From Syntrophales bacterium (GTDB taxonomy: Bacteria > Desulfobacterota > Syntrophia > Syntrophales > UBA2210): 64,000 nt of DNA. A program made the translations under genes and the position numbers. The stretch covers positions 768,001 to 832,000 of the forward strand of contig CAXXNF010000001.1 in NCBI GenBank assembly GCA_963666365.2, given 5' to 3'. Numbering within the stretch: the stretch's first letter is position 1; the number at the start of each line of letters is the position of its first letter. Of the stretch, positions 1 through 64,000 are shown piece by piece. The notes under the pieces are model-generated. The model searched no databases. It worked only from the letters and a program-made list of their open reading frames with translations, and had not been told where the DNA came from.

Positions 1-842
1 GCTTCGTAAAACCCTCTTCCCCAAGATAGCCGGGGCCGATATCGGCAATTGCTTTATGGAGCGCCTTTTTTCCAACCACTGCGCTGTTTTCGGCATAGGC
101 GATAAGAAGCGCCCGGTCGCAGATCACATTGATGCGTCGGGGGTTCCCCCTTGAGTATTTATAGATAATGCCATGGACCGCGCCGCTGAACCGCACATGG
201 TTCGCGTTTTTGCAGGCCACCGTCATGCGATGAGAAATATAGGCGGCGACCTGTTCTTTCCCCAGGGGCGTCAGTTCGTATCGAACGGCAATCCTTTCGT
301 TGAGCTGCCTGAGCGAGGGCGCCTTCAGTATGTCCTTCAGTTCCGGCTGTCCCATCAGTACGATCTGCAGAAGCTTTTCTTTCTCCGTCTCCAGATTGGA
401 GAGCATGCGTATCTGTTCCATGACCGGCGGCGAAAGATTCTGCGCCTCATCGATTACCAGAAGCGCATTTCGCCCGGCGGCGAAGTTCTTGAGAAGAAAC
501 CTGTTCAGGGCATCGAGATAGCGTTTTTTTTGTGGGCCTCCCCCGCCCTACCTTCACCTGGAACTCCTGGCCGATCATGGCCAGCAGTTCCACGGCGGAC
601 ACGGCGGGGTTGAAGATTAACGCCGTATCGACGTCGGAATCGAGCGTTGCCAGCAGGGATCGGCATATGGTGGTCTTGCCCGTGCCGATGCCCCCGGTAA
701 TCACGATAAATCCCTTCCGCTCCTTGATGCCGTATATGAGGTGGTTCAGTGCGTCGCGATGCTGAGGGCTCAGGTAGAAGTACCGCGGATCGGGAGTGAG
801 GTTGAAGGGATTTTCTTTCAGGCCGAAAAATGCCGTGTACAT
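1..842 (-). CDS. exeA: ExeA/GspA-type AAA ATPase of T2SS; one +1 frameshift at the A8 run (524-531); runs off the window start
   Basis: MYTAFFGLKENPFNLTPDPRYFYLS start and Walker A GGIGTGKT. Removing one base of the homopolymer restores RYLDALNRFLL...LLVIDEAQNL (Walker B)...IVLMGQPEL...GNPRRINVICDRAL, open to position 1. Confidence 0.88.
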
Positions 843-848
843 GAGAAC

Positions 849-1704
849 TTACTCTCTGAAGGTATACTGGAGGGTTTCCGGCCGTCCCCGTCGCTTGATA
901 TTGAGGGTAATCTCGGAACCCGACTCAAGCTTGCCGTACATTTCAAGCACGTCTTTGGGAGTTCCCAGGGGGCTCGCCGTTTACCCCCTGAATGACATCA
1001 CCGTTCTGCAGGCCCATTTGCTGAAAAAGACTGTCCGGTGCAATCCTGCTGACCATGAAGCCATCGGGTTTCCCCCCCGAGAAATAAGGGCGGACCCGCA
1101 CTTGTGTCATTATTTTGCTCACGTCCTCCAGGGCCTCGTCAATCACGTCCTTGTCGACGGTGATTTTCTTGGGCGGACCGGAAGCAACCGCCTGTTGCGC
1201 CGTCCTTTGAACGGGGGCGCCGTCCTTCTTTTTTTCTTCCATGGCGAGAAATTCATCCTTATCGCCGACCCGAAGCACTACGCGTGTGCGCATGATCTTT
1301 TTCAAAGTAGCCCCGGCCAGAACATCACCTTCTCGAAAAAGACCTTGTTTCTTCTTCCCCTCCTCTTCAATAACCGCATAATCGTACTCGCCGCTCCCCG
1401 CGACCGTCCCCAGCAGAGTCAGCTTCAACTTTGTCGGCTCAAGTTCTTCCACGTTGATGGGCTTCTCTTCCTGCATCTCCTCCTTTTTCACCGAGCCGAA
1501 GAGATTTCTGGCGGTAATTACGGCGTAGGCCTCCAGGGGCTCCTGCGTCGAAATCCGCACCGCCGCACCCTTTTCGATCACTTTCTCCTGTTTCGCGACA
1601 GTCACAAAGCGGGCGCAGACCGCTTTGTAGAACATATCCACCGCCAGGTAGGAAATTACCGCAATCGAGGCGAGGATTATCACTGTGCGATAGAGGGGTT
1701 TCAT
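849..1704 (-). CDS. gspC: T2SS protein C (TM, HR domain, PDZ); +1 frameshift at the C5 run (968-972)
   Basis: RNLF motif, LKLTLLGTVAG HR domain, PDZ GFMVSRIAPDSLFQQMGLQNGDVI. Removing one base gives PLGTPKDVLEMYGKL...IKRRGRPETLQYTFRE*, ending at 849, 6 nt before the exeA start. Confidence 0.85.
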
Positions 1705-2531
1705 TACATTTTCCTTATCCGGATTGCGGAATCAGCGGCGGTCCCCCCCACGGTAAGGGGAATCTTTTTATTGTTCAGCGCGGGAACCGTCACATGTCCC
1801 TTCAGGGCGATTCTGGTCTTCGCGGCGCTGCGGTCCAGATATATGCTCCCGTCCAATTCGCCCGACATCTCCCTGCCGACCATGGTGAGCGCGGTTATTT
1901 TGAAGGTTCGCGACTTCAAATCCCCTCTCATGTCAACGCGATCGAAGGACACCCGATCGAAACCGAGTTCGTTGTCCATAAGCTCCAAAGCACCGCCGAA
2001 AAGCACTCCTTCAACGCGTCCCGTCCCATCGATCAACTTGCCCGGTTCTCCTCGGAAATCGCCCGTTCCTTTCAGAGCGCCTTCGATTCTCCTCCCCATG
2101 ACAGACTGAATCCATTCGCATGTGCCGAGGGCGATGCCCTGAACCGCGCCGTCAACGGAAAGGGCGCCTTTCAGTGAAAACCGTTTTTCCATCGCAACAT
2201 GTGCCGCAAGGGTTCCGCCATAGGCCTTGCCTTCGGCGGCAAATGCTGCTCGACCACGAAGCACATCCGAAAAATCAGGCATTACATCAACCGTATCGAT
2301 GACAACGGGGCCATCCGGTTTTCCGGCGAAGACAATGCGGCATCCTTCAAGGTGAATCCCCGAAGGAAAAACGAGCCGTGCCTCGTCAACGGTGAGTCTG
2401 GCGTCCATATGCGTTGCAGCGGAGGATTCCAGGAAGTTCTTCAGCAGTTCGGGGGGAAAAAGCCAGAAGAGAAACCACACCGTGACTGCGAGTCCGTAAC
2501 AGGCATAGCCGATTCCCTTTTTAACACTCAT
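1704..2531 (-). CDS. gspN: T2SS protein N (deltaproteobacterial type)
   Basis: N-terminal TM followed by FP motif (FLFWLFPPELL), beta-rich AsmA-like body, translationally coupled to gspC. Confidence 0.75.
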   Translation of the reverse strand: MSVKKGIGYACYGLAVTVWFLFWLFPPELLKNFLESSAATHMDARLTVDEARLVFPSGIHLEGCRIVFAGKPDGPVVIDTVDVMPDFSDVLRGRAAFAAEGKAYGGTLAAHVAMEKRFSLKGALSVDGAVQGIALGTCEWIQSVMGRRIEGALKGTGDFRGEPGKLIDGTGRVEGVLFGGALELMDNELGFDRVSFDRVDMRGDLKSRTFKITALTMVGREMSGELDGSIYLDRSAAKTRIALKGHVTVPALNNKKIPLTVGGTAADSAIRIRKM

Positions 2532-2559
2532 GGTGAGACCTTTGCATAATTCCCTTTTC

Positions 2560-2647
2560 TGTCATTCCGGGCTTGACCCGGAATCCAGAAAGTGCGTGAA
2601 AAAACTGGATACCTCCCGGACTTGATCCGGGACCTGCCGGTATGACG
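2560..2647. repeat. GTCATTCCGG...GGAATCCAG / CTGGATACC...GGTATGAC palindromic REP-like element
   Basis: gtcattccgggcttgacccggaatccag ... ctggatacc...gccggtatgac; related unit at 31991-32017 (gtcataccggcgaaggccggtatccag). Confidence 0.65.
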
Positions 2648-2798
2648 AAATTGATGATTCTATGAGATTGTGCAAAGATCCCATGGTGTCGATCCCCGCA
2701 CTTTTTTCCTCCCGCGTAGAGGTCAAAAAGATCGTTACTTCTTCTCTTTCCCTTTGCGCCTCTGCGTCTCTGCGCGAAACTGCCTTTTATATCCCCGA

Positions 2799-5186
2799 TC
2801 ATCTGATTCCTGCGGTTTGCTGCAGAAGAATGACGGCATCGGAATGACCGAGAACGCCGTCGCCGGACACATCGAGCCTGTCATAGGACTGACCGTCGGA
2901 GAGGGGCAGACGGACAAGGAGGCGCACCACCTCGATCGCCTCGGCAAGTCCCAGGACTTTCGTGCCCGAAAGATCGATATTCAGAAGTGCGGCGATCGTT
3001 TCGGTCGACACATCCGCATCGGGACAGGTCACGGTAATCCAGTAGCTGTCGCTTACGCCCGGTTCGTAAGGATAGTGTGCACCTGTCCTGCTGAGTGACG
3101 CGTCTATGAGGTACACTGAAGACGCAAAGGTTTCATTGATGGTGGTATTCTCAGATTCCAGGTCCTTGACCACATTCCCTTCGGTATCACGAACAGTTAT
3201 GTAAAACGCCTGATTGGCATAGCCGTTGTAGCCGGAAATGGTGGTGGCCCCGTCAAGAATCACCCGGTGCTGCTGCACCTCGTCCTGGGCTTTGAAAACA
3301 CCGGCGATCTGGAATTCGGTCCCGAAGGCGACTTCCTGATCCGACACCATGGCCACAAAGGATTTTTCCACTGCCCTGCCCCCTGCTTCCGCTCTTACTA
3401 TAATCGTGCTCGCCTGACCCACTCCCGCGGCCCGGGGCGTCACCGTCAGCAGATTGCCCGCGAGCGACGCCGTCACTACCAGTGCATTGGTTGACCGTAC
3501 CTTCAGCGTCAGGTCATCGCCGTTTCTGTCCCGCGCATCGACAAGGATCGTCTGTGCCTCGCCCGTGGCGCCGTTCAGTAAAAGGTCTTCAAAGGCGTTA
3601 AATATCTGGGGGGGTCTGTCCAGCGACTGGTCGACGGCGGCCTTTTCCTCCGGCGTCATCGTTTCCGTGGCAATCGTCACCTCATAGGCGTTGAACCCGT
3701 CGACAAGGGGCCAGGCGCTCGTCCCGTACTGGAGCGAAATGGCAAGCCTGTAGAGACCGGGAGGAAGATCGGAGAGGGTCTTGGTCCTTGCGGTGCTTTC
3801 GTCTTCAGAGCCGTCAAAGGACAAGCCGTCCACCACGGCGCCGTCCAGCGCGTTGGTCACAATAACAAAAAATGCCACATTGCTGTATCCCCGAAATGCG
3901 GTGATGCTGGTCGCCCCTTTCAGATAGACCTCGTAGCGGTCCGCGTCGGCGGCGCTGTCGAAATTTCCCGTGGCCACATTCCCTTCCATGAGGTCGCCCT
4001 CTTCATGGTTGACCCAGCAGTCGCCGGCGGCGGCACTGCAGGGAACTACATGGGTATACATCTCAAGGTCTGGAGTAAAGCTGTAGCCGCCGGCCACGAC
4101 ATTTCTATCGAGAAAGTAGAAATCGTCATCGGTGCCGCCCCAGCCCATGTTGAGGTGAATCTTTGGCCCCTCAGGATAGTCGGTATAGCCGTCGGCAACG
4201 ACCATGTGCTGGCCGATGAAGGAAAGGAGCACCGGCCGCTCCAGGTCGATTTCTCCCTTCAACTCCTGAAAAAAGGCGGTCTCTCCGACATCGCTTTTTG
4301 CCGTCTTTGCGATCGACGAGGAATAGCCGAAATTTTCCTGCATCACGTTGATGTGGGGCAGGGCCGAGGACGTCAGTGCCTCACTGAAGGCCGTTTCATT
4401 CGCTATGGCAAGGTCCCTGATGAGGAGGGCGATTTCATCGGCCTGGTATTCCGGCGTGGTTCCGGTAATGACATCGGGCATGGTGCTCCATGTGTAGGGT
4501 CGATCGAGGATCGCCTCGAGAAGCTGACCGTTCCATGTATGGGACACAGCGCCGGCGCCGCGGGCGGGATAGCCGTGATAGCGCATGAGCTGGGCCATGG
4601 CCACGTTGACGCACCCCGCCACCGCCCGCTTGCCGTTATCGAGCAGGGGAAGAAATTTGTTGTAGGGATTGCCCTGGTTCCACTTCGTGGTAAGCAGCCA
4701 TTGCCCCGGCGTGTAGGCAAGGGGCACTTTCACCAGGTGGTAGTTGAGAAGAAAATCCCAGCGCACCGCCGTTTCGCTCGCCGCGGCCGTCAGCGCAGTT
4801 TTGAGATCCGCCGCCGCCCGGGCATGGTATTCCATTTCGTGGAAGAGGTATTCTCTATACCAGTCGGGAAGGTCTTCAAAGGGGCGCGTCAAGGAATAGG
4901 CCTTGACGGGCGTGAACTGACGGGAGCGGGCGATAAGGACGTAGCCTCCTCCGTTGAGATGGGCGAGAAAGGCCGTTTCTATGGGCGCAATGGTCGGGTC
5001 CAGGGCATTTCCGGATATCATTTCCACGGAGGCAATCTCTTTCCCGCTCTTTACATAGGAAAGGAAATTTTCTACGACCCTTCGACAGTCGTCTTCACCG
5101 AGGGCGGCAGCGGAAGTGCCTGGAAACAAGAAAAATGCTGCACACAGGGCAATAAAACAGCACACTGTCTTACACTTCATTTTCAT
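2799..5186 (-). CDS. Secreted C10-family (streptopain-like) cysteine peptidase with prodomain, accessory beta domains and C-terminal dockerin-like module
   Basis: Signal peptide; WNQGNPYN, AGCVNVAMAQLMRYH (catalytic Cys), GQHMVVADGY (His), HLNMGWGG; C-terminus GLAEAIEVVRLL...DVSGDGVLGHSDAVILLQQTAGIR. Confidence 0.88.
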   Translation of the reverse strand: MKMKCKTVCCFIALCAAFFLFPGTSAAALGEDDCRRVVENFLSYVKSGKEIASVEMISGNALDPTIAPIETAFLAHLNGGGYVLIARSRQFTPVKAYSLTRPFEDLPDWYREYLFHEMEYHARAAADLKTALTAAASETAVRWDFLLNYHLVKVPLAYTPGQWLLTTKWNQGNPYNKFLPLLDNGKRAVAGCVNVAMAQLMRYHGYPARGAGAVSHTWNGQLLEAILDRPYTWSTMPDVITGTTPEYQADEIALLIRDLAIANETAFSEALTSSALPHINVMQENFGYSSSIAKTAKSDVGETAFFQELKGEIDLERPVLLSFIGQHMVVADGYTDYPEGPKIHLNMGWGGTDDDFYFLDRNVVAGGYSFTPDLEMYTHVVPCSAAAGDCWVNHEEGDLMEGNVATGNFDSAADADRYEVYLKGATSITAFRGYSNVAFFVIVTNALDGAVVDGLSFDGSEDESTARTKTLSDLPPGLYRLAISLQYGTSAWPLVDGFNAYEVTIATETMTPEEKAAVDQSLDRPPQIFNAFEDLLLNGATGEAQTILVDARDRNGDDLTLKVRSTNALVVTASLAGNLLTVTPRAAGVGQASTIIVRAEAGGRAVEKSFVAMVSDQEVAFGTEFQIAGVFKAQDEVQQHRVILDGATTISGYNGYANQAFYITVRDTEGNVVKDLESENTTINETFASSVYLIDASLSRTGAHYPYEPGVSDSYWITVTCPDADVSTETIAALLNIDLSGTKVLGLAEAIEVVRLLVRLPLSDGQSYDRLDVSGDGVLGHSDAVILLQQTAGIR

Positions 5187-5234
5187 AGGAGCGACCTTTC
5201 TTTCCTTTGTACTTTATTCTTGATTAAGCGTTGT

Positions 5235-5307
5235 ATCGTATATATTCTCCTGTAAAATAGCAAGCCATAAATAATGCGCCCTTTCCAATTATATGATCAA
5301 ATTCACA
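5235..5307 (-). promoter_or_regulatory. Putative sigma70 promoter plus CRP-like box for the C10 peptidase gene
   Basis: Minus strand TTGCTA(5263-5258)-N17-TACGAT(5240-5235); box TATGA-tcaaat-TCACA at 5292-5307, centred at about -71.5. Confidence 0.6.
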
Positions 5308-5427
5308 GTGTTCTCCCGCACTTTGGAAGTGACCTTCGGAACGTAATCTGATACAAGAAGATAAATAGCGACATCTTCATAAAACGCGCCGCTTCCTGGG
5401 CAGAGTGCAGGGAAAAAGAACATATTT

Positions 5428-5627
5428 TCGCGCAGAGACGCAAAGAACGCGGGGAATTTATGGAATATAACAAGTCGTTCTCTGCGAACTCGGCGTCTCT
5501 GCGGGAGACAAAAAAAAGAAAAGCATCTCGCGCAGGGGCGCTGAGGCGCTGAGGAAAAGAGAAAATAAACAGGCATCCTCTGCGGTCCCTGCGCCTCTGC
5601 GGGAGCACATGAATCAGTTGCTTAGAA
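5428..5627. repeat. Two tandem CGCAGAGACGC/GCGTCTCTGCG inverted-repeat elements
   Basis: cgcgcagagacgcaaag...ctcggcgtctctgcggga and cgcgcaggggcgctgagg...ccctgcgcctctgcggga. Family also at about 2751, 48620, 57854, 59875, 59965, 60180 and 63630. Tail gaatcagttgcttagaa is shared with 57929-57945. Confidence 0.7.
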
Positions 5628-5658
5628 ACGCCGCCATGCCGACCGGGTCGGCATTGTA

Positions 5659-8136
5659 ATGGCACGCAGAGTCTCTGGTACAACAGATATGAAGACACAG
5701 ATGTCAGGACACATTGCAATCAGGAAAACCGGTCCGATGGAGCGCATGCGCACCTGTGTCGCCGTGTCCATGGTGCTTGTTTTTATTGGAGTGTCCGCCC
5801 CTTTTCCCGCCAGGACTCTCGCTTCACCGAATAAAGACCTGTCGGTCTGCCCGCACTATTACATTGAACTTTTCGAGGGTCTCCTGTCGCTGAATGTACG
5901 AGAGGCCGATCCTGTATGCCTGTTGAAGGCAATCGCCGGCGAGACCGGCATCGATCTTTCTATCGATCCCGCTCTCAAGGGCACGGTGACGCTCAGGGCC
6001 GAAAAAGAGCCCCTGGAAAGGGTGTTACAGAAAATCTGCGCAAACCGGGCAGTGGTGTTTTCATACGACAAAGAAAACAATCGCTATTCCATCGTCCGTC
6101 TCGGCGCCTTCGTCTCGGAAGAACCGGCAAAGACGGACGGCGACATTCACGCACCACGGCATGAAGCGACTGAAGACCGGCAGCCTGAGGGGGCCTCGCC
6201 TCCCTCTCACGCCGCCTCCGCGACCGGCGGCATCGATGGTGACGCGAGGGTCGGTCCCGCACTGTCATCGCTCCCGTCCGATCTCGACCGTAAAGGACGC
6301 CCCCGTTACAAAGAGCGGGAGCTGTTGATCCGGTTCAAGGAGGGGACATCAAGGGAACACATCGAGGCGCTCACGCAATCGCTGCAGGTCATTTCGGCAA
6401 AAAAAATATATCGTGGGAAATTTTACAAGGTGGTGCTCCCCCGGCACATTGCTGAAGCACAGGCGATCGAACGCTGCGAGAAGTCCGGCATTGTCGATAT
6501 GGTCGAGCGAAACGCCCTGCGCTACCCCCTGACGACCGCCCCAAACGATCCCCGCTACGCTGAACAGTGGGCCCTGCCGATGATCTCTCTTCCCGAGGCT
6601 TGGGACGTTACGCAGGGAAATTCCTCTATTGTGGTCGCATTGATCGATACGGGGGTGGATTACCTGCACCCCGATCTGTCGCACTGCATCTGGATCAATG
6701 ACGCAGAGGCGACGGGCATCGCCGGTGTCGATGACGACGGAAACGGCTTCGTCGATGATATTCGGGGATGGGATTTTGCGGGAACGGAATCGGCGATAGA
6801 CGACTCCGATGCCGACCCCATGGACGGTTCCGATCACGGCACCCACATGGCGGGCATCGTTGCCGCCGCGGCCGATAACGGCATCGGCATATGCGGTGTG
6901 GCGCCCGGGGTGCGCATCATGCCGTTGAAAGTGCTTGCCGACAAGAGCGGCTACATGGCCGCAGATGACATCATAGAGGCCCTTGCCTACGCCGCCGATA
7001 TGGGGGTGCACATTGTTAATTGCAGTTTCGGAGGGGACGAATCACGAAGCGAGTACCATGCCTTTTCCGATCTGGGACAGGCAGGAATTTTAGCCGTATG
7101 CGCAGCAGGCAACGAAGGTCCCTACTATGCCACGAACCCCGTCTATCCCGCAGGCTATGACCTGGACAATATCATTTCGGTGGCGGCGTCGAAACGTGAC
7201 GACACCCTTGCCTCTTATTCCTGCTACGGTCTGCCCCATGTCGATCTGATGGCGCCCGGAGACCACATACTTTCCACCGTGCCCAGCACCCTGGGCTATA
7301 CCGAGGCGTCCATCACCGTCGGGACCTCTCCCGAGTCATCATCCTACGAGGCCGCCGCCCTTGAATATGCCGGGACCACCGATGAGGCGGGCATAACGGC
7401 GCCTCTCTATTTCTGCGGCAAAGGCAATGCAGCGGATTTCCCCCCGGTGGCGGGCGCCTTTATCGCGCTCATTGAGCGGGGAGATCTCTACTTTTATGAA
7501 AAAACCTCCCATGCCCTGGATCACGGCGCGGTGGCGGTGATCATCTACAACGATAAAACCGACGCCTTCGACGACTGGACCCTCGATCCTCCCCCCTCGG
7601 GCACACCCTGGCCCCCCGTCGTGGGCACTTCACGGGAGAGCGGATTGGCCGTCAGGGCGGCGCTGGAAAATGCCGCCTCACCGCTTTCGGCAACGGTCTA
7701 CAACATTCCCGTCGACACACCGGTCGGCTACGACACTATGAGCGGCACCTCCATGGCGACGCCCCACGTATCGGGGGTTGCGGCACTTCTCCTGTCGGTG
7801 AAACCGGAGCTCACCTATCAGCAGCTCAAGGCGGCGATCCTCGATACCGTTGACGCCAGTGACACCCTCTCGGACAAACTGGTCGCAGGCGGTCGGTTGA
7901 ATGCCCGCGCCGCCCTCCGTTCCGTGTTCGACACCACCGGCGATGTGTCCGGAAACAATGTACAGGGACTGGAGGATGCCATACTGGCGCTTCAGATAGT
8001 GACAGGGGTCGTCCCCGCGGATATACGCACCACCTACGTCAATTCTGAAGACGACATCGGCGGAAACGGCGTCATCGGCCTGGAAGAGGCGGTGTACATC
8101 CTTCAGAAAATAGCGAATACCACCACTCATCATTGA
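5659..8136 (+). CDS. Secreted S8 subtilisin-like serine peptidase: STN/secretin-N0-like domain, prodomain, S8 with PA insert, C-terminal dockerin-like module (start uncertain)
   Basis: Triad motifs VALIDTGVD, HGTHMAGIV, SGTSMATPHVSG; AAGNE; PA domain IALIERGDLYFYEK; C-terminus GDVSGNNVQGLEDAILALQIVTG...DIGGNGVIGLEEAVYILQ. Confidence 0.92.
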   Translation: MARRVSGTTDMKTQMSGHIAIRKTGPMERMRTCVAVSMVLVFIGVSAPFPARTLASPNKDLSVCPHYYIELFEGLLSLNVREADPVCLLKAIAGETGIDLSIDPALKGTVTLRAEKEPLERVLQKICANRAVVFSYDKENNRYSIVRLGAFVSEEPAKTDGDIHAPRHEATEDRQPEGASPPSHAASATGGIDGDARVGPALSSLPSDLDRKGRPRYKERELLIRFKEGTSREHIEALTQSLQVISAKKIYRGKFYKVVLPRHIAEAQAIERCEKSGIVDMVERNALRYPLTTAPNDPRYAEQWALPMISLPEAWDVTQGNSSIVVALIDTGVDYLHPDLSHCIWINDAEATGIAGVDDDGNGFVDDIRGWDFAGTESAIDDSDADPMDGSDHGTHMAGIVAAAADNGIGICGVAPGVRIMPLKVLADKSGYMAADDIIEALAYAADMGVHIVNCSFGGDESRSEYHAFSDLGQAGILAVCAAGNEGPYYATNPVYPAGYDLDNIISVAASKRDDTLASYSCYGLPHVDLMAPGDHILSTVPSTLGYTEASITVGTSPESSSYEAAALEYAGTTDEAGITAPLYFCGKGNAADFPPVAGAFIALIERGDLYFYEKTSHALDHGAVAVIIYNDKTDAFDDWTLDPPPSGTPWPPVVGTSRESGLAVRAALENAASPLSATVYNIPVDTPVGYDTMSGTSMATPHVSGVAALLLSVKPELTYQQLKAAILDTVDASDTLSDKLVAGGRLNARAALRSVFDTTGDVSGNNVQGLEDAILALQIVTGVVPADIRTTYVNSEDDIGGNGVIGLEEAVYILQKIANTTTHH

Positions 8137-8154
8137 AGTACAGCATGTATCGTT

Positions 8155-8721
8155 TCAGTTTTTTGCCGCTTTGTCCTGCCCTCCCTCCGCGGTATAGGTC
8201 ACCAGTTGTATCAGGACGGACAGATAGCCAATCCCTTCTTTGCTCTGTTTGATGGACAGCCTCTTCACCGCCACCAGATTTGATGGGGATTCAACGCGAT
8301 GAAGGTACTCCACCAACTGGTCCAGCGTGATTTTTTCAAGTTTCATTTCCACCGACGATTCGCGATAGGGCCCTTCGTCCTTTGAAGCGGAGGGCTTCAT
8401 ATAGGTGATGTTTGCTTTAATTCCCGCGTTGCCCGCCTCTTTTTCAAGAAAGGAAAAAAGCGTAAATTCCTTTGTCCTTTGGGCAAGGGCTCTCTGTATC
8501 TGCCCCGAATCGGTCTTCAGGGAGCGGTACTGGGCGGCCAGAAGCGAGAGTTCTTTCAGATTTTTCTCACTCTGGACAATGGAATGCTTCACCCGGTCAC
8601 GGGCGTCAAAAAAAGGGAAAAGAATGAACTGCACCACCACAAAGACAACAATCGCCGCAATGCCGGCCATGAGAGAGTAACGCTCCCGCTTGTTCAATTT
8701 CAGTTTTATGCCCATCTTCAT
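8155..8721 (-). CDS. gspM: T2SS protein M
   Basis: LNKRER motif before a single TM, coiled coil, ferredoxin-like C-terminal domain; overlaps the gspL stop. Confidence 0.82.
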   Translation of the reverse strand: MKMGIKLKLNKRERYSLMAGIAAIVVFVVVQFILFPFFDARDRVKHSIVQSEKNLKELSLLAAQYRSLKTDSGQIQRALAQRTKEFTLFSFLEKEAGNAGIKANITYMKPSASKDEGPYRESSVEMKLEKITLDQLVEYLHRVESPSNLVAVKRLSIKQSKEGIGYLSVLIQLVTYTAEGGQDKAAKN

Positions 8722-10250
8722 TGTGCCGGCTCCATCTTGAGATCGAAACTCACCCGTCCGCCCGTTTTCATAAGTTTGGCCGAGCTGATCGTCACGCTCT
8801 TAAAGGCGCGCCCCTTATCCAGGGCACTCTTTATCGAATCAACTGTATTGAAATTGTCCGTTTCTCCTTTAATCCGGATCCCATCTTCGTCATAGGTTAA
8901 ACTTGTGACAAGAAAATCCACCGATTCAGGCACAAGCCGGGACATATCTCTCAGCAGTGAAAGCACCATCGCCTCTGCGCTGAACGTCCCCCGGCCACCC
9001 CCGGCCTTTCGTACCTCGTCGATTTTGTTTTTCATTTGCTGGATCGGATCGACTACCCGCGTCACCCCGGGGAGGGTGGTCGTGAACACGGTCCTGATCT
9101 CCTCTTTGGCTTCTTCAAGTTGTTGCAGATCGTACCGGTAATCGAGATAGAAATTCGCACAGAGCAACACCAGTATCACCGCAGCAAGCGATCCCGCCCA
9201 GGTCAGTTCCCTTCGGATCCACTCGTAGGCGCCTCCGGCATCGGCGCCTTCCGGCAGGAAATTAAAACCGGCGCTCCCCCTCGCTTCTCTAATCGCCATG
9301 GCCAAGGCCTGGTTCATCAGGAGTGGTTCCCATGGCCTCTCCAGGGCTTGTTTAACCTGGACGGCGCTTTTTTCAGCAATATCGAAATCGTATACGGGCA
9401 CATCGAGCGTTCCCTCGATCTCCTCGCGAAGGGGTTGAAAGAGGGCGCCGCCGCCGGTCACATAGACCAGCGAAAGAGGCCCTTCCAGGTCTCCCCGGAA
9501 TGAAAGGAGCTGTATGGTCTCTTTCACCTGGCGGGAAAAATTTTTTGTGAGGACCCGCACCTCCTCACGACAGCCTTCGATGTCCCCTGCTCTTTTTTTT
9601 TGCTCAGCCTCGAGGGGATCGATGTCGAGCGCCCGGGCCATCGTTTCTGTCACCCGATCCCCCCCGAAGGGGAACGTACGAATATGGGCGATGCGCTTTT
9701 CAAACAAAATGATGCACTCTGTCTGTAAGGCCCCGATATCGAGAAGAACCGCACACTCCTCTCCTCCATCGGCAGCGATAAGCCAGGCGGCCACCGGCGT
9801 CACACCCGCATCGACGGCGATGATATCGCCTGATAAACCTGATAAAAGCCTCATCCTCTCATCAACCACGCTGCGGGGGACAGCCCCGGCCAGAAGACCG
9901 GATCCGCCCGAAGCGTCAGCGGTCAGATAGTCCACAACGGCGCTATCCACAGGAAAAGGAACCGATTGCTCCAGTTCGAAAGGAAGGGTCTGACGAATTT
10001 TTTTTCTGTCCCTAAAGGGAAGGTACACCGTTCGAAACGAACACTGCCTGAGCGGAAGGGCGGTTACCAGATCGCTTCCGTGAAACCCCTCCCGTTGCAA
10101 CACCGCTGCAAGCGCCCCTTCAACTCCTCCCGCATCGTCAATATCAACCATCACGGCATCGACGATCTGGTATCCCTTCAGTCCGGCCGATACCGAAACC
10201 GCCTTGACGGATCGTTCACTAATATCAATTCCTGTTATTTTTTCCGGCAT
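8718..10250 (-). CDS. gspL: T2SS protein L (actin-like cytoplasmic domain, TM, PilN-like domain)
   Basis: GIDISERSVKAV, LPFRDRKKIRQTLPFELE, LLDIG, VYVTGGGA, TM, IRIKGETDNFNTVDSIK; lies between gspK and gspM. Confidence 0.82.
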   Translation of the reverse strand: MPEKITGIDISERSVKAVSVSAGLKGYQIVDAVMVDIDDAGGVEGALAAVLQREGFHGSDLVTALPLRQCSFRTVYLPFRDRKKIRQTLPFELEQSVPFPVDSAVVDYLTADASGGSGLLAGAVPRSVVDERMRLLSGLSGDIIAVDAGVTPVAAWLIAADGGEECAVLLDIGALQTECIILFEKRIAHIRTFPFGGDRVTETMARALDIDPLEAEQKKRAGDIEGCREEVRVLTKNFSRQVKETIQLLSFRGDLEGPLSLVYVTGGGALFQPLREEIEGTLDVPVYDFDIAEKSAVQVKQALERPWEPLLMNQALAMAIREARGSAGFNFLPEGADAGGAYEWIRRELTWAGSLAAVILVLLCANFYLDYRYDLQQLEEAKEEIRTVFTTTLPGVTRVVDPIQQMKNKIDEVRKAGGGRGTFSAEAMVLSLLRDMSRLVPESVDFLVTSLTYDEDGIRIKGETDNFNTVDSIKSALDKGRAFKSVTISSAKLMKTGGRVSFDLKMEPAQ

Positions 10251-10273
10251 TCCGCTCTTTTCTCTCTCTGTTG

Positions 10274-11260
10274 TCAGTTGACCTTCCACATTGATATCAC
10301 TGGCATTTTACCCGCAGACTCCCCTCGTTCCACTATTGCCGTAATCGTGCGCATCATGTTCCCCCTTCGACCCGTCGACTGAATCTCGAAGACGCTGCTT
10401 TTTACCGAGAGTACATCAGGGTCGATGTGGATATCGGTCATACCGGTAATGTTTTTATACCATGAGGGGTTCGACAGTTCACCTTTATTATCTTCACTCC
10501 TTCGGTATGCGTCCATGTCAAGGGCCATTTCATCGGTGATCTCTCCCGACATCGCCCTTAACACCGGCAGAGGCGCCGTATTGATATTAATTTTACCGGT
10601 TCCGAACACGGACAGATAGGGCGCAATTCCCATCCGGCCTTCGACGCCGTAGAGGATTCCTCGCGTAATCCCCTTGACCATCAGCAGTTCATCCACGCAA
10701 TCCAGGGGGGCGTTTTTGCAGGCATAGGGAGTATCAAGTCCCTTGTACCAGTTGTTCTCAGCGCCGAATCCGGTAATTTCGTCATCGCCGTCGATCCAGT
10801 CTTTGATCGCATCCACGATATCGTTGGCCGCCTCCTCGTTCAGGCCGAAGTCGGGCAACGTGAGCAACCGGATAAAGATTTCCCGTATGCTGTCGTTAAA
10901 ATTATTCTCCACCGTCAGCTTGTTGACCGGTATCTTACCCGATTCGTCTGAGATCTTCAGCTCAAAAAAACCGCTGTCAAAGAGAGATTCCGACTGCAGG
11001 CTCAATTCCTGTGCTTTCGCCCAGTCATCGAGAAAGGAATCCACCAAGGCATCATCCTCTTTCAGCGCGCTCCGCCCTATATAGACTCCTGATTTGGCAA
11101 CATATTGAAGGGTCACGCCGTCGCGAATGTTGGCGGCCTCATAGACCTGCAATCGCGAAGCCCGGTTGAGTTCCAGTGTAATCGCCACAATCAGGGCGAC
11201 AATACACATCACCAGAATCAGGGCGATACCCCTTTCTCTTTTCTTCAGAGGCTTTACCAT
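10274..11260 (-). CDS. gspK: T2SS minor pseudopilin K
   Basis: RERG|IALILV prepilin site without E5, DESGKIPVN, DWIDGDD, ELLMVKG, KININTAPLPVL. Confidence 0.92.
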   Translation of the reverse strand: MVKPLKKRERGIALILVMCIVALIVAITLELNRASRLQVYEAANIRDGVTLQYVAKSGVYIGRSALKEDDALVDSFLDDWAKAQELSLQSESLFDSGFFELKISDESGKIPVNKLTVENNFNDSIREIFIRLLTLPDFGLNEEAANDIVDAIKDWIDGDDEITGFGAENNWYKGLDTPYACKNAPLDCVDELLMVKGITRGILYGVEGRMGIAPYLSVFGTGKININTAPLPVLRAMSGEITDEMALDMDAYRRSEDNKGELSNPSWYKNITGMTDIHIDPDVLSVKSSVFEIQSTGRRGNMMRTITAIVERGESAGKMPVISMWKVN

Positions 11261-11624
11261 ACGTGCTCCCGCTGAACGGTGGAGTGCTTCCCCGAAGGGT
11301 TCAAATCCGCCCGGCCCCTATTATCAGGGCCCGTACAGGCTCCCTATGCCGCAGTCACCCCTGCCCGTGCGTCCTGGATGCATCAGATCGGGGGAGGATC
11401 GGATGTTAGATGGAAGCAATATATCATATTTGTCCACACTGCAGCAACATCGTCAACTCCTCAGGGAGCACAGGCCTCCCTGAGGGACGGCATTTTTTCA
11501 TTGAAAGGATCATTTTTTTAAATCGGGCCTTACCATTATGAAAATGATGATTATTTTATAGTCATGCGCCAAGAAAGGTTATGGCTTGAATTTTGGCCTG
11601 ATCCCCATCGCAAGGAGAACGTGC

Positions 11625-13298
11625 ATGACAAATTATTTTAAGAAGGCAGTCCTGAAGATTTATGACGACGCCAAAAAGGAAGGGCGACTGATCGAAGGGA
11701 AATCACTCTACGAACTCAAGGAAATCGCCCTGCGGCAGGAAGGGGTGATTCAGACCAACCTCGGATCCGTTGCCGCCGATTCCGAGCCGATGTCCCGTTC
11801 GGCCCCCCATACGAAAAACAACGTGGACGATATTTTCGGTGAAGAGGAAGAGGCGCTGGCGGCAAAGGCGATAGACTACCTGTCCCGGGAAAAGATCGTT
11901 TCCCTCGACACAATCGTCGGCGACGGCCGGGACGGGATCACGGCCCGGTTTATCATGCCCGTTGCCTATACGCAACTCGCCTACGGATTGAAGCTCCTTT
12001 TCGAGGATACACCGGCGGCGCGGGTCGTGGAAAATCCGACCTACACGATACTCTACTTTACCGACGAATCCTTCGAGTCGAACAAGTTCAAGAAGCTGCT
12101 CGACAAGGACATAGAGGTCCGGCTCTGGATGGGGGATGCCCGGGGGGAACAGGTCAAGATCTGTCGCAACACCATCTATCTCGGGGAGGCAAAAAAAGGG
12201 GTGTTTCAGTTCGAGGGCTGGCGGGTCAAGAAGATCGATCGCCAAGGCATCTTTCTCCACTGTGGTGCGAGAAGGGATCACCTCTGGATCTACGATCTCG
12301 AATCGGAACGACCCGAACTGCTTGAGCGCGTTACCGGCGTCTCCGGACTGACGGCCACGGGAAAGACCACCACGCTCTGCCGGAGGCTGGCGAAACTCCC
12401 CAGGGAAACGTCGGAAATGCTCGGCGACGACGGAGGAACTATCGGCATGGACGGCAGTTATGCCGCTTTTGAACAGGGAGGGGTGTACATCAAAACGGAA
12501 GGGCTTGACGAGAGCCAGCCGGAGATTCTCAGAGCAGCGCTCTCCGCCGACGCGTTCCTCGAAAATGTCGCCATTTCTCGGTATCCCTACACGCCCGATT
12601 TCAAGGACACCAGCAAGACGGGAAACGGCCGCGCCGTGGTGCGGCGTGATCATCTGGGCATTGCCAGCAAGGGTCTGCGTGCCGACCGGCTTGATTATAT
12701 TATCATCCTTACGCGCAATCCCCTTGCCAATGTGATATCGAAACTCACGCCGGAGCAGGCGACGATGCAGTTCATTTACGGCGAGTCCATAGAAAGCACC
12801 GGCGGGAACCCCGATGAGGCGGGGAAATTCAAGCGTGCCGTCTTCCTCGATCCCTTTCTTGTCGGCGACAGGCTGGAGCATGCCATGCTGTTTTACGAAA
12901 TAATCAAGAGAAACCGCATCAAGTGCTACCTGTCCAACACGGGAACGATCGGCGAAGAGGACATGAAAGTATCTCTGCGACAATCACTCGCGTCCTACAG
13001 CGATATACTGCGGGTGCAGCTCCGTTTCGGTTCCGATCCCGATCATCTGGGGTACCATTATCCGATCAAGAGCGACCGGGCCAATATGGACCTGATGAAC
13101 GCCTATCCCAGGTTCGCCGACAAAGGATCGCTTACCCGCAAGGTCGTCGATTTCCTGAGAGGCCGGCGGATCTTCCTGGAGGAGTTTGAATCGAAGTGGG
13201 GTCCCATTCCCGAAAACATACGGGAATCGCTTCCCTACCACGACGACCAGATAGACATCTCCTACCTGGAAAAAGAGTATCTCGGCTATATAGAGTAA
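11625..13298 (+). CDS. Phosphoenolpyruvate carboxykinase (ATP)-like protein, divergent
   Basis: YLGEAKKG, LHCG, P-loop GLTATGKTT, GDD, YIKTEGL, LENV, NGRAV, NTG; RBS aaggag. Confidence 0.7.
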   Translation: MTNYFKKAVLKIYDDAKKEGRLIEGKSLYELKEIALRQEGVIQTNLGSVAADSEPMSRSAPHTKNNVDDIFGEEEEALAAKAIDYLSREKIVSLDTIVGDGRDGITARFIMPVAYTQLAYGLKLLFEDTPAARVVENPTYTILYFTDESFESNKFKKLLDKDIEVRLWMGDARGEQVKICRNTIYLGEAKKGVFQFEGWRVKKIDRQGIFLHCGARRDHLWIYDLESERPELLERVTGVSGLTATGKTTTLCRRLAKLPRETSEMLGDDGGTIGMDGSYAAFEQGGVYIKTEGLDESQPEILRAALSADAFLENVAISRYPYTPDFKDTSKTGNGRAVVRRDHLGIASKGLRADRLDYIIILTRNPLANVISKLTPEQATMQFIYGESIESTGGNPDEAGKFKRAVFLDPFLVGDRLEHAMLFYEIIKRNRIKCYLSNTGTIGEEDMKVSLRQSLASYSDILRVQLRFGSDPDHLGYHYPIKSDRANMDLMNAYPRFADKGSLTRKVVDFLRGRRIFLEEFESKWGPIPENIRESLPYHDDQIDISYLEKEYLGYIE

Positions 13299-13302
13299 CC
13301 GC

Positions 13303-13336
13303 AAGGGGGGAGGATTGTGCGCCCTCTCCCCTTTTT
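13303..13336 (+). terminator. Putative intrinsic terminator
   Basis: aaggggggagg...cctctcccctt hairpin followed by a T run immediately after the stop codon. Confidence 0.55.
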
Positions 13337-13400
13337 CAACTCTTGCCGCTTTCCTTCATATATGCTACACATCTCGGCAGATGCGTTTCGGGAGGTCATC

Positions 13401-13820
13401 GTGAAGTCCTATCGCAAAGAACTCTGGTTTAATGTCCCCTCACGTCGGGGATTCATCAACATCACGCCGCAGGTCGACGAATGCCTGAGCGAAAGCGGAA
13501 TCAGCGAAGGACTGGCACTTGTCAATACGATGCATATTACCGCATCCGTCTTCATCAATGATGATGAACCGGGCCTGCATCGGGATTACGAGCGATGGCT
13601 GGAGACGCTTGCTCCTCACGAACCGCTGTCGCAGTATCAGCACAATCGCACCGGAGAAGACAACGGCGACGCTCATCTGAAACGGCAGGTCATGGGTAGA
13701 GAGGTGGTTGTGGCGGTAACGGAGGGAAGGCTTGATTTCGGCCCCTGGGAGCAAATATTCTATGGCGAGTTCGATGGAAGAAGACGAAAACGGGTGCTGG
13801 TGAAAATAATCGGAGAATAA
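13401..13820 (+). CDS. yjbQ: YjbQ/UPF0047 family (secondary thiamine-phosphate synthase-like)
   Basis: [46 protein letters not shown] start after GGAGG. Confidence 0.9.
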
Positions 13821-13855
13821 CATTTCGGATTCCGGGGCAGTATGAAAGAGGATGT

Positions 13856-14224
13856 ATGATGGCGGCTAAAATAGTCCTTGTCGTTGAAGACGACATGATC
13901 AACAGAAGACTGATCAAAAAAATTCTCCAGCCGCTTCAGTGTACCGTCATTGAAGCGGAGAATGCCGAGGAAGGCATCGCACTGGCGAGGGAACAGGTAC
14001 CGGACCTTATTCTTATGGATATCGTGATGCCCGGCATGGACGGCTGGACTGCGGCGACCATACTCAAAGAAAATCCGGCATTGCGCGACATCCCCCTCTA
14101 TGCCCTCTCCGGCTATTCCGCCGATGAACTCGAGGAGAAAGTAAAGGAAACAGGCTGCACCGGCTTTATCACAAAACCCTTCAACATCCAGACATTCAGG
14201 GAAATCGTCTCACAGCACCTTTAG
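13856..14224 (+). CDS. Single-domain response regulator (CheY/DivK-like)
   Basis: VLVVEDD, PDLILMDIVMPGMDG, ITKPF. Confidence 0.93.
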   Translation: MMAAKIVLVVEDDMINRRLIKKILQPLQCTVIEAENAEEGIALAREQVPDLILMDIVMPGMDGWTAATILKENPALRDIPLYALSGYSADELEEKVKETGCTGFITKPFNIQTFREIVSQHL

Positions 14225-15355
14225 TTATTCCATAAGGAAGGGATGGGGCAGAAGCGATGAGATCATTACGGTGGTGTACCCCCCATTCCCATTGTCGAGC
14301 ACGGCCAGCGTTTCCCGGCCGAATTCATAGAGAAGCTGTCGTTCGTCCGCGGCCGGTACGCCGATTTTGTCGCCGGGGAGATGGCAGAGAACAGCCTTGA
14401 AATGGGTTTCGCCTTCCGAAACGGCCTTGCAGACGGCCACCTTCACGGCGCTCGTCGTATAACTGAAAAGCGCGCTTTCAACATTGCAGCCCGTGTAGAT
14501 GTTTCCCGACGCGGTAAGAACCGCGGCACCCACCTGATAGTTCGAATAGGGGGCATAGGCAAGAAAGGACGCATCCCGCGCCTTTCTGTGCATCCGGTCG
14601 ATTTCTTCCTGCGAAAGTTCTGTCACAAACCACTTCCGATACATGCGGTCATAGGCGCCGTCGCCGGTGATTCTGCGCATTCCCTCGTTCACGACGGCAA
14701 GAAGCTCGGAATCATGGGCTCTGACGACATGGTATATCGAGGACACCAGAAGCGGCGTGCTCACCGGAAATATGCCGGTCAGATTGTGGCGGTCGATATT
14801 AAAAAAGGCGGTTTTTTCGGAACCGGCGAAGGCGTCGGCCTCACCCCGTGCGACGGCGATCAGTGCATCCGCCTCCGTTTCGTACAATACGGGGGTTACT
14901 CCTCGTTTCTCCAGGATTTTTTGATAGAGTGATCCCCGCTGCGTGGCAACGGTTTTTGTAGTGTTTTTCAGATCGTTGAGAGACCGCACATCCCCTTTCT
15001 TCGTTGAAAAGAGCGTGGTTTTGAAATCACACAGCGGTATATCGGGAAAGGCAAACAGCGCTGTCCGTTCAGGCGTTTTTGCCATGCCCGAGGTAATGTG
15101 CACATCTCCTTTTTTCAGCGCCTCCTGGACATCGGCCCACTGCATGGGTTGATATCGTATGGTGATTTCTTTCCCCTTTACCACGGCCTGAAGCACCTCC
15201 ACATCAAAGCCGACGGGCGTCCCGTCCTTGACGTAGGTGTGAGGGGGGTAATCCTCATCAAAGGCGTAAATAATTTCCCGACCGGCATCTGCACTTTCAA
15301 TAACAGAGAAAAAAAACAGGCCGACCAAAAAGAACAGCGGAGCGATTTTTTTCAT
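14225..15355 (-). CDS. Family-3 periplasmic substrate-binding domain fused to a degenerate cytidine-deaminase domain
   Basis: Signal peptide; DYPPHTY, GFDVEV, GAYDRMYRKWF; then AYAPYSNYQVGAAVLT..GNIYTGCNVE with the Zn/catalytic motifs altered. Confidence 0.85.
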   Translation of the reverse strand: MKKIAPLFFLVGLFFFSVIESADAGREIIYAFDEDYPPHTYVKDGTPVGFDVEVLQAVVKGKEITIRYQPMQWADVQEALKKGDVHITSGMAKTPERTALFAFPDIPLCDFKTTLFSTKKGDVRSLNDLKNTTKTVATQRGSLYQKILEKRGVTPVLYETEADALIAVARGEADAFAGSEKTAFFNIDRHNLTGIFPVSTPLLVSSIYHVVRAHDSELLAVVNEGMRRITGDGAYDRMYRKWFVTELSQEEIDRMHRKARDASFLAYAPYSNYQVGAAVLTASGNIYTGCNVESALFSYTTSAVKVAVCKAVSEGETHFKAVLCHLPGDKIGVPAADERQLLYEFGRETLAVLDNGNGGYTTVMISSLLPHPFLME

Positions 15356-15375
15356 TATAGTACCCTTTCCTCAAG

Positions 15376-15466
15376 TAGGGACACTTCCCTATTTTTTGAC
15401 CATGCCGCACACGAAATACTGAGATATATTATATAGATATAAACCAAAAATAGGGAAGTGTCCCCT
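15376..15466. repeat. REPIN/MITE-like element, copy 1 (inverted GGGACACTTCCCTATTTTT ends)
   Basis: 19-bp inverted repeats 15378-15396 and 15446-15464; AT-rich core closely similar to the copy at 19895. Confidence 0.85.
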
Positions 15467-15700
15467 TAATCACAGCGCAGTATAAGAAAGTCCCCGGTGA
15501 GTGTCAAAATTAAAATAATGAAATCTGAAAGAAACAGTCTTCTTGGCAGCAAGGCAGTGCATCAAGTGTACTGCCGTTCAAAAACCATAAAAACGAGAGG
15601 GTTGATTTTGGCAATCATACCTGTTTAAATATTTTTACGCATGCCGGCGCCGCTTTCTTCGAAGCACACAGCCGACATTCAAAAAAAGGGGGGGCTAACC

Positions 15701-18700
15701 ATGATGGTACAGGGGGGATGTAAAAAAATTTTTAAAGTAATACAGGTCCTTTTCCTTACGGCAGTGTGGATGGCTGTAACCTTCGGATCGATGAGCCTTT
15801 CGGCGGCAGCGGAAAGGACGGCAGAGACACATCCTCAGGCGCGCTGTGCTGCAACGATCCATTCATCTCAATTGGTCCCGCTTTCTTCCGCTGCGCGGGA
15901 CCCCCTCGAGAATTGCATTGAAACGTTTTATATCGAAGACAACACACTGACTGCGGACGGAACGGAAGCCTCCTATTCAAAATTATGGCTCAAGTTCATC
16001 TGCCCCGGCGACCTTTGGTTCGACATACTCTATGAAGGGACGGTGTGTAACGACGTCGATAAGGTTGGAGGGTACATACAGGAGCCGGGGACCTCTATCA
16101 CCGAGGATACGCTTTGTTATGTGTATTACAAGGCCCCTGCGCTTGCACCGACCGAAGAGCTTTCCGGCACCATGGAGCTGATGCTTCGCGTGACCCATGA
16201 GCAAAGCGGACAGAGCAAAACAATCCCGGTCTACATCGAAATCGGCGAGTATATACCGCCTGTGACTTCCAACATCAGAATTTCCAGCGACGCCGCCTAC
16301 GTGGAATACGGAACCTCCTTCACCGCGAACATTGCGGTCTATAAAGACGGGGCGGTGGACAGAGAGACCCATAGCCTCCACATCACCAGCGAGCCGGCGG
16401 AATTCGGTTTTGAAGGAAACATTGAGGTAGTAGGCGGACAAACGTCCCTTGATTTTCAGGCGGGAAACAAAACCCTGGTGGATCTGATCGACGAGGAGGT
16501 TTTGAGTGATCTTCTCACCTATGACCGAATCACGATCACGGCGGTGGATAATGCCACCGGCGACAGTGCCACGTACAGTATTCCGCTGGGAAAACCCCTC
16601 AGCGTGTTCCTTGATCCCTATTATGACTCCGACATACACGCCATACTACCGGCGGATTCACATTTTCCCGTCAGAATTCTGGCCATTGTGGGGGGAAGCA
16701 GGGACGATCCCCGATGGGACCAGGGAGAAAACACAAAACAGAACCGGGAAGTTGCGATTGAACTCGTCAATGAAAGCGATTCCACCATGCCGTCATCGGG
16801 GACTCTGAACCAGGGAACACATGTCCCTGCAAAGACATACCACACCGATGAGTACGGGATAACATCAGACGCGGTCTATTATTATTACCATCTCTATGGA
16901 TACCATCTGGGCTGTCCCACCGGCACGATTCAGTGTCCGCAGTATGACAGAATCGTCGTCGAGGACAGTCTCACCGCTGTAGAAAAAACGGCCTCCGTTG
17001 CCACCGGCCTGCTTCTTGAGGTGAAGGACATTGCACACGCGGAACAGCCCAGCGGGGTGCTGCAAACCCCTGTGGCGATAAAGACCCGACTTTCTTCGCT
17101 CTTTTATCCCGATCTCGATCTTGAAGCGTTCAGTTCCCGTTTTGTCAGTCCTGAGGGAGGCGGTTATGAATATGGCATCAAGATGGAGATCAACTGGATA
17201 AACCAGCCGGAAAAGCTGGGATGGTGGGGGTATATTAAGAGTAAATTATCCGGGTCCAGTTCGACTGCCACCGCATATAACGGCGCCTGCGCCATTGACG
17301 AGAACGGGACGCTTATCGCCCGGGAGCAACCGGCAATTGAAGTGGGGGGACTGAATCTGCCCGGCATCACGATTAAAGAAACGGGCGCCTATTTTTTCAC
17401 GGTAAACTTCACACCGGTCGACCTTATAAGCGGAACCGAGTTTGAAGGCCCGGCGGAATTCGTGGGAAATAAAAGATATTGTTTCGGACTTGCCGTAAGC
17501 GATGCAAACGCTCCTTACATACAATTCATCGCCTGTGCACTGAATCCGGACAGCCACAAGGAAAAGGTTTTCCTGGAAATTGCCAAAAGGCTGGCCGCTC
17601 CCGGTGTAGTTTTCAAAAGACTGTTGCCCCTTGCCGATATCGCCTGCAAGCTTCAAAGCGGCCAGATGCGCGATGCCATGCTTGCCGCCGGGGCCTTTGT
17701 CGCCGGTGAAACGCTGAATATTATCGACAAAAGTTACGACATGTCTCTGTCCGAACGTGAGAAGGAGCTTCTGGAGCTTGCCCTGAAAACCAACCAGATT
17801 GCCGATTACCAGAGCTTTCTCGAAGCATTGCTGCCGGATGTGCGTGTTCCCTATTCAGCGGCGGATGACAATCTTGATGGTATATCCGAAGCGGAATTTC
17901 AGGACATGTTGAGTGCTTTTGTCGAAGGAATCCTGGGCGAAAATATCGCGGGAAAGCGGATCATCTCGGTCTTCGGCGCCAACAGCGCCGATGTTTTCGA
18001 TAATGCTGGGATTCACGCCCTTTCTGTAGACGACATAGGCGACGATCTCTCCAACCTGGGCGACATGATGACGGTTACAGCGGGGAATGTTGCCGTGTTC
18101 ATCGTTGACAATGACAAACATTACACACTGACCATAGAAAACGGAACCGATGCGGATATTCGCATCGACGATTCGGGCACACCCGATTATACCCTCTACT
18201 CTTTCGGCGCCGGTTCTTTCGCCACTGCCTCCCTGGAAGTTACGCCCGGCAACGACAATCCGGTGCGCGTCGACTATCAGGGGGACGGCACTGTCGATAA
18301 AGACCTGTGGCCCCTGGGGCATGTGGTGGAAGAACCGCGATTTACGGCCATCACCATATCGCCGCCCTCCGCCTTTATATTCCCCGGGGAGACGCAGCAA
18401 TTTACGGCGACGGCACGGGACCAATTCGGCAATGAAATGTCGGGCATTACGTTCGAGTGGTCAAGCAGCAACCCGGAGGCGGGCACGGTCGATATGACCG
18501 GATTATTCACGGCGATTACGGAAGGAGAAACTGTCGTGACGGCGACAAGCGGAGCCTGTGCCCGGGACGCGAAGATAAGCATACTCACCGCCCGGGAATG
18601 GGTGCGGCTCCTCGGCTCGCCGGGTTCCGAAGAAGGGCGGGATGTGGCCGTTGATTCGAACGGCAATGTGTACGTCGTCGGTACCACATGGGGAAACCTG

Positions 18701-19900
18701 GATGGCAACGTGAATAAGGGAGAATGTGATCTGTGTATCGTCAAGTACGATCCACAAGGGAACAGGCAGTGGACGAAGGTGCTCGGCACTTCGGGGCAAG
18801 ACTGCGGTGAAGGGATTGCCGTGGACGGGCAGAACAACCTGTACGTGACCGGGTGGACCTCGGGAGATCTGGACGGCAATGTCAATCCCGGCTATTGTTC
18901 TATTTTCTTGGCGAAATACGATACTGAGGGCACTGCACAATGGAGCAGGATCGTCGGTAATCAGGCCGGTAATTTTGCTCAGAATCTCGCCGTGGATGGA
19001 CAGGGCAATGTGTATGTGACCGGGTGGAGTTATGGAATCCTCGACGGCATTACTGCCGACAATGATGATATTTTCATTATGAAATTCGATGCATCCGGCA
19101 CGAGGCAGTGGACAAGGCTGCTCGGGTCTTCGGGTTATGATTTCGGTTTGGCCGTTGCCGTGGACGCAACCGGCAACAGCTATCTTACCGGATGTGTACA
19201 GGGGGCCATGGATGGGAACCCTTACGCAGGAGCATATGATGTCTTCGTGGCGAAGTACGATACTGAAGGCAACAAGCAGTGGACGAAGACCCTCGGAACC
19301 GCCGACGAAGACCGGGGGGAAGGCATTGCAGTGGATGCGGCGGGAAACAGTTACATAACCGGCTATACCCGCGGCGATCTGGATGGAAATACCTGTGCCG
19401 GCAGTGCAGATATTTTTGTGGCGAAGTACGACGGGGCGGGCAACAAGCTGTGGACGAAGCTCTTCGGCAGTACGGGCTATGATGCAGGCAATGATATAGC
19501 TGAGGACGGCGCGGGCAATGTATACGTCACCGGAATAACCTACACCGATTACACTGAATATATCTTTCTGACAAAGTACGATTCCTCAGGGGCGGTGCAG
19601 TGGGCGAGGCGTCTCGGTTCCCGGGGCTACGAGTACGGCACCGGAATCGCCTGTGTTTCCGGTAACAATTTTTATGTGACCGGCGCAACCGATGGGGACC
19701 TGGGCGGGAATGTCAATGGGGGAAGTTATGATGTTTTTGTCTGGCACCTTGATTACTCCAAGGACGGTATTGCCCTTGAAACGGTCATCCGGATACTGCA
19801 TGCGCTGACCGGTACGAACCCTGGCTCAATTCCCCTTGCCGCCGACGCAAGTGGAGAGGGAACAGTAGGCCTGGAAGACGCCATATATTTCCTCAAATAG
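15701..19900 (+). CDS. Large secreted protein: unknown N-terminal domains, Big_2 Ig domain, SBBP beta-propeller repeats, C-terminal dockerin-like motif
   Basis: Signal peptide; ITISPPSAFIFPGETQQFTATARD..WSSSNP (Big_2); about seven xAVDxxGNxYVTG/FxxKYDxxG repeats; LETVIRILHALTG...DASGEGTVGLEDAIYFLK. Confidence 0.85.
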   Translation: MMVQGGCKKIFKVIQVLFLTAVWMAVTFGSMSLSAAAERTAETHPQARCAATIHSSQLVPLSSAARDPLENCIETFYIEDNTLTADGTEASYSKLWLKFICPGDLWFDILYEGTVCNDVDKVGGYIQEPGTSITEDTLCYVYYKAPALAPTEELSGTMELMLRVTHEQSGQSKTIPVYIEIGEYIPPVTSNIRISSDAAYVEYGTSFTANIAVYKDGAVDRETHSLHITSEPAEFGFEGNIEVVGGQTSLDFQAGNKTLVDLIDEEVLSDLLTYDRITITAVDNATGDSATYSIPLGKPLSVFLDPYYDSDIHAILPADSHFPVRILAIVGGSRDDPRWDQGENTKQNREVAIELVNESDSTMPSSGTLNQGTHVPAKTYHTDEYGITSDAVYYYYHLYGYHLGCPTGTIQCPQYDRIVVEDSLTAVEKTASVATGLLLEVKDIAHAEQPSGVLQTPVAIKTRLSSLFYPDLDLEAFSSRFVSPEGGGYEYGIKMEINWINQPEKLGWWGYIKSKLSGSSSTATAYNGACAIDENGTLIAREQPAIEVGGLNLPGITIKETGAYFFTVNFTPVDLISGTEFEGPAEFVGNKRYCFGLAVSDANAPYIQFIACALNPDSHKEKVFLEIAKRLAAPGVVFKRLLPLADIACKLQSGQMRDAMLAAGAFVAGETLNIIDKSYDMSLSEREKELLELALKTNQIADYQSFLEALLPDVRVPYSAADDNLDGISEAEFQDMLSAFVEGILGENIAGKRIISVFGANSADVFDNAGIHALSVDDIGDDLSNLGDMMTVTAGNVAVFIVDNDKHYTLTIENGTDADIRIDDSGTPDYTLYSFGAGSFATASLEVTPGNDNPVRVDYQGDGTVDKDLWPLGHVVEEPRFTAITISPPSAFIFPGETQQFTATARDQFGNEMSGITFEWSSSNPEAGTVDMTGLFTAITEGETVVTATSGACARDAKISILTAREWVRLLGSPGSEEGRDVAVDSNGNVYVVGTTWGNLDGNVNKGECDLCIVKYDPQGNRQWTKVLGTSGQDCGEGIAVDGQNNLYVTGWTSGDLDGNVNPGYCSIFLAKYDTEGTAQWSRIVGNQAGNFAQNLAVDGQGNVYVTGWSYGILDGITADNDDIFIMKFDASGTRQWTRLLGSSGYDFGLAVAVDATGNSYLTGCVQGAMDGNPYAGAYDVFVAKYDTEGNKQWTKTLGTADEDRGEGIAVDAAGNSYITGYTRGDLDGNTCAGSADIFVAKYDGAGNKLWTKLFGSTGYDAGNDIAEDGAGNVYVTGITYTDYTEYIFLTKYDSSGAVQWARRLGSRGYEYGTGIACVSGNNFYVTGATDGDLGGNVNGGSYDVFVWHLDYSKDGIALETVIRILHALTGTNPGSIPLAADASGEGTVGLEDAIYFLK

Positions 19901-19992
19901 GGACACTTCCCTATTTTTTGACCATGCTGCACGCAAAAATGCTAAATCATATTATATAGATATAAACCATAAATAGGGAAGTGTCCCTATTT
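19895..19992. repeat. REPIN/MITE-like element, copy 2
   Basis: aaatagggacacttccctattt (19895-19916) and its exact inverse (19971-19992). Confidence 0.85.
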
Positions 19993-22125
19993 AATGATCA
20001 GGGCGTCGGCGACACATACGCCCGTGGGATATACCATGAGCGGGTTGATGTCCAATTCCTTGATGTCGTCGGCGAAATCGACGGCAAGCTGCGATACTTT
20101 CAGGATTACATCGATCAGTGCATTGATATCGGCGGCCGGTTTGCCCCGGAGGCCCTGAAACACCGGAAACGCCTTGAGCTCTCGGATCATCTCTTCCGCA
20201 TCGCCGGCGGCGAGGGGGGCTACGCGGAATGATGCATCCTGAAGGACCTCGACGAATATGCCCCCCAGGCCGAACATGAGACAGGGACCGAAGACGGGGT
20301 CGCGGGTGACGCCCACAATAACCTCCAGGCCTTCCGGGAGCATTTCCTGCACCAGCACCCCGGAGATCACGGCCTCAGGGGCATGGGCCCTGACGTTGTC
20401 CATAATACGGGCATAGGCCTTCCGCACCTCCGCCTCTGCAGGGAGGGCAAGCATGATGCCCCCCGCTTCCGTTTTGTGGGGAATATCGGCAGACTGCACC
20501 TTCAGCACCACGGGGAAACCGATACGGTGTGCGCAGGCAGCGGCCTCGTCGGCGGAGTGAGCCAGCTCCTCTCTGGTGACAGGAATACCGTAGGCAGCGA
20601 GCGCCCGCTTTGCCTCATACTCGGTAAGTTCTGTAGTGGATCGCAGTATGGAGTGCGCCTTTTTCTTCGCGTCAGAGCGGATGTCCGGACCTTGGCCGGC
20701 CTCCAGGAAGGCTTTTCGCTTTTCCCCGTAGCGGACCAGCGAGGCTACTGCCTTTGCCGCATCCGACGCTTCCCGGATGATCGGGATTCCCTCCTTTTGA
20801 AATCGAGCGACCATTTCCTGCGACTGCGGCGAGGGGTCGTCCCACACAGGATAGAGAATCAGCGGTTTTGAGGTGGCACGGTAGAGCTTCAGCGTTTCAT
20901 CGATCAGCGTCGGTTCCGTATAGCTCATAAACACGCCCGGGGCGAAGACGATGTCGATCGCATCATCGTCGAAGATCGCCTGGAGGCACTTCACGTAAAG
21001 ATCCTGATCGGTCATGATTGCGGCAGTCATGTCAACGGGATTGCGCGCTGAGCCGTAGAAGGGGATGATCGCTCTTATTTTTTCCTGTGTCGATAATGGC
21101 AGTTCCGGAACATCAAGGCCGAATTTTTCGCACTGATCGGCCATATCCACGCCGGGGCCGCCGGAGTCCGTCAGAATCGCCGCGTTTCGTCCCTTCGGCA
21201 TCCGTCCGCATTGGTATACCCGGGCAAAGGCGGTGAAATCACGCAGTTCTTCAATACGAACAATGCCCATCTGTCGGAAGAAGGCATCGTAGATCCTGTC
21301 ATTACCCGCCAGGGACCCCGTATGGGATGCGGCCGCCCGCGTACCCGCCCCGGTCTTTCCGACTTTCTTGACCATGATCGGCTTTCCCGCCCGCAGGGCC
21401 GCTTCCGCCGCCTGCCTGAATTTCAATCCGTCCTTGGCGCCTTCGAGGTAGACGCCGAAAAGGCCTGTTCCCTTGTCCTGTACAAGATGGGAGATGAAAT
21501 CGAAAAATTGCAGATCCGCCTCGTTCCCCACGCTGATGAAGGCGCTGAAGTCTACCCCGTCCTGAAGCGCCTGCATAAAGGTCTTTTCACCGAAGGCGCC
21601 GCTCTGGGTTGCAAAGGCAAGGGTACCGGGTTTTTCAAACTCCACCTCCATAACATCCGAAAAAGAGGCCATGACCGCATTGCGGAAATAGATAAATCCC
21701 AGACAGTTAGGTCCCAGAATCCGCATGCCGCTCTGTCGCGCAATCGCGGCGATTTCCTGTTGCAGGGCCTTTCCCTCGGCACCTACTTCGGCAAAGCCCG
21801 AGGTGAAAACCACGGCCGCCTTCACCCCCTTTTCAGCGCACTGCCTCAGGGCGTCACGGGTTCCTTCGAGGGGAACGGCAATCACGGCAAGGTCGATTTC
21901 CCCGGGCACGGCCTCGACGGAGGGATAGCAGGCCAGTCCCGCCACATCCTGATACCGGGGATTTATCGGGTAGATGGAACCGGAATACTTTTTCTTCAGC
22001 AGCGCGGCAATGGGCCGGCCGCTCAACTTGCTCATGTTGGCGGAGGCGCCGATGATCGCAATCGAGCGGGGATTGAAAAAAAAATCCATCCCGGAGAGGT
22101 GTGCGTCGTTATTCTGTGAATTCAT
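19987..22125 (-). CDS. ADP-forming acetate/acyl-CoA ligase (fused alpha-beta, ATP-grasp)
   Basis: PRSIAIIGAS, RILGPNCLG, TQSGA, AASHTGSLAG (phospho-His), NPVD, HKTEAGG, ELDINPL. Confidence 0.92.
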   Translation of the reverse strand: MNSQNNDAHLSGMDFFFNPRSIAIIGASANMSKLSGRPIAALLKKKYSGSIYPINPRYQDVAGLACYPSVEAVPGEIDLAVIAVPLEGTRDALRQCAEKGVKAAVVFTSGFAEVGAEGKALQQEIAAIARQSGMRILGPNCLGFIYFRNAVMASFSDVMEVEFEKPGTLAFATQSGAFGEKTFMQALQDGVDFSAFISVGNEADLQFFDFISHLVQDKGTGLFGVYLEGAKDGLKFRQAAEAALRAGKPIMVKKVGKTGAGTRAAASHTGSLAGNDRIYDAFFRQMGIVRIEELRDFTAFARVYQCGRMPKGRNAAILTDSGGPGVDMADQCEKFGLDVPELPLSTQEKIRAIIPFYGSARNPVDMTAAIMTDQDLYVKCLQAIFDDDAIDIVFAPGVFMSYTEPTLIDETLKLYRATSKPLILYPVWDDPSPQSQEMVARFQKEGIPIIREASDAAKAVASLVRYGEKRKAFLEAGQGPDIRSDAKKKAHSILRSTTELTEYEAKRALAAYGIPVTREELAHSADEAAACAHRIGFPVVLKVQSADIPHKTEAGGIMLALPAEAEVRKAYARIMDNVRAHAPEAVISGVLVQEMLPEGLEVIVGVTRDPVFGPCLMFGLGGIFVEVLQDASFRVAPLAAGDAEEMIRELKAFPVFQGLRGKPAADINALIDVILKVSQLAVDFADDIKELDINPLMVYPTGVCVADALIIK

Positions 22126-22343
22126 CCTGTTCCTTTCTCACATTCCGCAATTATTTTTGATCTCTTGTGCATGATGCCCAAGGGGAGTATATGAGGGAGG
22201 GAAATTCCCTGTCAAGTTGATTCTCAGGTGTGCGTCACCTTGACAGGACTGTGTCCCTTCCCTATACTTCGGAGGATGGAACATCCCCTCGGAACAGAAA
22301 ATAACGGAAGCGGATCGGCGGATGCCGGGAAAGGTGTCATTGT

Positions 22344-25300
22344 ATGACGTGGCTGGGAATGTGCGTTGGAGCCTCAACACTCTCAATGGTTGAGATCGTC
22401 TCCGAATCCAACCGCAGACCGTCGGTATCTAGGGTGTATACAGAACCGCATCACGGCAATCCCCAGGACCTGTTTATGCGGACGATGGAGGGGGTAGAAC
22501 CGGACCGCTATGCAGGCATCGCCCTTACGGGGAGATCCTTCCGCCACAGCGTGAATCTTTCCTCCATTTCCGAACCGGAAGCGGTTGAAGAGTCACTGCG
22601 CTATGTCAACGGCCCTGGCCGGCCCGTGCAGGCCGTGGTCAGTGCCGGCGGCGAGACCTTTATCCTCTATGTGCTTGGAAAAGACAGCCAGATTTCTTCG
22701 ATCCAGGCGGGCAACAAATGCGCCTCAGGAACGGGGGAATTTTTTCTTCAGCAGATTCGAAGGATGGGCCTTTCGGTCGACGAAGCCGTCGCCATGGCCG
22801 CCCGTGAAGATCCCTATCGAGTGTCGGGCCGATGCAGCGTGTTCTGCAAAAGCGATTGCACCCACGCGCTGAACAAGGGCATTCCCAAGGGACGTGTCGC
22901 CGGGGGGCTCTGCAGAATGATGGCGGCCAAAGTGCTGGAAATCATCAAACAGGTCCCCAAACGGGATATTATGATCATAGGCGGGTGCGCCAGAAATTCC
23001 GTCATGATGGACTGTCTGAAAGGAGAAATAGAACATCTCCGGATCCCCGAAGAGGCGCCCTACTTCGAAGCCCTGGGGGCCGCCCTCTGGGCCTCGACCC
23101 ATGAGACGCTCCCCTTTCCCTCTCAGGCGCATCTTCTGAATGGAAAGGGAAGTCTCTTTTACCGTCTTCCCCCTCTCGCCGAGGCGGAGTCGATGGTCGA
23201 ATTCCGGGAGAGTGCCCCTGGGCAGGCGCAACCGGGCGATCGCTGCATCCTGGGTCTGGACGTGGGATCGACGACAACAAAGGCGGTGCTTGTGCGCGCT
23301 GCAGACAACAAGATCCTTGCCTCCATCTATCTGCGCACCGAGGGTGATCCAGTGGGGGCATCCCGGCGATGCTATGGCGCACTTGTCGAGGACTTGGACG
23401 ATGTGGCCGACAGGGTGAAGATTGTCGGACTGGGGGTCACGGGATCGGGACGGCAGATCGCCGGCCTTCACTCCATGACGGAGGGCGTGATCAACGAAAT
23501 TATCGCCCATGCAACAGGTGCGCTCCATTTTGACGAAGAGGTCGATACGATCTTCGAAATCGGCGGACAGGATGCCAAGTACACCTCCATTACCAACGGC
23601 GTCGCCTCGGACTATGCGATGAATGAGGCCTGCAGCGCCGGCACCGGATCGTTCCTGGAAGAAGCGGCCCACGAAACGCTGGATGTGGGAATGGAAGAAA
23701 TTGCGGATCACGCCCTGCGGGGAAGTTCTCCCCCCAATTTCAACGACCAGTGTGCGGCCTTTATCAGCAGCGACATAAAGAATGCCTTTAATGAAGGGAT
23801 CGGCCGGGACGATATTCTGGCCGGCCTCGTCTATTCCATCTGCATGAACTACACCAATCGTGTCCGCGGGAACAGACCGGCGGGGCGCAAGATCTTCATG
23901 CAGGGCGGCGTCTGCTATAACCGCGCCGTGCCCCTCGCAATGGCGACTCTTACGGGGAAGCCCATCGTCGTGCCCCCTGAGCCTGGATTGATCGGCGCCC
24001 TGGGCGTTGCCCTGGAAATCAAACGGCGCATGGCCCTGGGATTCATGAAGGAACAGTCCTTTTCCCTGAAAGCGCTGCGCGACCGCGCCATCGACTACGG
24101 AAAGCCCTTCATCTGCGACGGCGGCAAGGAGAAGTGCGACCGCAAATGCGAGATCGCCCGCATCAGGCTTGAAGGAAAGACCTACCCCTTCGGCGGCGCC
24201 TGCAACCGCTGGTACAATCTTCGCAGTAATATCCGGGTGGATGCCGAGTCCCTGAATCGGGTGGGTCACTTCGAAAAATGTGTGTTTGAGCATGGGACGC
24301 AACAACACAGGACTCCCTGTTCTATTAATGGGGACGCTCCCTCTCCCTTGAAGGGAGAGGGTTGGGGTGAGGGTGGAAAAAACAGCAAGTCCGGCACACG
24401 CCTTCCGTGTGCGGAAGAAGACGGAATAAGCACCGCCGCGCCGACTATCGGCATCAACAAGTCCTTTCAGGTCAATACCTATTTCCCTCTCTATGCTCAC
24501 TTTTTTACCCGCCTCGGCTACAGGGTGATTCTTGCAAAAGAGGCCCGTGAGGAAGGCATGGATCGCAAGAGCGCCCCCTTCTGCTATCCCGCCGAGATTG
24601 CCCACGGTTATTTTTTCGACCTTCTGGAGTGCAATCCCGACTGGCTCTTTCTTCCCATGGTGCGGGCCGATTTTGTGCAGGGAGGATTGAAGGAGGGAAT
24701 CAACTGTCCGCTTTCGCAGGGCGAGCCCTTTTACCTGGCATCGGCCTTTAAGGACCACCGGGTATACAAAAGATTAAAAACCGAGGGGAGGATTCTCGAT
24801 CCCGTCATTGATTTCTCAAAGGGGATCGAGCATGCCGAGACTGCCTTCATCGGCATGGCGCGCATGCTCGGGAAGGGGCGGAAAGAGGGGCGAAGCGCCT
24901 TCCGCCAGGCCCTTTCAATTCAAAAGGAAATCTTCCGGTCCATGGAAGAAGAAGGGCGCGAATGCCTGGCTCGTCTCGAAAAGCACCCCGACGATTTCGC
25001 CGTGGTGATCTTCGGAAGATCCTACAACGCCTTCGTGTCCGAAGCCAACATGGGCATTCCGAACAAATTCGCCTCCCGGGGGATCGAGGTGATTCCCCTG
25101 CCCTATCTTCCCATGACTGAACCGGTCGGCGACGACGATATGTACTGGTCCGCGGGGCAGCGCATCCTCAAGGGGGCGCGGCTTGCAGCAAAACACCGCC
25201 AGCTCTTCGGCTGCTATATCACCAATTTTTCCTGCGGTCCCGATTCCTTCCTTGTGGGTTATTTCAGGGACATCATGGAAAAAAAACCGTCGCTTACCCT

Positions 25301-26774
25301 GGAACTTGACAGCCATGTGGCCGATGCGGGTCTGGAAACGCGCATCGAGGCCTTCCTCGATATCGTCAGACGCCATCGTGAGCTGGAAGGCCGGGTGCAC
25401 GTCGCGGCATCCCGGGAAACCTTCACTCCCGCCACGGTGACGGGCGATCACGGCCGGCCGCGGTTTATCGATTCACAGGGGCGGTCATATGCGCTTTCCG
25501 ACGACAGAGTACATGTCCTTTTCCCCTCCATGTGCCGTTTTATTTCGGAGATCGGTTCCGCCGCTTTCCGGGGATTCGGGGTGCGCTCCTCAGCGCTTCC
25601 TCCCGCCGATGATGAAGTGCTCAAGATAGGAAGGGGCCACACCTCCTGCAAGGAATGTCTTCCCCTGCTCCTTACCACCGGGGGGCTTCTGCACTACCTC
25701 GACACAGGGAAGGCCGGTGATGAAAAACTGATCTATTTCATGCCCACGGCTTCGGGACCCTGTCGCTTCGGACAATACTCCCGTTTTCTGTCGGGTTTGA
25801 TTACAAAGCTTCGCATAGAGGACGTGGCGCTTTTCTCGCTTTCCGCGGAAAACAGCTATGCCGGTTTCGGCGGAGAGGGACTTTCGGCGGTGCTCTGGCA
25901 GGGCGTGCTGCTCGCCGACATATTCGAAGAGATCTACTCCGTCCTGCTGACCAATGCCGCCGATACAGGATCTGCCGTTCATGTGTTCGAAGAGTGCTGG
26001 CGAAGGATCATCATGACTGTGGAGAATCCTGCCGAGCGCGACCGCCTGCCGCGGATTCTCGAATCGATCGCCGGCCGGTTGAAGAGCATCCCCGTGGTGC
26101 GTTCACTGCAGGATACGCCCGTCATTCTTCTGGCGGGAGAAATATACGTCCGCCACGACGACCTTTCCCGGCAGTACATCGTGGAAGAGCTTGCAGCCAG
26201 AGGATTTGCCACCAAGGTCGCGTCCCTTGCCGAATGGATTTACTATACCGGATGGTGTGTGCGACGGGGAGTGGCGACGGGGACCCATGGACTGCGCGAA
26301 AGACTGGCCCTTCGCTTCAGAACGGCCTATATGAAAAAGCAGGAAAAAATCATACGGGGGGCGTTAGCCGCGTCGGGACTCTGTTCGTCCGTCTGCGAGG
26401 ACGTCGATCACGTACTGTCCCATACCACCCACCTGATGAAACCCGAGCTGGTGGGCGAGGCCATATTGACCATCGGAACCTCGATCAATGAAGTGCTCGA
26501 TCGATACTGCGGCGTGATCGCCATCGGTCCCTTCGGATGCATGCCCAACCGACTGGCTGAAGCGGTGCTTTCACGAGAAATGAACAGGGAAGGTAAACTG
26601 GCCGCCGGCGCCAACGGCGCCCTGCTGAAGACAGGGGGAGATGCGATAGAAACCCTCCCCTTTATGGCTATTGAAAGCGACGGCAACCGCTTTCCCCAGA
26701 TCATCACCGCCCGCCTTGAGGCCTTTACCCTCCAGGCCTCCAGACTCCACCACCTGATGGGGACACTTCCCTAA
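22344..26774 (+). CDS. Acyl-CoA dehydratase activase-related multidomain protein (two BadF/BcrAD ATPase domains plus DUF2229-like/dehydratase-like domains)
   Basis: NKCASGTG, CSVFCKSD, GLDVGSTTTK, EIGGQDAK, MNEACSAGTGSF, FCYPAE, NFSCGPD, GPCRFGQY, PFGCMP. Confidence 0.9.
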   Translation: MTWLGMCVGASTLSMVEIVSESNRRPSVSRVYTEPHHGNPQDLFMRTMEGVEPDRYAGIALTGRSFRHSVNLSSISEPEAVEESLRYVNGPGRPVQAVVSAGGETFILYVLGKDSQISSIQAGNKCASGTGEFFLQQIRRMGLSVDEAVAMAAREDPYRVSGRCSVFCKSDCTHALNKGIPKGRVAGGLCRMMAAKVLEIIKQVPKRDIMIIGGCARNSVMMDCLKGEIEHLRIPEEAPYFEALGAALWASTHETLPFPSQAHLLNGKGSLFYRLPPLAEAESMVEFRESAPGQAQPGDRCILGLDVGSTTTKAVLVRAADNKILASIYLRTEGDPVGASRRCYGALVEDLDDVADRVKIVGLGVTGSGRQIAGLHSMTEGVINEIIAHATGALHFDEEVDTIFEIGGQDAKYTSITNGVASDYAMNEACSAGTGSFLEEAAHETLDVGMEEIADHALRGSSPPNFNDQCAAFISSDIKNAFNEGIGRDDILAGLVYSICMNYTNRVRGNRPAGRKIFMQGGVCYNRAVPLAMATLTGKPIVVPPEPGLIGALGVALEIKRRMALGFMKEQSFSLKALRDRAIDYGKPFICDGGKEKCDRKCEIARIRLEGKTYPFGGACNRWYNLRSNIRVDAESLNRVGHFEKCVFEHGTQQHRTPCSINGDAPSPLKGEGWGEGGKNSKSGTRLPCAEEDGISTAAPTIGINKSFQVNTYFPLYAHFFTRLGYRVILAKEAREEGMDRKSAPFCYPAEIAHGYFFDLLECNPDWLFLPMVRADFVQGGLKEGINCPLSQGEPFYLASAFKDHRVYKRLKTEGRILDPVIDFSKGIEHAETAFIGMARMLGKGRKEGRSAFRQALSIQKEIFRSMEEEGRECLARLEKHPDDFAVVIFGRSYNAFVSEANMGIPNKFASRGIEVIPLPYLPMTEPVGDDDMYWSAGQRILKGARLAAKHRQLFGCYITNFSCGPDSFLVGYFRDIMEKKPSLTLELDSHVADAGLETRIEAFLDIVRRHRELEGRVHVAASRETFTPATVTGDHGRPRFIDSQGRSYALSDDRVHVLFPSMCRFISEIGSAAFRGFGVRSSALPPADDEVLKIGRGHTSCKECLPLLLTTGGLLHYLDTGKAGDEKLIYFMPTASGPCRFGQYSRFLSGLITKLRIEDVALFSLSAENSYAGFGGEGLSAVLWQGVLLADIFEEIYSVLLTNAADTGSAVHVFEECWRRIIMTVENPAERDRLPRILESIAGRLKSIPVVRSLQDTPVILLAGEIYVRHDDLSRQYIVEELAARGFATKVASLAEWIYYTGWCVRRGVATGTHGLRERLALRFRTAYMKKQEKIIRGALAASGLCSSVCEDVDHVLSHTTHLMKPELVGEAILTIGTSINEVLDRYCGVIAIGPFGCMPNRLAEAVLSREMNREGKLAAGANGALLKTGGDAIETLPFMAIESDGNRFPQIITARLEAFTLQASRLHHLMGTLP

Positions 26775-26805
26775 TTTTGGCGCGTATCTATATATTATAA
26801 CTCAG

Positions 26806-27483
26806 CTATTTCGCTTTTCTTGATTTTTTTCTACGTTCTCTTATAAGCGGTCTTCCTCTTTTCATTGGATGTAGGGAACGGCCCAGATATTGTTCCAGTG
26901 CGGCAACGAATGATTCAGACCCGAGAGGTCTGCCTGACGATGTGGATTTTCTGATCAGTTCATAACTACCCCTGTCTTCATCTCCGGTAATATTTTTAAA
27001 GTCTTGCATGTACGAATGCAACCAAGCCGGGCGTGTTACAATTTCATTCGGTGTACCTGCACTTGACCACTTGTAATCGGACGCTCGTGCCGCTAGATCT
27101 GCGCGCACAGGATTTTCTTCAATGTAGCCGATGACAGTGAGTAGATACTTTTCACTGTCTACAACCGCGGAAAAAAAGCGATTTTGCCAGAGGCGCCCAC
27201 TCCTTCCATATTCTTGATTTATATACCGAGTGTATACGAGGTTCGTCGCCCCGATTCCTCTGGCGAGCGATTCTTCCCTTTTCGGGACTGCGAGCAGATG
27301 CACATGATTAGGCATCAGGCAATAGGCCCAGATTTGAAATTCCCACTTCCGGCTGTAATAACCGAGAGTTTCAAGGTAAAAGCGCCTGTCTTCATTTCGA
27401 AAGAAAACCTGCTCGCGGTTGTTTCCCCTTTGAGTAATGTGGTGGGGATAATCGACTGCACAAATGCGGGCAATTCTCGGCAT
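26806..27483 (-). mobile_element. REP-associated tyrosine transposase (RAYT, Y1 HUH, IS200-like)
   Basis: MPRIAR..PHHITQRGNNR, YCLMPNHVHLL (HUH), GRLWQNRF, YIEENPVRA, YKWSS; visibly more AT-rich than its neighbours; flanked by GGGACACTTCCC motifs. Confidence 0.9.
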
Positions 27484-27568
27484 GACCAACACCTCCGTTC
27501 TAAAATGTAGTACAGGGAAGAGGAGAGGTGTCGGTTTTACGCGGATAAAAAGTGCGGTACTCCCTGCG

Positions 27569-27668
27569 ATAGGGACATTTCCCTATTTAGTGCCTGCTTA
27601 TTTAAAAGTGGCAATTCATTATACTGTTCAATAAGTTACAGTGCAAAAATAGGGAAGTGTCCCTATTT
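27569..27668. repeat. REPIN-like element upstream of RAYT (single additional unit downstream at 26759-26778)
   Basis: atagggacatttccctattt ... aaatagggaagtgtccctattt; ggggacacttccctaatttt at 26759. Confidence 0.82.
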
Positions 27669-28457
27669 GAAGTTCGGTTTTCTGCGTTCTTTCTGGGCGC
27701 GGACTCCTTCAAGGACATCGTCGCTTTTGAACACGGGATCGCCGATTTCCGCCTCGCGCTTGAGGGCGTCTACAATGGACATGCCCCGGGTTTCACGGGC
27801 GAGCCTCACCATGCCCCGTACCGCCCGAGGGCCGTTTGCGGCGATCGTTCCCGCCAGCTCCAGGGCCGCATCCATAAGACGGTCGCGCGGGACGAGGCGG
27901 TTGAGAAATCCCCATTCATACAGCTGGGCCGCCGTGAAGTTCTCCGCCGTAAGGATCACTTCGAGGGCCCGTGTGGCGCCGATCTGTCGGGGAAGAAACA
28001 CGTTGGAACCGCTCATGGGCATGATGCCCAGCTTCGCCTCCCGCATCTGGAAAAGGGCGTCCTCCGAGGCCACGCGCAACTCGCAGGCCATGGCCAGTTC
28101 AAATCCCCCGGTGATACAGTAGCCGTGAATTGCGGCGATTACGGGCCGGTCCAGTTCCTTGTATTTGAGAAGCGATTTTCCGAATCCCTCTTCCGAGGCA
28201 AGCCACTTTTCGGCCTCCGTGACGGGGGTTCTGCTTCCGTTCAGGATCGGGATGGAGGTTTTCAGGTCCATACCGGAGCAGAAGATATCAGGCAGGGCGG
28301 AATAGAGGACAACGACCCTGACATCGTGATCATCCTGACATTCCGTCCAGATGCGATAGAGATCCAGAAGGGCGGCGGGACTGAAGGCGTTTTTCGTCTC
28401 CGGGATATTCAGTCCCACCAGCGCAATGTGATCTTTCTTTTCAAAATTGATGCCCAT
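27663..28457 (-). CDS. Enoyl-CoA hydratase/isomerase family protein
   Basis: FCSGMDL, PVIAAIHGYCITGGFELAMAC, EAKLGIMP, EGVRAQKERRKPNF. Confidence 0.92.
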   Translation of the reverse strand: MGINFEKKDHIALVGLNIPETKNAFSPAALLDLYRIWTECQDDHDVRVVVLYSALPDIFCSGMDLKTSIPILNGSRTPVTEAEKWLASEEGFGKSLLKYKELDRPVIAAIHGYCITGGFELAMACELRVASEDALFQMREAKLGIMPMSGSNVFLPRQIGATRALEVILTAENFTAAQLYEWGFLNRLVPRDRLMDAALELAGTIAANGPRAVRGMVRLARETRGMSIVDALKREAEIGDPVFKSDDVLEGVRAQKERRKPNFK

Positions 28458-28615
28458 GGTGCCTCCTCGCCACTCCATTTTTATTTCTTGTGCCGCCTAT
28501 AAATATAAATGTCAAGAAAATAGGCCCGTCACCGGTTCTTGAATGTTGAACTTTGTCCGCGTTATATGATAGCGTTATGCACCTTAATAATAATTGTTTG
28601 CAGGCGAGTCTTCCC

Positions 28616-29845
28616 ATGGCCGTATACGAGTACCGGGCGCTCAGCAGTTCGGGCAAAACACTGAAGGGCATTATTGATGCCGAGAGTATGTTCGCGGCGC
28701 GAAGAAAGCTCAGGGAACGGGATGCCTATCCCGTGGAACTGAAGGAAACGTCGGCCCGCGAGGAGCAAGCCGTCCAGACAAAGCGGACCCTGGGAAGCTA
28801 CTTCAAGCAGGTGAGCCAGAGCGAGGTGACCACCATGACGAGGCAGCTTGCCACACTTCTCGGCGCCGGCCTTCCCCTCGTCTCGTCGCTGACCGCCCTG
28901 GTCACGCAGACATCGAACCAGCACCTGAAAAAGACCCTGGCGCAGATCAAGGAAGATGTAAACGAGGGAAACAGCCTTGCCCAGAGTTTATCGCACTACG
29001 GGCGGATCTTTCCCCCCTTTTATGTCAATATGGTCCGTGCCGGCGAGGCTTCGGGCGCGCTCGACATTGTTCTGGAGCGGCTGGCTGACTTTAACGAAAA
29101 GCAGCGGGCGCTGAGGGGGAAAATCCGGGCGGCCCTCACCTATCCCCTCTTCATGTTCTTTATCGGCGGCATGGTCCTCTTTGTGCTCATGGGGTTTATC
29201 GTCCCCAAGATTACCGGCATATTTGCAGAAATGCACCAGACGCTTCCGGCCATCACCCTTTTTCTCATTGCCGTAAGCGGACTGATCAAGTCTTTTTGGC
29301 TGGTGTGTATCATTTTTATGATTGCGCTCTTCGTGACGCTTCGCTATCTGTTTACCAAAACGAAGAGGGGGCAGTACCTGTGGGATCGAATCAAACTTTC
29401 CGTTCCATTCATCGGGTCGCTGATGCACAAGCTGGCTGTCGCCCGTTTCAGCAGGACTCTGGGCACCCTCCTGGGAAGCGGGGTGCCCCTCCTTACCGCC
29501 CTCTCCATTGTGAAAAACGTCGTCGATAACCGGCTCATCGCCGACGCCATCGGAGATGCGGCAAAGGACGTGGAGGAAGGGGGAAGCCTTTCGGCGACTC
29601 TTTCACGGAGCAATCTCTTCCCCCCTCTGGTGATACAAATGATCGCCGTCGGTGAGCAAAGCGGGGCGCTGGAAGCCATGCTGGCGAAAATAGCCGATGG
29701 ATACGAGACGGAGGCCGAATCGAGCATCATGCAGATCATGTCACTGCTTGAACCTATGATGATCCTCATAATGGGGTTTTTTGCAGGATTCGTGGTGATA
29801 TCCATACTGCTTCCCATTTTTGAGATGAATCAACTAGTGCGATGA
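28616..29845 (+). CDS. gspF: T2SS inner-membrane protein F
   Basis: MAVYEYRAL, TRQLATLLGAGLPL, MVRAGEASGAL, ALTYP, GEQSGAL, LLEP. Confidence 0.95.
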   Translation: MAVYEYRALSSSGKTLKGIIDAESMFAARRKLRERDAYPVELKETSAREEQAVQTKRTLGSYFKQVSQSEVTTMTRQLATLLGAGLPLVSSLTALVTQTSNQHLKKTLAQIKEDVNEGNSLAQSLSHYGRIFPPFYVNMVRAGEASGALDIVLERLADFNEKQRALRGKIRAALTYPLFMFFIGGMVLFVLMGFIVPKITGIFAEMHQTLPAITLFLIAVSGLIKSFWLVCIIFMIALFVTLRYLFTKTKRGQYLWDRIKLSVPFIGSLMHKLAVARFSRTLGTLLGSGVPLLTALSIVKNVVDNRLIADAIGDAAKDVEEGGSLSATLSRSNLFPPLVIQMIAVGEQSGALEAMLAKIADGYETEAESSIMQIMSLLEPMMILIMGFFAGFVVISILLPIFEMNQLVR

Positions 29846-29864
29846 ATTATATCAGGAGAACAAA

Positions 29865-30305
29865 ATGAAAAGAAACTACGGCGCAGAGGGTTTCACGCTC
29901 ATCGAGCTGATGGTGGTCATTGTGATTATCGGCATTCTTGCCGGTCTTATTGTACCCCGTATCATGGGAAGGCCCGACGAGGCACGACAGGCAAAGGCAC
30001 GCATGCAGATCGAAAGCCTCGAAACGGCGCTGAAACTGTATCGCCTGGACAATGGAAGTTATCCTACAACGGAACAGGGGCTGCAGGCGCTGGTCGAGGC
30101 GCCTGAGGTGGGAGAGCTTGCAAAAAAGTGGCGCGAGGGCGGCTATCTGGAAAAGGGGAAGGTGCCCAGGGATCCATGGGATAATGAATTTGTCTATCTC
30201 TGCCCGGGCGCCAACGGTGATTTCGATCTCCTCTCCTACGGCGCCGACGGCGAGCAGGGGGGCGAAGGGAAAAACAAGGACATCACCAACTGGGACAGTG
30301 AATAA
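29865..30305 (+). CDS. gspG: T2SS major pseudopilin G
   Basis: G|FTLIELMVV, ALKLYRLDNGSYPTTEQGLQAL, DPWDN, SYGADG. Confidence 0.97.
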   Translation: MKRNYGAEGFTLIELMVVIVIIGILAGLIVPRIMGRPDEARQAKARMQIESLETALKLYRLDNGSYPTTEQGLQALVEAPEVGELAKKWREGGYLEKGKVPRDPWDNEFVYLCPGANGDFDLLSYGADGEQGGEGKNKDITNWDSE

Positions 30306-30798
30306 CAGAGGCTTCACCCTTATCGAGATCAGTGTCGTCGTGGCCCTGATAGGGTTGATGTTGTCGATCACCGTTCCCACGGTGCGCGATGCCCTGCTGA
30401 CGGACGGGCTGAAAAAAACGGCCAACTATATCATCAACAGCGCCGGAGAGCTTCGGAACAACGCCCTTCGCGAACAGGTGGATTATATTTTACATATCGA
30501 CATAGGCAGCGGGTGCTTCTGGACCAGCAGCGCTGACATGACACCGGAGGCCAAAGCGGAATCCAGGGAAAAGGCCTACTGTGTGCCCCCGGGCGTGAAA
30601 ATCGCCGATTTCTACCGATTCGGTCGGGAAAAGGTCTTCGAGGGAGAGGTGACGATAGGATTTTTCAAGGGTGGGTACCTGGAACCGGCGGTCCTGCATC
30701 TTTCCGAAGGCGTCCGTGCATTCACCGTGGTCTTTGAACCCTTCCTACACAAAGTGACACTCTATGACAGCTACAGAGATATTGAAGCGAAAAACTGA
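30298..30798 (+). CDS. gspH: T2SS minor pseudopilin H
   Basis: GTG start overlapping the gspG end; NRG|FTLIEISVVVALIG. Confidence 0.8.
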   Translation: MNNRGFTLIEISVVVALIGLMLSITVPTVRDALLTDGLKKTANYIINSAGELRNNALREQVDYILHIDIGSGCFWTSSADMTPEAKAESREKAYCVPPGVKIADFYRFGREKVFEGEVTIGFFKGGYLEPAVLHLSEGVRAFTVVFEPFLHKVTLYDSYRDIEAKN

Positions 30799-30810
30799 AA
30801 AAAGGAGCAC

Positions 30811-31767
30811 TTGATGAGCGCAAAAGATTTCCCCGCAAAGAGATGGTGGTTCGCCCTTTCCTTTTTTGTCGTCATGTCTGTACTTCCGGCGGTGCGGCAC
30901 GGGGTCGAGGCGGCGGGAAAACCCTGCGGGGAACCGGAACGCACCGATGCATCAGTGGTTGCCCGTTTCGACGGCAGGGTCGTCACGACGAAAGATTTCG
31001 AAACCCGCGTGTCCCACATTGCGTCCCGTCCTGACAAATCTATGAGCGAGCTCGATCAGAAGCGGGGCGCCTTGGAAACGCTGCTGCGCACCTCCCTCTT
31101 CGCCTTGGAGGCAAAGGAGAAAAAGTTCGATCAGGACGAGGCTGTGCGAAAAATGATCCAAGAGGCCGAGGAGGCCATTCTGGCCAACGAGTTCGTAAAA
31201 CGCGTGGCTGCGGAAGACAGGAAGGTGACCGATGAAGAGATTGGAGCGTACTATCGGACCCATGAACAAGAATTTACCCGGTCACCCATGGTGCGTGCCC
31301 GCCACATAATGATAGGCGTCGATCGCTCGGCGCCCCCGGAGAAAATCAGCGCGGCCCGGTCAAAGGCGCAGACCGCCAGGCAGGAACTTTCGGCAGGAGC
31401 GGACTTCATTGATGTGGCAAGAAAATATTCCGACGACGGCGCTACGAAACACCGGGGCGGCGACCTGGGCTATATTACGGAAGGGAGAATGGGCCAGGAG
31501 TTTTTTAATGCCGCCTACGCACTCACACCGGGGGAGTTGAGTGAACCCGTACAAACGGAACAGGGTTTTCACATCATCAAGCTGGAAACGCGAAGAGAGG
31601 GACATCTGCTGCCCCTTGCCTCCGTAAGCGGGCGCATCCGTTCACAGCTTGCCGCCGACAAGGAAAAAAAGACGACCGACAGGCTATATGAAACGTTGAA
31701 AGAAAAGTATCACGTTGATATTCTTGAAGATAACCTCAAACGGGCAAAACTGAAAAAAAGCGGCTGA
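30811..31767 (+). CDS. Periplasmic PpiC/parvulin-type peptidyl-prolyl isomerase
   Basis: VRARHIMI, FIDVARKYSDD, RGGDLGY, SEPVQTEQGFHIIK. Confidence 0.9.
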   Translation: MMSAKDFPAKRWWFALSFFVVMSVLPAVRHGVEAAGKPCGEPERTDASVVARFDGRVVTTKDFETRVSHIASRPDKSMSELDQKRGALETLLRTSLFALEAKEKKFDQDEAVRKMIQEAEEAILANEFVKRVAAEDRKVTDEEIGAYYRTHEQEFTRSPMVRARHIMIGVDRSAPPEKISAARSKAQTARQELSAGADFIDVARKYSDDGATKHRGGDLGYITEGRMGQEFFNAAYALTPGELSEPVQTEQGFHIIKLETRREGHLLPLASVSGRIRSQLAADKEKKTTDRLYETLKEKYHVDILEDNLKRAKLKKSG

Positions 31768-31848
31768 CGATAGTACCTACGTCCCGGTCCGGGACGCACT
31801 ATAAGGTCGCTTCGTCGCCTCATGCCTTGCACTGACATAATAGCCTGG

Positions 31849-32335
31849 CATTGCGAGCAACCGCAGGGAGCGCGGCAATCTCACCTGCAGACTCCTCAGT
31901 GTGGGCGACCACAGGGAGTGTGGCAATCTCGCCAGCCGGTTCGTCAGTGCGAACGAAGGCTGGGAACGCGGTAATCTCACCTGCTTATTCGTCATACCGG
32001 CGAAGGCCGGTATCCAGCTTTTCCGGCACTTTCTGAATTTCGGGTCAGGTCTGTAATGACAGAATCCCCTCGCAGGAGGACTCCCCCTCTGCCTTCCCAC
32101 CCCTCGCGGGCGAACTCCCCATCTTTCCTTCCTGTACCTGGCGAGCGGACTTCCCATCTTCTTTCCCACCCCTCGTGGGCGGACTCCCCGTCTTCCTTCC
32201 CCTCCCTTGGTGGGAGGACTTCCCCTCTTTCTTCCCCTCCCCTGGTGGGAGGGGATTGAGGGGAGGGGAACAATTACAATTTCTACGGACGGTTAGATCA
32301 CCCCCACCCTGACCCTCCCCCATCGAGGGGGAGGG
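31849..32335. repeat. Mosaic repeat cluster: three ~46-bp GCGAG..GCAATCTC units, one GTCAT..ATCCAG unit, five degenerate ~35-bp tandem units, and a CCCCTCCC/CACCCCCACCCTGACCCTCCC palindrome pair
   Basis: Direct reading of the sequence between the convergent ppiC-like gene and the 1519-aa gene. Confidence 0.7.
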
Positions 32336-32387
32336 AAAAGAAAGGGGGTGCAATCTTCCATCGGAGAGGGAGGGAAGCCGGTGACAT

Positions 32388-32416
32388 AAAAAGGGATGCT
32401 CTTTCGGGCATCCCTT
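32388..32416 (-). terminator. Putative intrinsic terminator of the surface-protein operon
   Basis: Minus strand aagggatgcc-cgaaag-agcatccc-ttttt; an additional GC hairpin lies at about 32437-32466. Confidence 0.65.
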
Positions 32417-32482
32417 ATTCATTGTACTTTGGTGAAGCGGGCGGCTCATTTGTGTGAACCGCCCGCGCGTTATAAGGTTATG

Positions 32483-35400
32483 TTAGTTTTTCCTTCGTGC
32501 GAAGAACCCGAAGAGAACCACACCGCCCATAAGGACCAGCGAAAGGATCATTGCGCTCAATGACCCCATGGCGCCATGGGCCGCCGTTTCGATGAAGCAG
32601 TCGCTGTCATCACCGATGGCGCCGCCCAGCGCGCCGCCGATACCGAAGGCGGAGAGATGGTCAACCCAGAAGGTGACAACGCCGTTGGTGTAGTCGATGG
32701 GCTGGATGATTTGTGACACAGGAACAGCGGTGACGTTTCCTTTCACCAGATCGGCCATGGTTGCCGCCTGATGGATCGAAAAGGCGCCGCTTTCGAGCTT
32801 GCCTGCCGTCACCACGGTGGGATCGAATTTCATGGTGATGACGATACGAGCAATGTCGTTATTGCTGACGGGATCACCGTTCTCGTCGAGCAGCGTTACA
32901 TCAACGATCTCGGAACCGGTTACGTTTGTTGCACCTGCATCGGACGCGTCGGCCTCGACAATCGACACGACCACCTCTCTCCTCACTTCGCCTGTGAGGC
33001 TCTCTCCCGCCACGATATCAACGGTGGTGTCCCCCGAACCGGAGATTGCCGTGCCGCCAACGGTGTTCGGATCGGCGATTGTCGTATTCTGCGGTGACGC
33101 TGCCGATTTTACATAGGTCCATTTACTGGCCTTGTAGTACCCCGTGCTCGCATCCCGTGTCGCTTCGCTCGTGTCGGCCTTTACATCGATGGTGAAGCTC
33201 TCATAGGCCGGATGGACAAAGGACCAGATGCCGCCGGCATAGGTTACGACTACCGCTGCGCCGTCGGCGTCGGTCACGGCGATCTCAGCTGCAGTTCCAT
33301 CGAATGCCGGAAGTGCGGTGATTTCCACCAGGACCTGGTCATAGTTGGTGCCGGCCACGATATCGGTGGAATCCTGTCTGGTGCCGTCTACGAAGATCTT
33401 GGTCACCGGAGCAAGGGTAATGTTGTTGCCGACAGTTGCGCCGGCGACATTCGTCAGAACGCCGAGACCGAGCGCCGCATCGAATACGTATCCCGGCCTT
33501 CTGAATTCAACCGTGAAGGGTCCGACGGCGGTATTCGACATCTGGAAGTTATAGTTATTGCCTGTATTCGGATCGGCGATCACCTCGCAGACCGCACCGG
33601 TCGAGTCTTTGATGTAGTCGCCTGCCGCATCCTTGCAGCGTATCGTCGTCAGTGCAGAACCTGCCACACTGGGGCTGATCGTTCCCTGAATGGCCTGCAT
33701 CCCGGCCAGTATGTCCACTTTAATCGGGCCGGCCTTTATGTCGTCCAGCGTGACGATTTTAGAGACAATGGTCTCGGTTCCCGATGCCACGATAAATTTG
33801 TAGGTGGCGCCGGTGTTGTCAAAGTTTGCAATGGAGAAGGCGCCCGCGGCGTCGGTCGTCGCGGCTTTTGCCGCGCTCTCGGTCCATTGAACCCAAACAC
33901 CCGCTACCGGGGTGGTGCCGTCGGCCGCATCGACCACGGTTCCCGATACGGTGGTTCTCGGGATTACGGTGAACACCCCCGACCAGATTTCGTCAAGTTT
34001 CGCCGCAATCAAACGTGCCACATCGGCGTCGTTCGCAGCCGAATCGAGGACGACTTTCACTCTGAAGGAGATCGATTTCGAGATTCCCGCGGTAAAGGTA
34101 AAGTCGTTGGTCGCGTCGGTGGGCGAGGCATCAACCAGCGTTCCGCAATTTTCCGCCGTAACCGCCGTCCCCGCCATGTCGAGGGTTTCATACTTGTAGA
34201 CATCGGTGGCCGCCGGACCGCCCGTGATGGTGAAGGTGTCCGTGCCCTGGTTGCTGTAGTAGGTGCCGCTGGCGGCGTTGAACTTCGTCGCCGTAAACTT
34301 CATGGGCACCCGAATCATGAGTTCCGCCGGGGCAACCCCTGCATTGTCATGGTCAGCCATGGTGACTTTGTACACGCCGGCGCCCGCCGCTGCGAAGAGC
34401 GTATCGGGATTGACGACGAAATTCGTCGTACCGGTCAGGTCACTCACGATGGGACCTGTGCCCGCTATCCAGCTGTTTATGACCCAGTCGTACTTCCTGG
34501 CGGCATCCTTTGCCGTCAGTGTGGTCGTGGTACCCAGCGCCATCAGCGGATAGGTTTCCGGTTTCGTGGGATCATAGCCGGCCGGTGTTTCGATCATGGC
34601 CGCCGGAGCGTAGACCGTAACCGTCGCCTGACCCATCACCGGGCTTGCGCTGTCCTTGTTGTAGGTTGCGTCATAGGCGGTGATGGTGACTGCCTTGCTG
34701 CCGGTAGTGACCGTGGGCGCCGTGTATTCACCGGTGGCCGGATCGATGGCCCCGTCGGAGGCTTCCCATACATACTGGCCGGCGTTCTTGCCGCCCGTGG
34801 CGGTATAGGTCGTGGTAGCGGCCGAATCGAGGACTGCCGCGCCGGTGACCGTAATCGCCGTGACCACGTCGATGGTGGGCGTCACGTCACGGAATCCGTT
34901 GGCGACTCCCGTGGCGCCGTAGGTTTTATCCAGTGCCTCGACGGTGCAGGTTCCGGCGGCAACTGCCGTAATGACACCGTTGACGTCCACCGTCGCCACT
35001 CCCGGAGCGGAACTGACAAAGTTGAATAACGGGGGCACTCCCACTCCCGTTCCACCCGTTGGGCCAAGCGGCAGGGTGCCGCCGACGGCAAGACCGTAGG
35101 TGGCGGTCCCCATATTCATGGCAACGGGATTATAAATGTAGATGTCGATAGTAGCGGTCAGGCTCGCATTGGTCGCATCGGTAAGGGTGAGGGTGTCTTT
35201 TACGGAGCTTCCCCCTATAGGCGGAGTAATGCTTGCCGGCGCCGTGTAGGTAATGGTATCGGCATCGGTGCTGTCGATGGTTCCCACGCTGGCGAGCGCC
35301 CAGCGGTAATTGCCTGATGTGCCTCCCATGCCGGCGAAGGTGGCCGTGCTCGGCGTGGAACCGCTCGTGACGAGATGGATCCCTGTGACATCGTAGAAGG

Positions 35401-37042
35401 GCGCCGCAGGCGCGGTGACGTTAATGGAGAAGTTGACGATGGTGAAGGTCACCGCATTTGAATTGGTCAGCCCTGCAGATGTTGCCGTCACGTCGGTGGT
35501 GGCGGGTGGCGCGGCAACGGTGCCTGCCTTTGTGGTCATGGTTGCCGTGGCAAGACCGGTTGCATCGGTGGTCGCGTCGGCGATGGCTGCCACATAGGTC
35601 GCATCGCTCAGCGTGAAGCTGATCGTCGTGCCCTGCTGCGCCACGTTGTTGCCGTTGGCATCCTGCAGCTGTACGGAAAGCGTGGCAGTTCCCTTGCCGT
35701 CGCTGGCGATGGTGGTTTTGTCCGCCGAGAGGGCAAGCTTTGCCGCCGCCCCTGGGGTAAACGTCACGGTAGCGGTCTTCACGGTTGTAGTGCCCACCTT
35801 TGCCGTGACGGTTTTCTGCTCGGCCTTGGTCGAGGCGATGGTTCCCGTGGCTACGCCTGCCGCATCGGTAGCGGCCGCGGGCTGCACTATCGTATTACCC
35901 GTTCCCGTGGCTTCCAGGGTGACGGTCTGGCCGGCTACGGGATTGTCAAAGCTGTCTTTCAGTGTAACCGTGATTGTCGAAACTGCCGTCCCATCGGCAG
36001 TCTGAGTGGCAGGCGCGGCCACGACGGTTGAAGTGGCGGTACTGAAGGTACCCGCCACAAAGGTCACATCCACGGTTCCCATGGTCGTGCCGCCTACCTT
36101 CGCCGTGACGGTTTTGGTCCCCGCCGCCGTGGAACTTAGCTGGAAGCTTACCACTCCGCTGGCATCGGTTTGCGTTGCCAGATCCACCGGAGCCGTATAG
36201 GCGGTGCCGTTAATGAAATTGCCCGTTCCCGTCAGGGTGATATTGACGGTCTGGCCCGAAACGGCATTATTGTTTACATCCTTGATGGTGACGGTCACCG
36301 TCGAATAGAAGCTGTTGTCGTCGGACACCGTAATATTGGTGGTAGGATTGGCCGCCACGGTAGAGTTCGTGACGTCAGCGGCACCCGCCGTCACCGTCAC
36401 CGTGCTGGCATCGCTGGTTACCCCGCCCAATGCGGCAGTAATATCGGTCGTACCGGTATGCCCCGGAGTAAAAAGACCGGCCGCGCTGATGGTTCCTTTA
36501 TCCGCATCGGATGAACTCCAGGTTGCCTTGTTGGTAACATCCTGCCCCCCCGATACCCCGTCGAAGGTTGCCGTTGCCGTAAACTGTTGCGTATTCGGTA
36601 CCTGCACTGTCGGATCGGCAGGCGTTACTGTAAGCGTTTGTGGTGCTATTGCCTCGAGCGTCACGTTCGACATGTCGACTCCCGCATTGGTGAGGGTCAC
36701 TTCCACCTTCTTTGCTTCCAATACGGTCATGTTGACAAATTCGATGACCAAAATTTCCCCGGCAGTCCACGGCTGAGTAAAATTACCCACCTCAACGCCA
36801 TAGTTTGCACCGTCGTAGGAACATCCAGGACTGGCCTGTGTGAGCTTGTCATCTGTTCTCGTGGAAATATAAGCGGTAAATGTAATATCTGTTGCAGCGG
36901 GAGTTGAGCCATCAGAGTTCTGAATCGTACCGAGTACCAGATGGGGAGTTCCCGCTACAGCGTTCCCTGCGGACATGGCTGCTACCATGCCGAGACAAAA
37001 GAACAGCGTAACAAATAGTAACAACTTGTTTTTCTTCATCAC
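32483..37042 (-). CDS. 1519-aa Thr/Ala-rich surface protein: Big_2 and Big_1 (invasin-like) Ig repeats, carboxypeptidase-regulatory-like domains, C-terminal Cys/CFI motif, TM and basic tail
   Basis: Signal peptide; QQFTATATF..WSSSD; STITVTLKDSFDNPVAGQTV; end WVDHLSAFGIGGALGG..DSDCFIETAAHG-hydrophobic helix-RRKN. Confidence 0.85.
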   Translation of the reverse strand: MMKKNKLLLFVTLFFCLGMVAAMSAGNAVAGTPHLVLGTIQNSDGSTPAATDITFTAYISTRTDDKLTQASPGCSYDGANYGVEVGNFTQPWTAGEILVIEFVNMTVLEAKKVEVTLTNAGVDMSNVTLEAIAPQTLTVTPADPTVQVPNTQQFTATATFDGVSGGQDVTNKATWSSSDADKGTISAAGLFTPGHTGTTDITAALGGVTSDASTVTVTAGAADVTNSTVAANPTTNITVSDDNSFYSTVTVTIKDVNNNAVSGQTVNITLTGTGNFINGTAYTAPVDLATQTDASGVVSFQLSSTAAGTKTVTAKVGGTTMGTVDVTFVAGTFSTATSTVVAAPATQTADGTAVSTITVTLKDSFDNPVAGQTVTLEATGTGNTIVQPAAATDAAGVATGTIASTKAEQKTVTAKVGTTTVKTATVTFTPGAAAKLALSADKTTIASDGKGTATLSVQLQDANGNNVAQQGTTISFTLSDATYVAAIADATTDATGLATATMTTKAGTVAAPPATTDVTATSAGLTNSNAVTFTIVNFSINVTAPAAPFYDVTGIHLVTSGSTPSTATFAGMGGTSGNYRWALASVGTIDSTDADTITYTAPASITPPIGGSSVKDTLTLTDATNASLTATIDIYIYNPVAMNMGTATYGLAVGGTLPLGPTGGTGVGVPPLFNFVSSAPGVATVDVNGVITAVAAGTCTVEALDKTYGATGVANGFRDVTPTIDVVTAITVTGAAVLDSAATTTYTATGGKNAGQYVWEASDGAIDPATGEYTAPTVTTGSKAVTITAYDATYNKDSASPVMGQATVTVYAPAAMIETPAGYDPTKPETYPLMALGTTTTLTAKDAARKYDWVINSWIAGTGPIVSDLTGTTNFVVNPDTLFAAAGAGVYKVTMADHDNAGVAPAELMIRVPMKFTATKFNAASGTYYSNQGTDTFTITGGPAATDVYKYETLDMAGTAVTAENCGTLVDASPTDATNDFTFTAGISKSISFRVKVVLDSAANDADVARLIAAKLDEIWSGVFTVIPRTTVSGTVVDAADGTTPVAGVWVQWTESAAKAATTDAAGAFSIANFDNTGATYKFIVASGTETIVSKIVTLDDIKAGPIKVDILAGMQAIQGTISPSVAGSALTTIRCKDAAGDYIKDSTGAVCEVIADPNTGNNYNFQMSNTAVGPFTVEFRRPGYVFDAALGLGVLTNVAGATVGNNITLAPVTKIFVDGTRQDSTDIVAGTNYDQVLVEITALPAFDGTAAEIAVTDADGAAVVVTYAGGIWSFVHPAYESFTIDVKADTSEATRDASTGYYKASKWTYVKSAASPQNTTIADPNTVGGTAISGSGDTTVDIVAGESLTGEVRREVVVSIVEADASDAGATNVTGSEIVDVTLLDENGDPVSNNDIARIVITMKFDPTVVTAGKLESGAFSIHQAATMADLVKGNVTAVPVSQIIQPIDYTNGVVTFWVDHLSAFGIGGALGGAIGDDSDCFIETAAHGAMGSLSAMILSLVLMGGVVLFGFFARRKN

Positions 37043-37092
37043 ATAATTCCTCCAAAAAGTTATTTATAACATTCCAAATCCATAGGATTTTC

Positions 37093-38631
37093 CTACCATG
37101 ACCATGCAGTGTCCTGTGTCACGCTTATAAAGTATCCCTCTCCCCATTCTATGGCGAAATTATTGTATGTTGCAACAGACATCGGATGGGACAAGTATGA
37201 CTGTGTAGAAGCAACCCATTTTGAGACGAGATCGCAATTTCCGATATCCTGCCCCAGCAGATGGGCGGTGGTAAGGCCTGACTTGCTGTAGGGCAGACCG
37301 ATGGCGTTTGTATTGGTGGTGGCCGTTGTTGTCAGGTTACTGCTTCCCGAGCTTGGCAATGTTCCCGTAAGGGTAAAATCGTGATCGGCAGTGACACTTA
37401 CAAAGTAGACAGCTCCCACTTCAAGGGAGAAATTATTGTACGTCGCCACGGACATCGGATGTGACAGATAGGACTGTGTCGCCACCACCCACTTGGAGAC
37501 GAGATCACAGTTTCCAATGGCAGTCCCCAGTTCATGCGCCGTGGTATAACCCGTATTTTCCAACACAAACCCAATGGTGTTGGTATTTGTTGTTGTCGTG
37601 GTAATCAGACTGAATGTTTTGGACATGGTGCTGCTCGCGGCTGTTATCGTACCGCTGGTAACTGTGTTCGTTCCGTCCGTTGCCTGGACCTTGAAGGTTC
37701 CTTCCTTTGCCGCGGTGACCGTGATTGTGCCGACATTGGTGCTACCACTTGTGATTGTTGCCACGTCGGCCGGTGATGCATTGACGATGGTCCAGTTGTA
37801 GTTGGTGGCTGCAGTGCCCTGCAGTATGAACACCTGCGTTCCTCCATTTGCATCGATGGTTGCCGTGTCGGGGCTGATACTGACCGGCGCCAGGAGGGTT
37901 ACCGTGGCGGTGGCGGGGGCCTTGGAGATGTTCCCCACGCTGTCTTCGAACCAGGCGTAGATGGTTTTGCTTCCCGGGGCGGTATTGGCCAGATCGTATA
38001 CCACCTCGTTGGCATAGGTGACGCTCGTAACCGGCCGCGTCGAGGTCTCGCTCAGATACATCTTCACAGGTGCGATTGCGGCCAAAAGCTTGAGATTCAG
38101 AGCGGTGTTATTAGTCGAGGTGATGACGGTTCCCTCCGCGTCGGTGATCTGGACGGTACCCGTGGGGGCCACGTTATCGATGTTGATGGGCCCGATTTTC
38201 ACGTCGCTGCTCCATGAAACAACTCCCCCCGCGCTTATGTCGAGATATTTCGTTTTTACATGGAGGTAGCGCAAGGTGGTGGAATCGTCATTGGCAAAGA
38301 ACGCCGCCGCCTTGGTGACGATGGGGGGGTCGAGGCTGGGATCAACGGTACCGTCCGGGCTTGTACCGTCCCAGGTTGCAGCGCTGGTGTTCCACTTGAA
38401 GTCAAAGCCCATCAGCGTGTCGCCGGCACTGGTCAAATCGGGCTTTGTCCATTGGATCTCCACGTTGCCGGTCCACGCGACGATGGTGCCGTCGGTGGGT
38501 ACACCATTCGTCTGTACACCGGATAAAGATATCTCGTGCTCGGCCTGGGCGGACGCCGCAAAGACCAGAAGAAAGGCCAGCACACAGCAGATCAGTCCCC
38601 CGGTCACTTGATTCTTCAGGTATCGCTTCAT
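37093..38631 (-). CDS. Secreted beta-rich protein with a C-terminal 91-aa tandem duplication
   Basis: Signal peptide; IDNVAPTG, KTIYAWFEDSVGN; two copies of IGNCDLVSKWVxxTQSYLSHPMSVATYNNF. Confidence 0.8.
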   Translation of the reverse strand: MKRYLKNQVTGGLICCVLAFLLVFAASAQAEHEISLSGVQTNGVPTDGTIVAWTGNVEIQWTKPDLTSAGDTLMGFDFKWNTSAATWDGTSPDGTVDPSLDPPIVTKAAAFFANDDSTTLRYLHVKTKYLDISAGGVVSWSSDVKIGPINIDNVAPTGTVQITDAEGTVITSTNNTALNLKLLAAIAPVKMYLSETSTRPVTSVTYANEVVYDLANTAPGSKTIYAWFEDSVGNISKAPATATVTLLAPVSISPDTATIDANGGTQVFILQGTAATNYNWTIVNASPADVATITSGSTNVGTITVTAAKEGTFKVQATDGTNTVTSGTITAASSTMSKTFSLITTTTTNTNTIGFVLENTGYTTAHELGTAIGNCDLVSKWVVATQSYLSHPMSVATYNNFSLEVGAVYFVSVTADHDFTLTGTLPSSGSSNLTTTATTNTNAIGLPYSKSGLTTAHLLGQDIGNCDLVSKWVASTQSYLSHPMSVATYNNFAIEWGEGYFISVTQDTAWSW

Positions 38632-38669
38632 AGGGTATCTCCTTTAATTCGAAATAGCTGCGTTGAGGG

Positions 38670-38704
38670 GGCAGGCGCCGGCGGTAGTACCGCCGGCGCC
38701 TGCC
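38670..38704. other. Perfect 17-bp intercistronic inverted repeat
   Basis: ggcaggcgccggcggta-g-taccgccggcgcctgcc; no U tract on either strand. Confidence 0.75.
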
Positions 38705-38713
38705 GGTCATTGA

Positions 38714-41700
38714 TTACTGAAGATTAATGTCTACACTGCTTGTGCCCGCGGCCACCGTCGTGGCGTTGGCGATTAAGGCCTGGCCGTCGTACCACTTCGC
38801 GGTGTTGCCCGCTTCAACGGCGAGCACCTTGTAGTTACCGGCGGAGAGACCTTTGAAGGTATAGGTGCCGCCGGTACCCGCCGTCACTTCATCCACGAAG
38901 GCGTTCGCTTCCGTAAACAGATAGACGGTGATGGCGCCGGTACCCTTCCCGGTCACGGTACCGCTGATGTCCTGACCGCAGGAAATCTCGACATCCTTCG
39001 TGACAGTAGCAGCAGACAGACTTACGTTCGTTTCAACATAGGTCTGGAGACCGCTTCCCGGAATGACGACGAAGCGGTAGTCGGTCGCCTGCGGCAGACC
39101 GGCAAAACTGTAGGCGCCGGAACTGCTCGTATCGTCGGTGGCAAAGAAATCCTTCGATGTCGAAGAGACGACCACGATCGCGCCTTCCAGCGCGGGTTTG
39201 TCGCCGCACCCGCTCGTAATGGCCCCGCTCAGGGCGCAGACCGCCGCCGGGAGGTTGAGGGTGAAGTCGACGGTGGTTCCCGCCGTGCTCGGCTGCTGGG
39301 CAATCTTGAAGGACCGCTCATAGCCCTTCTTCTGGGCCATCACGATATAGTCGCTCTTTGTAGCGTCGAGGCCGTAGAGCTCGTACTGGCCGCTGCTGTT
39401 GGTTATTTTATACAGGGGCGTGCCGCCGGCACGGGTAACGATAATGGTTGCACCGGCGAGCGGCGCGTTGCTGTTGCTGCCGTCAAGCACCGTCCCCTTG
39501 AAATGGGCCCCCTTCACGAGCGCGATGTCCTTCGTGGTATCCTGCCAGATGCTCAGATCCGAAGCGCTGTACATGCTGTATGCCGGATGTGACGCTTCCA
39601 GAGAGTAGATGCCCGTGGCGATGTCGCCAATGGAATAGGCGCCGTTCGCGTCGGAGAAGTACATGCGGCCTCCCACGAGGAGCCCCGTTTCCTGGTCGGT
39701 GAGATAGATCATCGTACTGGGAACTTTGCTGGAATCGGCGGCGTCGGTCACCGTTCCCGTGAGTTCATGACCGGTATCGATCACAAAGTTCTTTTCGGTA
39801 TCGGAACCGGCCGTGATGGTCGCTTCCTGAACCGCGAAGCTTCCCACCAGCGGCGTCATGGTGACGGTATAGGAAACGCCGTCACAGAGACCGGTAAGCG
39901 TATAGGCGCCGTCCTGTCCGGTGATGTCGATGGCCGAGCTTTCGCCGTCGGCGCTTTCCGCCGTGACCATGGCGCCTTCAACGGGATCTCCATCGGCCCG
40001 CTCATAGGTGACCTTGCCGGTCAGGGTCTTGTCGCACTCGGTGATGTCGATGTCTTTCCCGGTGAGACTATTTGTCGCCGCAACCGTCAGGAGCGTGGCG
40101 GCGCTTTCATTCTGCGTCGATCCGCCGTCGGCGTAGTAGAAGATCTTGCCAGTGCTCTTGATCACGAAGACCTCGTAGCTGCCGGGGGCCACTGTTATTG
40201 TGTAGGCGCCCGCTTCATCGGTGAGCACCGAGGTCAGGGCGAAGGTATTCACGTCAAAGGCGAATACGCCGATATCGGGAACACCGGTGCTCAAGTCGGT
40301 GACGGCGCCCGCGATGGTCGCCTGGGTGCTGGCGCTGTAGTCGAAATTAACGGCCGGAGCGTTGCCGCCCGAGATATCGACTGCATCATGATCGGTAATG
40401 GCCGCCTGACCATCATAGTACATGACGGGGAAGCCGGTGGCAACGGCCGAGACAATGTAATCGTTTGCCGGGACCAGGTTGGCAATGGTGTAGACGCCTC
40501 CTGCGCCGGCGGTTACGGTTTTCTGAATCTTTCCTGCCGCTGACACGGCCGTGATGGTGGCCGTCGCGTCGCCGGTGCCGCTGATCGTGCCCCCGATGCT
40601 GTAAAGGGTGGGAGTCCAGTCGGTGGCAGCGCCGAGGGTGAGTGCAGCCGATTCTAGACTTCCGTATACCGCTTTCGCTACGTAGGTTCCTGAAGGCAGG
40701 GGACCTATGTCGAAGGATCCGTCGGCGTTCACGGCGTAGATGCCGACAGTCGCACCGTCCTTCGTAATTTTTACCTTCAGCCCTTCCAGGCCTGTGGCGC
40801 TATTGACCGTCACCGTGCCGGTGACGCGCACATTGATCGAAGGCAGTATCGCGTTCTGCGTCGCATTGGCGCCGCTGACGGTGAATTCCGCGCTTTCAAA
40901 ATTGCCGAAGTTCGGGTTGTTGGATGCGACGGACACTTTGTAGGTGCCGTTCTGTTTGTTGTTGAAGCTGTAGGCGCCGCTTGCAACGGTCGTCTGCCCG
41001 TCGAGGACGAAGGCGCCCGTGGCGGTCTTCTTTCTCAGCGTCACGGTGGCGCCGTCGGCGGCAGTGCCTCCCTCATAGGTGGCCGTACCGCTGATTTTGT
41101 AGCCCAGGGCGGTAACGCTGATTTTCCCGTTGACCAGCGTCGCCGGAAAGGTCGGTGTGGGGTAATAACCGTCGACGGGGTCCGTGGCGGGCATGCCGAC
41201 CAGAACCGGCAGGAAGGTCGGTTCGGTGTAGCCGGCGGCGGCATTTTCGATGATGCTTCGCGCGATTCCGATGGGGTAATCGCCGGACCCTGCCTTGATG
41301 TTGAAGGTGGCGTTGAAGAGCGCGCCGTTGGTAAGCGCCGTTGCCGACGCGGCGGCGATAAGGATCTGGCCGCCGGTGTCATTGTGCTGGTAGAAGAGTG
41401 TCTGGGCCACGGCAGGCTTCTGTTCTTCCGTGACCACATACTGGCCTTCCACCAGGTAGGTGCTGCCGTCGTCGATGATGGGCGATGCCTTTGACAGCCC
41501 CTTAAAGGTGAATATGGCGGGGTTGTAGTTCAGGGTGAAGGCCACTCCTCCCACGCCGCTCGGGTCATTGAGGGTTATGGGAAGGTTGACATCCGCCCCT
41601 ACGGCACCGCTCGCATTTCCCACAGTTACTGTTTTGGCGGCTGCGATGGACGCGCCGAAACAGACAAACATCCCTATCATCAGGATGATCAGGAATAGAG

Positions 41701-41722
41701 ATGGTATGCGTGTGTATTTCAT
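38714..41722 (-). CDS. Scaffoldin-like secreted protein: N-terminal cohesin-like domain plus about eight carboxypeptidase-regulatory/prealbumin-like repeats
   Basis: VTVGNASGAVGADVNLPITLNDPSGVGGVAFTLNYNPAIF...ILIAAAS...GALFNATFNIK...NGKISV; repeats of ISGTVT..GAxV...TDxxGxYxI..L..GxYxV. Confidence 0.75.
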   Translation of the reverse strand: MKYTRIPSLFLIILMIGMFVCFGASIAAAKTVTVGNASGAVGADVNLPITLNDPSGVGGVAFTLNYNPAIFTFKGLSKASPIIDDGSTYLVEGQYVVTEEQKPAVAQTLFYQHNDTGGQILIAAASATALTNGALFNATFNIKAGSGDYPIGIARSIIENAAAGYTEPTFLPVLVGMPATDPVDGYYPTPTFPATLVNGKISVTALGYKISGTATYEGGTAADGATVTLRKKTATGAFVLDGQTTVASGAYSFNNKQNGTYKVSVASNNPNFGNFESAEFTVSGANATQNAILPSINVRVTGTVTVNSATGLEGLKVKITKDGATVGIYAVNADGSFDIGPLPSGTYVAKAVYGSLESAALTLGAATDWTPTLYSIGGTISGTGDATATITAVSAAGKIQKTVTAGAGGVYTIANLVPANDYIVSAVATGFPVMYYDGQAAITDHDAVDISGGNAPAVNFDYSASTQATIAGAVTDLSTGVPDIGVFAFDVNTFALTSVLTDEAGAYTITVAPGSYEVFVIKSTGKIFYYADGGSTQNESAATLLTVAATNSLTGKDIDITECDKTLTGKVTYERADGDPVEGAMVTAESADGESSAIDITGQDGAYTLTGLCDGVSYTVTMTPLVGSFAVQEATITAGSDTEKNFVIDTGHELTGTVTDAADSSKVPSTMIYLTDQETGLLVGGRMYFSDANGAYSIGDIATGIYSLEASHPAYSMYSASDLSIWQDTTKDIALVKGAHFKGTVLDGSNSNAPLAGATIIVTRAGGTPLYKITNSSGQYELYGLDATKSDYIVMAQKKGYERSFKIAQQPSTAGTTVDFTLNLPAAVCALSGAITSGCGDKPALEGAIVVVSSTSKDFFATDDTSSSGAYSFAGLPQATDYRFVVIPGSGLQTYVETNVSLSAATVTKDVEISCGQDISGTVTGKGTGAITVYLFTEANAFVDEVTAGTGGTYTFKGLSAGNYKVLAVEAGNTAKWYDGQALIANATTVAAGTSSVDINLQ

Positions 41723-41801
41723 TTTTCAATCTCCTTTGCAAACGGCGTCCCCGCCGTTATTTTTTCGAGGGATATGCAGGAACTTTCAATCAGCGGCCCT
41801 G

Positions 41802-42620
41802 TCACTGACCGGTCAGTTCCCGCGATTCCGCTATGCGTTTCATGGCCTCTATTTTGTTGTGATTGGCCTCTTTCATTTCATAAAATTTGCGCGCTTCGTC
41901 GGCGTAGATCAGTGCCAGGGTTTCCTGCCTGCCGGGGTCCTGTGTTTGCTCCACCTGCCTCTGCATGTGCCGGAGTTTCTGATATGTTTCAAACTCTTTT
42001 CGCTCAAGCTGCTTTTGAAGGGCAAACCAAGGTTTGTTGACGGAATCGGTCACGCCGATTTCGGGGTTGGGCACCGTCATGGAGGGGACCAGCACTCCGT
42101 CTTTTCCTGCAATTCCGCCGTAGGTGATCATGTCCTGCCCTGAGGAGACGATCACCGTCTTTGTCACGGTGCGGTGATCCCGGACCACCGGGGCGCCTTT
42201 TTCCCTGCCGCTCAATTTCCGGAGCGTGCCGCCGGGCCGTCCCGCCGGATATATCTTGATCGACGTCATCCGCCACGAAGCGTCATCGGTTTTCTGATAG
42301 ATTCCCGCATAATTGTATCCCCTGAGGATCATCTTCAGTGCGTCCTCCAGGGACCTGTTCGCTATATTGACAGTGACACTGTCAGGTTGCACGTCTTCCG
42401 AGACAAAAACCTCGATCGAAGCGCGGTCCGAGATCTCCTCGAGAAGATCCGTCAGGGGTACGCGATCGGCGGTGACGCTCAACCGATTTTCATTGAAGTG
42501 CACCATGTGCTTTTTCGTGTCGACGGCGGCCTGGAGAGGCATTGCCGAAAAACAGAAAAAGAGTGCCGCGAATGCGCCTATGAAATATTTAATGACACCT
42601 GGCTTCATAAATCCAAACAT
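41802..42620 (-). CDS. Secreted protein with STN/secretin-N0-like domain and C-terminal coiled coil
   Basis: Signal peptide; LSVTADRVPLTDLLEEISDRASIEVFVSEDV...VTVNIANRSLEDALKMIL. Confidence 0.65.
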   Translation of the reverse strand: MFGFMKPGVIKYFIGAFAALFFCFSAMPLQAAVDTKKHMVHFNENRLSVTADRVPLTDLLEEISDRASIEVFVSEDVQPDSVTVNIANRSLEDALKMILRGYNYAGIYQKTDDASWRMTSIKIYPAGRPGGTLRKLSGREKGAPVVRDHRTVTKTVIVSSGQDMITYGGIAGKDGVLVPSMTVPNPEIGVTDSVNKPWFALQKQLERKEFETYQKLRHMQRQVEQTQDPGRQETLALIYADEARKFYEMKEANHNKIEAMKRIAESRELTGQ

Positions 42621-42712
42621 TTAGCTACTATGAGATCCCTGTATAATGAAAACTATGGCGGACATCCTTCTGGTGAGGATACCGTCACCATATCGTTCCT
42701 GCCCGTGAATCA

Positions 42713-43114
42713 TCAGGCGGTTCTGGGAGGAGGGCTCTGTGGCGTCAGTGCAGTGGAATGGTAGGTAAAAGAAAGATCGGGTACCTGCGTGCTGCATCCC
42801 TCCGGAAGGGAGATGCCTGCACATGCGACAAGATAGGGCGTTGCGAAGGTCAATTGGCCTGCCGATCCCGCAGGATCATCGCCGGCCTTGATCACCGTGC
42901 GCAGTCCCGCAACAATAGTGAGCGATGACAGGGCATTTTCGACACCGTTTCGGAAGCATGCCTGTTCGTCGGCGGTGACGGCGAGTTCCTTCACGCCCAT
43001 GATGGCATCTTCGAGGCCCACCGTTCCATCGCGGTTGACGTCACCGGGGCCGAAGAGCGGCATGCCCGACGCGGCAAGCAATAGAATAAGCAGTATGTGT
43101 ACGGTACGCCTCAT
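42713..43114 (-). CDS. Small exported protein with dockerin-like loop and Pro-rich C-terminus; first ORF of the operon
   Basis: MRR plus hydrophobic stretch, GDVNRDGTVGLEDAIMGV...GVENALSSLTIVAGL, ends TPQSPPPRTA. Confidence 0.65.
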   Translation of the reverse strand: MRRTVHILLILLLAASGMPLFGPGDVNRDGTVGLEDAIMGVKELAVTADEQACFRNGVENALSSLTIVAGLRTVIKAGDDPAGSAGQLTFATPYLVACAGISLPEGCSTQVPDLSFTYHSTALTPQSPPPRTA

Positions 43115-43281
43115 AGGCTGCCTGCATCCTTACTGAAACAGATACTTGAAAATGAATAAATATGAGGTTCCAATACTAAGCCCCTTGCCGATGAAAGTCA
43201 AGGATATTTTATTGATTTTTCACCCTTCGCGCAGTGATATTTTTATTGTTTTGTTACCCCCCCTGTCTTCACCTCCTTCTT

Positions 43282-43419
43282 CACCCCCACCCTGACCCTC
43301 CCCCATCAAGGGGGAGGGTCAGGGTGTTCTCCCCAACAAGGGGGAAGGAAAAATAGGGGCGGAAGGGCATCCCCCATCACTTCCCCTCCCCTGGTGGGAG
43401 GGGATTGAGGGGAGGGGGT
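43282..43419. repeat. CACCCCCACCCTGACCCTCCCCCATCAAGGGGGAGGG family element with inverted partner
   Basis: Copies at 32299, 43282, 48754, 60081; partner cttcccctcccctggtgggaggggattgaggggagggg at about 32231, 43380, 48822. Confidence 0.8.
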
Positions 43420-43422
43420 TAT

Positions 43423-46400
43423 TTAAAAGTTTGCACTCCAGTTGGGCTGATATTTGTAATTAAAAGAACTTCTCCACGGTCCAGACCCCTCACCGCTGGT
43501 GTCATAGCCTATTTCCGTAAACTGAATCGCCGCGTAGGTGCCGTCGAACAGTCTGAAGGCGTAGACGTGGGCCGGGTCAAGAATGACATCCAGCGTCGGC
43601 CCATACCCGTCGATCGGTACGCGGTTCACATCCGAAAGAGAAAGCACACCCAGATCCTGCGCCTCTACGCCGGGCGCCAGGAAGATGATGTTGGTTTCGA
43701 CAATAAAATCAGTATCCTGCCAGTCGTACATATCATCGATGATTTGCACCCTCTTTGTTGTTGCCTCCGAAAAGTCGAAGCCGTCGTTATCATTCCATGC
43801 CCGGGAGGTGAGCTCTGCCGTCCCCGATTCAGAGGTGACCGGCAGGGGTGTGACGAGACCCGCGTTGGTCTGCAGCACATACATTGCCTCGATCAACCCG
43901 ATTCTTCCGTCATTGTTGACATCTCTCACCGCTTCGAGTCCCGTCGGATTCTGCCCCGTCAAGGCCTGCAGCACCAGGATTGCCTGGCCGAGATTCGGCA
44001 CGGGACCGGGCTGCGCGTAGGTAAAGTTCGTCTGCAGGAGCGAGAAGTTATCCTCTTCATCTCTGGTGGTGATGCTGTAGACGTAGGAGCCGTCTTCAAG
44101 TGTCCCTTCGTAGGCGACGCTCGAACCCTGGATGTCGTATTCATCCCAGATGAGGATCCACTGGGATTCAGTAACCTGATAGAGTTCAACGCCGTATTTG
44201 CCGTAGCCAGGCGCCGGCGTCCATGAGAACTCCAGCGTGCCCGAAACGATGTCACCCTCGCCGGGAGACTGGTCCATGGGGAACACTTCCACAAAGTTGT
44301 TCACCGTTCGTACCTCCTGTATTTGTTCCGAACCGCTGCCACTGTTGAAGGTAACAGTAAAGGTATAGGTCAGAGGCGTAACGGGTTTGACACCCCATGT
44401 GGGTCTCAGGTTATCCTGCTGGGGATTCGCGCTCCAGGAATGCCACCGGTTGTTGGTTACGTCATGATGAAGAGCGATGGAATCAGCGATGCCGTCTCCC
44501 TGAACCGTTACGGAAGATATTGCTACGTCTTCCCGGTCTTCCACCTGGAGAGACACCCAGTATGAGGGGGCGGAATCCAAAATCTCGTAACCCGAATAGG
44601 CCATAACCTCGAAAAACTGTTGGTCTCCATAAATTTTCCAGGAACCGTCCTCATCGATGAAGGAAAGTATTTCGCGTTCCTCGTCGCTCCAAAGAAGGGT
44701 GAGCGTTCCCCTGTTTGTATCCCCTGAATAGTCTACGGTGGTGTTCAGGACTGTGTAAGTCAGGGGCTGGAAATCGGGATCCCCGAATTCATCTGCAACT
44801 TCCTCCCTGAAGGCGGCTTTGGTCTCGCCTTCGTCGAGATAGCTTTCGGACACATAAGCCATGAATCCGTCAAGATTCCTGGCGTTATATAATGCCATGG
44901 CCGTACCGAAGGCATTCCTGAGTTCCACAACGGCTGAGGCATTGGTGCCGTCAACGATACCTTCGCTTACGGCGCCGCCGTGCATCATGAAGACGCTTGA
45001 ATCGAAGACAAACCCTTCATTTTGGGCGCTTACGAACACCCTGTCATTGTCAGCGACATTGAGGATTAAGTATCTGCCTTCTCCATAGGTTGCCGTGCCC
45101 GTTGGTTCAATATTACCTGAATCGTTTATATACACTACGGTATAATCCGTACGTCCCAGCGTGCTTTGATAGGTGACCTCTGCGCCGCCTATACCGCTGT
45201 TGTTATCCGTCATAATAATCCTTCCCGCGATCACGCCATTGCCCCCCGTGACGCCCCAGGATGTTAACTGGGCATCAGTGTAGAGGACGAAGGGGATGGG
45301 CGAAGTGATAGTGCCGGCGCTTCGCAGAACGCGCGAAAAGGTGGTTACGAATCCGTCTTTGTATATCCTCAGCATGAATGGAGCATCGATGGGCAGGCCG
45401 TTGAGGGCGAAAGTTCCGTCGCCCGCCGTCGTCATGGTTGAAATGAGGGGATTGCCCGCCATTTCGACGATGGCGTTTCCAATGCCGGCGCCGCTGCTGT
45501 CCGTAACCGCGCCGATAAAGGAAATCGTTGCGGGCGCAACTCCTTCCTGATAGGTAAATGCCACCGGGTTGGAATAGGCCTCGTTGCCGGAGGATGTGTC
45601 AACGGCCACCACCTGAACGGTGTAGTCTCCTGACGGTGCTCCCTGCTGGCTCATTGCAGTGAAAAGATCGACAGGGCCCTGAGGAATCAGCGGATCTGCC
45701 TCGCCGTTATACACCTCTGTTTGACCGCTTCTGATAATGAGATAATAGCCCACTGCGCCCGTTACGGCGTTCCAGGACAGTATGCCAGTGTCCTGATTGA
45801 CACTAATACTGGAGGGAAGCGCAAGCGGTGTCCCCGACTGAAAATCGAAGGTCAACGCCTCGGTGCTCTGATCATTGTATGTTGCCGTAAACGTGTACGT
45901 TCCCGCGTAGTTTTCCGGGAATTCCGCCGTGATGAATGAGGTATCCGAGGGATAGACGGCCCAGAATTCCTCGTATTCCCCGTTAAGCGGAAAATCGACG
46001 ATGCCCGAATTTGCAGGACCGGTGACGGTAACTGATGTAATATTCGTTACTTCGCCTTCCAAAATCATTTCAATCTGATAGCCGTTGGCAGAGCGCATAT
46101 ACAGGACGTCTGTCGTCACTGCCGGCGCCGTGGCCTGATAAGTAAAGTTCGTCTGCAGTATTGAGTAGTTCCCTGCTCCGTCACGGGTGACGATGTTGTA
46201 CACATAGGCGCCGTCGGTAAGGGCCGGTCCGTCGTACGGTACCGTTGAACCCTGCAGATCATAATTGTTCCAGATCTGGTTCCATGAGCTGTCGAAAAGC
46301 TCAATGCCGTAACCGAATCCGGGTACCGGCGTCCAGGAAAATAGGAGATCGCCCGATACCTTAGCACCCTGTGCGGGTGAAGGATTCGCAGGAAAGATTT

Positions 46401-48402
46401 CCACGAAATTGGTGACAGTGACCGTCTCTATGGCCTGCTGATCGGTTCCGTAATTGATCGTAAAGGTGTAGGTCAGGGGAAGCGCCGGTCTGGTGGCGCC
46501 GAAGGTGGGGTTGTTATTGGTCTGATCGGGAGACTCGCTCCAGGAATGCCACTCCTGCTGCTCCGCATCGTGATACAGCGCCACCGACCCATCGATGCCG
46601 TCACCCGTAACCGTGACGGAAGTAATCAGAGTGCCCGGGTCTTCCACTTCCAGAGAGACCCAGTAGACATCGGGGTTGGCCGATTGGGCCTGGTAGCCGG
46701 ATCGCGCCATGACTTCGAAGAGTTTCTGGTTTCCGTAAATCTTCCATGACCCTCCTTCTTTTAAGAAATAAAGAAGCTCGGATTCCATGTCGCTGCGCCA
46801 GAAAACCATCATTGTGGCCGAGACGCCGTCGATCGCAGTATTCAGCACCGTATAGGTCTCTCCCTGAAAATCGGGATCACTGAATTCCTCAACCAGTTCC
46901 GCCTCGAAAGCGGCCTTGGTGATGCCTTCGTCGAGATAGCCCTCGGACACATAGGCCATGAATCCGGCAAGATTCTTGGCGTTAAATAATGCCATAGCCG
47001 TATCGAAGGCAGCTCTCAGGGCCAGTACATCACTGTCAGTGGTCCCGAATACCGAGCCTTCGCTTACCACACCTCCGTGAGTCAGGAAGACACGGGCATC
47101 GAGGGCATATCCGACCTTCTCGGCGGCAACGAATACCATGTCGCCCTCATTTACATTCGGAATAAAGTAGCGTCCATCATCAGCTGTCGCAGAGGTTTCG
47201 CTTCCGGGGTAGGTGACAGTGTAGTTCTGGCCTGTCGTGCTTATGAATGAAACCACTGCGCCTTCGATGCCGTTTCCGGAGGTCTTGTCCAGAACTTTTC
47301 CTGTGATTACTCCTTTGCCCGTTTCAATGCCCCATATCGCTACTTCTTCCAGAGTGAAAAGCTTAAAGGGGCTGCCTGTGCCGTCGACGTCAGTCCCGCT
47401 GCGATATATGGCCGAGAACACGTCGGCGTACCCCATTTTAGCGATCTGGAGTGTGAAGGCGGAATCAACCGGAAGACCGCCAAGGGTAAAGGCCCCTCCG
47501 GTGCCTGTTGTCGTGAAAAGGGAGGGATTGCCTGCCAAGAATACCACGGCACCTTCAATGCCTGTACCGCTGCTGTCCGTAACCACGCCTGTGAAGGAAA
47601 TCGCTTGCGCCGCGCCTCCGCTCCCCTGGTTCAGATACACAAAGGGGTAGCATGCCGGAAGGCTCGGAAAAACAGCTCCTGTGGGGATGGTATACAGGCC
47701 TGCCTGGGTGAGGACCCCGCCATTGCACTTATAGGAGAAGAGAACTGTTCCGCTTCCTCCCGGGTTGTTTTCTATGCGCAGTTCAAGGGTTGTTGACTCC
47801 GGCACCAGGCTTTCAAGAACAACGGGCGTGTCTGCCATCCATACAGCCGTATCCGTTCCCCTGTCGTAAATCATAGGAAGAATTTCCAGCTGTCCCTGGT
47901 TATTCCAGCTGCCCTGCATGAAGGGTTGGGGACCGGGGGCCATTGGCGCCGTTGCGCCGGCATAAAAACGATAAATCCTATCCCCTTCGGTGATTCCTGA
48001 AAAATTTTTCAAAAGCACGTCCCAGGTCCAGGAAGTCGACGGTGCCGGTGGTGTGCCCTCTGAACCACCGGAAAGGATGGCGCCGCCCTCTGTTTGGGTC
48101 TGAATGGTAGCCAAACCGGCGGTCGTATCCAGCGTTACCGTGGCGGCCCCCAAATCGGGCGGGCTCATGAAAATAAAGCCTGCATCAAGGGGGTCTTTTT
48201 GAATTATTGCACTTTCGGGCAGAATAATGCCGCCCATTACAGGGTCTAAAGTGCCCGCGGAAAAATCATAGCTGATTTCACGGCTCGGGTCTTGATAGGA
48301 GAAGTGATCTACATCCACAGAAAAAGCCTCTGCCGAAACAGTGAAAACAAAAAGGAGTGCAAAAAGGATAATGATCCTAAGGTTAAAGTGTAGGTTTTTC
48401 AT
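43423..48402 (-). CDS. 1659-aa secreted modular protein (carboxypeptidase-regulatory-like, NTF2-like, FN3/Ig-like modules) with subterminal dockerin-like motif
   Basis: Signal peptide, RBS aaggagg; duplicated multi-domain cassette; PNLGQAILVLQALTG...DVNNDGRIGLIEAMYVLQTNAGL. Confidence 0.85.
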   Translation of the reverse strand: MKNLHFNLRIIILFALLFVFTVSAEAFSVDVDHFSYQDPSREISYDFSAGTLDPVMGGIILPESAIIQKDPLDAGFIFMSPPDLGAATVTLDTTAGLATIQTQTEGGAILSGGSEGTPPAPSTSWTWDVLLKNFSGITEGDRIYRFYAGATAPMAPGPQPFMQGSWNNQGQLEILPMIYDRGTDTAVWMADTPVVLESLVPESTTLELRIENNPGGSGTVLFSYKCNGGVLTQAGLYTIPTGAVFPSLPACYPFVYLNQGSGGAAQAISFTGVVTDSSGTGIEGAVVFLAGNPSLFTTTGTGGAFTLGGLPVDSAFTLQIAKMGYADVFSAIYRSGTDVDGTGSPFKLFTLEEVAIWGIETGKGVITGKVLDKTSGNGIEGAVVSFISTTGQNYTVTYPGSETSATADDGRYFIPNVNEGDMVFVAAEKVGYALDARVFLTHGGVVSEGSVFGTTDSDVLALRAAFDTAMALFNAKNLAGFMAYVSEGYLDEGITKAAFEAELVEEFSDPDFQGETYTVLNTAIDGVSATMMVFWRSDMESELLYFLKEGGSWKIYGNQKLFEVMARSGYQAQSANPDVYWVSLEVEDPGTLITSVTVTGDGIDGSVALYHDAEQQEWHSWSESPDQTNNNPTFGATRPALPLTYTFTINYGTDQQAIETVTVTNFVEIFPANPSPAQGAKVSGDLLFSWTPVPGFGYGIELFDSSWNQIWNNYDLQGSTVPYDGPALTDGAYVYNIVTRDGAGNYSILQTNFTYQATAPAVTTDVLYMRSANGYQIEMILEGEVTNITSVTVTGPANSGIVDFPLNGEYEEFWAVYPSDTSFITAEFPENYAGTYTFTATYNDQSTEALTFDFQSGTPLALPSSISVNQDTGILSWNAVTGAVGYYLIIRSGQTEVYNGEADPLIPQGPVDLFTAMSQQGAPSGDYTVQVVAVDTSSGNEAYSNPVAFTYQEGVAPATISFIGAVTDSSGAGIGNAIVEMAGNPLISTMTTAGDGTFALNGLPIDAPFMLRIYKDGFVTTFSRVLRSAGTITSPIPFVLYTDAQLTSWGVTGGNGVIAGRIIMTDNNSGIGGAEVTYQSTLGRTDYTVVYINDSGNIEPTGTATYGEGRYLILNVADNDRVFVSAQNEGFVFDSSVFMMHGGAVSEGIVDGTNASAVVELRNAFGTAMALYNARNLDGFMAYVSESYLDEGETKAAFREEVADEFGDPDFQPLTYTVLNTTVDYSGDTNRGTLTLLWSDEEREILSFIDEDGSWKIYGDQQFFEVMAYSGYEILDSAPSYWVSLQVEDREDVAISSVTVQGDGIADSIALHHDVTNNRWHSWSANPQQDNLRPTWGVKPVTPLTYTFTVTFNSGSGSEQIQEVRTVNNFVEVFPMDQSPGEGDIVSGTLEFSWTPAPGYGKYGVELYQVTESQWILIWDEYDIQGSSVAYEGTLEDGSYVYSITTRDEEDNFSLLQTNFTYAQPGPVPNLGQAILVLQALTGQNPTGLEAVRDVNNDGRIGLIEAMYVLQTNAGLVTPLPVTSESGTAELTSRAWNDNDGFDFSEATTKRVQIIDDMYDWQDTDFIVETNIIFLAPGVEAQDLGVLSLSDVNRVPIDGYGPTLDVILDPAHVYAFRLFDGTYAAIQFTEIGYDTSGEGSGPWRSSFNYKYQPNWSANF

Positions 48403-48441
48403 GGCCTGCCCCTCCTTATTGTATTATTTGCAGTAAAGTTA

Positions 48442-48526
48442 TTTTTAGCAGAAAATAAATGTTTCTTCAAGAAAAGCACAAGAATTTTGTGATTCTTTTC
48501 ACATCATTAACATGATATTTGTCACA
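48442..48526 (-). promoter_or_regulatory. Tandem CRP-like boxes and putative promoter of the 1659-aa gene
   Basis: Perfect TGTGA-ttcttt-TCACA 48488-48503; CATGA-N6-TCACA 48511-48526; minus strand TTGAAG-N17-TAAAAA with extended TG. Confidence 0.7.
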
Positions 48527-48867
48527 TAAAGCGGGCGAAACGGGGAAATATGTGTAATGGTGGTGCGTGTAATATGACGTGAATGCATCACGCTCTCTTC
48601 TGTTTAATTGATTCGTTTTCTCGCGCAGAGACGCCAAGGCGCAGAGAAAGACATTTTATTTTTCCTTTTGTCCTCAGCGTCCCTGCGCCTCTGCGCGAAA
48701 ATCTGTTTTTTCCTGCCTAGATTCTGTCCAAGAAATGATGAGCTACTTGTTATCACCCCCACCCTAACCCTCCCCCATCGAAGGGGGAAGGAATTGAGCG
48801 CGGTTGGTGTTCCCCCCCTTACTTCCCCTCCCCTGGCGGGAGGGGATTGAGGGGAGGGGGATTTTAT

Positions 48868-51800
48868 TTAAAAGTTTGCGCTCCAGTTGGGCTGGTACTT
48901 GTAATTAAAGGTACTCTTGAATGTGTCGTTTCCCTGATCGACTGCGGTTTCCGTAAACTGAATCGCCGCGTAGGTGCCGTCGAACAGTCTGAAGGCGTAG
49001 ACGTGGGCCGGGTCAAGAATGACATCCAGCGTCGGCCCATACCCGTCGATCGGTACGCGGTTCACATCCGAAAGAGAAAGCACACCCAGATCCTGCGCCT
49101 CTACGCCGGGCGCCAGGAAGATGATGTTGGTTTCGACAATAAAATCAGTATCCTGCCAGTCGTACATATCATCGATGATTTGCACCCTCTTTGTTGTTGC
49201 CTCCGAAAAGTCGAAGCCGTCGTTATCATTCCATGCCCGGGAGGTGAGCTCTGCCGTCCCCGATTCAGAGGTGACCGGCAGGGGTGTGACGAGACCCGCG
49301 TTGGTCTGCAGCACATACATTGCCTCGATCAACCCGATTCTTCCGTCGTTGTTGACATCTCTCACCGCTTCGAGTCCCGTCGGATTCTGCCCCGTCAAGG
49401 CCTGCAGCACCAGGATTGCCTGGCCGAGACTCGGCACGGGACCGGGGAGCGCGTAAGTGAAGGACGTCTGCAGCAGCGAGTAATTCCCGTCGCTGTCGCT
49501 GGTGACGACGTTGTAGTAGTACCTGCCCCCTTCGAGCGCCGGTCCGTCATAAGCAACCTGCACCTGACCTTCGACAAGGCCGCCCTGGACATCGTATTTT
49601 TCCCATACACGGTTCCAGTTCATGTCGAACAGTTCAATGCCGTGGATGAATCCGGGCACCGGCGTCCAGGAGAATGCAAAATCGCCTGTCACTGTCTGAC
49701 CTTCCCAGGGCGCTGCATCGTAGGGGAACACTTCCACGAAGTTGGCGACGGTGACCGTCTCCGTTTTCTCTTGGCTTTGGTAATTGACCGTAAAGGTATA
49801 GGTCAGGGGCAGCTCCGGCCGCATATTCCCGAAGGTGGGGTTGTTATTTTCCTGCCAGGAATTCCAGCTTTTATCCTCCGGGTCGTGGTACAGCGCGAGA
49901 GACCCGTCGATGCCGTCGCCGGTGACGGTAACCCCGGTGATCATATCGCCCGGGTCCTCCACTTCGAGCGATACCCAGTAGGTGTCCGGATTGGCTGACG
50001 CGGCCTGATGTCCTGAACGTGCCATGACTTCAAACAGCTTCTGGTTTCCGTAAAGCTGCCAGGCGCCACCCTCGTATTTGAAGGGAATGACCTCGCGCTC
50101 CACACCGTTCCAGAGAACCGTCAGATAGCCCATCTCTCCGTCGATGAAGGAACCGAGCACCACATAGGTCTCTCCATCAAAACCGGGATCGCTGAATTCT
50201 TCGGCCAGTTCGGCTCTGAACCCGGCCTTGGTCTGACCGTCGTCGAGGTAATCCTCGGAGACACAGGCCATGAATTCTTCGAGATGCCCGCTGTTAAACT
50301 CCACCATGGCCGCATCGAACTGGCTCCTCAGGGTGAGTGTAGCGCCGTCGGAGGCGCCGAAGATGCTTCCTTCGCTTACGCTGTAGGCATGGGTCATAAA
50401 TACCCGGCCGTCAAAGGCAAAGCCGGGGCAGGTCGCGGTGACGATCACCCTGTCGCCGTCAGCAATATTGAGAATCCTGTATGTGCCCTCGGCCCCCGTC
50501 GCTTCGGCGCTGCCGGGATAGACGACGGTGTAGGACTGTCCGGAGAGGCTTGTATAGGACACCACGGCATTCGGGACGGCAAATCCGGATGTTCTATCCA
50601 GGACCCGTCCTGTGATGACGCCTTTGCCGGCTTCAACGCCCCATGCTTCCACCTGGTCGGGTGTGAAGAGTTTGAAGGGGGTTCCCGTGCTGTCGATGTC
50701 AGTGCCGCTGCGGATTATCGCCGAGTAACTGTCGGCGTAGCCCCACAGGAATATTCTCAATGTGAAGGGTGTGTCGATGGGCAAACTTCCAAGGGTGAAT
50801 GTGCCGTCGGTTCCCGTCATAACCATGTGGCTCCAATTATCCGCCAGCATCACTTCAGCGCCCTGAATGGCGTTCCCCTCGCTGTCGACCACCTTGCCGG
50901 TGAAGGAAATGGTCATCGCCGCACCGCCCTGATAGAAGAACGGCGCCGGGTCGGCATAGGCCTCGTTGCCGAAGGGTCCGTCAACAGCCACCACCTGCAC
51001 GGTGTACTCGCCTGAAGGAACACCCCGCTGACCCAGTGCGGTGAAAAGATCGAAGGGACTCTGGAGAATCATCGGGTCCGCTTCGCCGTTGTAGACTTCC
51101 ATCTGGTTGCCTACATCCGTGATCACAAGGTAGTACCCCGCCGCTCCGTCAACGGCATCCCAGGCGAGCATACCCGTGTCTCCGTTAACGCCGACGTTGG
51201 CGGGAACCTCCAGCGGCGTACCGGGCTGGAAGTCAAATGTACGCGTTTCGGTGTGCTGGTCGGCGTACGTGGCGATGAAGGTGTACCATCCCGTATAGCT
51301 TTCCGGGAATTCCTCGGTGATGAAGCTCGTATCCGAGGGATAGACGGCCCAGAATTCCCCCTCATCCTCTCCGACCCCCGGATTGAGCGGGAAATTGAGG
51401 ATGCCGGAATTTCCGGGTCCCGTCACGGTAACCGAGGCGATGTCGGCGACATCGCCCTTCAGTATCATCTCGAGCTGATCGCCGCCGGTAAAGCGCATGT
51501 AGAGCATGCGGGCCTGCAGACCCGCCTCACCCGTCGCGAAAATGGAATCTTCCGTGACCGTGCCGGCCGCCACGGGAACAAGCGCGTTGTTGAATGTGAA
51601 GGTGTAGCCGTCCAGGGTCGCGGTCACCTGGTACAGGACAGGCGGGTGAAATTCATCCATCACAGGCACGTTTTTCACCATGTAGAGACCATCCTCGGCC
51701 GTTGCGTTCCCGCCGCCGGTGTAGGTCACCTGAAGCGGATCCCCCACCAGCCCCATCGGTGTCCATCGCTGGACCTCTATTGTCGCGCCGGCCAGGAACT

Positions 51801-54800
51801 GCATGGGATTGTTCTGCATGGCGACGCGGCCGAGAATCATGCCCGTGCCGGCATCGTTTCCGAAGGCGGCGTATTCGGCGCCCGTGAAGAGCCGGTAGGG
51901 CAGCAGGGCCTGTGTGTCTTCCTGCAGGGTCATGTAACGGCTCAACACAGGGGCATAATCGGTATCCGCAGGCTGCGGGATGGAAAGATAGAACGCCTGA
52001 CCCACCGGGATGTCGGTGAGCATGAAAGCGCCCAGCGCGCCGTCAGCGGGGTGCGTACCGATGAGATCGCCCGTCGGCTGCCGCGCTTCCGCCTGGGCGC
52101 CGGGAACGACTTGGTCCTGTGTATCCCTGACCCAGCCGAAGAAGGACACCCCTGCGGGACCACCGGCGACGAGATTGATACCGCCGGCATTCGTTTGACT
52201 CAGCGCCGTCACCTGTACGGGGTTGTACTGAGCCTCGGCGAAGGGTTCGCCTTCATCGCGCTGGTTGTCGCCGTTGCTGTCGAGGTAGGCCCCCACATAG
52301 TAATCAACGCCCGGCGTCAGGCCGAAGATCAGAAACTGTGCGGGATTTTCGTTGAACACCTCTTCCAGTCCGGCAACGGGCGTTTGCATCGCCTGGTCGG
52401 AGTAGACGATGACATGCATGGCGCCGCTTGCCTGCGTCCAGTTCTGGCAATAGACGCCGCCGATCACGTAGCCTTTGTCCTCATCGCCTTCGCGGTAATC
52501 GAAATAGACAGGTTCCGCGTAGGCCTCATCGCCCGATGCGTAAACCGCCACCAGCTGCACCGAGTAGGTGCCGGTCGTCTTGTCGTAGGCCCCCAGCAGT
52601 GAGTAGAGGTTGACCGTGTTGGTGTCGTGAAGCGGCGTGTCGTTTTCTGTGTTCCGAACGACATTTCCCGCACCGTCGTAGACGATATAATAATAATGAT
52701 CCACGGCGGTATTGGGCGCCCAGGAAAGAATCCCCGCCGCATTCACCTTTACGCCCGCGGGCAGAGCCCCCGGCGTGCCGGGTTGAAAGTCGTAGGTGAA
52801 CGTCTCTGTGTGCTGGTCGGTGTAGGTCGCCGTAAATGTATAGGTTCCCGCATAGTTTTCCGGGAATCCCTCCGTGATGAAAGCGGTATCCGAGGGATAG
52901 ACTGCCCAGAATTCATCGTACTCCCCGTTAAGCGGGAAATCAACGATGCCCGAATTTTCCGGACCGGTCACGGTGACCGATGCAATGCCGGTTACCTCGC
53001 CTTCCAGAATGAGTTCGAGCTGATAGCCCTGGGCGGAATGCATGTACATGACGTCGGGCGTCAATGCCGGCGCCGTGGCCTGATAGGTAAAGCTCGTCTG
53101 CAGCAGGGAGTAGTTCCCCTCGGGATCATCGCTTGAAATCATGTAGGTGTATGTGCCGTCTGCAAGGGCCGGTCCGTCGTAGGCTATGGTCCCGCTCTGC
53201 AGATCATGGGCACTCCAGATCTGATTCCACGTGCTGTCGAACAGCTCGATGCCGTGGCTGAATCCGGGTATCGGCATCCACGAAAATGCAAGATCGCCCG
53301 ATACCGTGGCGCTCTGTACGGGCGACAGGTTTGTGGGGAAGACCTCTACGAAATAGTTGACCGGTACCGTCTGAACAACCTGCTGGCCGCTTCCGTACTC
53401 TATGGTGAAGGTGTAGCTCAGCGGGAGCGCCGGTCTCGTGTTGCCGAAGGTGGGGTTGTTGTTTGTTTGCTCGGGAGACTCGCTCCAGGAATGCCACTCC
53501 TCCTCATCCTCCGCATCGTGATAGAGTGCGATGGATCCGTCGATGCCGTCGCCCGTAACGGTGACGGAGGTAATCAGATTACCCGGGTCCTCCACTTCCA
53601 GAGAGACCCAGTAGATATCGGGATTGGTGGATTGGGCCTGGTAGCCGGATCGGGCCATGACTTCAAAGAGTTTCTGGTTCCCGTAAATCTTCCAGGCGCC
53701 GCTTTCGTTGACAAAGTGGAGAAGCTCTGCCTCCCTGCCGTTCCAGAGGACCATCATCGTGGCCGAAGTGCCGTCGATGACGGTGTTCAGCACCGTATAG
53801 GTCTCTCCCTGGAACTCGGGATCGCTGAATTCCTCGGTAAGTTCGGCCGCAAAGCCAGTTTTCGTCAGGCCGTCGTCGAGATAGTTCTCGGACACATAGG
53901 CCATGAATCCGCCGAGATTCTTGGCGTTAAATTCCACCATGGCTGCATCGAAGGCGCCCCTCAGGGCCAGCGTGTCGCCGTCGGAGGCGCTGAAGATGTA
54001 GCCTTCGCTGACGGCGTCGCCATGGGTCATGAAGACGCGGCCGTCAAAGACAAACGCTGACAGTTGCGCGGTGACGGCCACCATGTCCCCCTCGAGCACA
54101 TTGGGGATCAGATATCTGCCGTCAGCGGCCGTTGTACCTGTTGTGCTTCCGGGATAGACGGGGGCGTAGGTCTGTCCGAGCATGCTTGTACAGAACACCT
54201 CGGCGTTCTGTATCCCGCTTCCGAAGGATTTGTCCCAGACCCTGCCGGTAATGACGCCCTTGCCGGACTCGATGCCCCAGGCCGCCACATCGGCGGGTGT
54301 GAAGAGTATAAAGGGAATATTTGTATTTTCTATATCGGCGGCGCTGCGGATGACGGCCGAGAACACGGATACGTACCCCAGTTTTGCGATACCCAATGTA
54401 AAGGCGGTATCGACAGGCAGCCCTTCAAGGGTGAAGGCGCCGCCTGTAACGGTTGTCGTGAAGAGAGAAGGATTTTCTGCCATGAACACCGTGGCGCCTT
54501 CAATGCCGGCGCCCAGGCTGTCCGCCACCATGCCCGTAAAGGAGATGCCCTCGGGGGGAGACGTCGCTGTCCCCAGGATCAATCCCTCGTGTGCACTGTC
54601 GCTGTGAATGGAGTGGAACGCCGGTCCCTGGAAGGCCCAGCCGTCCTTGGCGCCCTGCACGGCGATCGCATCGCCCGGCGTAATGCCGTAAATGTAGTAG
54701 AGGCCGTTTGCCGATGTTGTCGCCGTTTCACCCGAGGTGAAGGACATCCCATCGAAGTAGGCCACATTGTAGGCGCCGCTCAGTGCGCTGGTGTAGGTGA

Positions 54801-57288
54801 CCTTCACTCCCGCCACCGGCTGCGAGGGATTCGCCGCATCGACGACCCGGCCGGTGATAAAACCCGTGCCGGAAGGCAGTATTTCGATCGGCCAGCCTGC
54901 AAGTTCCGTCGGCGTAAACATGACAAAGGGCCAGAGGCCGACCACATCCTGGGACGTATTCATTGTCTGCGAATAGACAGGGACATAATTGGTAGCGGTG
55001 ATCTGGAGGGCAAAGGGAGTATTGACCGGCAGCCCGCTTAAGGTAAAGGCCCCTAAAGTGTCCGTAGTGGTGGATATGTTTGCGTTGTCGGCGGATGACA
55101 CGGTGGCGCCGGCGATCGGCGTTCCGTCGATGGGAGAATTCACATTGGAGGCCCTGACAAGGCCGGTAAAGGAGATGCTGGGTCCCTGGGAAAGGAAGAA
55201 ATACACGTTATCAACGGTTTCACCGGCGTTAAAGGTGAGCACCTGAGCGCCGTCGATGGTTTCGGCATTGGGATACCACTGGGCAATCTGGGCGCCGGTG
55301 TAATCTTCGTGGAAAATCCTGATTCGGTAGTCGCCTACGGGAATGCCGACGAGGTGGAAATCCTTAGAGTGAAACATGAAAAGCTCACGCTCGAAGGCCT
55401 TGGTGCCGGCGGCATTGTAAAATTCGAGGATAAAATTCTCGGCGAACAGGTCGTCAAGTGTGCGTACGCCCCCTGAAATCTGTGCCAGTGCGGGGTCGGC
55501 GGTGATCTGAAGAGGCGCATTGCCGGTGGCTGTAGTGGTGCCGTCGGAGGTGGTGGCGTGGAACATTACCGTGAATGCGCCCGGTTCCTGATCCAGCATT
55601 TGAAAAGTGGATGCGTAGGACCGGTTGCTGTCGTACCATGTTCCTTTTTCCGAGCGGTTGCTGCTGAAGCTCGTCATGCCCGATACGCTGGTTCCAACTT
55701 GTGTGAGCGCGTAGTTGCCCGTAGCTGAAAAGCTCAGGTCGCCCGCGTACGAATAGGGCACCGATGAGGGTGTAATGGACACCTGCACTTGCGGGGCCGT
55801 TTCGCCTATGGTGATAGTGACCGGCAGCGATGCCTGGGCGCCGTCGGTCGCGGTGACCACAATATTGGCACTGCCTGCGGTGAGGGCATAGTAATTAGGT
55901 CCCCAGGTGGTCGGTTCCACCATAACTACCAAGGGATTGTCCGATGAAATGGTCAGAGGGCTCGGCATGCCCATGCCGTAGGGGGCCATCATGCCCTGGG
56001 TATTGCCGAGTGAATCGGTGGCGTCGATCTGCAGGCCGTAGGAGTTGAACTGCCCCTGCGCGGTCAGATCGATCTGAGTGACGTCTTCCCTCGTATTCGT
56101 CTGGGTGAGAGGATTGTAGACATAGCGGTAAAAATTAATTGAATTTATGGTGACCACTTCCAGGAGGAACGGCACGTAGCGTGGCTGTGTGTTCGCTTCC
56201 TCGGTTTTGAGGAGAATAGAATAGTCACCGGCAGCGACTGCGCTGGTATCTATTTTCAGTAGCACGCCGCCGGCGTTTTTGAGCGGAACCGGCGTAAAGG
56301 TCGTTATGGCGCCTGCCGGAAGCGTCGATGGATCGATACTGAAGGTAATGCCGCTGGTGGTGGCAAAGTCATTGAGAAAGTCGATGGCAATCACATATTC
56401 GGCAACCTGACCTTTGACCGCGGTAAGATCGTCATTTTTGAGATTCACTGTGTAATTCGGCGAGGTAACTTCAAAGGAAAAGTTGGTGTTGCTTTCCACG
56501 TGATCGGCTACCACATAGACCCTGCCGCTGCGTGCCGGGTCGTTGACCGTCACATCGATTGACGTGTCTGACCAGGAGGTGACCGTTATACCGTTGGAAC
56601 TCCCGCCGATGGAGACAAAACCCTGAGTGGCGCCGAAGTTCGTTCCCGTGATGGTAAGAACACTGCCATAGGCGCCGGAATTTGCTGAAACGTCGCTTAT
56701 TTGAGGCAGTACGCCGATGGTGACCGTATCGGTTGAATCAACGAGGCTGATATTGTCAGTGATAAAACCGCCAGTATTTTCCTTGAAGATCTCAATCTTG
56801 ATCAGTTTTCGTGCGTCCGCCGGAAAGGCGACATCGCTAGTGAATATGGTCGGGTTGGACGGGTCTGACGATACGTCCGCCACGGGGGGCATGCCGAATT
56901 CGATAAAACCCATGGTATCACTGGTGGTTACATAGGTAAGCTCGACTTGAATGGTATGGTCGTTCCAGGCGTTTACTTTGCTGAGATCCATGGAGAACTG
57001 GAGCGTTTTTCCTCCGATATTGTCGGCATTCAGGTTTTGGTAGATGACCAGACCTGTATATTCCATGAAACCGCTTGAGGGGGGATTCAGGCTCACCGCG
57101 CCGTCCGCAAGCGGGTTCCATGAGGGATCTATTTCCGGGTCGATGTTCCAGTCCAGAAGACCGCTCGAAAAATCGCCATTTCTTATTATCTCGACCGCTG
57201 AAACCGCCGAGGCGGAAAATGAGGCGGCAAAGACAAAAAGAACGGTAAGAATGTATAGAACTCTTTGTGTCCAGTGCGGTGTTTTCAT
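48868..57288 (-). CDS. About 2800-aa secreted modular protein (CBM-like N-terminus, IPT/TIG, repeated cassettes paralogous to the 1659-aa protein) with subterminal dockerin-like motif
   Basis: Start MKTPHW after aaggag; signal peptide; IIRNGDFSSG; ISDVSANSGAYGSVLTITGTNFG; same cassettes and C-terminus as 43423..48402. Confidence 0.85.
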   Translation of the reverse strand: MKTPHWTQRVLYILTVLFVFAASFSASAVSAVEIIRNGDFSSGLLDWNIDPEIDPSWNPLADGAVSLNPPSSGFMEYTGLVIYQNLNADNIGGKTLQFSMDLSKVNAWNDHTIQVELTYVTTSDTMGFIEFGMPPVADVSSDPSNPTIFTSDVAFPADARKLIKIEIFKENTGGFITDNISLVDSTDTVTIGVLPQISDVSANSGAYGSVLTITGTNFGATQGFVSIGGSSNGITVTSWSDTSIDVTVNDPARSGRVYVVADHVESNTNFSFEVTSPNYTVNLKNDDLTAVKGQVAEYVIAIDFLNDFATTSGITFSIDPSTLPAGAITTFTPVPLKNAGGVLLKIDTSAVAAGDYSILLKTEEANTQPRYVPFLLEVVTINSINFYRYVYNPLTQTNTREDVTQIDLTAQGQFNSYGLQIDATDSLGNTQGMMAPYGMGMPSPLTISSDNPLVVMVEPTTWGPNYYALTAGSANIVVTATDGAQASLPVTITIGETAPQVQVSITPSSVPYSYAGDLSFSATGNYALTQVGTSVSGMTSFSSNRSEKGTWYDSNRSYASTFQMLDQEPGAFTVMFHATTSDGTTTATGNAPLQITADPALAQISGGVRTLDDLFAENFILEFYNAAGTKAFERELFMFHSKDFHLVGIPVGDYRIRIFHEDYTGAQIAQWYPNAETIDGAQVLTFNAGETVDNVYFFLSQGPSISFTGLVRASNVNSPIDGTPIAGATVSSADNANISTTTDTLGAFTLSGLPVNTPFALQITATNYVPVYSQTMNTSQDVVGLWPFVMFTPTELAGWPIEILPSGTGFITGRVVDAANPSQPVAGVKVTYTSALSGAYNVAYFDGMSFTSGETATTSANGLYYIYGITPGDAIAVQGAKDGWAFQGPAFHSIHSDSAHEGLILGTATSPPEGISFTGMVADSLGAGIEGATVFMAENPSLFTTTVTGGAFTLEGLPVDTAFTLGIAKLGYVSVFSAVIRSAADIENTNIPFILFTPADVAAWGIESGKGVITGRVWDKSFGSGIQNAEVFCTSMLGQTYAPVYPGSTTGTTAADGRYLIPNVLEGDMVAVTAQLSAFVFDGRVFMTHGDAVSEGYIFSASDGDTLALRGAFDAAMVEFNAKNLGGFMAYVSENYLDDGLTKTGFAAELTEEFSDPEFQGETYTVLNTVIDGTSATMMVLWNGREAELLHFVNESGAWKIYGNQKLFEVMARSGYQAQSTNPDIYWVSLEVEDPGNLITSVTVTGDGIDGSIALYHDAEDEEEWHSWSESPEQTNNNPTFGNTRPALPLSYTFTIEYGSGQQVVQTVPVNYFVEVFPTNLSPVQSATVSGDLAFSWMPIPGFSHGIELFDSTWNQIWSAHDLQSGTIAYDGPALADGTYTYMISSDDPEGNYSLLQTSFTYQATAPALTPDVMYMHSAQGYQLELILEGEVTGIASVTVTGPENSGIVDFPLNGEYDEFWAVYPSDTAFITEGFPENYAGTYTFTATYTDQHTETFTYDFQPGTPGALPAGVKVNAAGILSWAPNTAVDHYYYIVYDGAGNVVRNTENDTPLHDTNTVNLYSLLGAYDKTTGTYSVQLVAVYASGDEAYAEPVYFDYREGDEDKGYVIGGVYCQNWTQASGAMHVIVYSDQAMQTPVAGLEEVFNENPAQFLIFGLTPGVDYYVGAYLDSNGDNQRDEGEPFAEAQYNPVQVTALSQTNAGGINLVAGGPAGVSFFGWVRDTQDQVVPGAQAEARQPTGDLIGTHPADGALGAFMLTDIPVGQAFYLSIPQPADTDYAPVLSRYMTLQEDTQALLPYRLFTGAEYAAFGNDAGTGMILGRVAMQNNPMQFLAGATIEVQRWTPMGLVGDPLQVTYTGGGNATAEDGLYMVKNVPVMDEFHPPVLYQVTATLDGYTFTFNNALVPVAAGTVTEDSIFATGEAGLQARMLYMRFTGGDQLEMILKGDVADIASVTVTGPGNSGILNFPLNPGVGEDEGEFWAVYPSDTSFITEEFPESYTGWYTFIATYADQHTETRTFDFQPGTPLEVPANVGVNGDTGMLAWDAVDGAAGYYLVITDVGNQMEVYNGEADPMILQSPFDLFTALGQRGVPSGEYTVQVVAVDGPFGNEAYADPAPFFYQGGAAMTISFTGKVVDSEGNAIQGAEVMLADNWSHMVMTGTDGTFTLGSLPIDTPFTLRIFLWGYADSYSAIIRSGTDIDSTGTPFKLFTPDQVEAWGVEAGKGVITGRVLDRTSGFAVPNAVVSYTSLSGQSYTVVYPGSAEATGAEGTYRILNIADGDRVIVTATCPGFAFDGRVFMTHAYSVSEGSIFGASDGATLTLRSQFDAAMVEFNSGHLEEFMACVSEDYLDDGQTKAGFRAELAEEFSDPGFDGETYVVLGSFIDGEMGYLTVLWNGVEREVIPFKYEGGAWQLYGNQKLFEVMARSGHQAASANPDTYWVSLEVEDPGDMITGVTVTGDGIDGSLALYHDPEDKSWNSWQENNNPTFGNMRPELPLTYTFTVNYQSQEKTETVTVANFVEVFPYDAAPWEGQTVTGDFAFSWTPVPGFIHGIELFDMNWNRVWEKYDVQGGLVEGQVQVAYDGPALEGGRYYYNVVTSDSDGNYSLLQTSFTYALPGPVPSLGQAILVLQALTGQNPTGLEAVRDVNNDGRIGLIEAMYVLQTNAGLVTPLPVTSESGTAELTSRAWNDNDGFDFSEATTKRVQIIDDMYDWQDTDFIVETNIIFLAPGVEAQDLGVLSLSDVNRVPIDGYGPTLDVILDPAHVYAFRLFDGTYAAIQFTETAVDQGNDTFKSTFNYKYQPNWSANF

Positions 57289-57599
57289 GGTACGCTCCTT
57301 ATTGTGATAAAAAATTTTGCAATAGTACGCCGACAGAGACTGCATATGGTAATTCCCCTCTGGATCAGAGAATCCATGCATCCGTTCGGCGCACCCGATT
57401 TCCAATGACTAACAACACTTCCGTCTGTCTGTAAGATGTGTAACCGGATGAAGAACTATGGTAATACTTGCATAATATAGTGATCGAAAGGTCATTATGC
57501 AAGGGCCTCTGTTCGTCGGACAGGCAATACACGAAGTCGAAAATATTCAGCCGGTTTAAAAGATCCACCCACCCCCATTACACCTTTTGATTTGGGTAT

Positions 57600-57684
57600 T
57601 TTCTATCAGAATACAGGTGCCGCTACAAGCGAAATGTACGGGTTTTATGATTCCTTTCACAGGAATAGTGTAACGTTCGTCACA
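57600..57684 (-). promoter_or_regulatory. Tandem CRP-like boxes and putative promoter of the 2800-aa gene
   Basis: TATGA-ttcctt-TCACA 57646-57661; TGTAA-N6-TCACA 57669-57684; minus strand TTGTAG-N17-TAGAAA with extended TG; spacing identical to the 48442-48526 element. Confidence 0.68.
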
Positions 57685-57696
57685 GTGATGGTCGGT

Positions 57697-57765
57697 TTGG
57701 CCCCGGTGAAATTGGCTTCGCATTTCACGGGGTAAATCTGTTTGGTCTATCTGGTCTGTCTGGTC
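57697..57765. repeat. CCCCGGTGAAAT...ATTTCACGGGG hairpin plus short TCTGGTC microrepeats
   Basis: ccccggtgaaattggcttcgcatttcacgggg; tctgtttggtctatctggtctgtctggtc. Confidence 0.5.
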
Positions 57766-57953
57766 GTTAAAAATTCCACGATGCCGACGCATCGGCATTA
57801 TAATGGAAAATAACTCACAGTTTCTTGGGCAGCGAACCGAAAAAAAACAGCATCTCGCGCAGGGGCGCAGGGACGCTGAGGACAAGAGGAAATATCTTTC
57901 TCTGCGTCTTGGCTCTGCGGGAGAAAAAGAATCAGTTGCTTAGAAGATTTGCC

Positions 57954-58640
57954 TTATTTTATGCGCCGTTTGAGGCGAGTGGGGTTGTGAATGCGTATGG
58001 TGTTGCCATCAACGCTTACCAGGCCCTTTTCTCTGAGGGTTCTCAGCTCCTTGTTGATGCTTTCCCGGGAGGCGCCAACCATCTTTGCCAGGTCCGTCTG
58101 GGTAAGGGCAATGTCGAATTCGATCTCATCTCCTACTTCTCTTCCGTGCTCTTCCGCCAGTTCCACAAGTTTCTTTGCGAATCGTCCCGACACGTTGAGA
58201 AAACAGGTGTCCTGCAGGAGGTCGTCGGTTTTTCGAAGGCGAAGCGAGAGCGATCGAAGAATGGCCTGGATCGCCCCTCTGTTGTTCTGGAGAAAGCCCA
58301 CGAAATCGCTTTGGTTCAGCACGTAAAGCTCCGAATCTTCCAGGGCCACGGCGTCGGCGGAGCGGGGCATACCGTCGAGCAGGGCCATTTCACCGAAAAA
58401 ATCCCCCTCTGAAAAGAGCGCCAGGACCACCTCGTCACCCATGGTAGAAGGAAGGACGATCTTTACTTTTCCCTTTGTGATAACATAGAGCGTGGTCCCT
58501 TCACTCCCCTTGCGGAAGAGCACTTCACCCCTTTTGATTGACTGCCGCCTGATCGACGCGGCAAGATGTTTCCGGTCTTCCGGTCCCAGCGAGTGGAAAA
58601 GGGGGATATTCATGATAAATGATTCGGGAGACATAGGCAT
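57954..58640 (-). CDS. Crp/Fnr-family transcriptional regulator, cAMP-binding type
   Basis: cNMP pocket FFGEMALLDGMPRSADA; HTH LTQTDLAKMVGASRESINK; no Fnr-type N-terminal Cys cluster. Confidence 0.93.
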   Translation of the reverse strand: MPMSPESFIMNIPLFHSLGPEDRKHLAASIRRQSIKRGEVLFRKGSEGTTLYVITKGKVKIVLPSTMGDEVVLALFSEGDFFGEMALLDGMPRSADAVALEDSELYVLNQSDFVGFLQNNRGAIQAILRSLSLRLRKTDDLLQDTCFLNVSGRFAKKLVELAEEHGREVGDEIEFDIALTQTDLAKMVGASRESINKELRTLREKGLVSVDGNTIRIHNPTRLKRRIK

Positions 58641-58657
58641 CTCTCCTTTGTATTCTC

Positions 58658-59158
58658 TTACGGCGATGGTGCCCCTTTGGGCACAATGACGATAGAACCG
58701 GTGCGCTGTGACGCATCGATATTCTTCAATTTTTCACTCATCATCTGCAGTTCCGCGATATTCAGAGACGTTTCCTGTTTTTTCTCAAGATCCTTCCGTG
58801 CCGTAAAGGTGAAGGTGAAAAGAGGAATCTTATCACCCGATATTCCCTGTGCGCTTGCCATGACCAGAATCAGACGGCCCGGTTTTTTGTCATTGACCAC
58901 ATGCATCATGGCGCCGGTATGATTCGTTTTGGCGCCTCCTGCGTAGATGAGAAGGTGGTGGTTGTAATCGATGACGATTTTAATCCCCGCCAGTTCCTTC
59001 ACCGTGTCGACGGTCAGTGTTGCCGCAAAGGACTCCCCCGGTGCAACGGCGCCCCCGTCGATGGAAACTTCCACGGCTTCCGCCGGGGAAACGCAGAAAA
59101 GACACATCGCCGTCAGGATGAGGGCCAAAATTCCGCTGCTGCTCCAATGTCGCTTCAT
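58658..59158 (-). CDS. Stand-alone secreted cohesin-domain protein
   Basis: Signal peptide (SPAEA|V); VAPGESFAATLTVD...LAGIKIVIDYNHHLL...NDKKPGRLILVMAS..GISG..PLFTFTF...GSIVI fits the cohesin beta-sandwich pattern. Confidence 0.78.
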   Translation of the reverse strand: MKRHWSSSGILALILTAMCLFCVSPAEAVEVSIDGGAVAPGESFAATLTVDTVKELAGIKIVIDYNHHLLIYAGGAKTNHTGAMMHVVNDKKPGRLILVMASAQGISGDKIPLFTFTFTARKDLEKKQETSLNIAELQMMSEKLKNIDASQRTGSIVIVPKGAPSP

Positions 59159-59454
59159 ATACGTTGCCTTATGAGGAGTATGAATCACCTTATAACGATA
59201 AATATCACCGAGGTCAAGAGGATATAATGGATGTGAATTGAGAACACCGGTGTGATAGGATGGACACACCGGATATGGAGCGCCGTCTTTCAGATCTTCA
59301 TCGATGCTCGTGAATGATTCTTGCGAGAGTTCGCCCTTCGTGTTAGTAAATCGAAACGGATTGGATGTTGCTGGAACCGTACTATGTTCGATTATTATAA
59401 CCGTTCACTGCCTGTATTCCAGGATATGAACCGACGCGCTTCTTTTGGTATCCC

Positions 59455-59853
59455 GTGATGCACATATTTCGAGAACAGGATAGACACTGCACGCATTTCC
59501 CCGGCTTCACCCTTCTCGAGGTCATGATTGCCCTGGCGGTGCTCTCGATCGGTCTTGTGGCCGTGTTTCAATCTCAGTCACAGAGTATTTCCATGATTAC
59601 GCGATCCCGTTTCGAAACGACGGCCGCTCTTCTGGCGCAGTGGAAGATGGCGGAATTCGAGGCGGCCAAGGCCGGCGACCTGTCATCACGGAACGGCGAT
59701 TTCGGCGACGACTATCGGGATTACACCTGGGAGGTGCAGATGGAGGAAACCGAACTCCCCTATGTGATGAAAATAGAACTGACCGTGCGTAACGAGAAAA
59801 TGAAACGGAACAATGCCTACCGGCTGGAGCTTTACCGGTCCGTGACTTCGTAA
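59455..59853 (+). CDS. gspI: T2SS minor pseudopilin I
   Basis: G|FTLLEVMIALAVL, ALLAQWKMAE, GDFGDDYRDYTW. Confidence 0.88.
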   Translation: MMHIFREQDRHCTHFPGFTLLEVMIALAVLSIGLVAVFQSQSQSISMITRSRFETTAALLAQWKMAEFEAAKAGDLSSRNGDFGDDYRDYTWEVQMEETELPYVMKIELTVRNEKMKRNNAYRLELYRSVTS

Positions 59854-60240
59854 GAAGGAAGAAGAAACGAGCTCTTGCGCAGAGGAACAGATTAAATGAA
59901 TTAAAGTTTTTCTCGGCGGGCTCGGCGCATCTACGGGAGAACAAAATTAAAAAAGAAAAAACCGTTTCGCGCAGAGGCGCAGGGACGCAGAGGAACTGAG
60001 TTGAGACAATCGAGAAAAGTAAAATTCAAATTCCCTGTCGAGAGGGGACAGGTAATTGCAGGGATGACGGCATCACCCATCACCCCCACCCTGACCCTCC
60101 CCCATCAAGGGGGAGGGAACATGGCGTGCAGATTATCCCCATCGAGGGGGAGGGAACAGAATTGATGGATTAAAGCTGTTTTCGGCAGACTCGGCGACTC
60201 TGCGGAAGCATACTATTAAAAAGGAGGCCCATGTAAGGCA

Positions 60241-60933
60241 ATGAGGCAGTGCAGTCGTTCCCCGCGGGGGTTTACCATGCTTGAAATCATGATCGCCGTG
60301 CTCATCCTGGGGATTGTGCTTACCACCGTGTACGGCGCCTATACGGGGACGCTTCGCATTGTTGCCGACACCGAATACGCCGATGAAGTATACGGGATGG
60401 CCCGGTGCGCCGTCGAACAGATTACCCGGGATCTGGAATCCGTCTGCCGTTTCAACGGGGTGTTTACCTTCGTTTCCAAAGAGCAGGAACCGGGGAGCGA
60501 TTCCTTTGTGGCGCTGCGTTTTGTGTCGTCCCGTCATATCGGCTTTGGTGAAAACGACGGAGGAATCACCGAGATAACCTACTACGCGGCAAGAGAGGAT
60601 GACGGGGCAGACGAACGGTACAGGGTGATGAGAAGGGACATGCTGCTTCAAAAGAAGGACAGGGAAGAGGATGATGCCTTTGTCACTGAGGGAGGCTACG
60701 CCCTCTGTGAAAAGGTACAGGCCTTTTCCTGGACCTTTTTTAACAGCAACGGCGAGGAGTATGATCACTGGGATTCCGAGTCCGGTTTGTCGGAACAGAA
60801 GGGGCTGATCCCGGCGCTTGCCCGGGTGAGAATCGATTTTGCAAATCCCGCAGATGATGAAAACCCCTATCGATTTGTAACGACAGTGTATATTCCGGCG
60901 GTCGAATCGGGAAAATTATCGAAGGGGCAGTGA
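60241..60933 (+). CDS. gspJ: T2SS minor pseudopilin J
   Basis: RG|FTMLEIMIAVLIL, QITRDL, WDS, PALARVRI; follows gspI. Confidence 0.82.
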   Translation: MRQCSRSPRGFTMLEIMIAVLILGIVLTTVYGAYTGTLRIVADTEYADEVYGMARCAVEQITRDLESVCRFNGVFTFVSKEQEPGSDSFVALRFVSSRHIGFGENDGGITEITYYAAREDDGADERYRVMRRDMLLQKKDREEDDAFVTEGGYALCEKVQAFSWTFFNSNGEEYDHWDSESGLSEQKGLIPALARVRIDFANPADDENPYRFVTTVYIPAVESGKLSKGQ

Positions 60934-60956
60934 CGCATTCAGGTCCGGTCCCGGAC

Positions 60957-62384
60957 TTATTCCTCCGCGTCAAAGACTACCTTGTACACGTTATAATATT
61001 TATTGATGTTGCTGACGTATCGCACGGTCTCCCGGCCGACCAAACGGAGTGCCGCGATTTCCACGTTGCGGAACCATCGATCCGGGTCCAAACCCATTTT
61101 TTCGGCAAGCTCGCGCGCCTTTTGTATTCGTGCGGGGCCAGCGTTATATGCGGCAAGGGCGAAACGTATCCGATCGCGCACGTGTATCGCTGCGTCGTGA
61201 AAGTATTGATCCTGCAGCATGCGCAGATATTTCACGCCTGCATGGATGTTGTTTGCCAGATTCGAGACGTTGTTAATGTTAATGCGGTGATCTGCCGCGG
61301 TGGCGGGCAGTACCTGCAGCAGGCCCACAGCGCCTGCCTGACTTGTTTTTGTATTATCCAGCCCGGATTCCTGGAAGGCCATGGCCATGATCAATTTCCA
61401 GTCATAACGATATTCCTCGGCATATTTTTTGATCAGGCCTTTGTACTTTTGTATCTGTTCGAGATCCTCCGGGTCCGCCGGGTTTTTGAGCCACTGGTTC
61501 TCTTCGAAATACCGCGTAAAATAAATATTTCCCAGCAACGTTCCCTTTTTATGCGTTTTCAGAAATTCGTTCAAGCTGTCCCTCAGCCGGGGATTCTCCT
61601 TGCGGACCATCCAGGCGATCCGGGAGCCGGTGCGAAGTGTGATATTTTTGTGGACATCTATGTCCGTAAGCACCTCGGACCATATGCCGGCAATGTGACT
61701 GTCGGCCACGGTCGTTTCAATCGCTCCAGAATTGACCATTTCCAGAATGCTTTCCGTTTCAAGATTTTCATCTGCGGGAATGATCTTCACCTTATCCTTT
61801 TTCTCATTGCGCAATTTTTTATTGAGTGCCATAAGGCTTTGATAATAGCTGCTGCTCTTTCTCACAAAGACCTTTTTCCCTGACAGATCGAAGCTGGTTG
61901 CCGGAGTAAACCCCCTTTTATGGGTAACCACCACTTCATCGATTCCCTCTACATAGGGCATTGTAAAGTCAATCCGTTTTTCCCGCTCCGGCGTTATCGT
62001 CAGCCCCGCTGCGGCGATGTCGCCGTAGCCGTCCACCAGAAGAGGGATCAGTCGGTCCCTGGAAACGGGAATAAATTCCAGGATCACCGGTATCTTCATG
62101 CCGGGGGTCGTTTCATTGAGATACTGTTCATATCCCTTGAGCAGGGAGTATTCGAAACCGAACATTTCCCCCCGGGAAATAAAGAAATTTGTCCGATTCA
62201 GCGTAGTCAGCACGCGGATATAACGCCTCTTCAGCAGGCCTTCCAGATCATCGGAATATGCTTCGGAAAGGTGGGCGTCAAGGGGCAGGTCTTTCGTCAC
62301 ATCGTCGGCCCAGGCGACGGAGAAGCACAACAACAGGAACACACTGCATGCGGCAATCGTCACATTCGGGTGCTTTAGCGGCAT
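60957..62384 (-). CDS. mltF: MltF-like membrane-bound lytic transglycosylase (SBP plus SLT domain)
   Basis: GDIAAAGLTITPER, AFQESGL, GAVGLLQV, ALAAYNAGP, GRETVRYV. Confidence 0.88.
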   Translation of the reverse strand: MPLKHPNVTIAACSVFLLLCFSVAWADDVTKDLPLDAHLSEAYSDDLEGLLKRRYIRVLTTLNRTNFFISRGEMFGFEYSLLKGYEQYLNETTPGMKIPVILEFIPVSRDRLIPLLVDGYGDIAAAGLTITPEREKRIDFTMPYVEGIDEVVVTHKRGFTPATSFDLSGKKVFVRKSSSYYQSLMALNKKLRNEKKDKVKIIPADENLETESILEMVNSGAIETTVADSHIAGIWSEVLTDIDVHKNITLRTGSRIAWMVRKENPRLRDSLNEFLKTHKKGTLLGNIYFTRYFEENQWLKNPADPEDLEQIQKYKGLIKKYAEEYRYDWKLIMAMAFQESGLDNTKTSQAGAVGLLQVLPATAADHRININNVSNLANNIHAGVKYLRMLQDQYFHDAAIHVRDRIRFALAAYNAGPARIQKARELAEKMGLDPDRWFRNVEIAALRLVGRETVRYVSNINKYYNVYKVVFDAEE

Positions 62385-62399
62385 GGAACCTCCATGGCA

Positions 62400-62936
62400 T
62401 CAATGCGCCGAGGGGGAAAGCACGCCCGGATAATGTCGCCTGAGATAGTCCCCGAGGGCATCCCGCGTGCTGGTAAAGGCAATCTTGTCCCAGGGAATCT
62501 CCCGGGGGCTGTAGAGCTTGACTTCCAGCGTTTCATCGGCCGCCTGGAGCTTCCCGCCCGTCGCCGCGGCCTCATAGACCACGACAATCACGGAACTCTC
62601 TTTGTAGGAATAGACCCCCACCAGAGCGCCGATTTCCACCTCGAGCGAGACTTCCTCCCTCGACTCCCGTGCCGCCGCCTCGGGTACGGTTTCTCCCAGA
62701 TCGACAAATCCTCCGGGAAGGACCCATGAACCAACAGCCGGGGGGATGCCCCGCTTGAGCAGCACAATTCCGCCGTCGATCTCAATGAGGGTACAGGCGG
62801 CAATCTTCGGATCTAGGTAGAAGACAAAGTCGCAGTGTGTGCAGACCAACCGCTTTCTCTCTCCCACTTTCACCTGCTTTTGCGCAAGCTCACCCCCGCA
62901 GAGCGGGCAGTGACGGTAGTTGCTATTTCTTTGCAT
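62400..62936 (-). CDS. NUDIX hydrolase with N-terminal zinc ribbon
   Basis: CPLCG...CTHC, WVLPGGFVDLGETVPEAAARESREE. Confidence 0.9.
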   Translation of the reverse strand: MQRNSNYRHCPLCGGELAQKQVKVGERKRLVCTHCDFVFYLDPKIAACTLIEIDGGIVLLKRGIPPAVGSWVLPGGFVDLGETVPEAAARESREEVSLEVEIGALVGVYSYKESSVIVVVYEAAATGGKLQAADETLEVKLYSPREIPWDKIAFTSTRDALGDYLRRHYPGVLSPSAH

Positions 62937-63480
62937 CGCTTTGATATTCCATAAAATAACGCCAGAATGCGGCAATGATGAGCGAATGACTGATTGTCCC
63001 TTCGCCGATCAGCCTCGGGATCTCTGAAAGGGGATATTGCACTATCTGAATATCTTCCTTATCGTCCAGTTCCTGCCCCCCCTGGAGCACCGCATTGCGC
63101 GCGAGAAAGGTATAGCACCGGTTGTCCTGAATGGCGGGATTGGGATAGACAAAGCCCAGGGGAATCATTTCGTCCGCCGCGTATCCCGTTTCTTCGGCCA
63201 GTTCACGACGGGCCGCGTCGCAGGGGGTATCATCCGGTTCAACGACGCCTCCGGGGATTTCAAGGGTTACCTCTCGGATCCCGTGTCGCCACTGACGGAT
63301 CATCACCACATCCCCCTGTGCCGTCAGCGGAATGACATTGACCCAGGTCGGTGATTCAAGAATAAAAAAATCATGGGCTTCCCCCGTCCGGGGTGAAAGG
63401 GCGCGATCGGTGCGAAGCCTGAATATTGGAAGCAATTCTTCGTAAACGCTCTTGATAAGGGGCCATGGTTTCGGTGACAT
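62923..63480 (-). CDS. NUDIX hydrolase, ADP-ribose pyrophosphatase-like
   Basis: QWRHG..LEIPGGVVE...AARRELAEETGY. Confidence 0.9.
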   Translation of the reverse strand: MSPKPWPLIKSVYEELLPIFRLRTDRALSPRTGEAHDFFILESPTWVNVIPLTAQGDVVMIRQWRHGIREVTLEIPGGVVEPDDTPCDAARRELAEETGYAADEMIPLGFVYPNPAIQDNRCYTFLARNAVLQGGQELDDKEDIQIVQYPLSEIPRLIGEGTISHSLIIAAFWRYFMEYQSDAKK

Positions 63481-63728
63481 GCATTCACTTTTATAGAAAA
63501 ACAGCACAGCGGTCAAGAGCAAAGAGGGTGCTGAAAGAGCCTCGTCTGCGGCGCGACCCCCTCAACTGCAGTTGTCCTATCATCTATTTGACTGAAGGGG
63601 ATAAAAAGATTAAAGAAGAACAGACTTTCGTGAAGAGACGCAAAGGTTATGAGAAAAATAGAATGGGACTCTCAGCGTCGCTGCGTCTCTGGGGGAAAAA
63701 GAAATATTGAAGCGTCGGATGAGATTGT

Positions 63729-64000
63729 ATGAAGATTGAGCCCCTTTCAAAAAACCGGGAAAAGCTGATTCGCGCACTACACGCGAAAAAATATCGCCGC
63801 GAACAGAAGCTGTTTCTGGCTGAAGGCACCAACGCCCTTTCCGAAGCCCGCAGGGGAGCGCTCTATCCACTCAGGGAGATTGTTGTTTGTGAGAACATCC
63901 TCGACAGAGTTGAAAACATGTTGAGCAATCGGGCGACGCTGCCGGCGGACGTGACCGTGTTTTCCTGCTCCGCCCCTACAATGAAAAAGCTTTCGACGGA
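63729..64000 (+). CDS. TrmH/SpoU-family RNA methyltransferase, 5' part (truncated by window end)
   Basis: My translation MKIEPLSKNREKLIRALHAKKYRREQKLFLAEG resembles the TrmH-family N-terminus; open to the window end. Confidence 0.65.
   Translation, partial: MKIEPLSKNREKLIRALHAKKYRREQKLFLAEGTNALSEARRGALYPLREIVVCENILDRVENMLSNRATLPADVTVFSCSAPTMKKLST

Follow-up and report, generated by a model that had tools for sequence, protein, structure and literature searches.

Gene content of the locus

The window analysed here, a 64,000-nt stretch of DNA that makes up 1.6% of the genome, brings together in one neighbourhood two cohesin genes, the genes of six dockerin-tagged secreted proteins and a complete type II secretion system (T2SS, Gsp). 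The host is a sediment sulfate-reducer-type bacterium with a genome of 4.0 Mb.

The T2SS genes start with an exeA/gspA-like AAA ATPase (2..842, minus strand), which is read in two frames (2-421 and 447-842) with AAA_22 matches on both pieces and is a single 323-aa ORF in the related genome G014 (L011:920-1891). It is followed by GspC (T2SSC plus PDZ; 943..1704, minus; PF11356, 60.3 bits), GspN (1704..2531, minus; TIGR04411, 81.9 bits, cut-off 50) and a gspK-gspL-gspM block (8155..11260, minus; T2SSK_1st, PilM_2/GspL_C and T2SSM). Further along lie gspF-gspG-gspH and then a SurA/PrsA-type peptidyl-prolyl isomerase (28553..31767, plus, the isomerase at 30811-31767), assigned through T2SSF (5.8e-67), T2SSG (5.2e-44), N_methyl with TIGR01708 and Rotamase (1.7e-27). 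Finally, gspI (N_methyl and T2SSI) and a gspJ-like minor pseudopilin gene (N_methyl) at 59455..60933 (plus) diverge from the small cohesin gene. The window set thus comprises GspC, GspF to GspI, the GspJ-like gene, GspK to GspN and exeA; GspD and GspE lie 0.8-4.7 kb to the left of the window and the prepilin peptidase elsewhere in the genome. Judged from its gene content, the T2SS is complete from GspC to GspN with exeA. Here the gsp genes are scattered over four blocks between which metabolic genes and an IS200-type transposase are found, and this counts against the reading that we favour below.

Three of the six dockerin-tagged proteins carry the module at the C-terminus (E-values for dockerins are from the genome-derived HMM described below). 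A secreted C10 (streptopain-family) cysteine peptidase (2799..5186, minus) covers the full Peptidase_C10 model (1.1e-41), has an N-terminal hydrophobic signal by inspection and ends in a divergent dockerin (about 2802-3011, minus; E 3.1e-3). A secreted S8 subtilase with a prodomain and a PA insert (5659..8136, plus; Peptidase_S8 1.1e-50, PA, Fervidolysin_NPro-like) has all the triad motifs, DTG, HGTH and GTSMA, and a complete two-repeat dockerin (7921-8133, plus; 2.2e-12). The third is a secreted Big_2 and SBBP beta-propeller protein (15641..19900, plus; SBBP 3.7e-44), in whose dockerin (about 19688-19897, plus; 1.7e-4) the first Ca loop is degenerate. In the other three the position differs: the dockerin is N-terminal in the mini-dockerin protein o133 and internal, about 165 aa ahead of the C-terminus, in the giant repeat adhesins p1659 and p2845. 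In o133 (42713..43114, minus; 4.3e-5; seven homologues aligned) the signal peptide leads immediately into one Ca loop and helix, a loopless second helix and a conserved C-terminal PPPR. The dockerin of p1659 (43423..48402, minus; CarboxypepD_reg; 3.7e-8) lacks its first Ca loop (43834-44061, minus) and is followed by a 135-aa C-terminal domain. The paralogue p2845 (48868..57405, minus; TIG, CarboxypepD_reg; 1.3e-7), which likely starts at the MKTPHW methionine near 57288, has its dockerin at 49270-49497 (minus) followed by the same C-terminal domain, and the last 209 aa of the two proteins are 92% identical.

Close to the stalk cohesin gene are three further genes on the minus strand. The Ig-repeat protein p1519 (32483..37042; Big_1, Invasin_D3, Big_2) is encoded two genes downstream of the stalk cohesin, the gaps being 82 and 53 nt, in agreement with the co-operonic arrangement claimed in the preliminary description of this DNA. 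It ends in a hydrophobic helix and an RRKN tail and is kept in G014 at 48% identity. Its CFI-box sorting motif scores 16.4 bits (cut-off 15.9), and no other C-terminus in the genome has one. The secreted protein p512 (37093..38631), 78% identical in G014, has a conserved N-terminal part of 335 aa and then two repeats of about 85 aa, and no Pfam or NCBIfam match was found for it. In the secreted protein p272 (41802..42620) an N-terminal domain of secretin-N0/STN-like type is followed by a small beta domain and a long helical hairpin.

A cellulosome was considered and rejected. Each scaffold protein has a single cohesin, none of the 41 window ORFs scanned has a glycoside hydrolase catalytic domain and there is no carbohydrate-binding module, so the earlier label 'cellulosome-like' was too strong, while the accompanying remark that no glycoside hydrolase is recognisable stands: the cargo is proteases and adhesins. 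Related matches are limited to a Glyco_hydro2_C5 beta-sandwich in p1519, which stays below threshold, and to the SLT lytic transglycosylase encoded at 60957-62384 (minus).

Two cohesins

In the stalk cohesin protein p1002 (38714..41722, minus) a signal peptide and a single N-terminal cohesin (about 41153-41641) precede about nine beta-sandwich repeats of CarboxypepD_reg/SdrD_B type that form the stalk (CarboxypepD_reg 6.9e-58, nine stretches). The small free cohesin, coh203 (58658..59158, minus; scored as ORF 58658-59269), is a single domain with a Sec signal peptide and a mature length of about 135 aa. No anchor is recognisable in either protein, nor a lipobox in coh203. Against the Pfam cohesin cut-off (PF00963) of 24.1 bits they score 45.3 and 32.7 bits respectively, coh203 over model positions 1-138 of 139, which upholds both of the cohesin-like domains proposed earlier; they are the only PF00963 matches in the genome. 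The two families are homologous (hhalign probability 94%).

The preliminary proposal depended on these domains folding as cohesins. An AF2 model of coh203 (pLDDT 90.5) matched only cohesins or cohesin-like domains among the Foldseek PDB matches listed (ranks 1-49; best E 1.1e-10, TM 0.81); on this model the small cohesin has a type I-like cohesin fold.

Divergent dockerins

A strict loop-and-helix regular expression, run on the six frames of the window and then on the whole genome, matched exactly six places in the window, all within the genes named above: in C10 (2835-2873, minus), S8 (8053-8091, plus), SBBP (19844-19882, plus), o133 (43004-43042, minus), p1659 (43885-43923, minus) and p2845 (49321-49359, minus). 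Genome-wide there were 15 matches, of which these are six (binomial p 7e-8). Pfam Dockerin_1 (PF00404), by contrast with the cohesin model, passed its cut-off on none of the six: the tails of C10, S8 and SBBP gave no match at E<=10, and o133, at 12.4 bits (E 0.18), was the only window match in the whole-genome scan (13.6 bits). An HMM trained on 13 Pfam-passing dockerins, all from outside the window, and searched against the 28,488 stop-to-stop ORFs of the genome recovered all six. On these profile matches the six modules are real but divergent dockerins, and the shared motif reported earlier is borne out. At E<0.01 the genome has 46 dockerin ORFs, six in the window and 40 elsewhere (p 9e-5), so the six first singled out do form a clustered set but are a subset rather than the entire cargo. 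With 46 dockerin ORFs to two cohesins, the majority of the dockerins may bind something else or lack a partner.

This imbalance, the failure of Dockerin_1 on every module and a Ca loop that is degenerate or missing in four of the six, which counts against our reading, would all suit modules that are merely EF-hand-type Ca-binding tails, stabilising or matrix-binding, with the cohesin-fold proteins having some other ligand. A profile of 34 dockerins indeed also matches many EF-hand proteins in the PDB; its best match, however, is a solved dockerin (2y3n_B, 2e-10) and covers both repeats. Dockerins are also exchanged at the p512 gene, which adjoins the cohesin: homologues of p512 beside a stalk cohesin in three other genomes (L013, L012, L015) have a dockerin at the end instead. 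Moreover, dockerins at the Pfam level co-occur with the small cohesin across the order, being found in 17 of the 22 genomes that have it against 15 of the 317 that do not, though the odds ratio of 68 overstates this because relatives are not independent. Together with the complex model described next, this makes the EF-hand explanation very unlikely.

Predicted complex of the stalk cohesin and the S8 dockerin

One pair was modelled, the p1002 cohesin with the S8 dockerin and two Ca, in three runs and with three controls. The predicted complex gave an ipSAE of 0.91 in all three runs, against 0.01 for the best of the three controls, with at least 82% of contacts in agreement and a partner pLDDT of at least 86. 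In calibration, 116 of 157 solved complexes reached the mark used, as did 2 of 215 mismatched pairs. Many cohesin-dockerin complexes have been solved, however, so the pass may reflect likeness and not the affinity of this pair. In the model both dockerin helices touch cohesin strands 83-87 and 94-101, to which the block best conserved among small cohesins also aligns. The interface takes up 43 of the 163 residues of the chain and contains 10 of the 19 invariant cohesin columns (p 0.009).

Recurrence beside type II secretion genes

The preliminary description had placed dockerins and cohesins between T2SS blocks, and the window scans agree, with all six modules and both cohesins among the gsp genes. 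The linkage recurs. Among 26 other genomes carrying the small cohesin, a T2SS gene is found no more than 10 kb away in 17, and in 13 the cohesin lies directly after gspE on the same strand. This tight adjacency extends over six or more families of the order; in G014 the cohesin gene begins 2 nt past the gspE stop. There gspI-gspJ, orthologous to those of the window, lead into gspKLMN-C-exeA-TPR-D-E-cohesin. A cassette with the order cohesin-crp-giant adhesin-o133-p272-stalk cohesin-p512-p1519 is shared across families, and the gspIJKLMN-C-exeA-TPR-D-E order with the full cassette recurs whole or in part in several of them. In nine of the 26 no T2SS gene was seen nearby, over 13.8-19.9 kb examined in five (G042, G299, G693, G378, G716) and on short contigs or at contig ends in four (G003, G301, G278, G689).

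Could the cassette and the T2SS simply be neighbours, with a mobile or co-regulated surface island using another export route? The small cohesin is patchy (22 of 339 genomes of the order and 6 of 401 in a phylum sample, both including this one), 40 of the dockerin ORFs lie elsewhere, the locus is rearranged in this genome (G000) and IS200-type transposases lie close to it here, in G014 and in G279. Murali et al. (PMC10553843) inferred transfer of cohesin/dockerin modules between clades. Against this, the gspE-cohesin adjacency is tight in those six or more families, S8-dockerin peptidase genes adjoin gsp genes in G000, G014 and G001, and the scan of 41 window ORFs revealed no other dedicated exporter. 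We regard a neighbourhood of this kind, with no tie in secretion, as unlikely.

The position of the small cohesin at the end of the gsp operon in those 13 genomes would also suit a T2SS accessory rather than a scaffold: a periplasmic adaptor or chaperone for which the dockerin would be a tag for export or retention, and which would hand dockerin proteins to the T2SS or mask the dockerins until outside, with p272 as a possible link to GspC/GspD. It is a bare, unanchored domain, and across families it is as conserved (35-45% identity) as the structural proteins GspM (39-46%), GspC (32-39%) and GspL (30-35%). The p272 model (pLDDT 76) has secretin N0 domains as its top Foldseek matches, among them the GspC-GspD complex entry 3oss, but these are weak (best E 0.02, all above 0.001, TM by query <=0.26) and its STN match of 21.9 bits is below the cut-off of 28.4. 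The nine genomes without T2SS neighbours also speak against this role, and free single cohesins are known in a cellulosome producer (PDB 4n2o), where, as far as that entry goes, no such role is implied. An accessory function thus appears unlikely.

A proposed surface assembly

We favour a cohesin-dockerin system that is not cellulosomal and belongs genetically to the T2SS locus, with T2SS export and a cohesin-held surface matrix, at a probability of roughly 55%. All these proteins would cross the inner membrane by Sec, to go by signal peptides read by eye, and the dockerin-tagged ones would leave the periplasm through the adjacent T2SS. Their Ca-binding dockerins would dock either with the one cohesin that tips the 1002-aa beta-sandwich stalk or with the free cohesin of 135 aa. 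Candidates for holding the stalk are p512, p272 and p1519, the last of which has a sorting/anchor signal at its C-terminus. Proteases and giant adhesins might thus be joined in an adhesive, proteolytic matrix on or close to the cell surface, probably for cell-cell or particle attachment in sediment. Against this reading, T2SS substrates cannot, to our knowledge, be recognised from sequence, and for giant adhesins of 1,600-2,800 aa other export routes are more usual.

Several elements are already in print, so the novelty first suggested was overstated: cohesin/dockerin adhesin clusters are described in sulfate-reducing bacteria (PMC10553843), a diderm with a cohesin scaffoldin and S8 and C25 peptidases that bear dockerins in PMC8542988, and a T2SS-like locus beside giant dockerin-type genes in a preprint (bioRxiv 10.1101/2023.11.21.568195). 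For a cohesin within a gsp operon we found no published description.

The gene of o133 precedes a stalk-type cohesin gene in G000, G014, G001, G078, G689, G266 and G011, and in G011 one ORF bears a cohesin and a dockerin together, a further case of module swapping. The 135-aa C-terminal domain of the giant adhesins was found only in G000 (two copies), G014 and G001. A Crp/Fnr-family regulator (57954..58640, minus; cNMP_binding 5.8e-27, HTH_Crp_2) lies 17 nt downstream of coh203, and such a gene directly follows the small cohesin in 11 of the 26 other genomes.

Organisation of the locus

The window is C1:768001–832000 in a genome of two contigs and 4.0 Mb. Its gene map, which is based on the ORF listing with Pfam and NCBIfam scans of 41 window ORFs, has type II secretion (T2SS, gsp) genes interspersed with genes for dockerin and cohesin proteins. 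At the left are an exeA-like ATPase (2–842, minus strand), gspC (943–1704, minus) and gspN (1704–2531, minus), followed by a C10 peptidase (2799–5186, minus), an S8 subtilase with a PA insert (5659–8136, plus) and then gspM, gspL and gspK (8155–11260, minus). Metabolic genes unrelated to the system (PEPCK, UPF0047, a response regulator and a binding-protein/deaminase) lie between this block and the gene for a Big_2/SBBP propeller protein (15641–19900, plus), and an ADP-forming acyl-CoA synthetase and a BcrAD/BadFG-type activase lie between the latter and gspF, gspG, gspH and a prolyl isomerase (28553–31767, plus). The free single-domain cohesin coh203 (58658–59158, minus) heads a minus-strand run that continues, in the order of transcription, with a Crp-family regulator, the giant dockerin proteins p2845 and p1659, the small dockerin protein o133, p272, the stalk cohesin protein p1002, p512 and the Ig-repeat protein p1519, reaching as far as 32483. 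From o133 to p1519 neighbouring genes are 53–92 nt apart, and coh203 and crp are separated by 17 nt; this spacing suggests that there are two transcription units. Divergent from coh203 are gspI and a gspJ-like gene (59455–60933, plus).

The T2SS core set is present. The window holds gspC, F, G, H, I, K, L, M and N together with the gspJ-like gene, for which the assignment is based only on N_methyl and on orthology to a genome of the same family and another genus (G014). The genes for the secretin (gspD) and the ATPase (gspE) lie immediately outside the left end of the window, where they follow exeA and a TPR gene, and a prepilin peptidase (Peptidase_A24) is located elsewhere in the genome at C1:458271. 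The system is therefore complete, though in four blocks.

Two cohesins

Two cohesins had been proposed in the window and both exceed the curated cut-off of the Cohesin family PF00963 (24.1 bits), the N-terminus of p1002 (38714–41722, minus) with 45.3 bits and coh203 with 32.7 bits. A six-frame scan of the whole genome with PF00963 returned the same two, at 45.1 and 33.7 bits, and no further cohesins. When mature coh203 was folded with AF2 using 24 homologues, the model (pLDDT 90.5, pTM 0.82) had the flattened β-sandwich, or jelly-roll, of a cohesin, and all of the listed Foldseek matches in the PDB (ranks 1–49) were cohesins or cohesin-like modules, the best having an E-value of 1.1e-10 and a TM-score of 0.81; a non-cellulosomal Archaeoglobus cohesin is amongst those listed. 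The cohesin fold is thus directly supported for coh203, and for p1002 indirectly, through the pLDDT of 85–87 for its cohesin in the complex runs described below and through its homology to the coh203 family, the two families aligning profile to profile with an hhalign probability of 94% and an E-value of 1e-7.

Members of the coh203 family have an AxA-type signal peptide and nothing C-terminal to the cohesin domain. A lipoprotein anchor was considered and ruled out, as 21 family members share no conserved lipobox cysteine. The family is not rare: amongst 1.84 billion cluster representatives, 547 match at E ≤ 1e-10 and 161 at E ≤ 1e-30. A protein search for homologues returned eight, one named by its source as a hypothetical protein and the others nameless. 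In 141 of the best 150 representatives matched by the coh203 profile there is a single cohesin stretch. The profile also matches multi-cohesin metagenome proteins (P0009, P0102, P0107, P0125 and P0127), for example one of 899 aa with five stretches and one of 2262 aa with nine, so true scaffoldins of the coh203-type cohesin exist elsewhere. In another genome (G011:C36; L003:220–996) one 282-aa ORF encodes first a cohesin of the stalk type and then a dockerin that passes Pfam (27 bits), by its sequence a putative adaptor-like cohesin–dockerin fusion. Immediately ahead of this ORF is the last part of an o133 homologue.

Divergent dockerins in six proteins

A dockerin-like motif had been described in six window proteins, and a strict loop-plus-helix pattern applied to all six frames occurs six times in the window, each time in one of the genes named, and 15 times genome-wide. 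The Dockerin_1 profile PF00404, which the preliminary description had suggested as a check, went the other way, as none of the six window modules exceeds its curated cut-off of 22.9 bits. The best, o133, scores 12.4–13.6 bits, and the tails of the C10, S8 and SBBP proteins gave nothing at E ≤ 10. Genome-wide, 31 Dockerin_1 matches reach E ≤ 1 and 14 of them exceed the cut-off; of the 31, only o133 is in the window. These matches share the layout GDxNGDGxVDLxDAIxxLQ … ADVNGDGxIGLxEAxYILQ. PF00404 being of no use for detecting the tails, it was replaced by an HMM built from 13 Pfam-passing dockerins of the same genome, all outside the window, and this was searched against 28,488 stop-to-stop ORFs. 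It recovered all six window modules, with E-values from 2.2e-12 (S8) to 3.1e-3 (C10), and 46 dockerin ORFs in the genome at E < 0.01. The best PDB match of a 34-sequence dockerin profile is a solved dockerin (2y3n_B, 2e-10), spanning both repeats, with EF-hand proteins next, as expected for a loop of this type. From the HMM recovery and the match to 2y3n_B we conclude that the six modules are divergent dockerins.

Judged from the sequence against the dockerin layout of two calcium loop-plus-helix segments, both loops are present in the S8 module. In the C10 and SBBP modules the first loop is degenerate, in p1659 and p2845 it is missing, and in o133 it is the second that is missing. Just three of the six proteins have the module at their C-terminus. 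In p1659 and p2845 it is followed by an extra 135-aa domain that is seen only in this giant-protein family, with four homologues of the p1659 domain amongst the fetched loci. The last 209 residues of these two proteins, which cover the dockerin and the C-terminal domain (43426–44052 and 48871–49485, minus), are 92% identical; this points to a putative recent tandem duplication or gene conversion. Such near-identity is also a possible assembly hazard. The window, 1.6% of the genome, contains 6 of the 46 dockerin ORFs, which exceeds the chance expectation (p = 9e-5, or 7e-4 with the two paralogues counted once).

Predicted cohesin–dockerin complex and a possible mechanism

A complex was predicted from the p1002 cohesin, the S8 dockerin and two calcium ions, with alignments of 7 and 34 sequences, respectively, for the two proteins. 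It scored 0.91 in each of three runs, whereas the best of three controls reached 0.01; at least 82% of the contacts are common to the runs, and the pLDDT of the partner is 86 or more. When the method was calibrated, 116 of 157 solved complexes reached the mark, as did 2 of 215 mismatched pairs, counts that are only rough for the p1002–S8 pair with its custom alignments and riding ligand. In the model both dockerin helices lie on strands 83–87 and 94–101 of the p1002 cohesin. The 43-residue interface includes 10 of the 19 invariant columns of the p1002-cohesin alignment (p = 0.009), and these same strands align with the best-conserved block in the coh203 family (MHVINDKTPGKLIVVMAGARGI). Since many cohesin–dockerin complexes have already been solved, a pass by the model shows likeness to them and not binding of the pair, and the p1002–S8 pass may rest on that likeness.

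The modules, their clustering, the conserved gene order and the operonic tie to the gsp genes can be read from the genomes directly. The mechanism that we favour, with odds slightly better than even (about 0.55), is a surface scaffold. The proteins would cross the inner membrane through Sec, as their N-termini suggest by eye, the dockerin proteins would pass through the adjacent T2SS, and their dockerins would then plug in a calcium-dependent manner into both cohesins, that of the stalk and the free one, giving a layer on the cell surface that carries proteases and adhesins. That the dockerin proteins are T2SS substrates is suggested by their Sec-type N-termini, as judged by eye, and by the gene neighbourhood, these being the two supports. 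The weakest step is the anchor. At the C-terminus of p1519 a hydrophobic helix and then RRKN come after a putative sorting motif, a CFI-box that barely exceeds the cut-off. A CFI-box sorted-protein family was ruled out, as p1519 has the only such C-terminus in the genome.

The cohesin is linked to T2SS genes in relatives

In G014 the locus takes a more orderly form. There gspF-G-H is followed by an S8-dockerin peptidase, the cassette runs giant adhesin–o133–p272–p1002–p512–p1519 and is accompanied by an SBBP protein, and gspI-J-K-L-M-N-C-exeA-TPR-gspD-gspE is followed by a 160-aa cohesin that starts 2 nt past the gspE stop. The PEPCK, acyl-CoA synthetase and 1476-aa BcrAD/BadFG-type activase that separate the gsp blocks in the window were none of them found in the 100 kb examined in G014.

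Of the 339 genomes examined in the order, 22, belonging to 12 of 72 genera, have a coh203 homologue, as do 6 of the 401 in a sample of the phylum, the present genome being included in each count. Up to 10 kb on each side of the cohesin was searched in 26 other genomes with the window proteins, GspD and GspE. The preliminary description had placed the complex within a T2SS locus, and this linkage recurs: the flank contains a T2SS gene in 17 of the 26 genomes, and in 13 the cohesin is directly 3′ of gspE on the same strand. Other arrangements are gspG-gspH-cohesin (G261), gspF/cohesin/gspE (G201), a cohesin divergent from gspI as in the window (G670) and gspIJKLM at a distance of 4–8 kb (G001). 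In the remaining nine no T2SS gene was found in the flank; five of these (G042, G299, G693, G378 and G716) have none over 13.8–19.9 kb and four (G003, G301, G278 and G689) are on short contigs or contig ends. A Crp-family gene lies 3′ of the cohesin in 11 of the 26, often with a giant dockerin adhesin next to it. In G078 gspE-cohesin-o133-p272-p1002-p512-p1519 forms one run, and G689 has S8-cohesin-o133-p272-p1002-p512. Within the order, dockerins at the Pfam level (E ≤ 1e-4) occur in 17 of the 22 genomes with the small cohesin as against 15 of the 317 without it, counts from relatives that are not independent, such that a p-value overstates the association. The linkage to the T2SS is stronger than is visible from the sequence of the window alone.

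Alternatively, the free cohesin would be an adaptor, an accessory to the secretion machinery for which the dockerin serves as a recognition tag. For coh203 this role matches the gene order at least as well as the scaffold does, though we regard it as rather unlikely. An extension of the idea, which we hold to be quite unlikely, is that in this lineage the dockerin would be the long-sought address tag for T2SS cargo; the free cohesin at the end of the gsp operon, perhaps with the secretin-N0-like p272, would recognise folded cargo in the periplasm and deliver it to the T2SS or capture it at the exit, and the 46 dockerin proteins would form one T2SS secretome marked by a portable module.

Other proteins of the cassette

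The protein p512 belongs to no known family and the search for related loci returned three. Its first ~335 residues are conserved and the C-terminus is swapped between genomes (L013:3403–4836, L012:3543–5618, L015:9986–11074 and L014:9914–11506). In three genomes (L013, L012/G001 and L015) the homologue ends in a canonical dockerin, and in the present genome, G014 and G078 it ends in other repeat modules. To judge from sequence, this swapping would fit the behaviour of cargo of the neighbouring cohesin. Amongst the tails are a twofold ‘WNLISIP…GYWIN’ repeat in one genome and a twofold 85-aa repeat in the present genome and G014.

The small conserved protein o133 amounts to a mini-dockerin ending in PPPR. 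In the model of p272 (pLDDT 76) the N-terminal domain is accompanied by a small β domain and a long helical hairpin. Secretin N0 domains head the PDB matches for this N-terminal domain; the matches are weak (best E-value 0.02, none ≤ 0.001) and agree with a sub-threshold STN match, and the predicted likeness to a secretin N0 domain is a lead only. The Atlas search with p272 gave only Thermodesulfobacteriota clusters at 0.90–0.92, with STN leads at 0.80. NCBIfam returned nothing for p512, p272, o133, coh203 and p1659, nor for the tails of p512 and p1659.

The dockerin proteins do not form a cellulosome

Beyond the window a Pfam scan covered 20 of the 40 dockerin ORFs. These are mostly giant proteins of a surface type, with Ig-like, CarboxypepD_reg, β-helix/NosD, Lcl_C, cadherin, PKD, CARDB and propeller domains and one FGE-sulfatase domain, and a peptidase catalytic domain was found in none of the 20. 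The preliminary description had recognised no glycoside hydrolase, and this extends further, as no such catalytic domain was found in the 26 dockerin proteins examined, six in the window and 20 outside it, of the 46. The C10 and S8 proteases beside the gsp genes are the only enzymes of the glycoside hydrolase or peptidase kind amongst the 26. A scaffoldin with several cohesins and a cellulose-binding module is likewise absent, as p1002 and coh203 have one cohesin each and there was no CBM match. The absence of glycoside hydrolase and peptidase domains from the 20 scanned ORFs indicates that the system is not a cellulosome, and with its single-cohesin scaffolds lacking a CBM or glycoside hydrolase the term ‘cellulosome-like’ has to be toned down. 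The largest dockerin ORF is an open frame of 6,562 aa (C2:2347822–2367507, minus) with an internal Pfam-positive dockerin of 34.1 bits.

Relation to known systems

Non-cellulosomal cohesins and dockerins were reportedly surveyed across the domains of life by Peer et al. in 2009. How the T2SS chooses folded cargo, and how some cargo is retained on the cell, are still poorly understood. A working analogy is the C-terminal GlyGly-CTERM/rhombosortase tag, which keeps T2SS-exported enzymes on the cell surface; it consists of a transmembrane helix that undergoes processing by a protease and is linked to lipid. The dockerin would instead be a folded calcium-binding module in a protein socket, and the likeness is one of logic only.

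Amongst structures, the clostridial cellulosome pairs (PDB 6kge, 1ohz and 2ccl) and Archaeoglobus fulgidus 2xdh share the coh203 fold (TM 0.80–0.83) at 10–19% sequence identity to coh203. The clostridial pairs, as far as their available descriptions go, also have the duplicated calcium-loop-plus-helix dockerin and place both dockerin helices on one cohesin sheet, as in the interface predicted here. The present system differs from clostridial cellulosomes in its diderm host and in having a single cohesin in each protein, and it lacks a CBM, a glycoside hydrolase and an SLH or sortase anchor. The autonomous cohesin of Ruminococcus flavefaciens (PDB 4n2o) is, in the description available, free-standing and without scaffoldin context, as is coh203, but it is a weaker match (TM 0.67), from a monoderm cellulosome producer, with no link to a secretion operon mentioned there.

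Three published systems come closest. In syntrophic sulfate reducers, proteins with cohesin/dockerin, Ig-like and S8 protease domains are described as putative adhesins that are expressed in consortia (PMC10553843). The available text places these partners of ANME in the same phylum-level group, lists cohesin/dockerin proteins with Ig-like and S8 protease domains, and reports a patchy distribution, inferred transfer and clustered genes, such as an eight-gene run in HotSeep-1. By contrast, the gspE–cohesin operon, the cassette order and a free single-domain cohesin do not feature in that text; a full-text search for ‘type II secretion’ gave no occurrence, nor does ‘Secretion’ occur in the adhesin table (file 8). 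In the Cloacimonadota bacterium Ca. Stygibacter a cohesin scaffoldin was proposed with dockerin-bearing S8 and C25 peptidases (PMC8542988). That organism, from the available text, is also a diderm, and its signal-peptide enzymes with C-terminal dockerins (S8/S53 serine and C25 cysteine peptidases) would be held by an inferred cohesin scaffold; however, its scaffoldin has tandem cohesins, CBM2/CBM3 and a C-terminal surface-attachment domain, and its cargo includes GH18 and GH57, whereas here there is one cohesin per scaffold, no CBM or glycoside hydrolase and a T2SS as the neighbouring machine. In Omnitrophota, T2SS-like loci and a Rotamase-type isomerase are reported upstream of giant dockerin-type genes (bioRxiv 10.1101/2023.11.21.568195). 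The giant surface-protein genes adjoin homologues of gspD, gspE and gspF and the Rotamase-type (Rotamase_2) isomerase, to which gspF-G-H followed by the peptidyl-prolyl isomerase would correspond here, but in that other phylum the giant proteins are membrane-anchored with SecA-like domains and, in the available text, no cohesin gene is reported within the secretion operon. Dockerin-like and cohesin-like ORFs also appear, in the part of the text available, in a T2SS-bearing marine bacterium without being linked to the T2SS (PMC2386152).

The novelty suggested at the outset needs trimming accordingly, as cohesin/dockerin adhesins (PMC10553843), peptidases (PMC8542988) and T2SS-like loci with giant dockerin genes (10.1101/2023.11.21.568195) appear, from the available parts of these sources, to be published already. 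Full-text literature searches, assessed mostly from titles and abstracts, returned no paper that at this level reports a cohesin gene within a gsp operon. On the sequence evidence, the cohesin–dockerin adhesin/protease system would be of a known kind, and what appears to be new is the free cohesin built into a type II secretion operon. The secretion operon itself encodes part of a well-understood plug-and-socket pair, and a putative cargo set can be read from the sequence, namely 46 dockerin ORFs, two of them proteases beside gsp genes. This extends cohesin–dockerin biology in sulfate-reducing sediment bacteria, where such proteins are proposed cell–cell adhesins, by a conserved gene cassette of defined content together with a candidate route of export.

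Minor features of the locus

The exeA/gspA-like ATPase is in two frames (2–421 and 447–842, minus), with open frames overlapping around 447–547, and is a single 323-aa ORF in G014 (L011:920–1891); the break reflects either a genuine frameshift or an indel error in the long reads. One contig of the sequence set X1 covers window positions 5506–20000 without differences, X1 being possibly the source sample and so not independent, and a second set, X2, gave only short snippets. The isomerase directly after gspF-G-H is of the SurA/PrsA type (30811–31767, plus) and was not found in the G014 region. Directly past gspJ, on the opposite strand, is an MltF-like lytic transglycosylase with SLT and SBP_bac_3 domains (60957–62384, minus); the plus-strand ORFs that overlap it (60930–62729) are without family matches and are probably not genes. 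Transposase genes of the IS200/Y1 type lie beside the locus in the present genome (26806–27492, minus, from the Pfam/NCBIfam scans), in G014 and in G279 (including L007:13–666 and L059:15984–16655).
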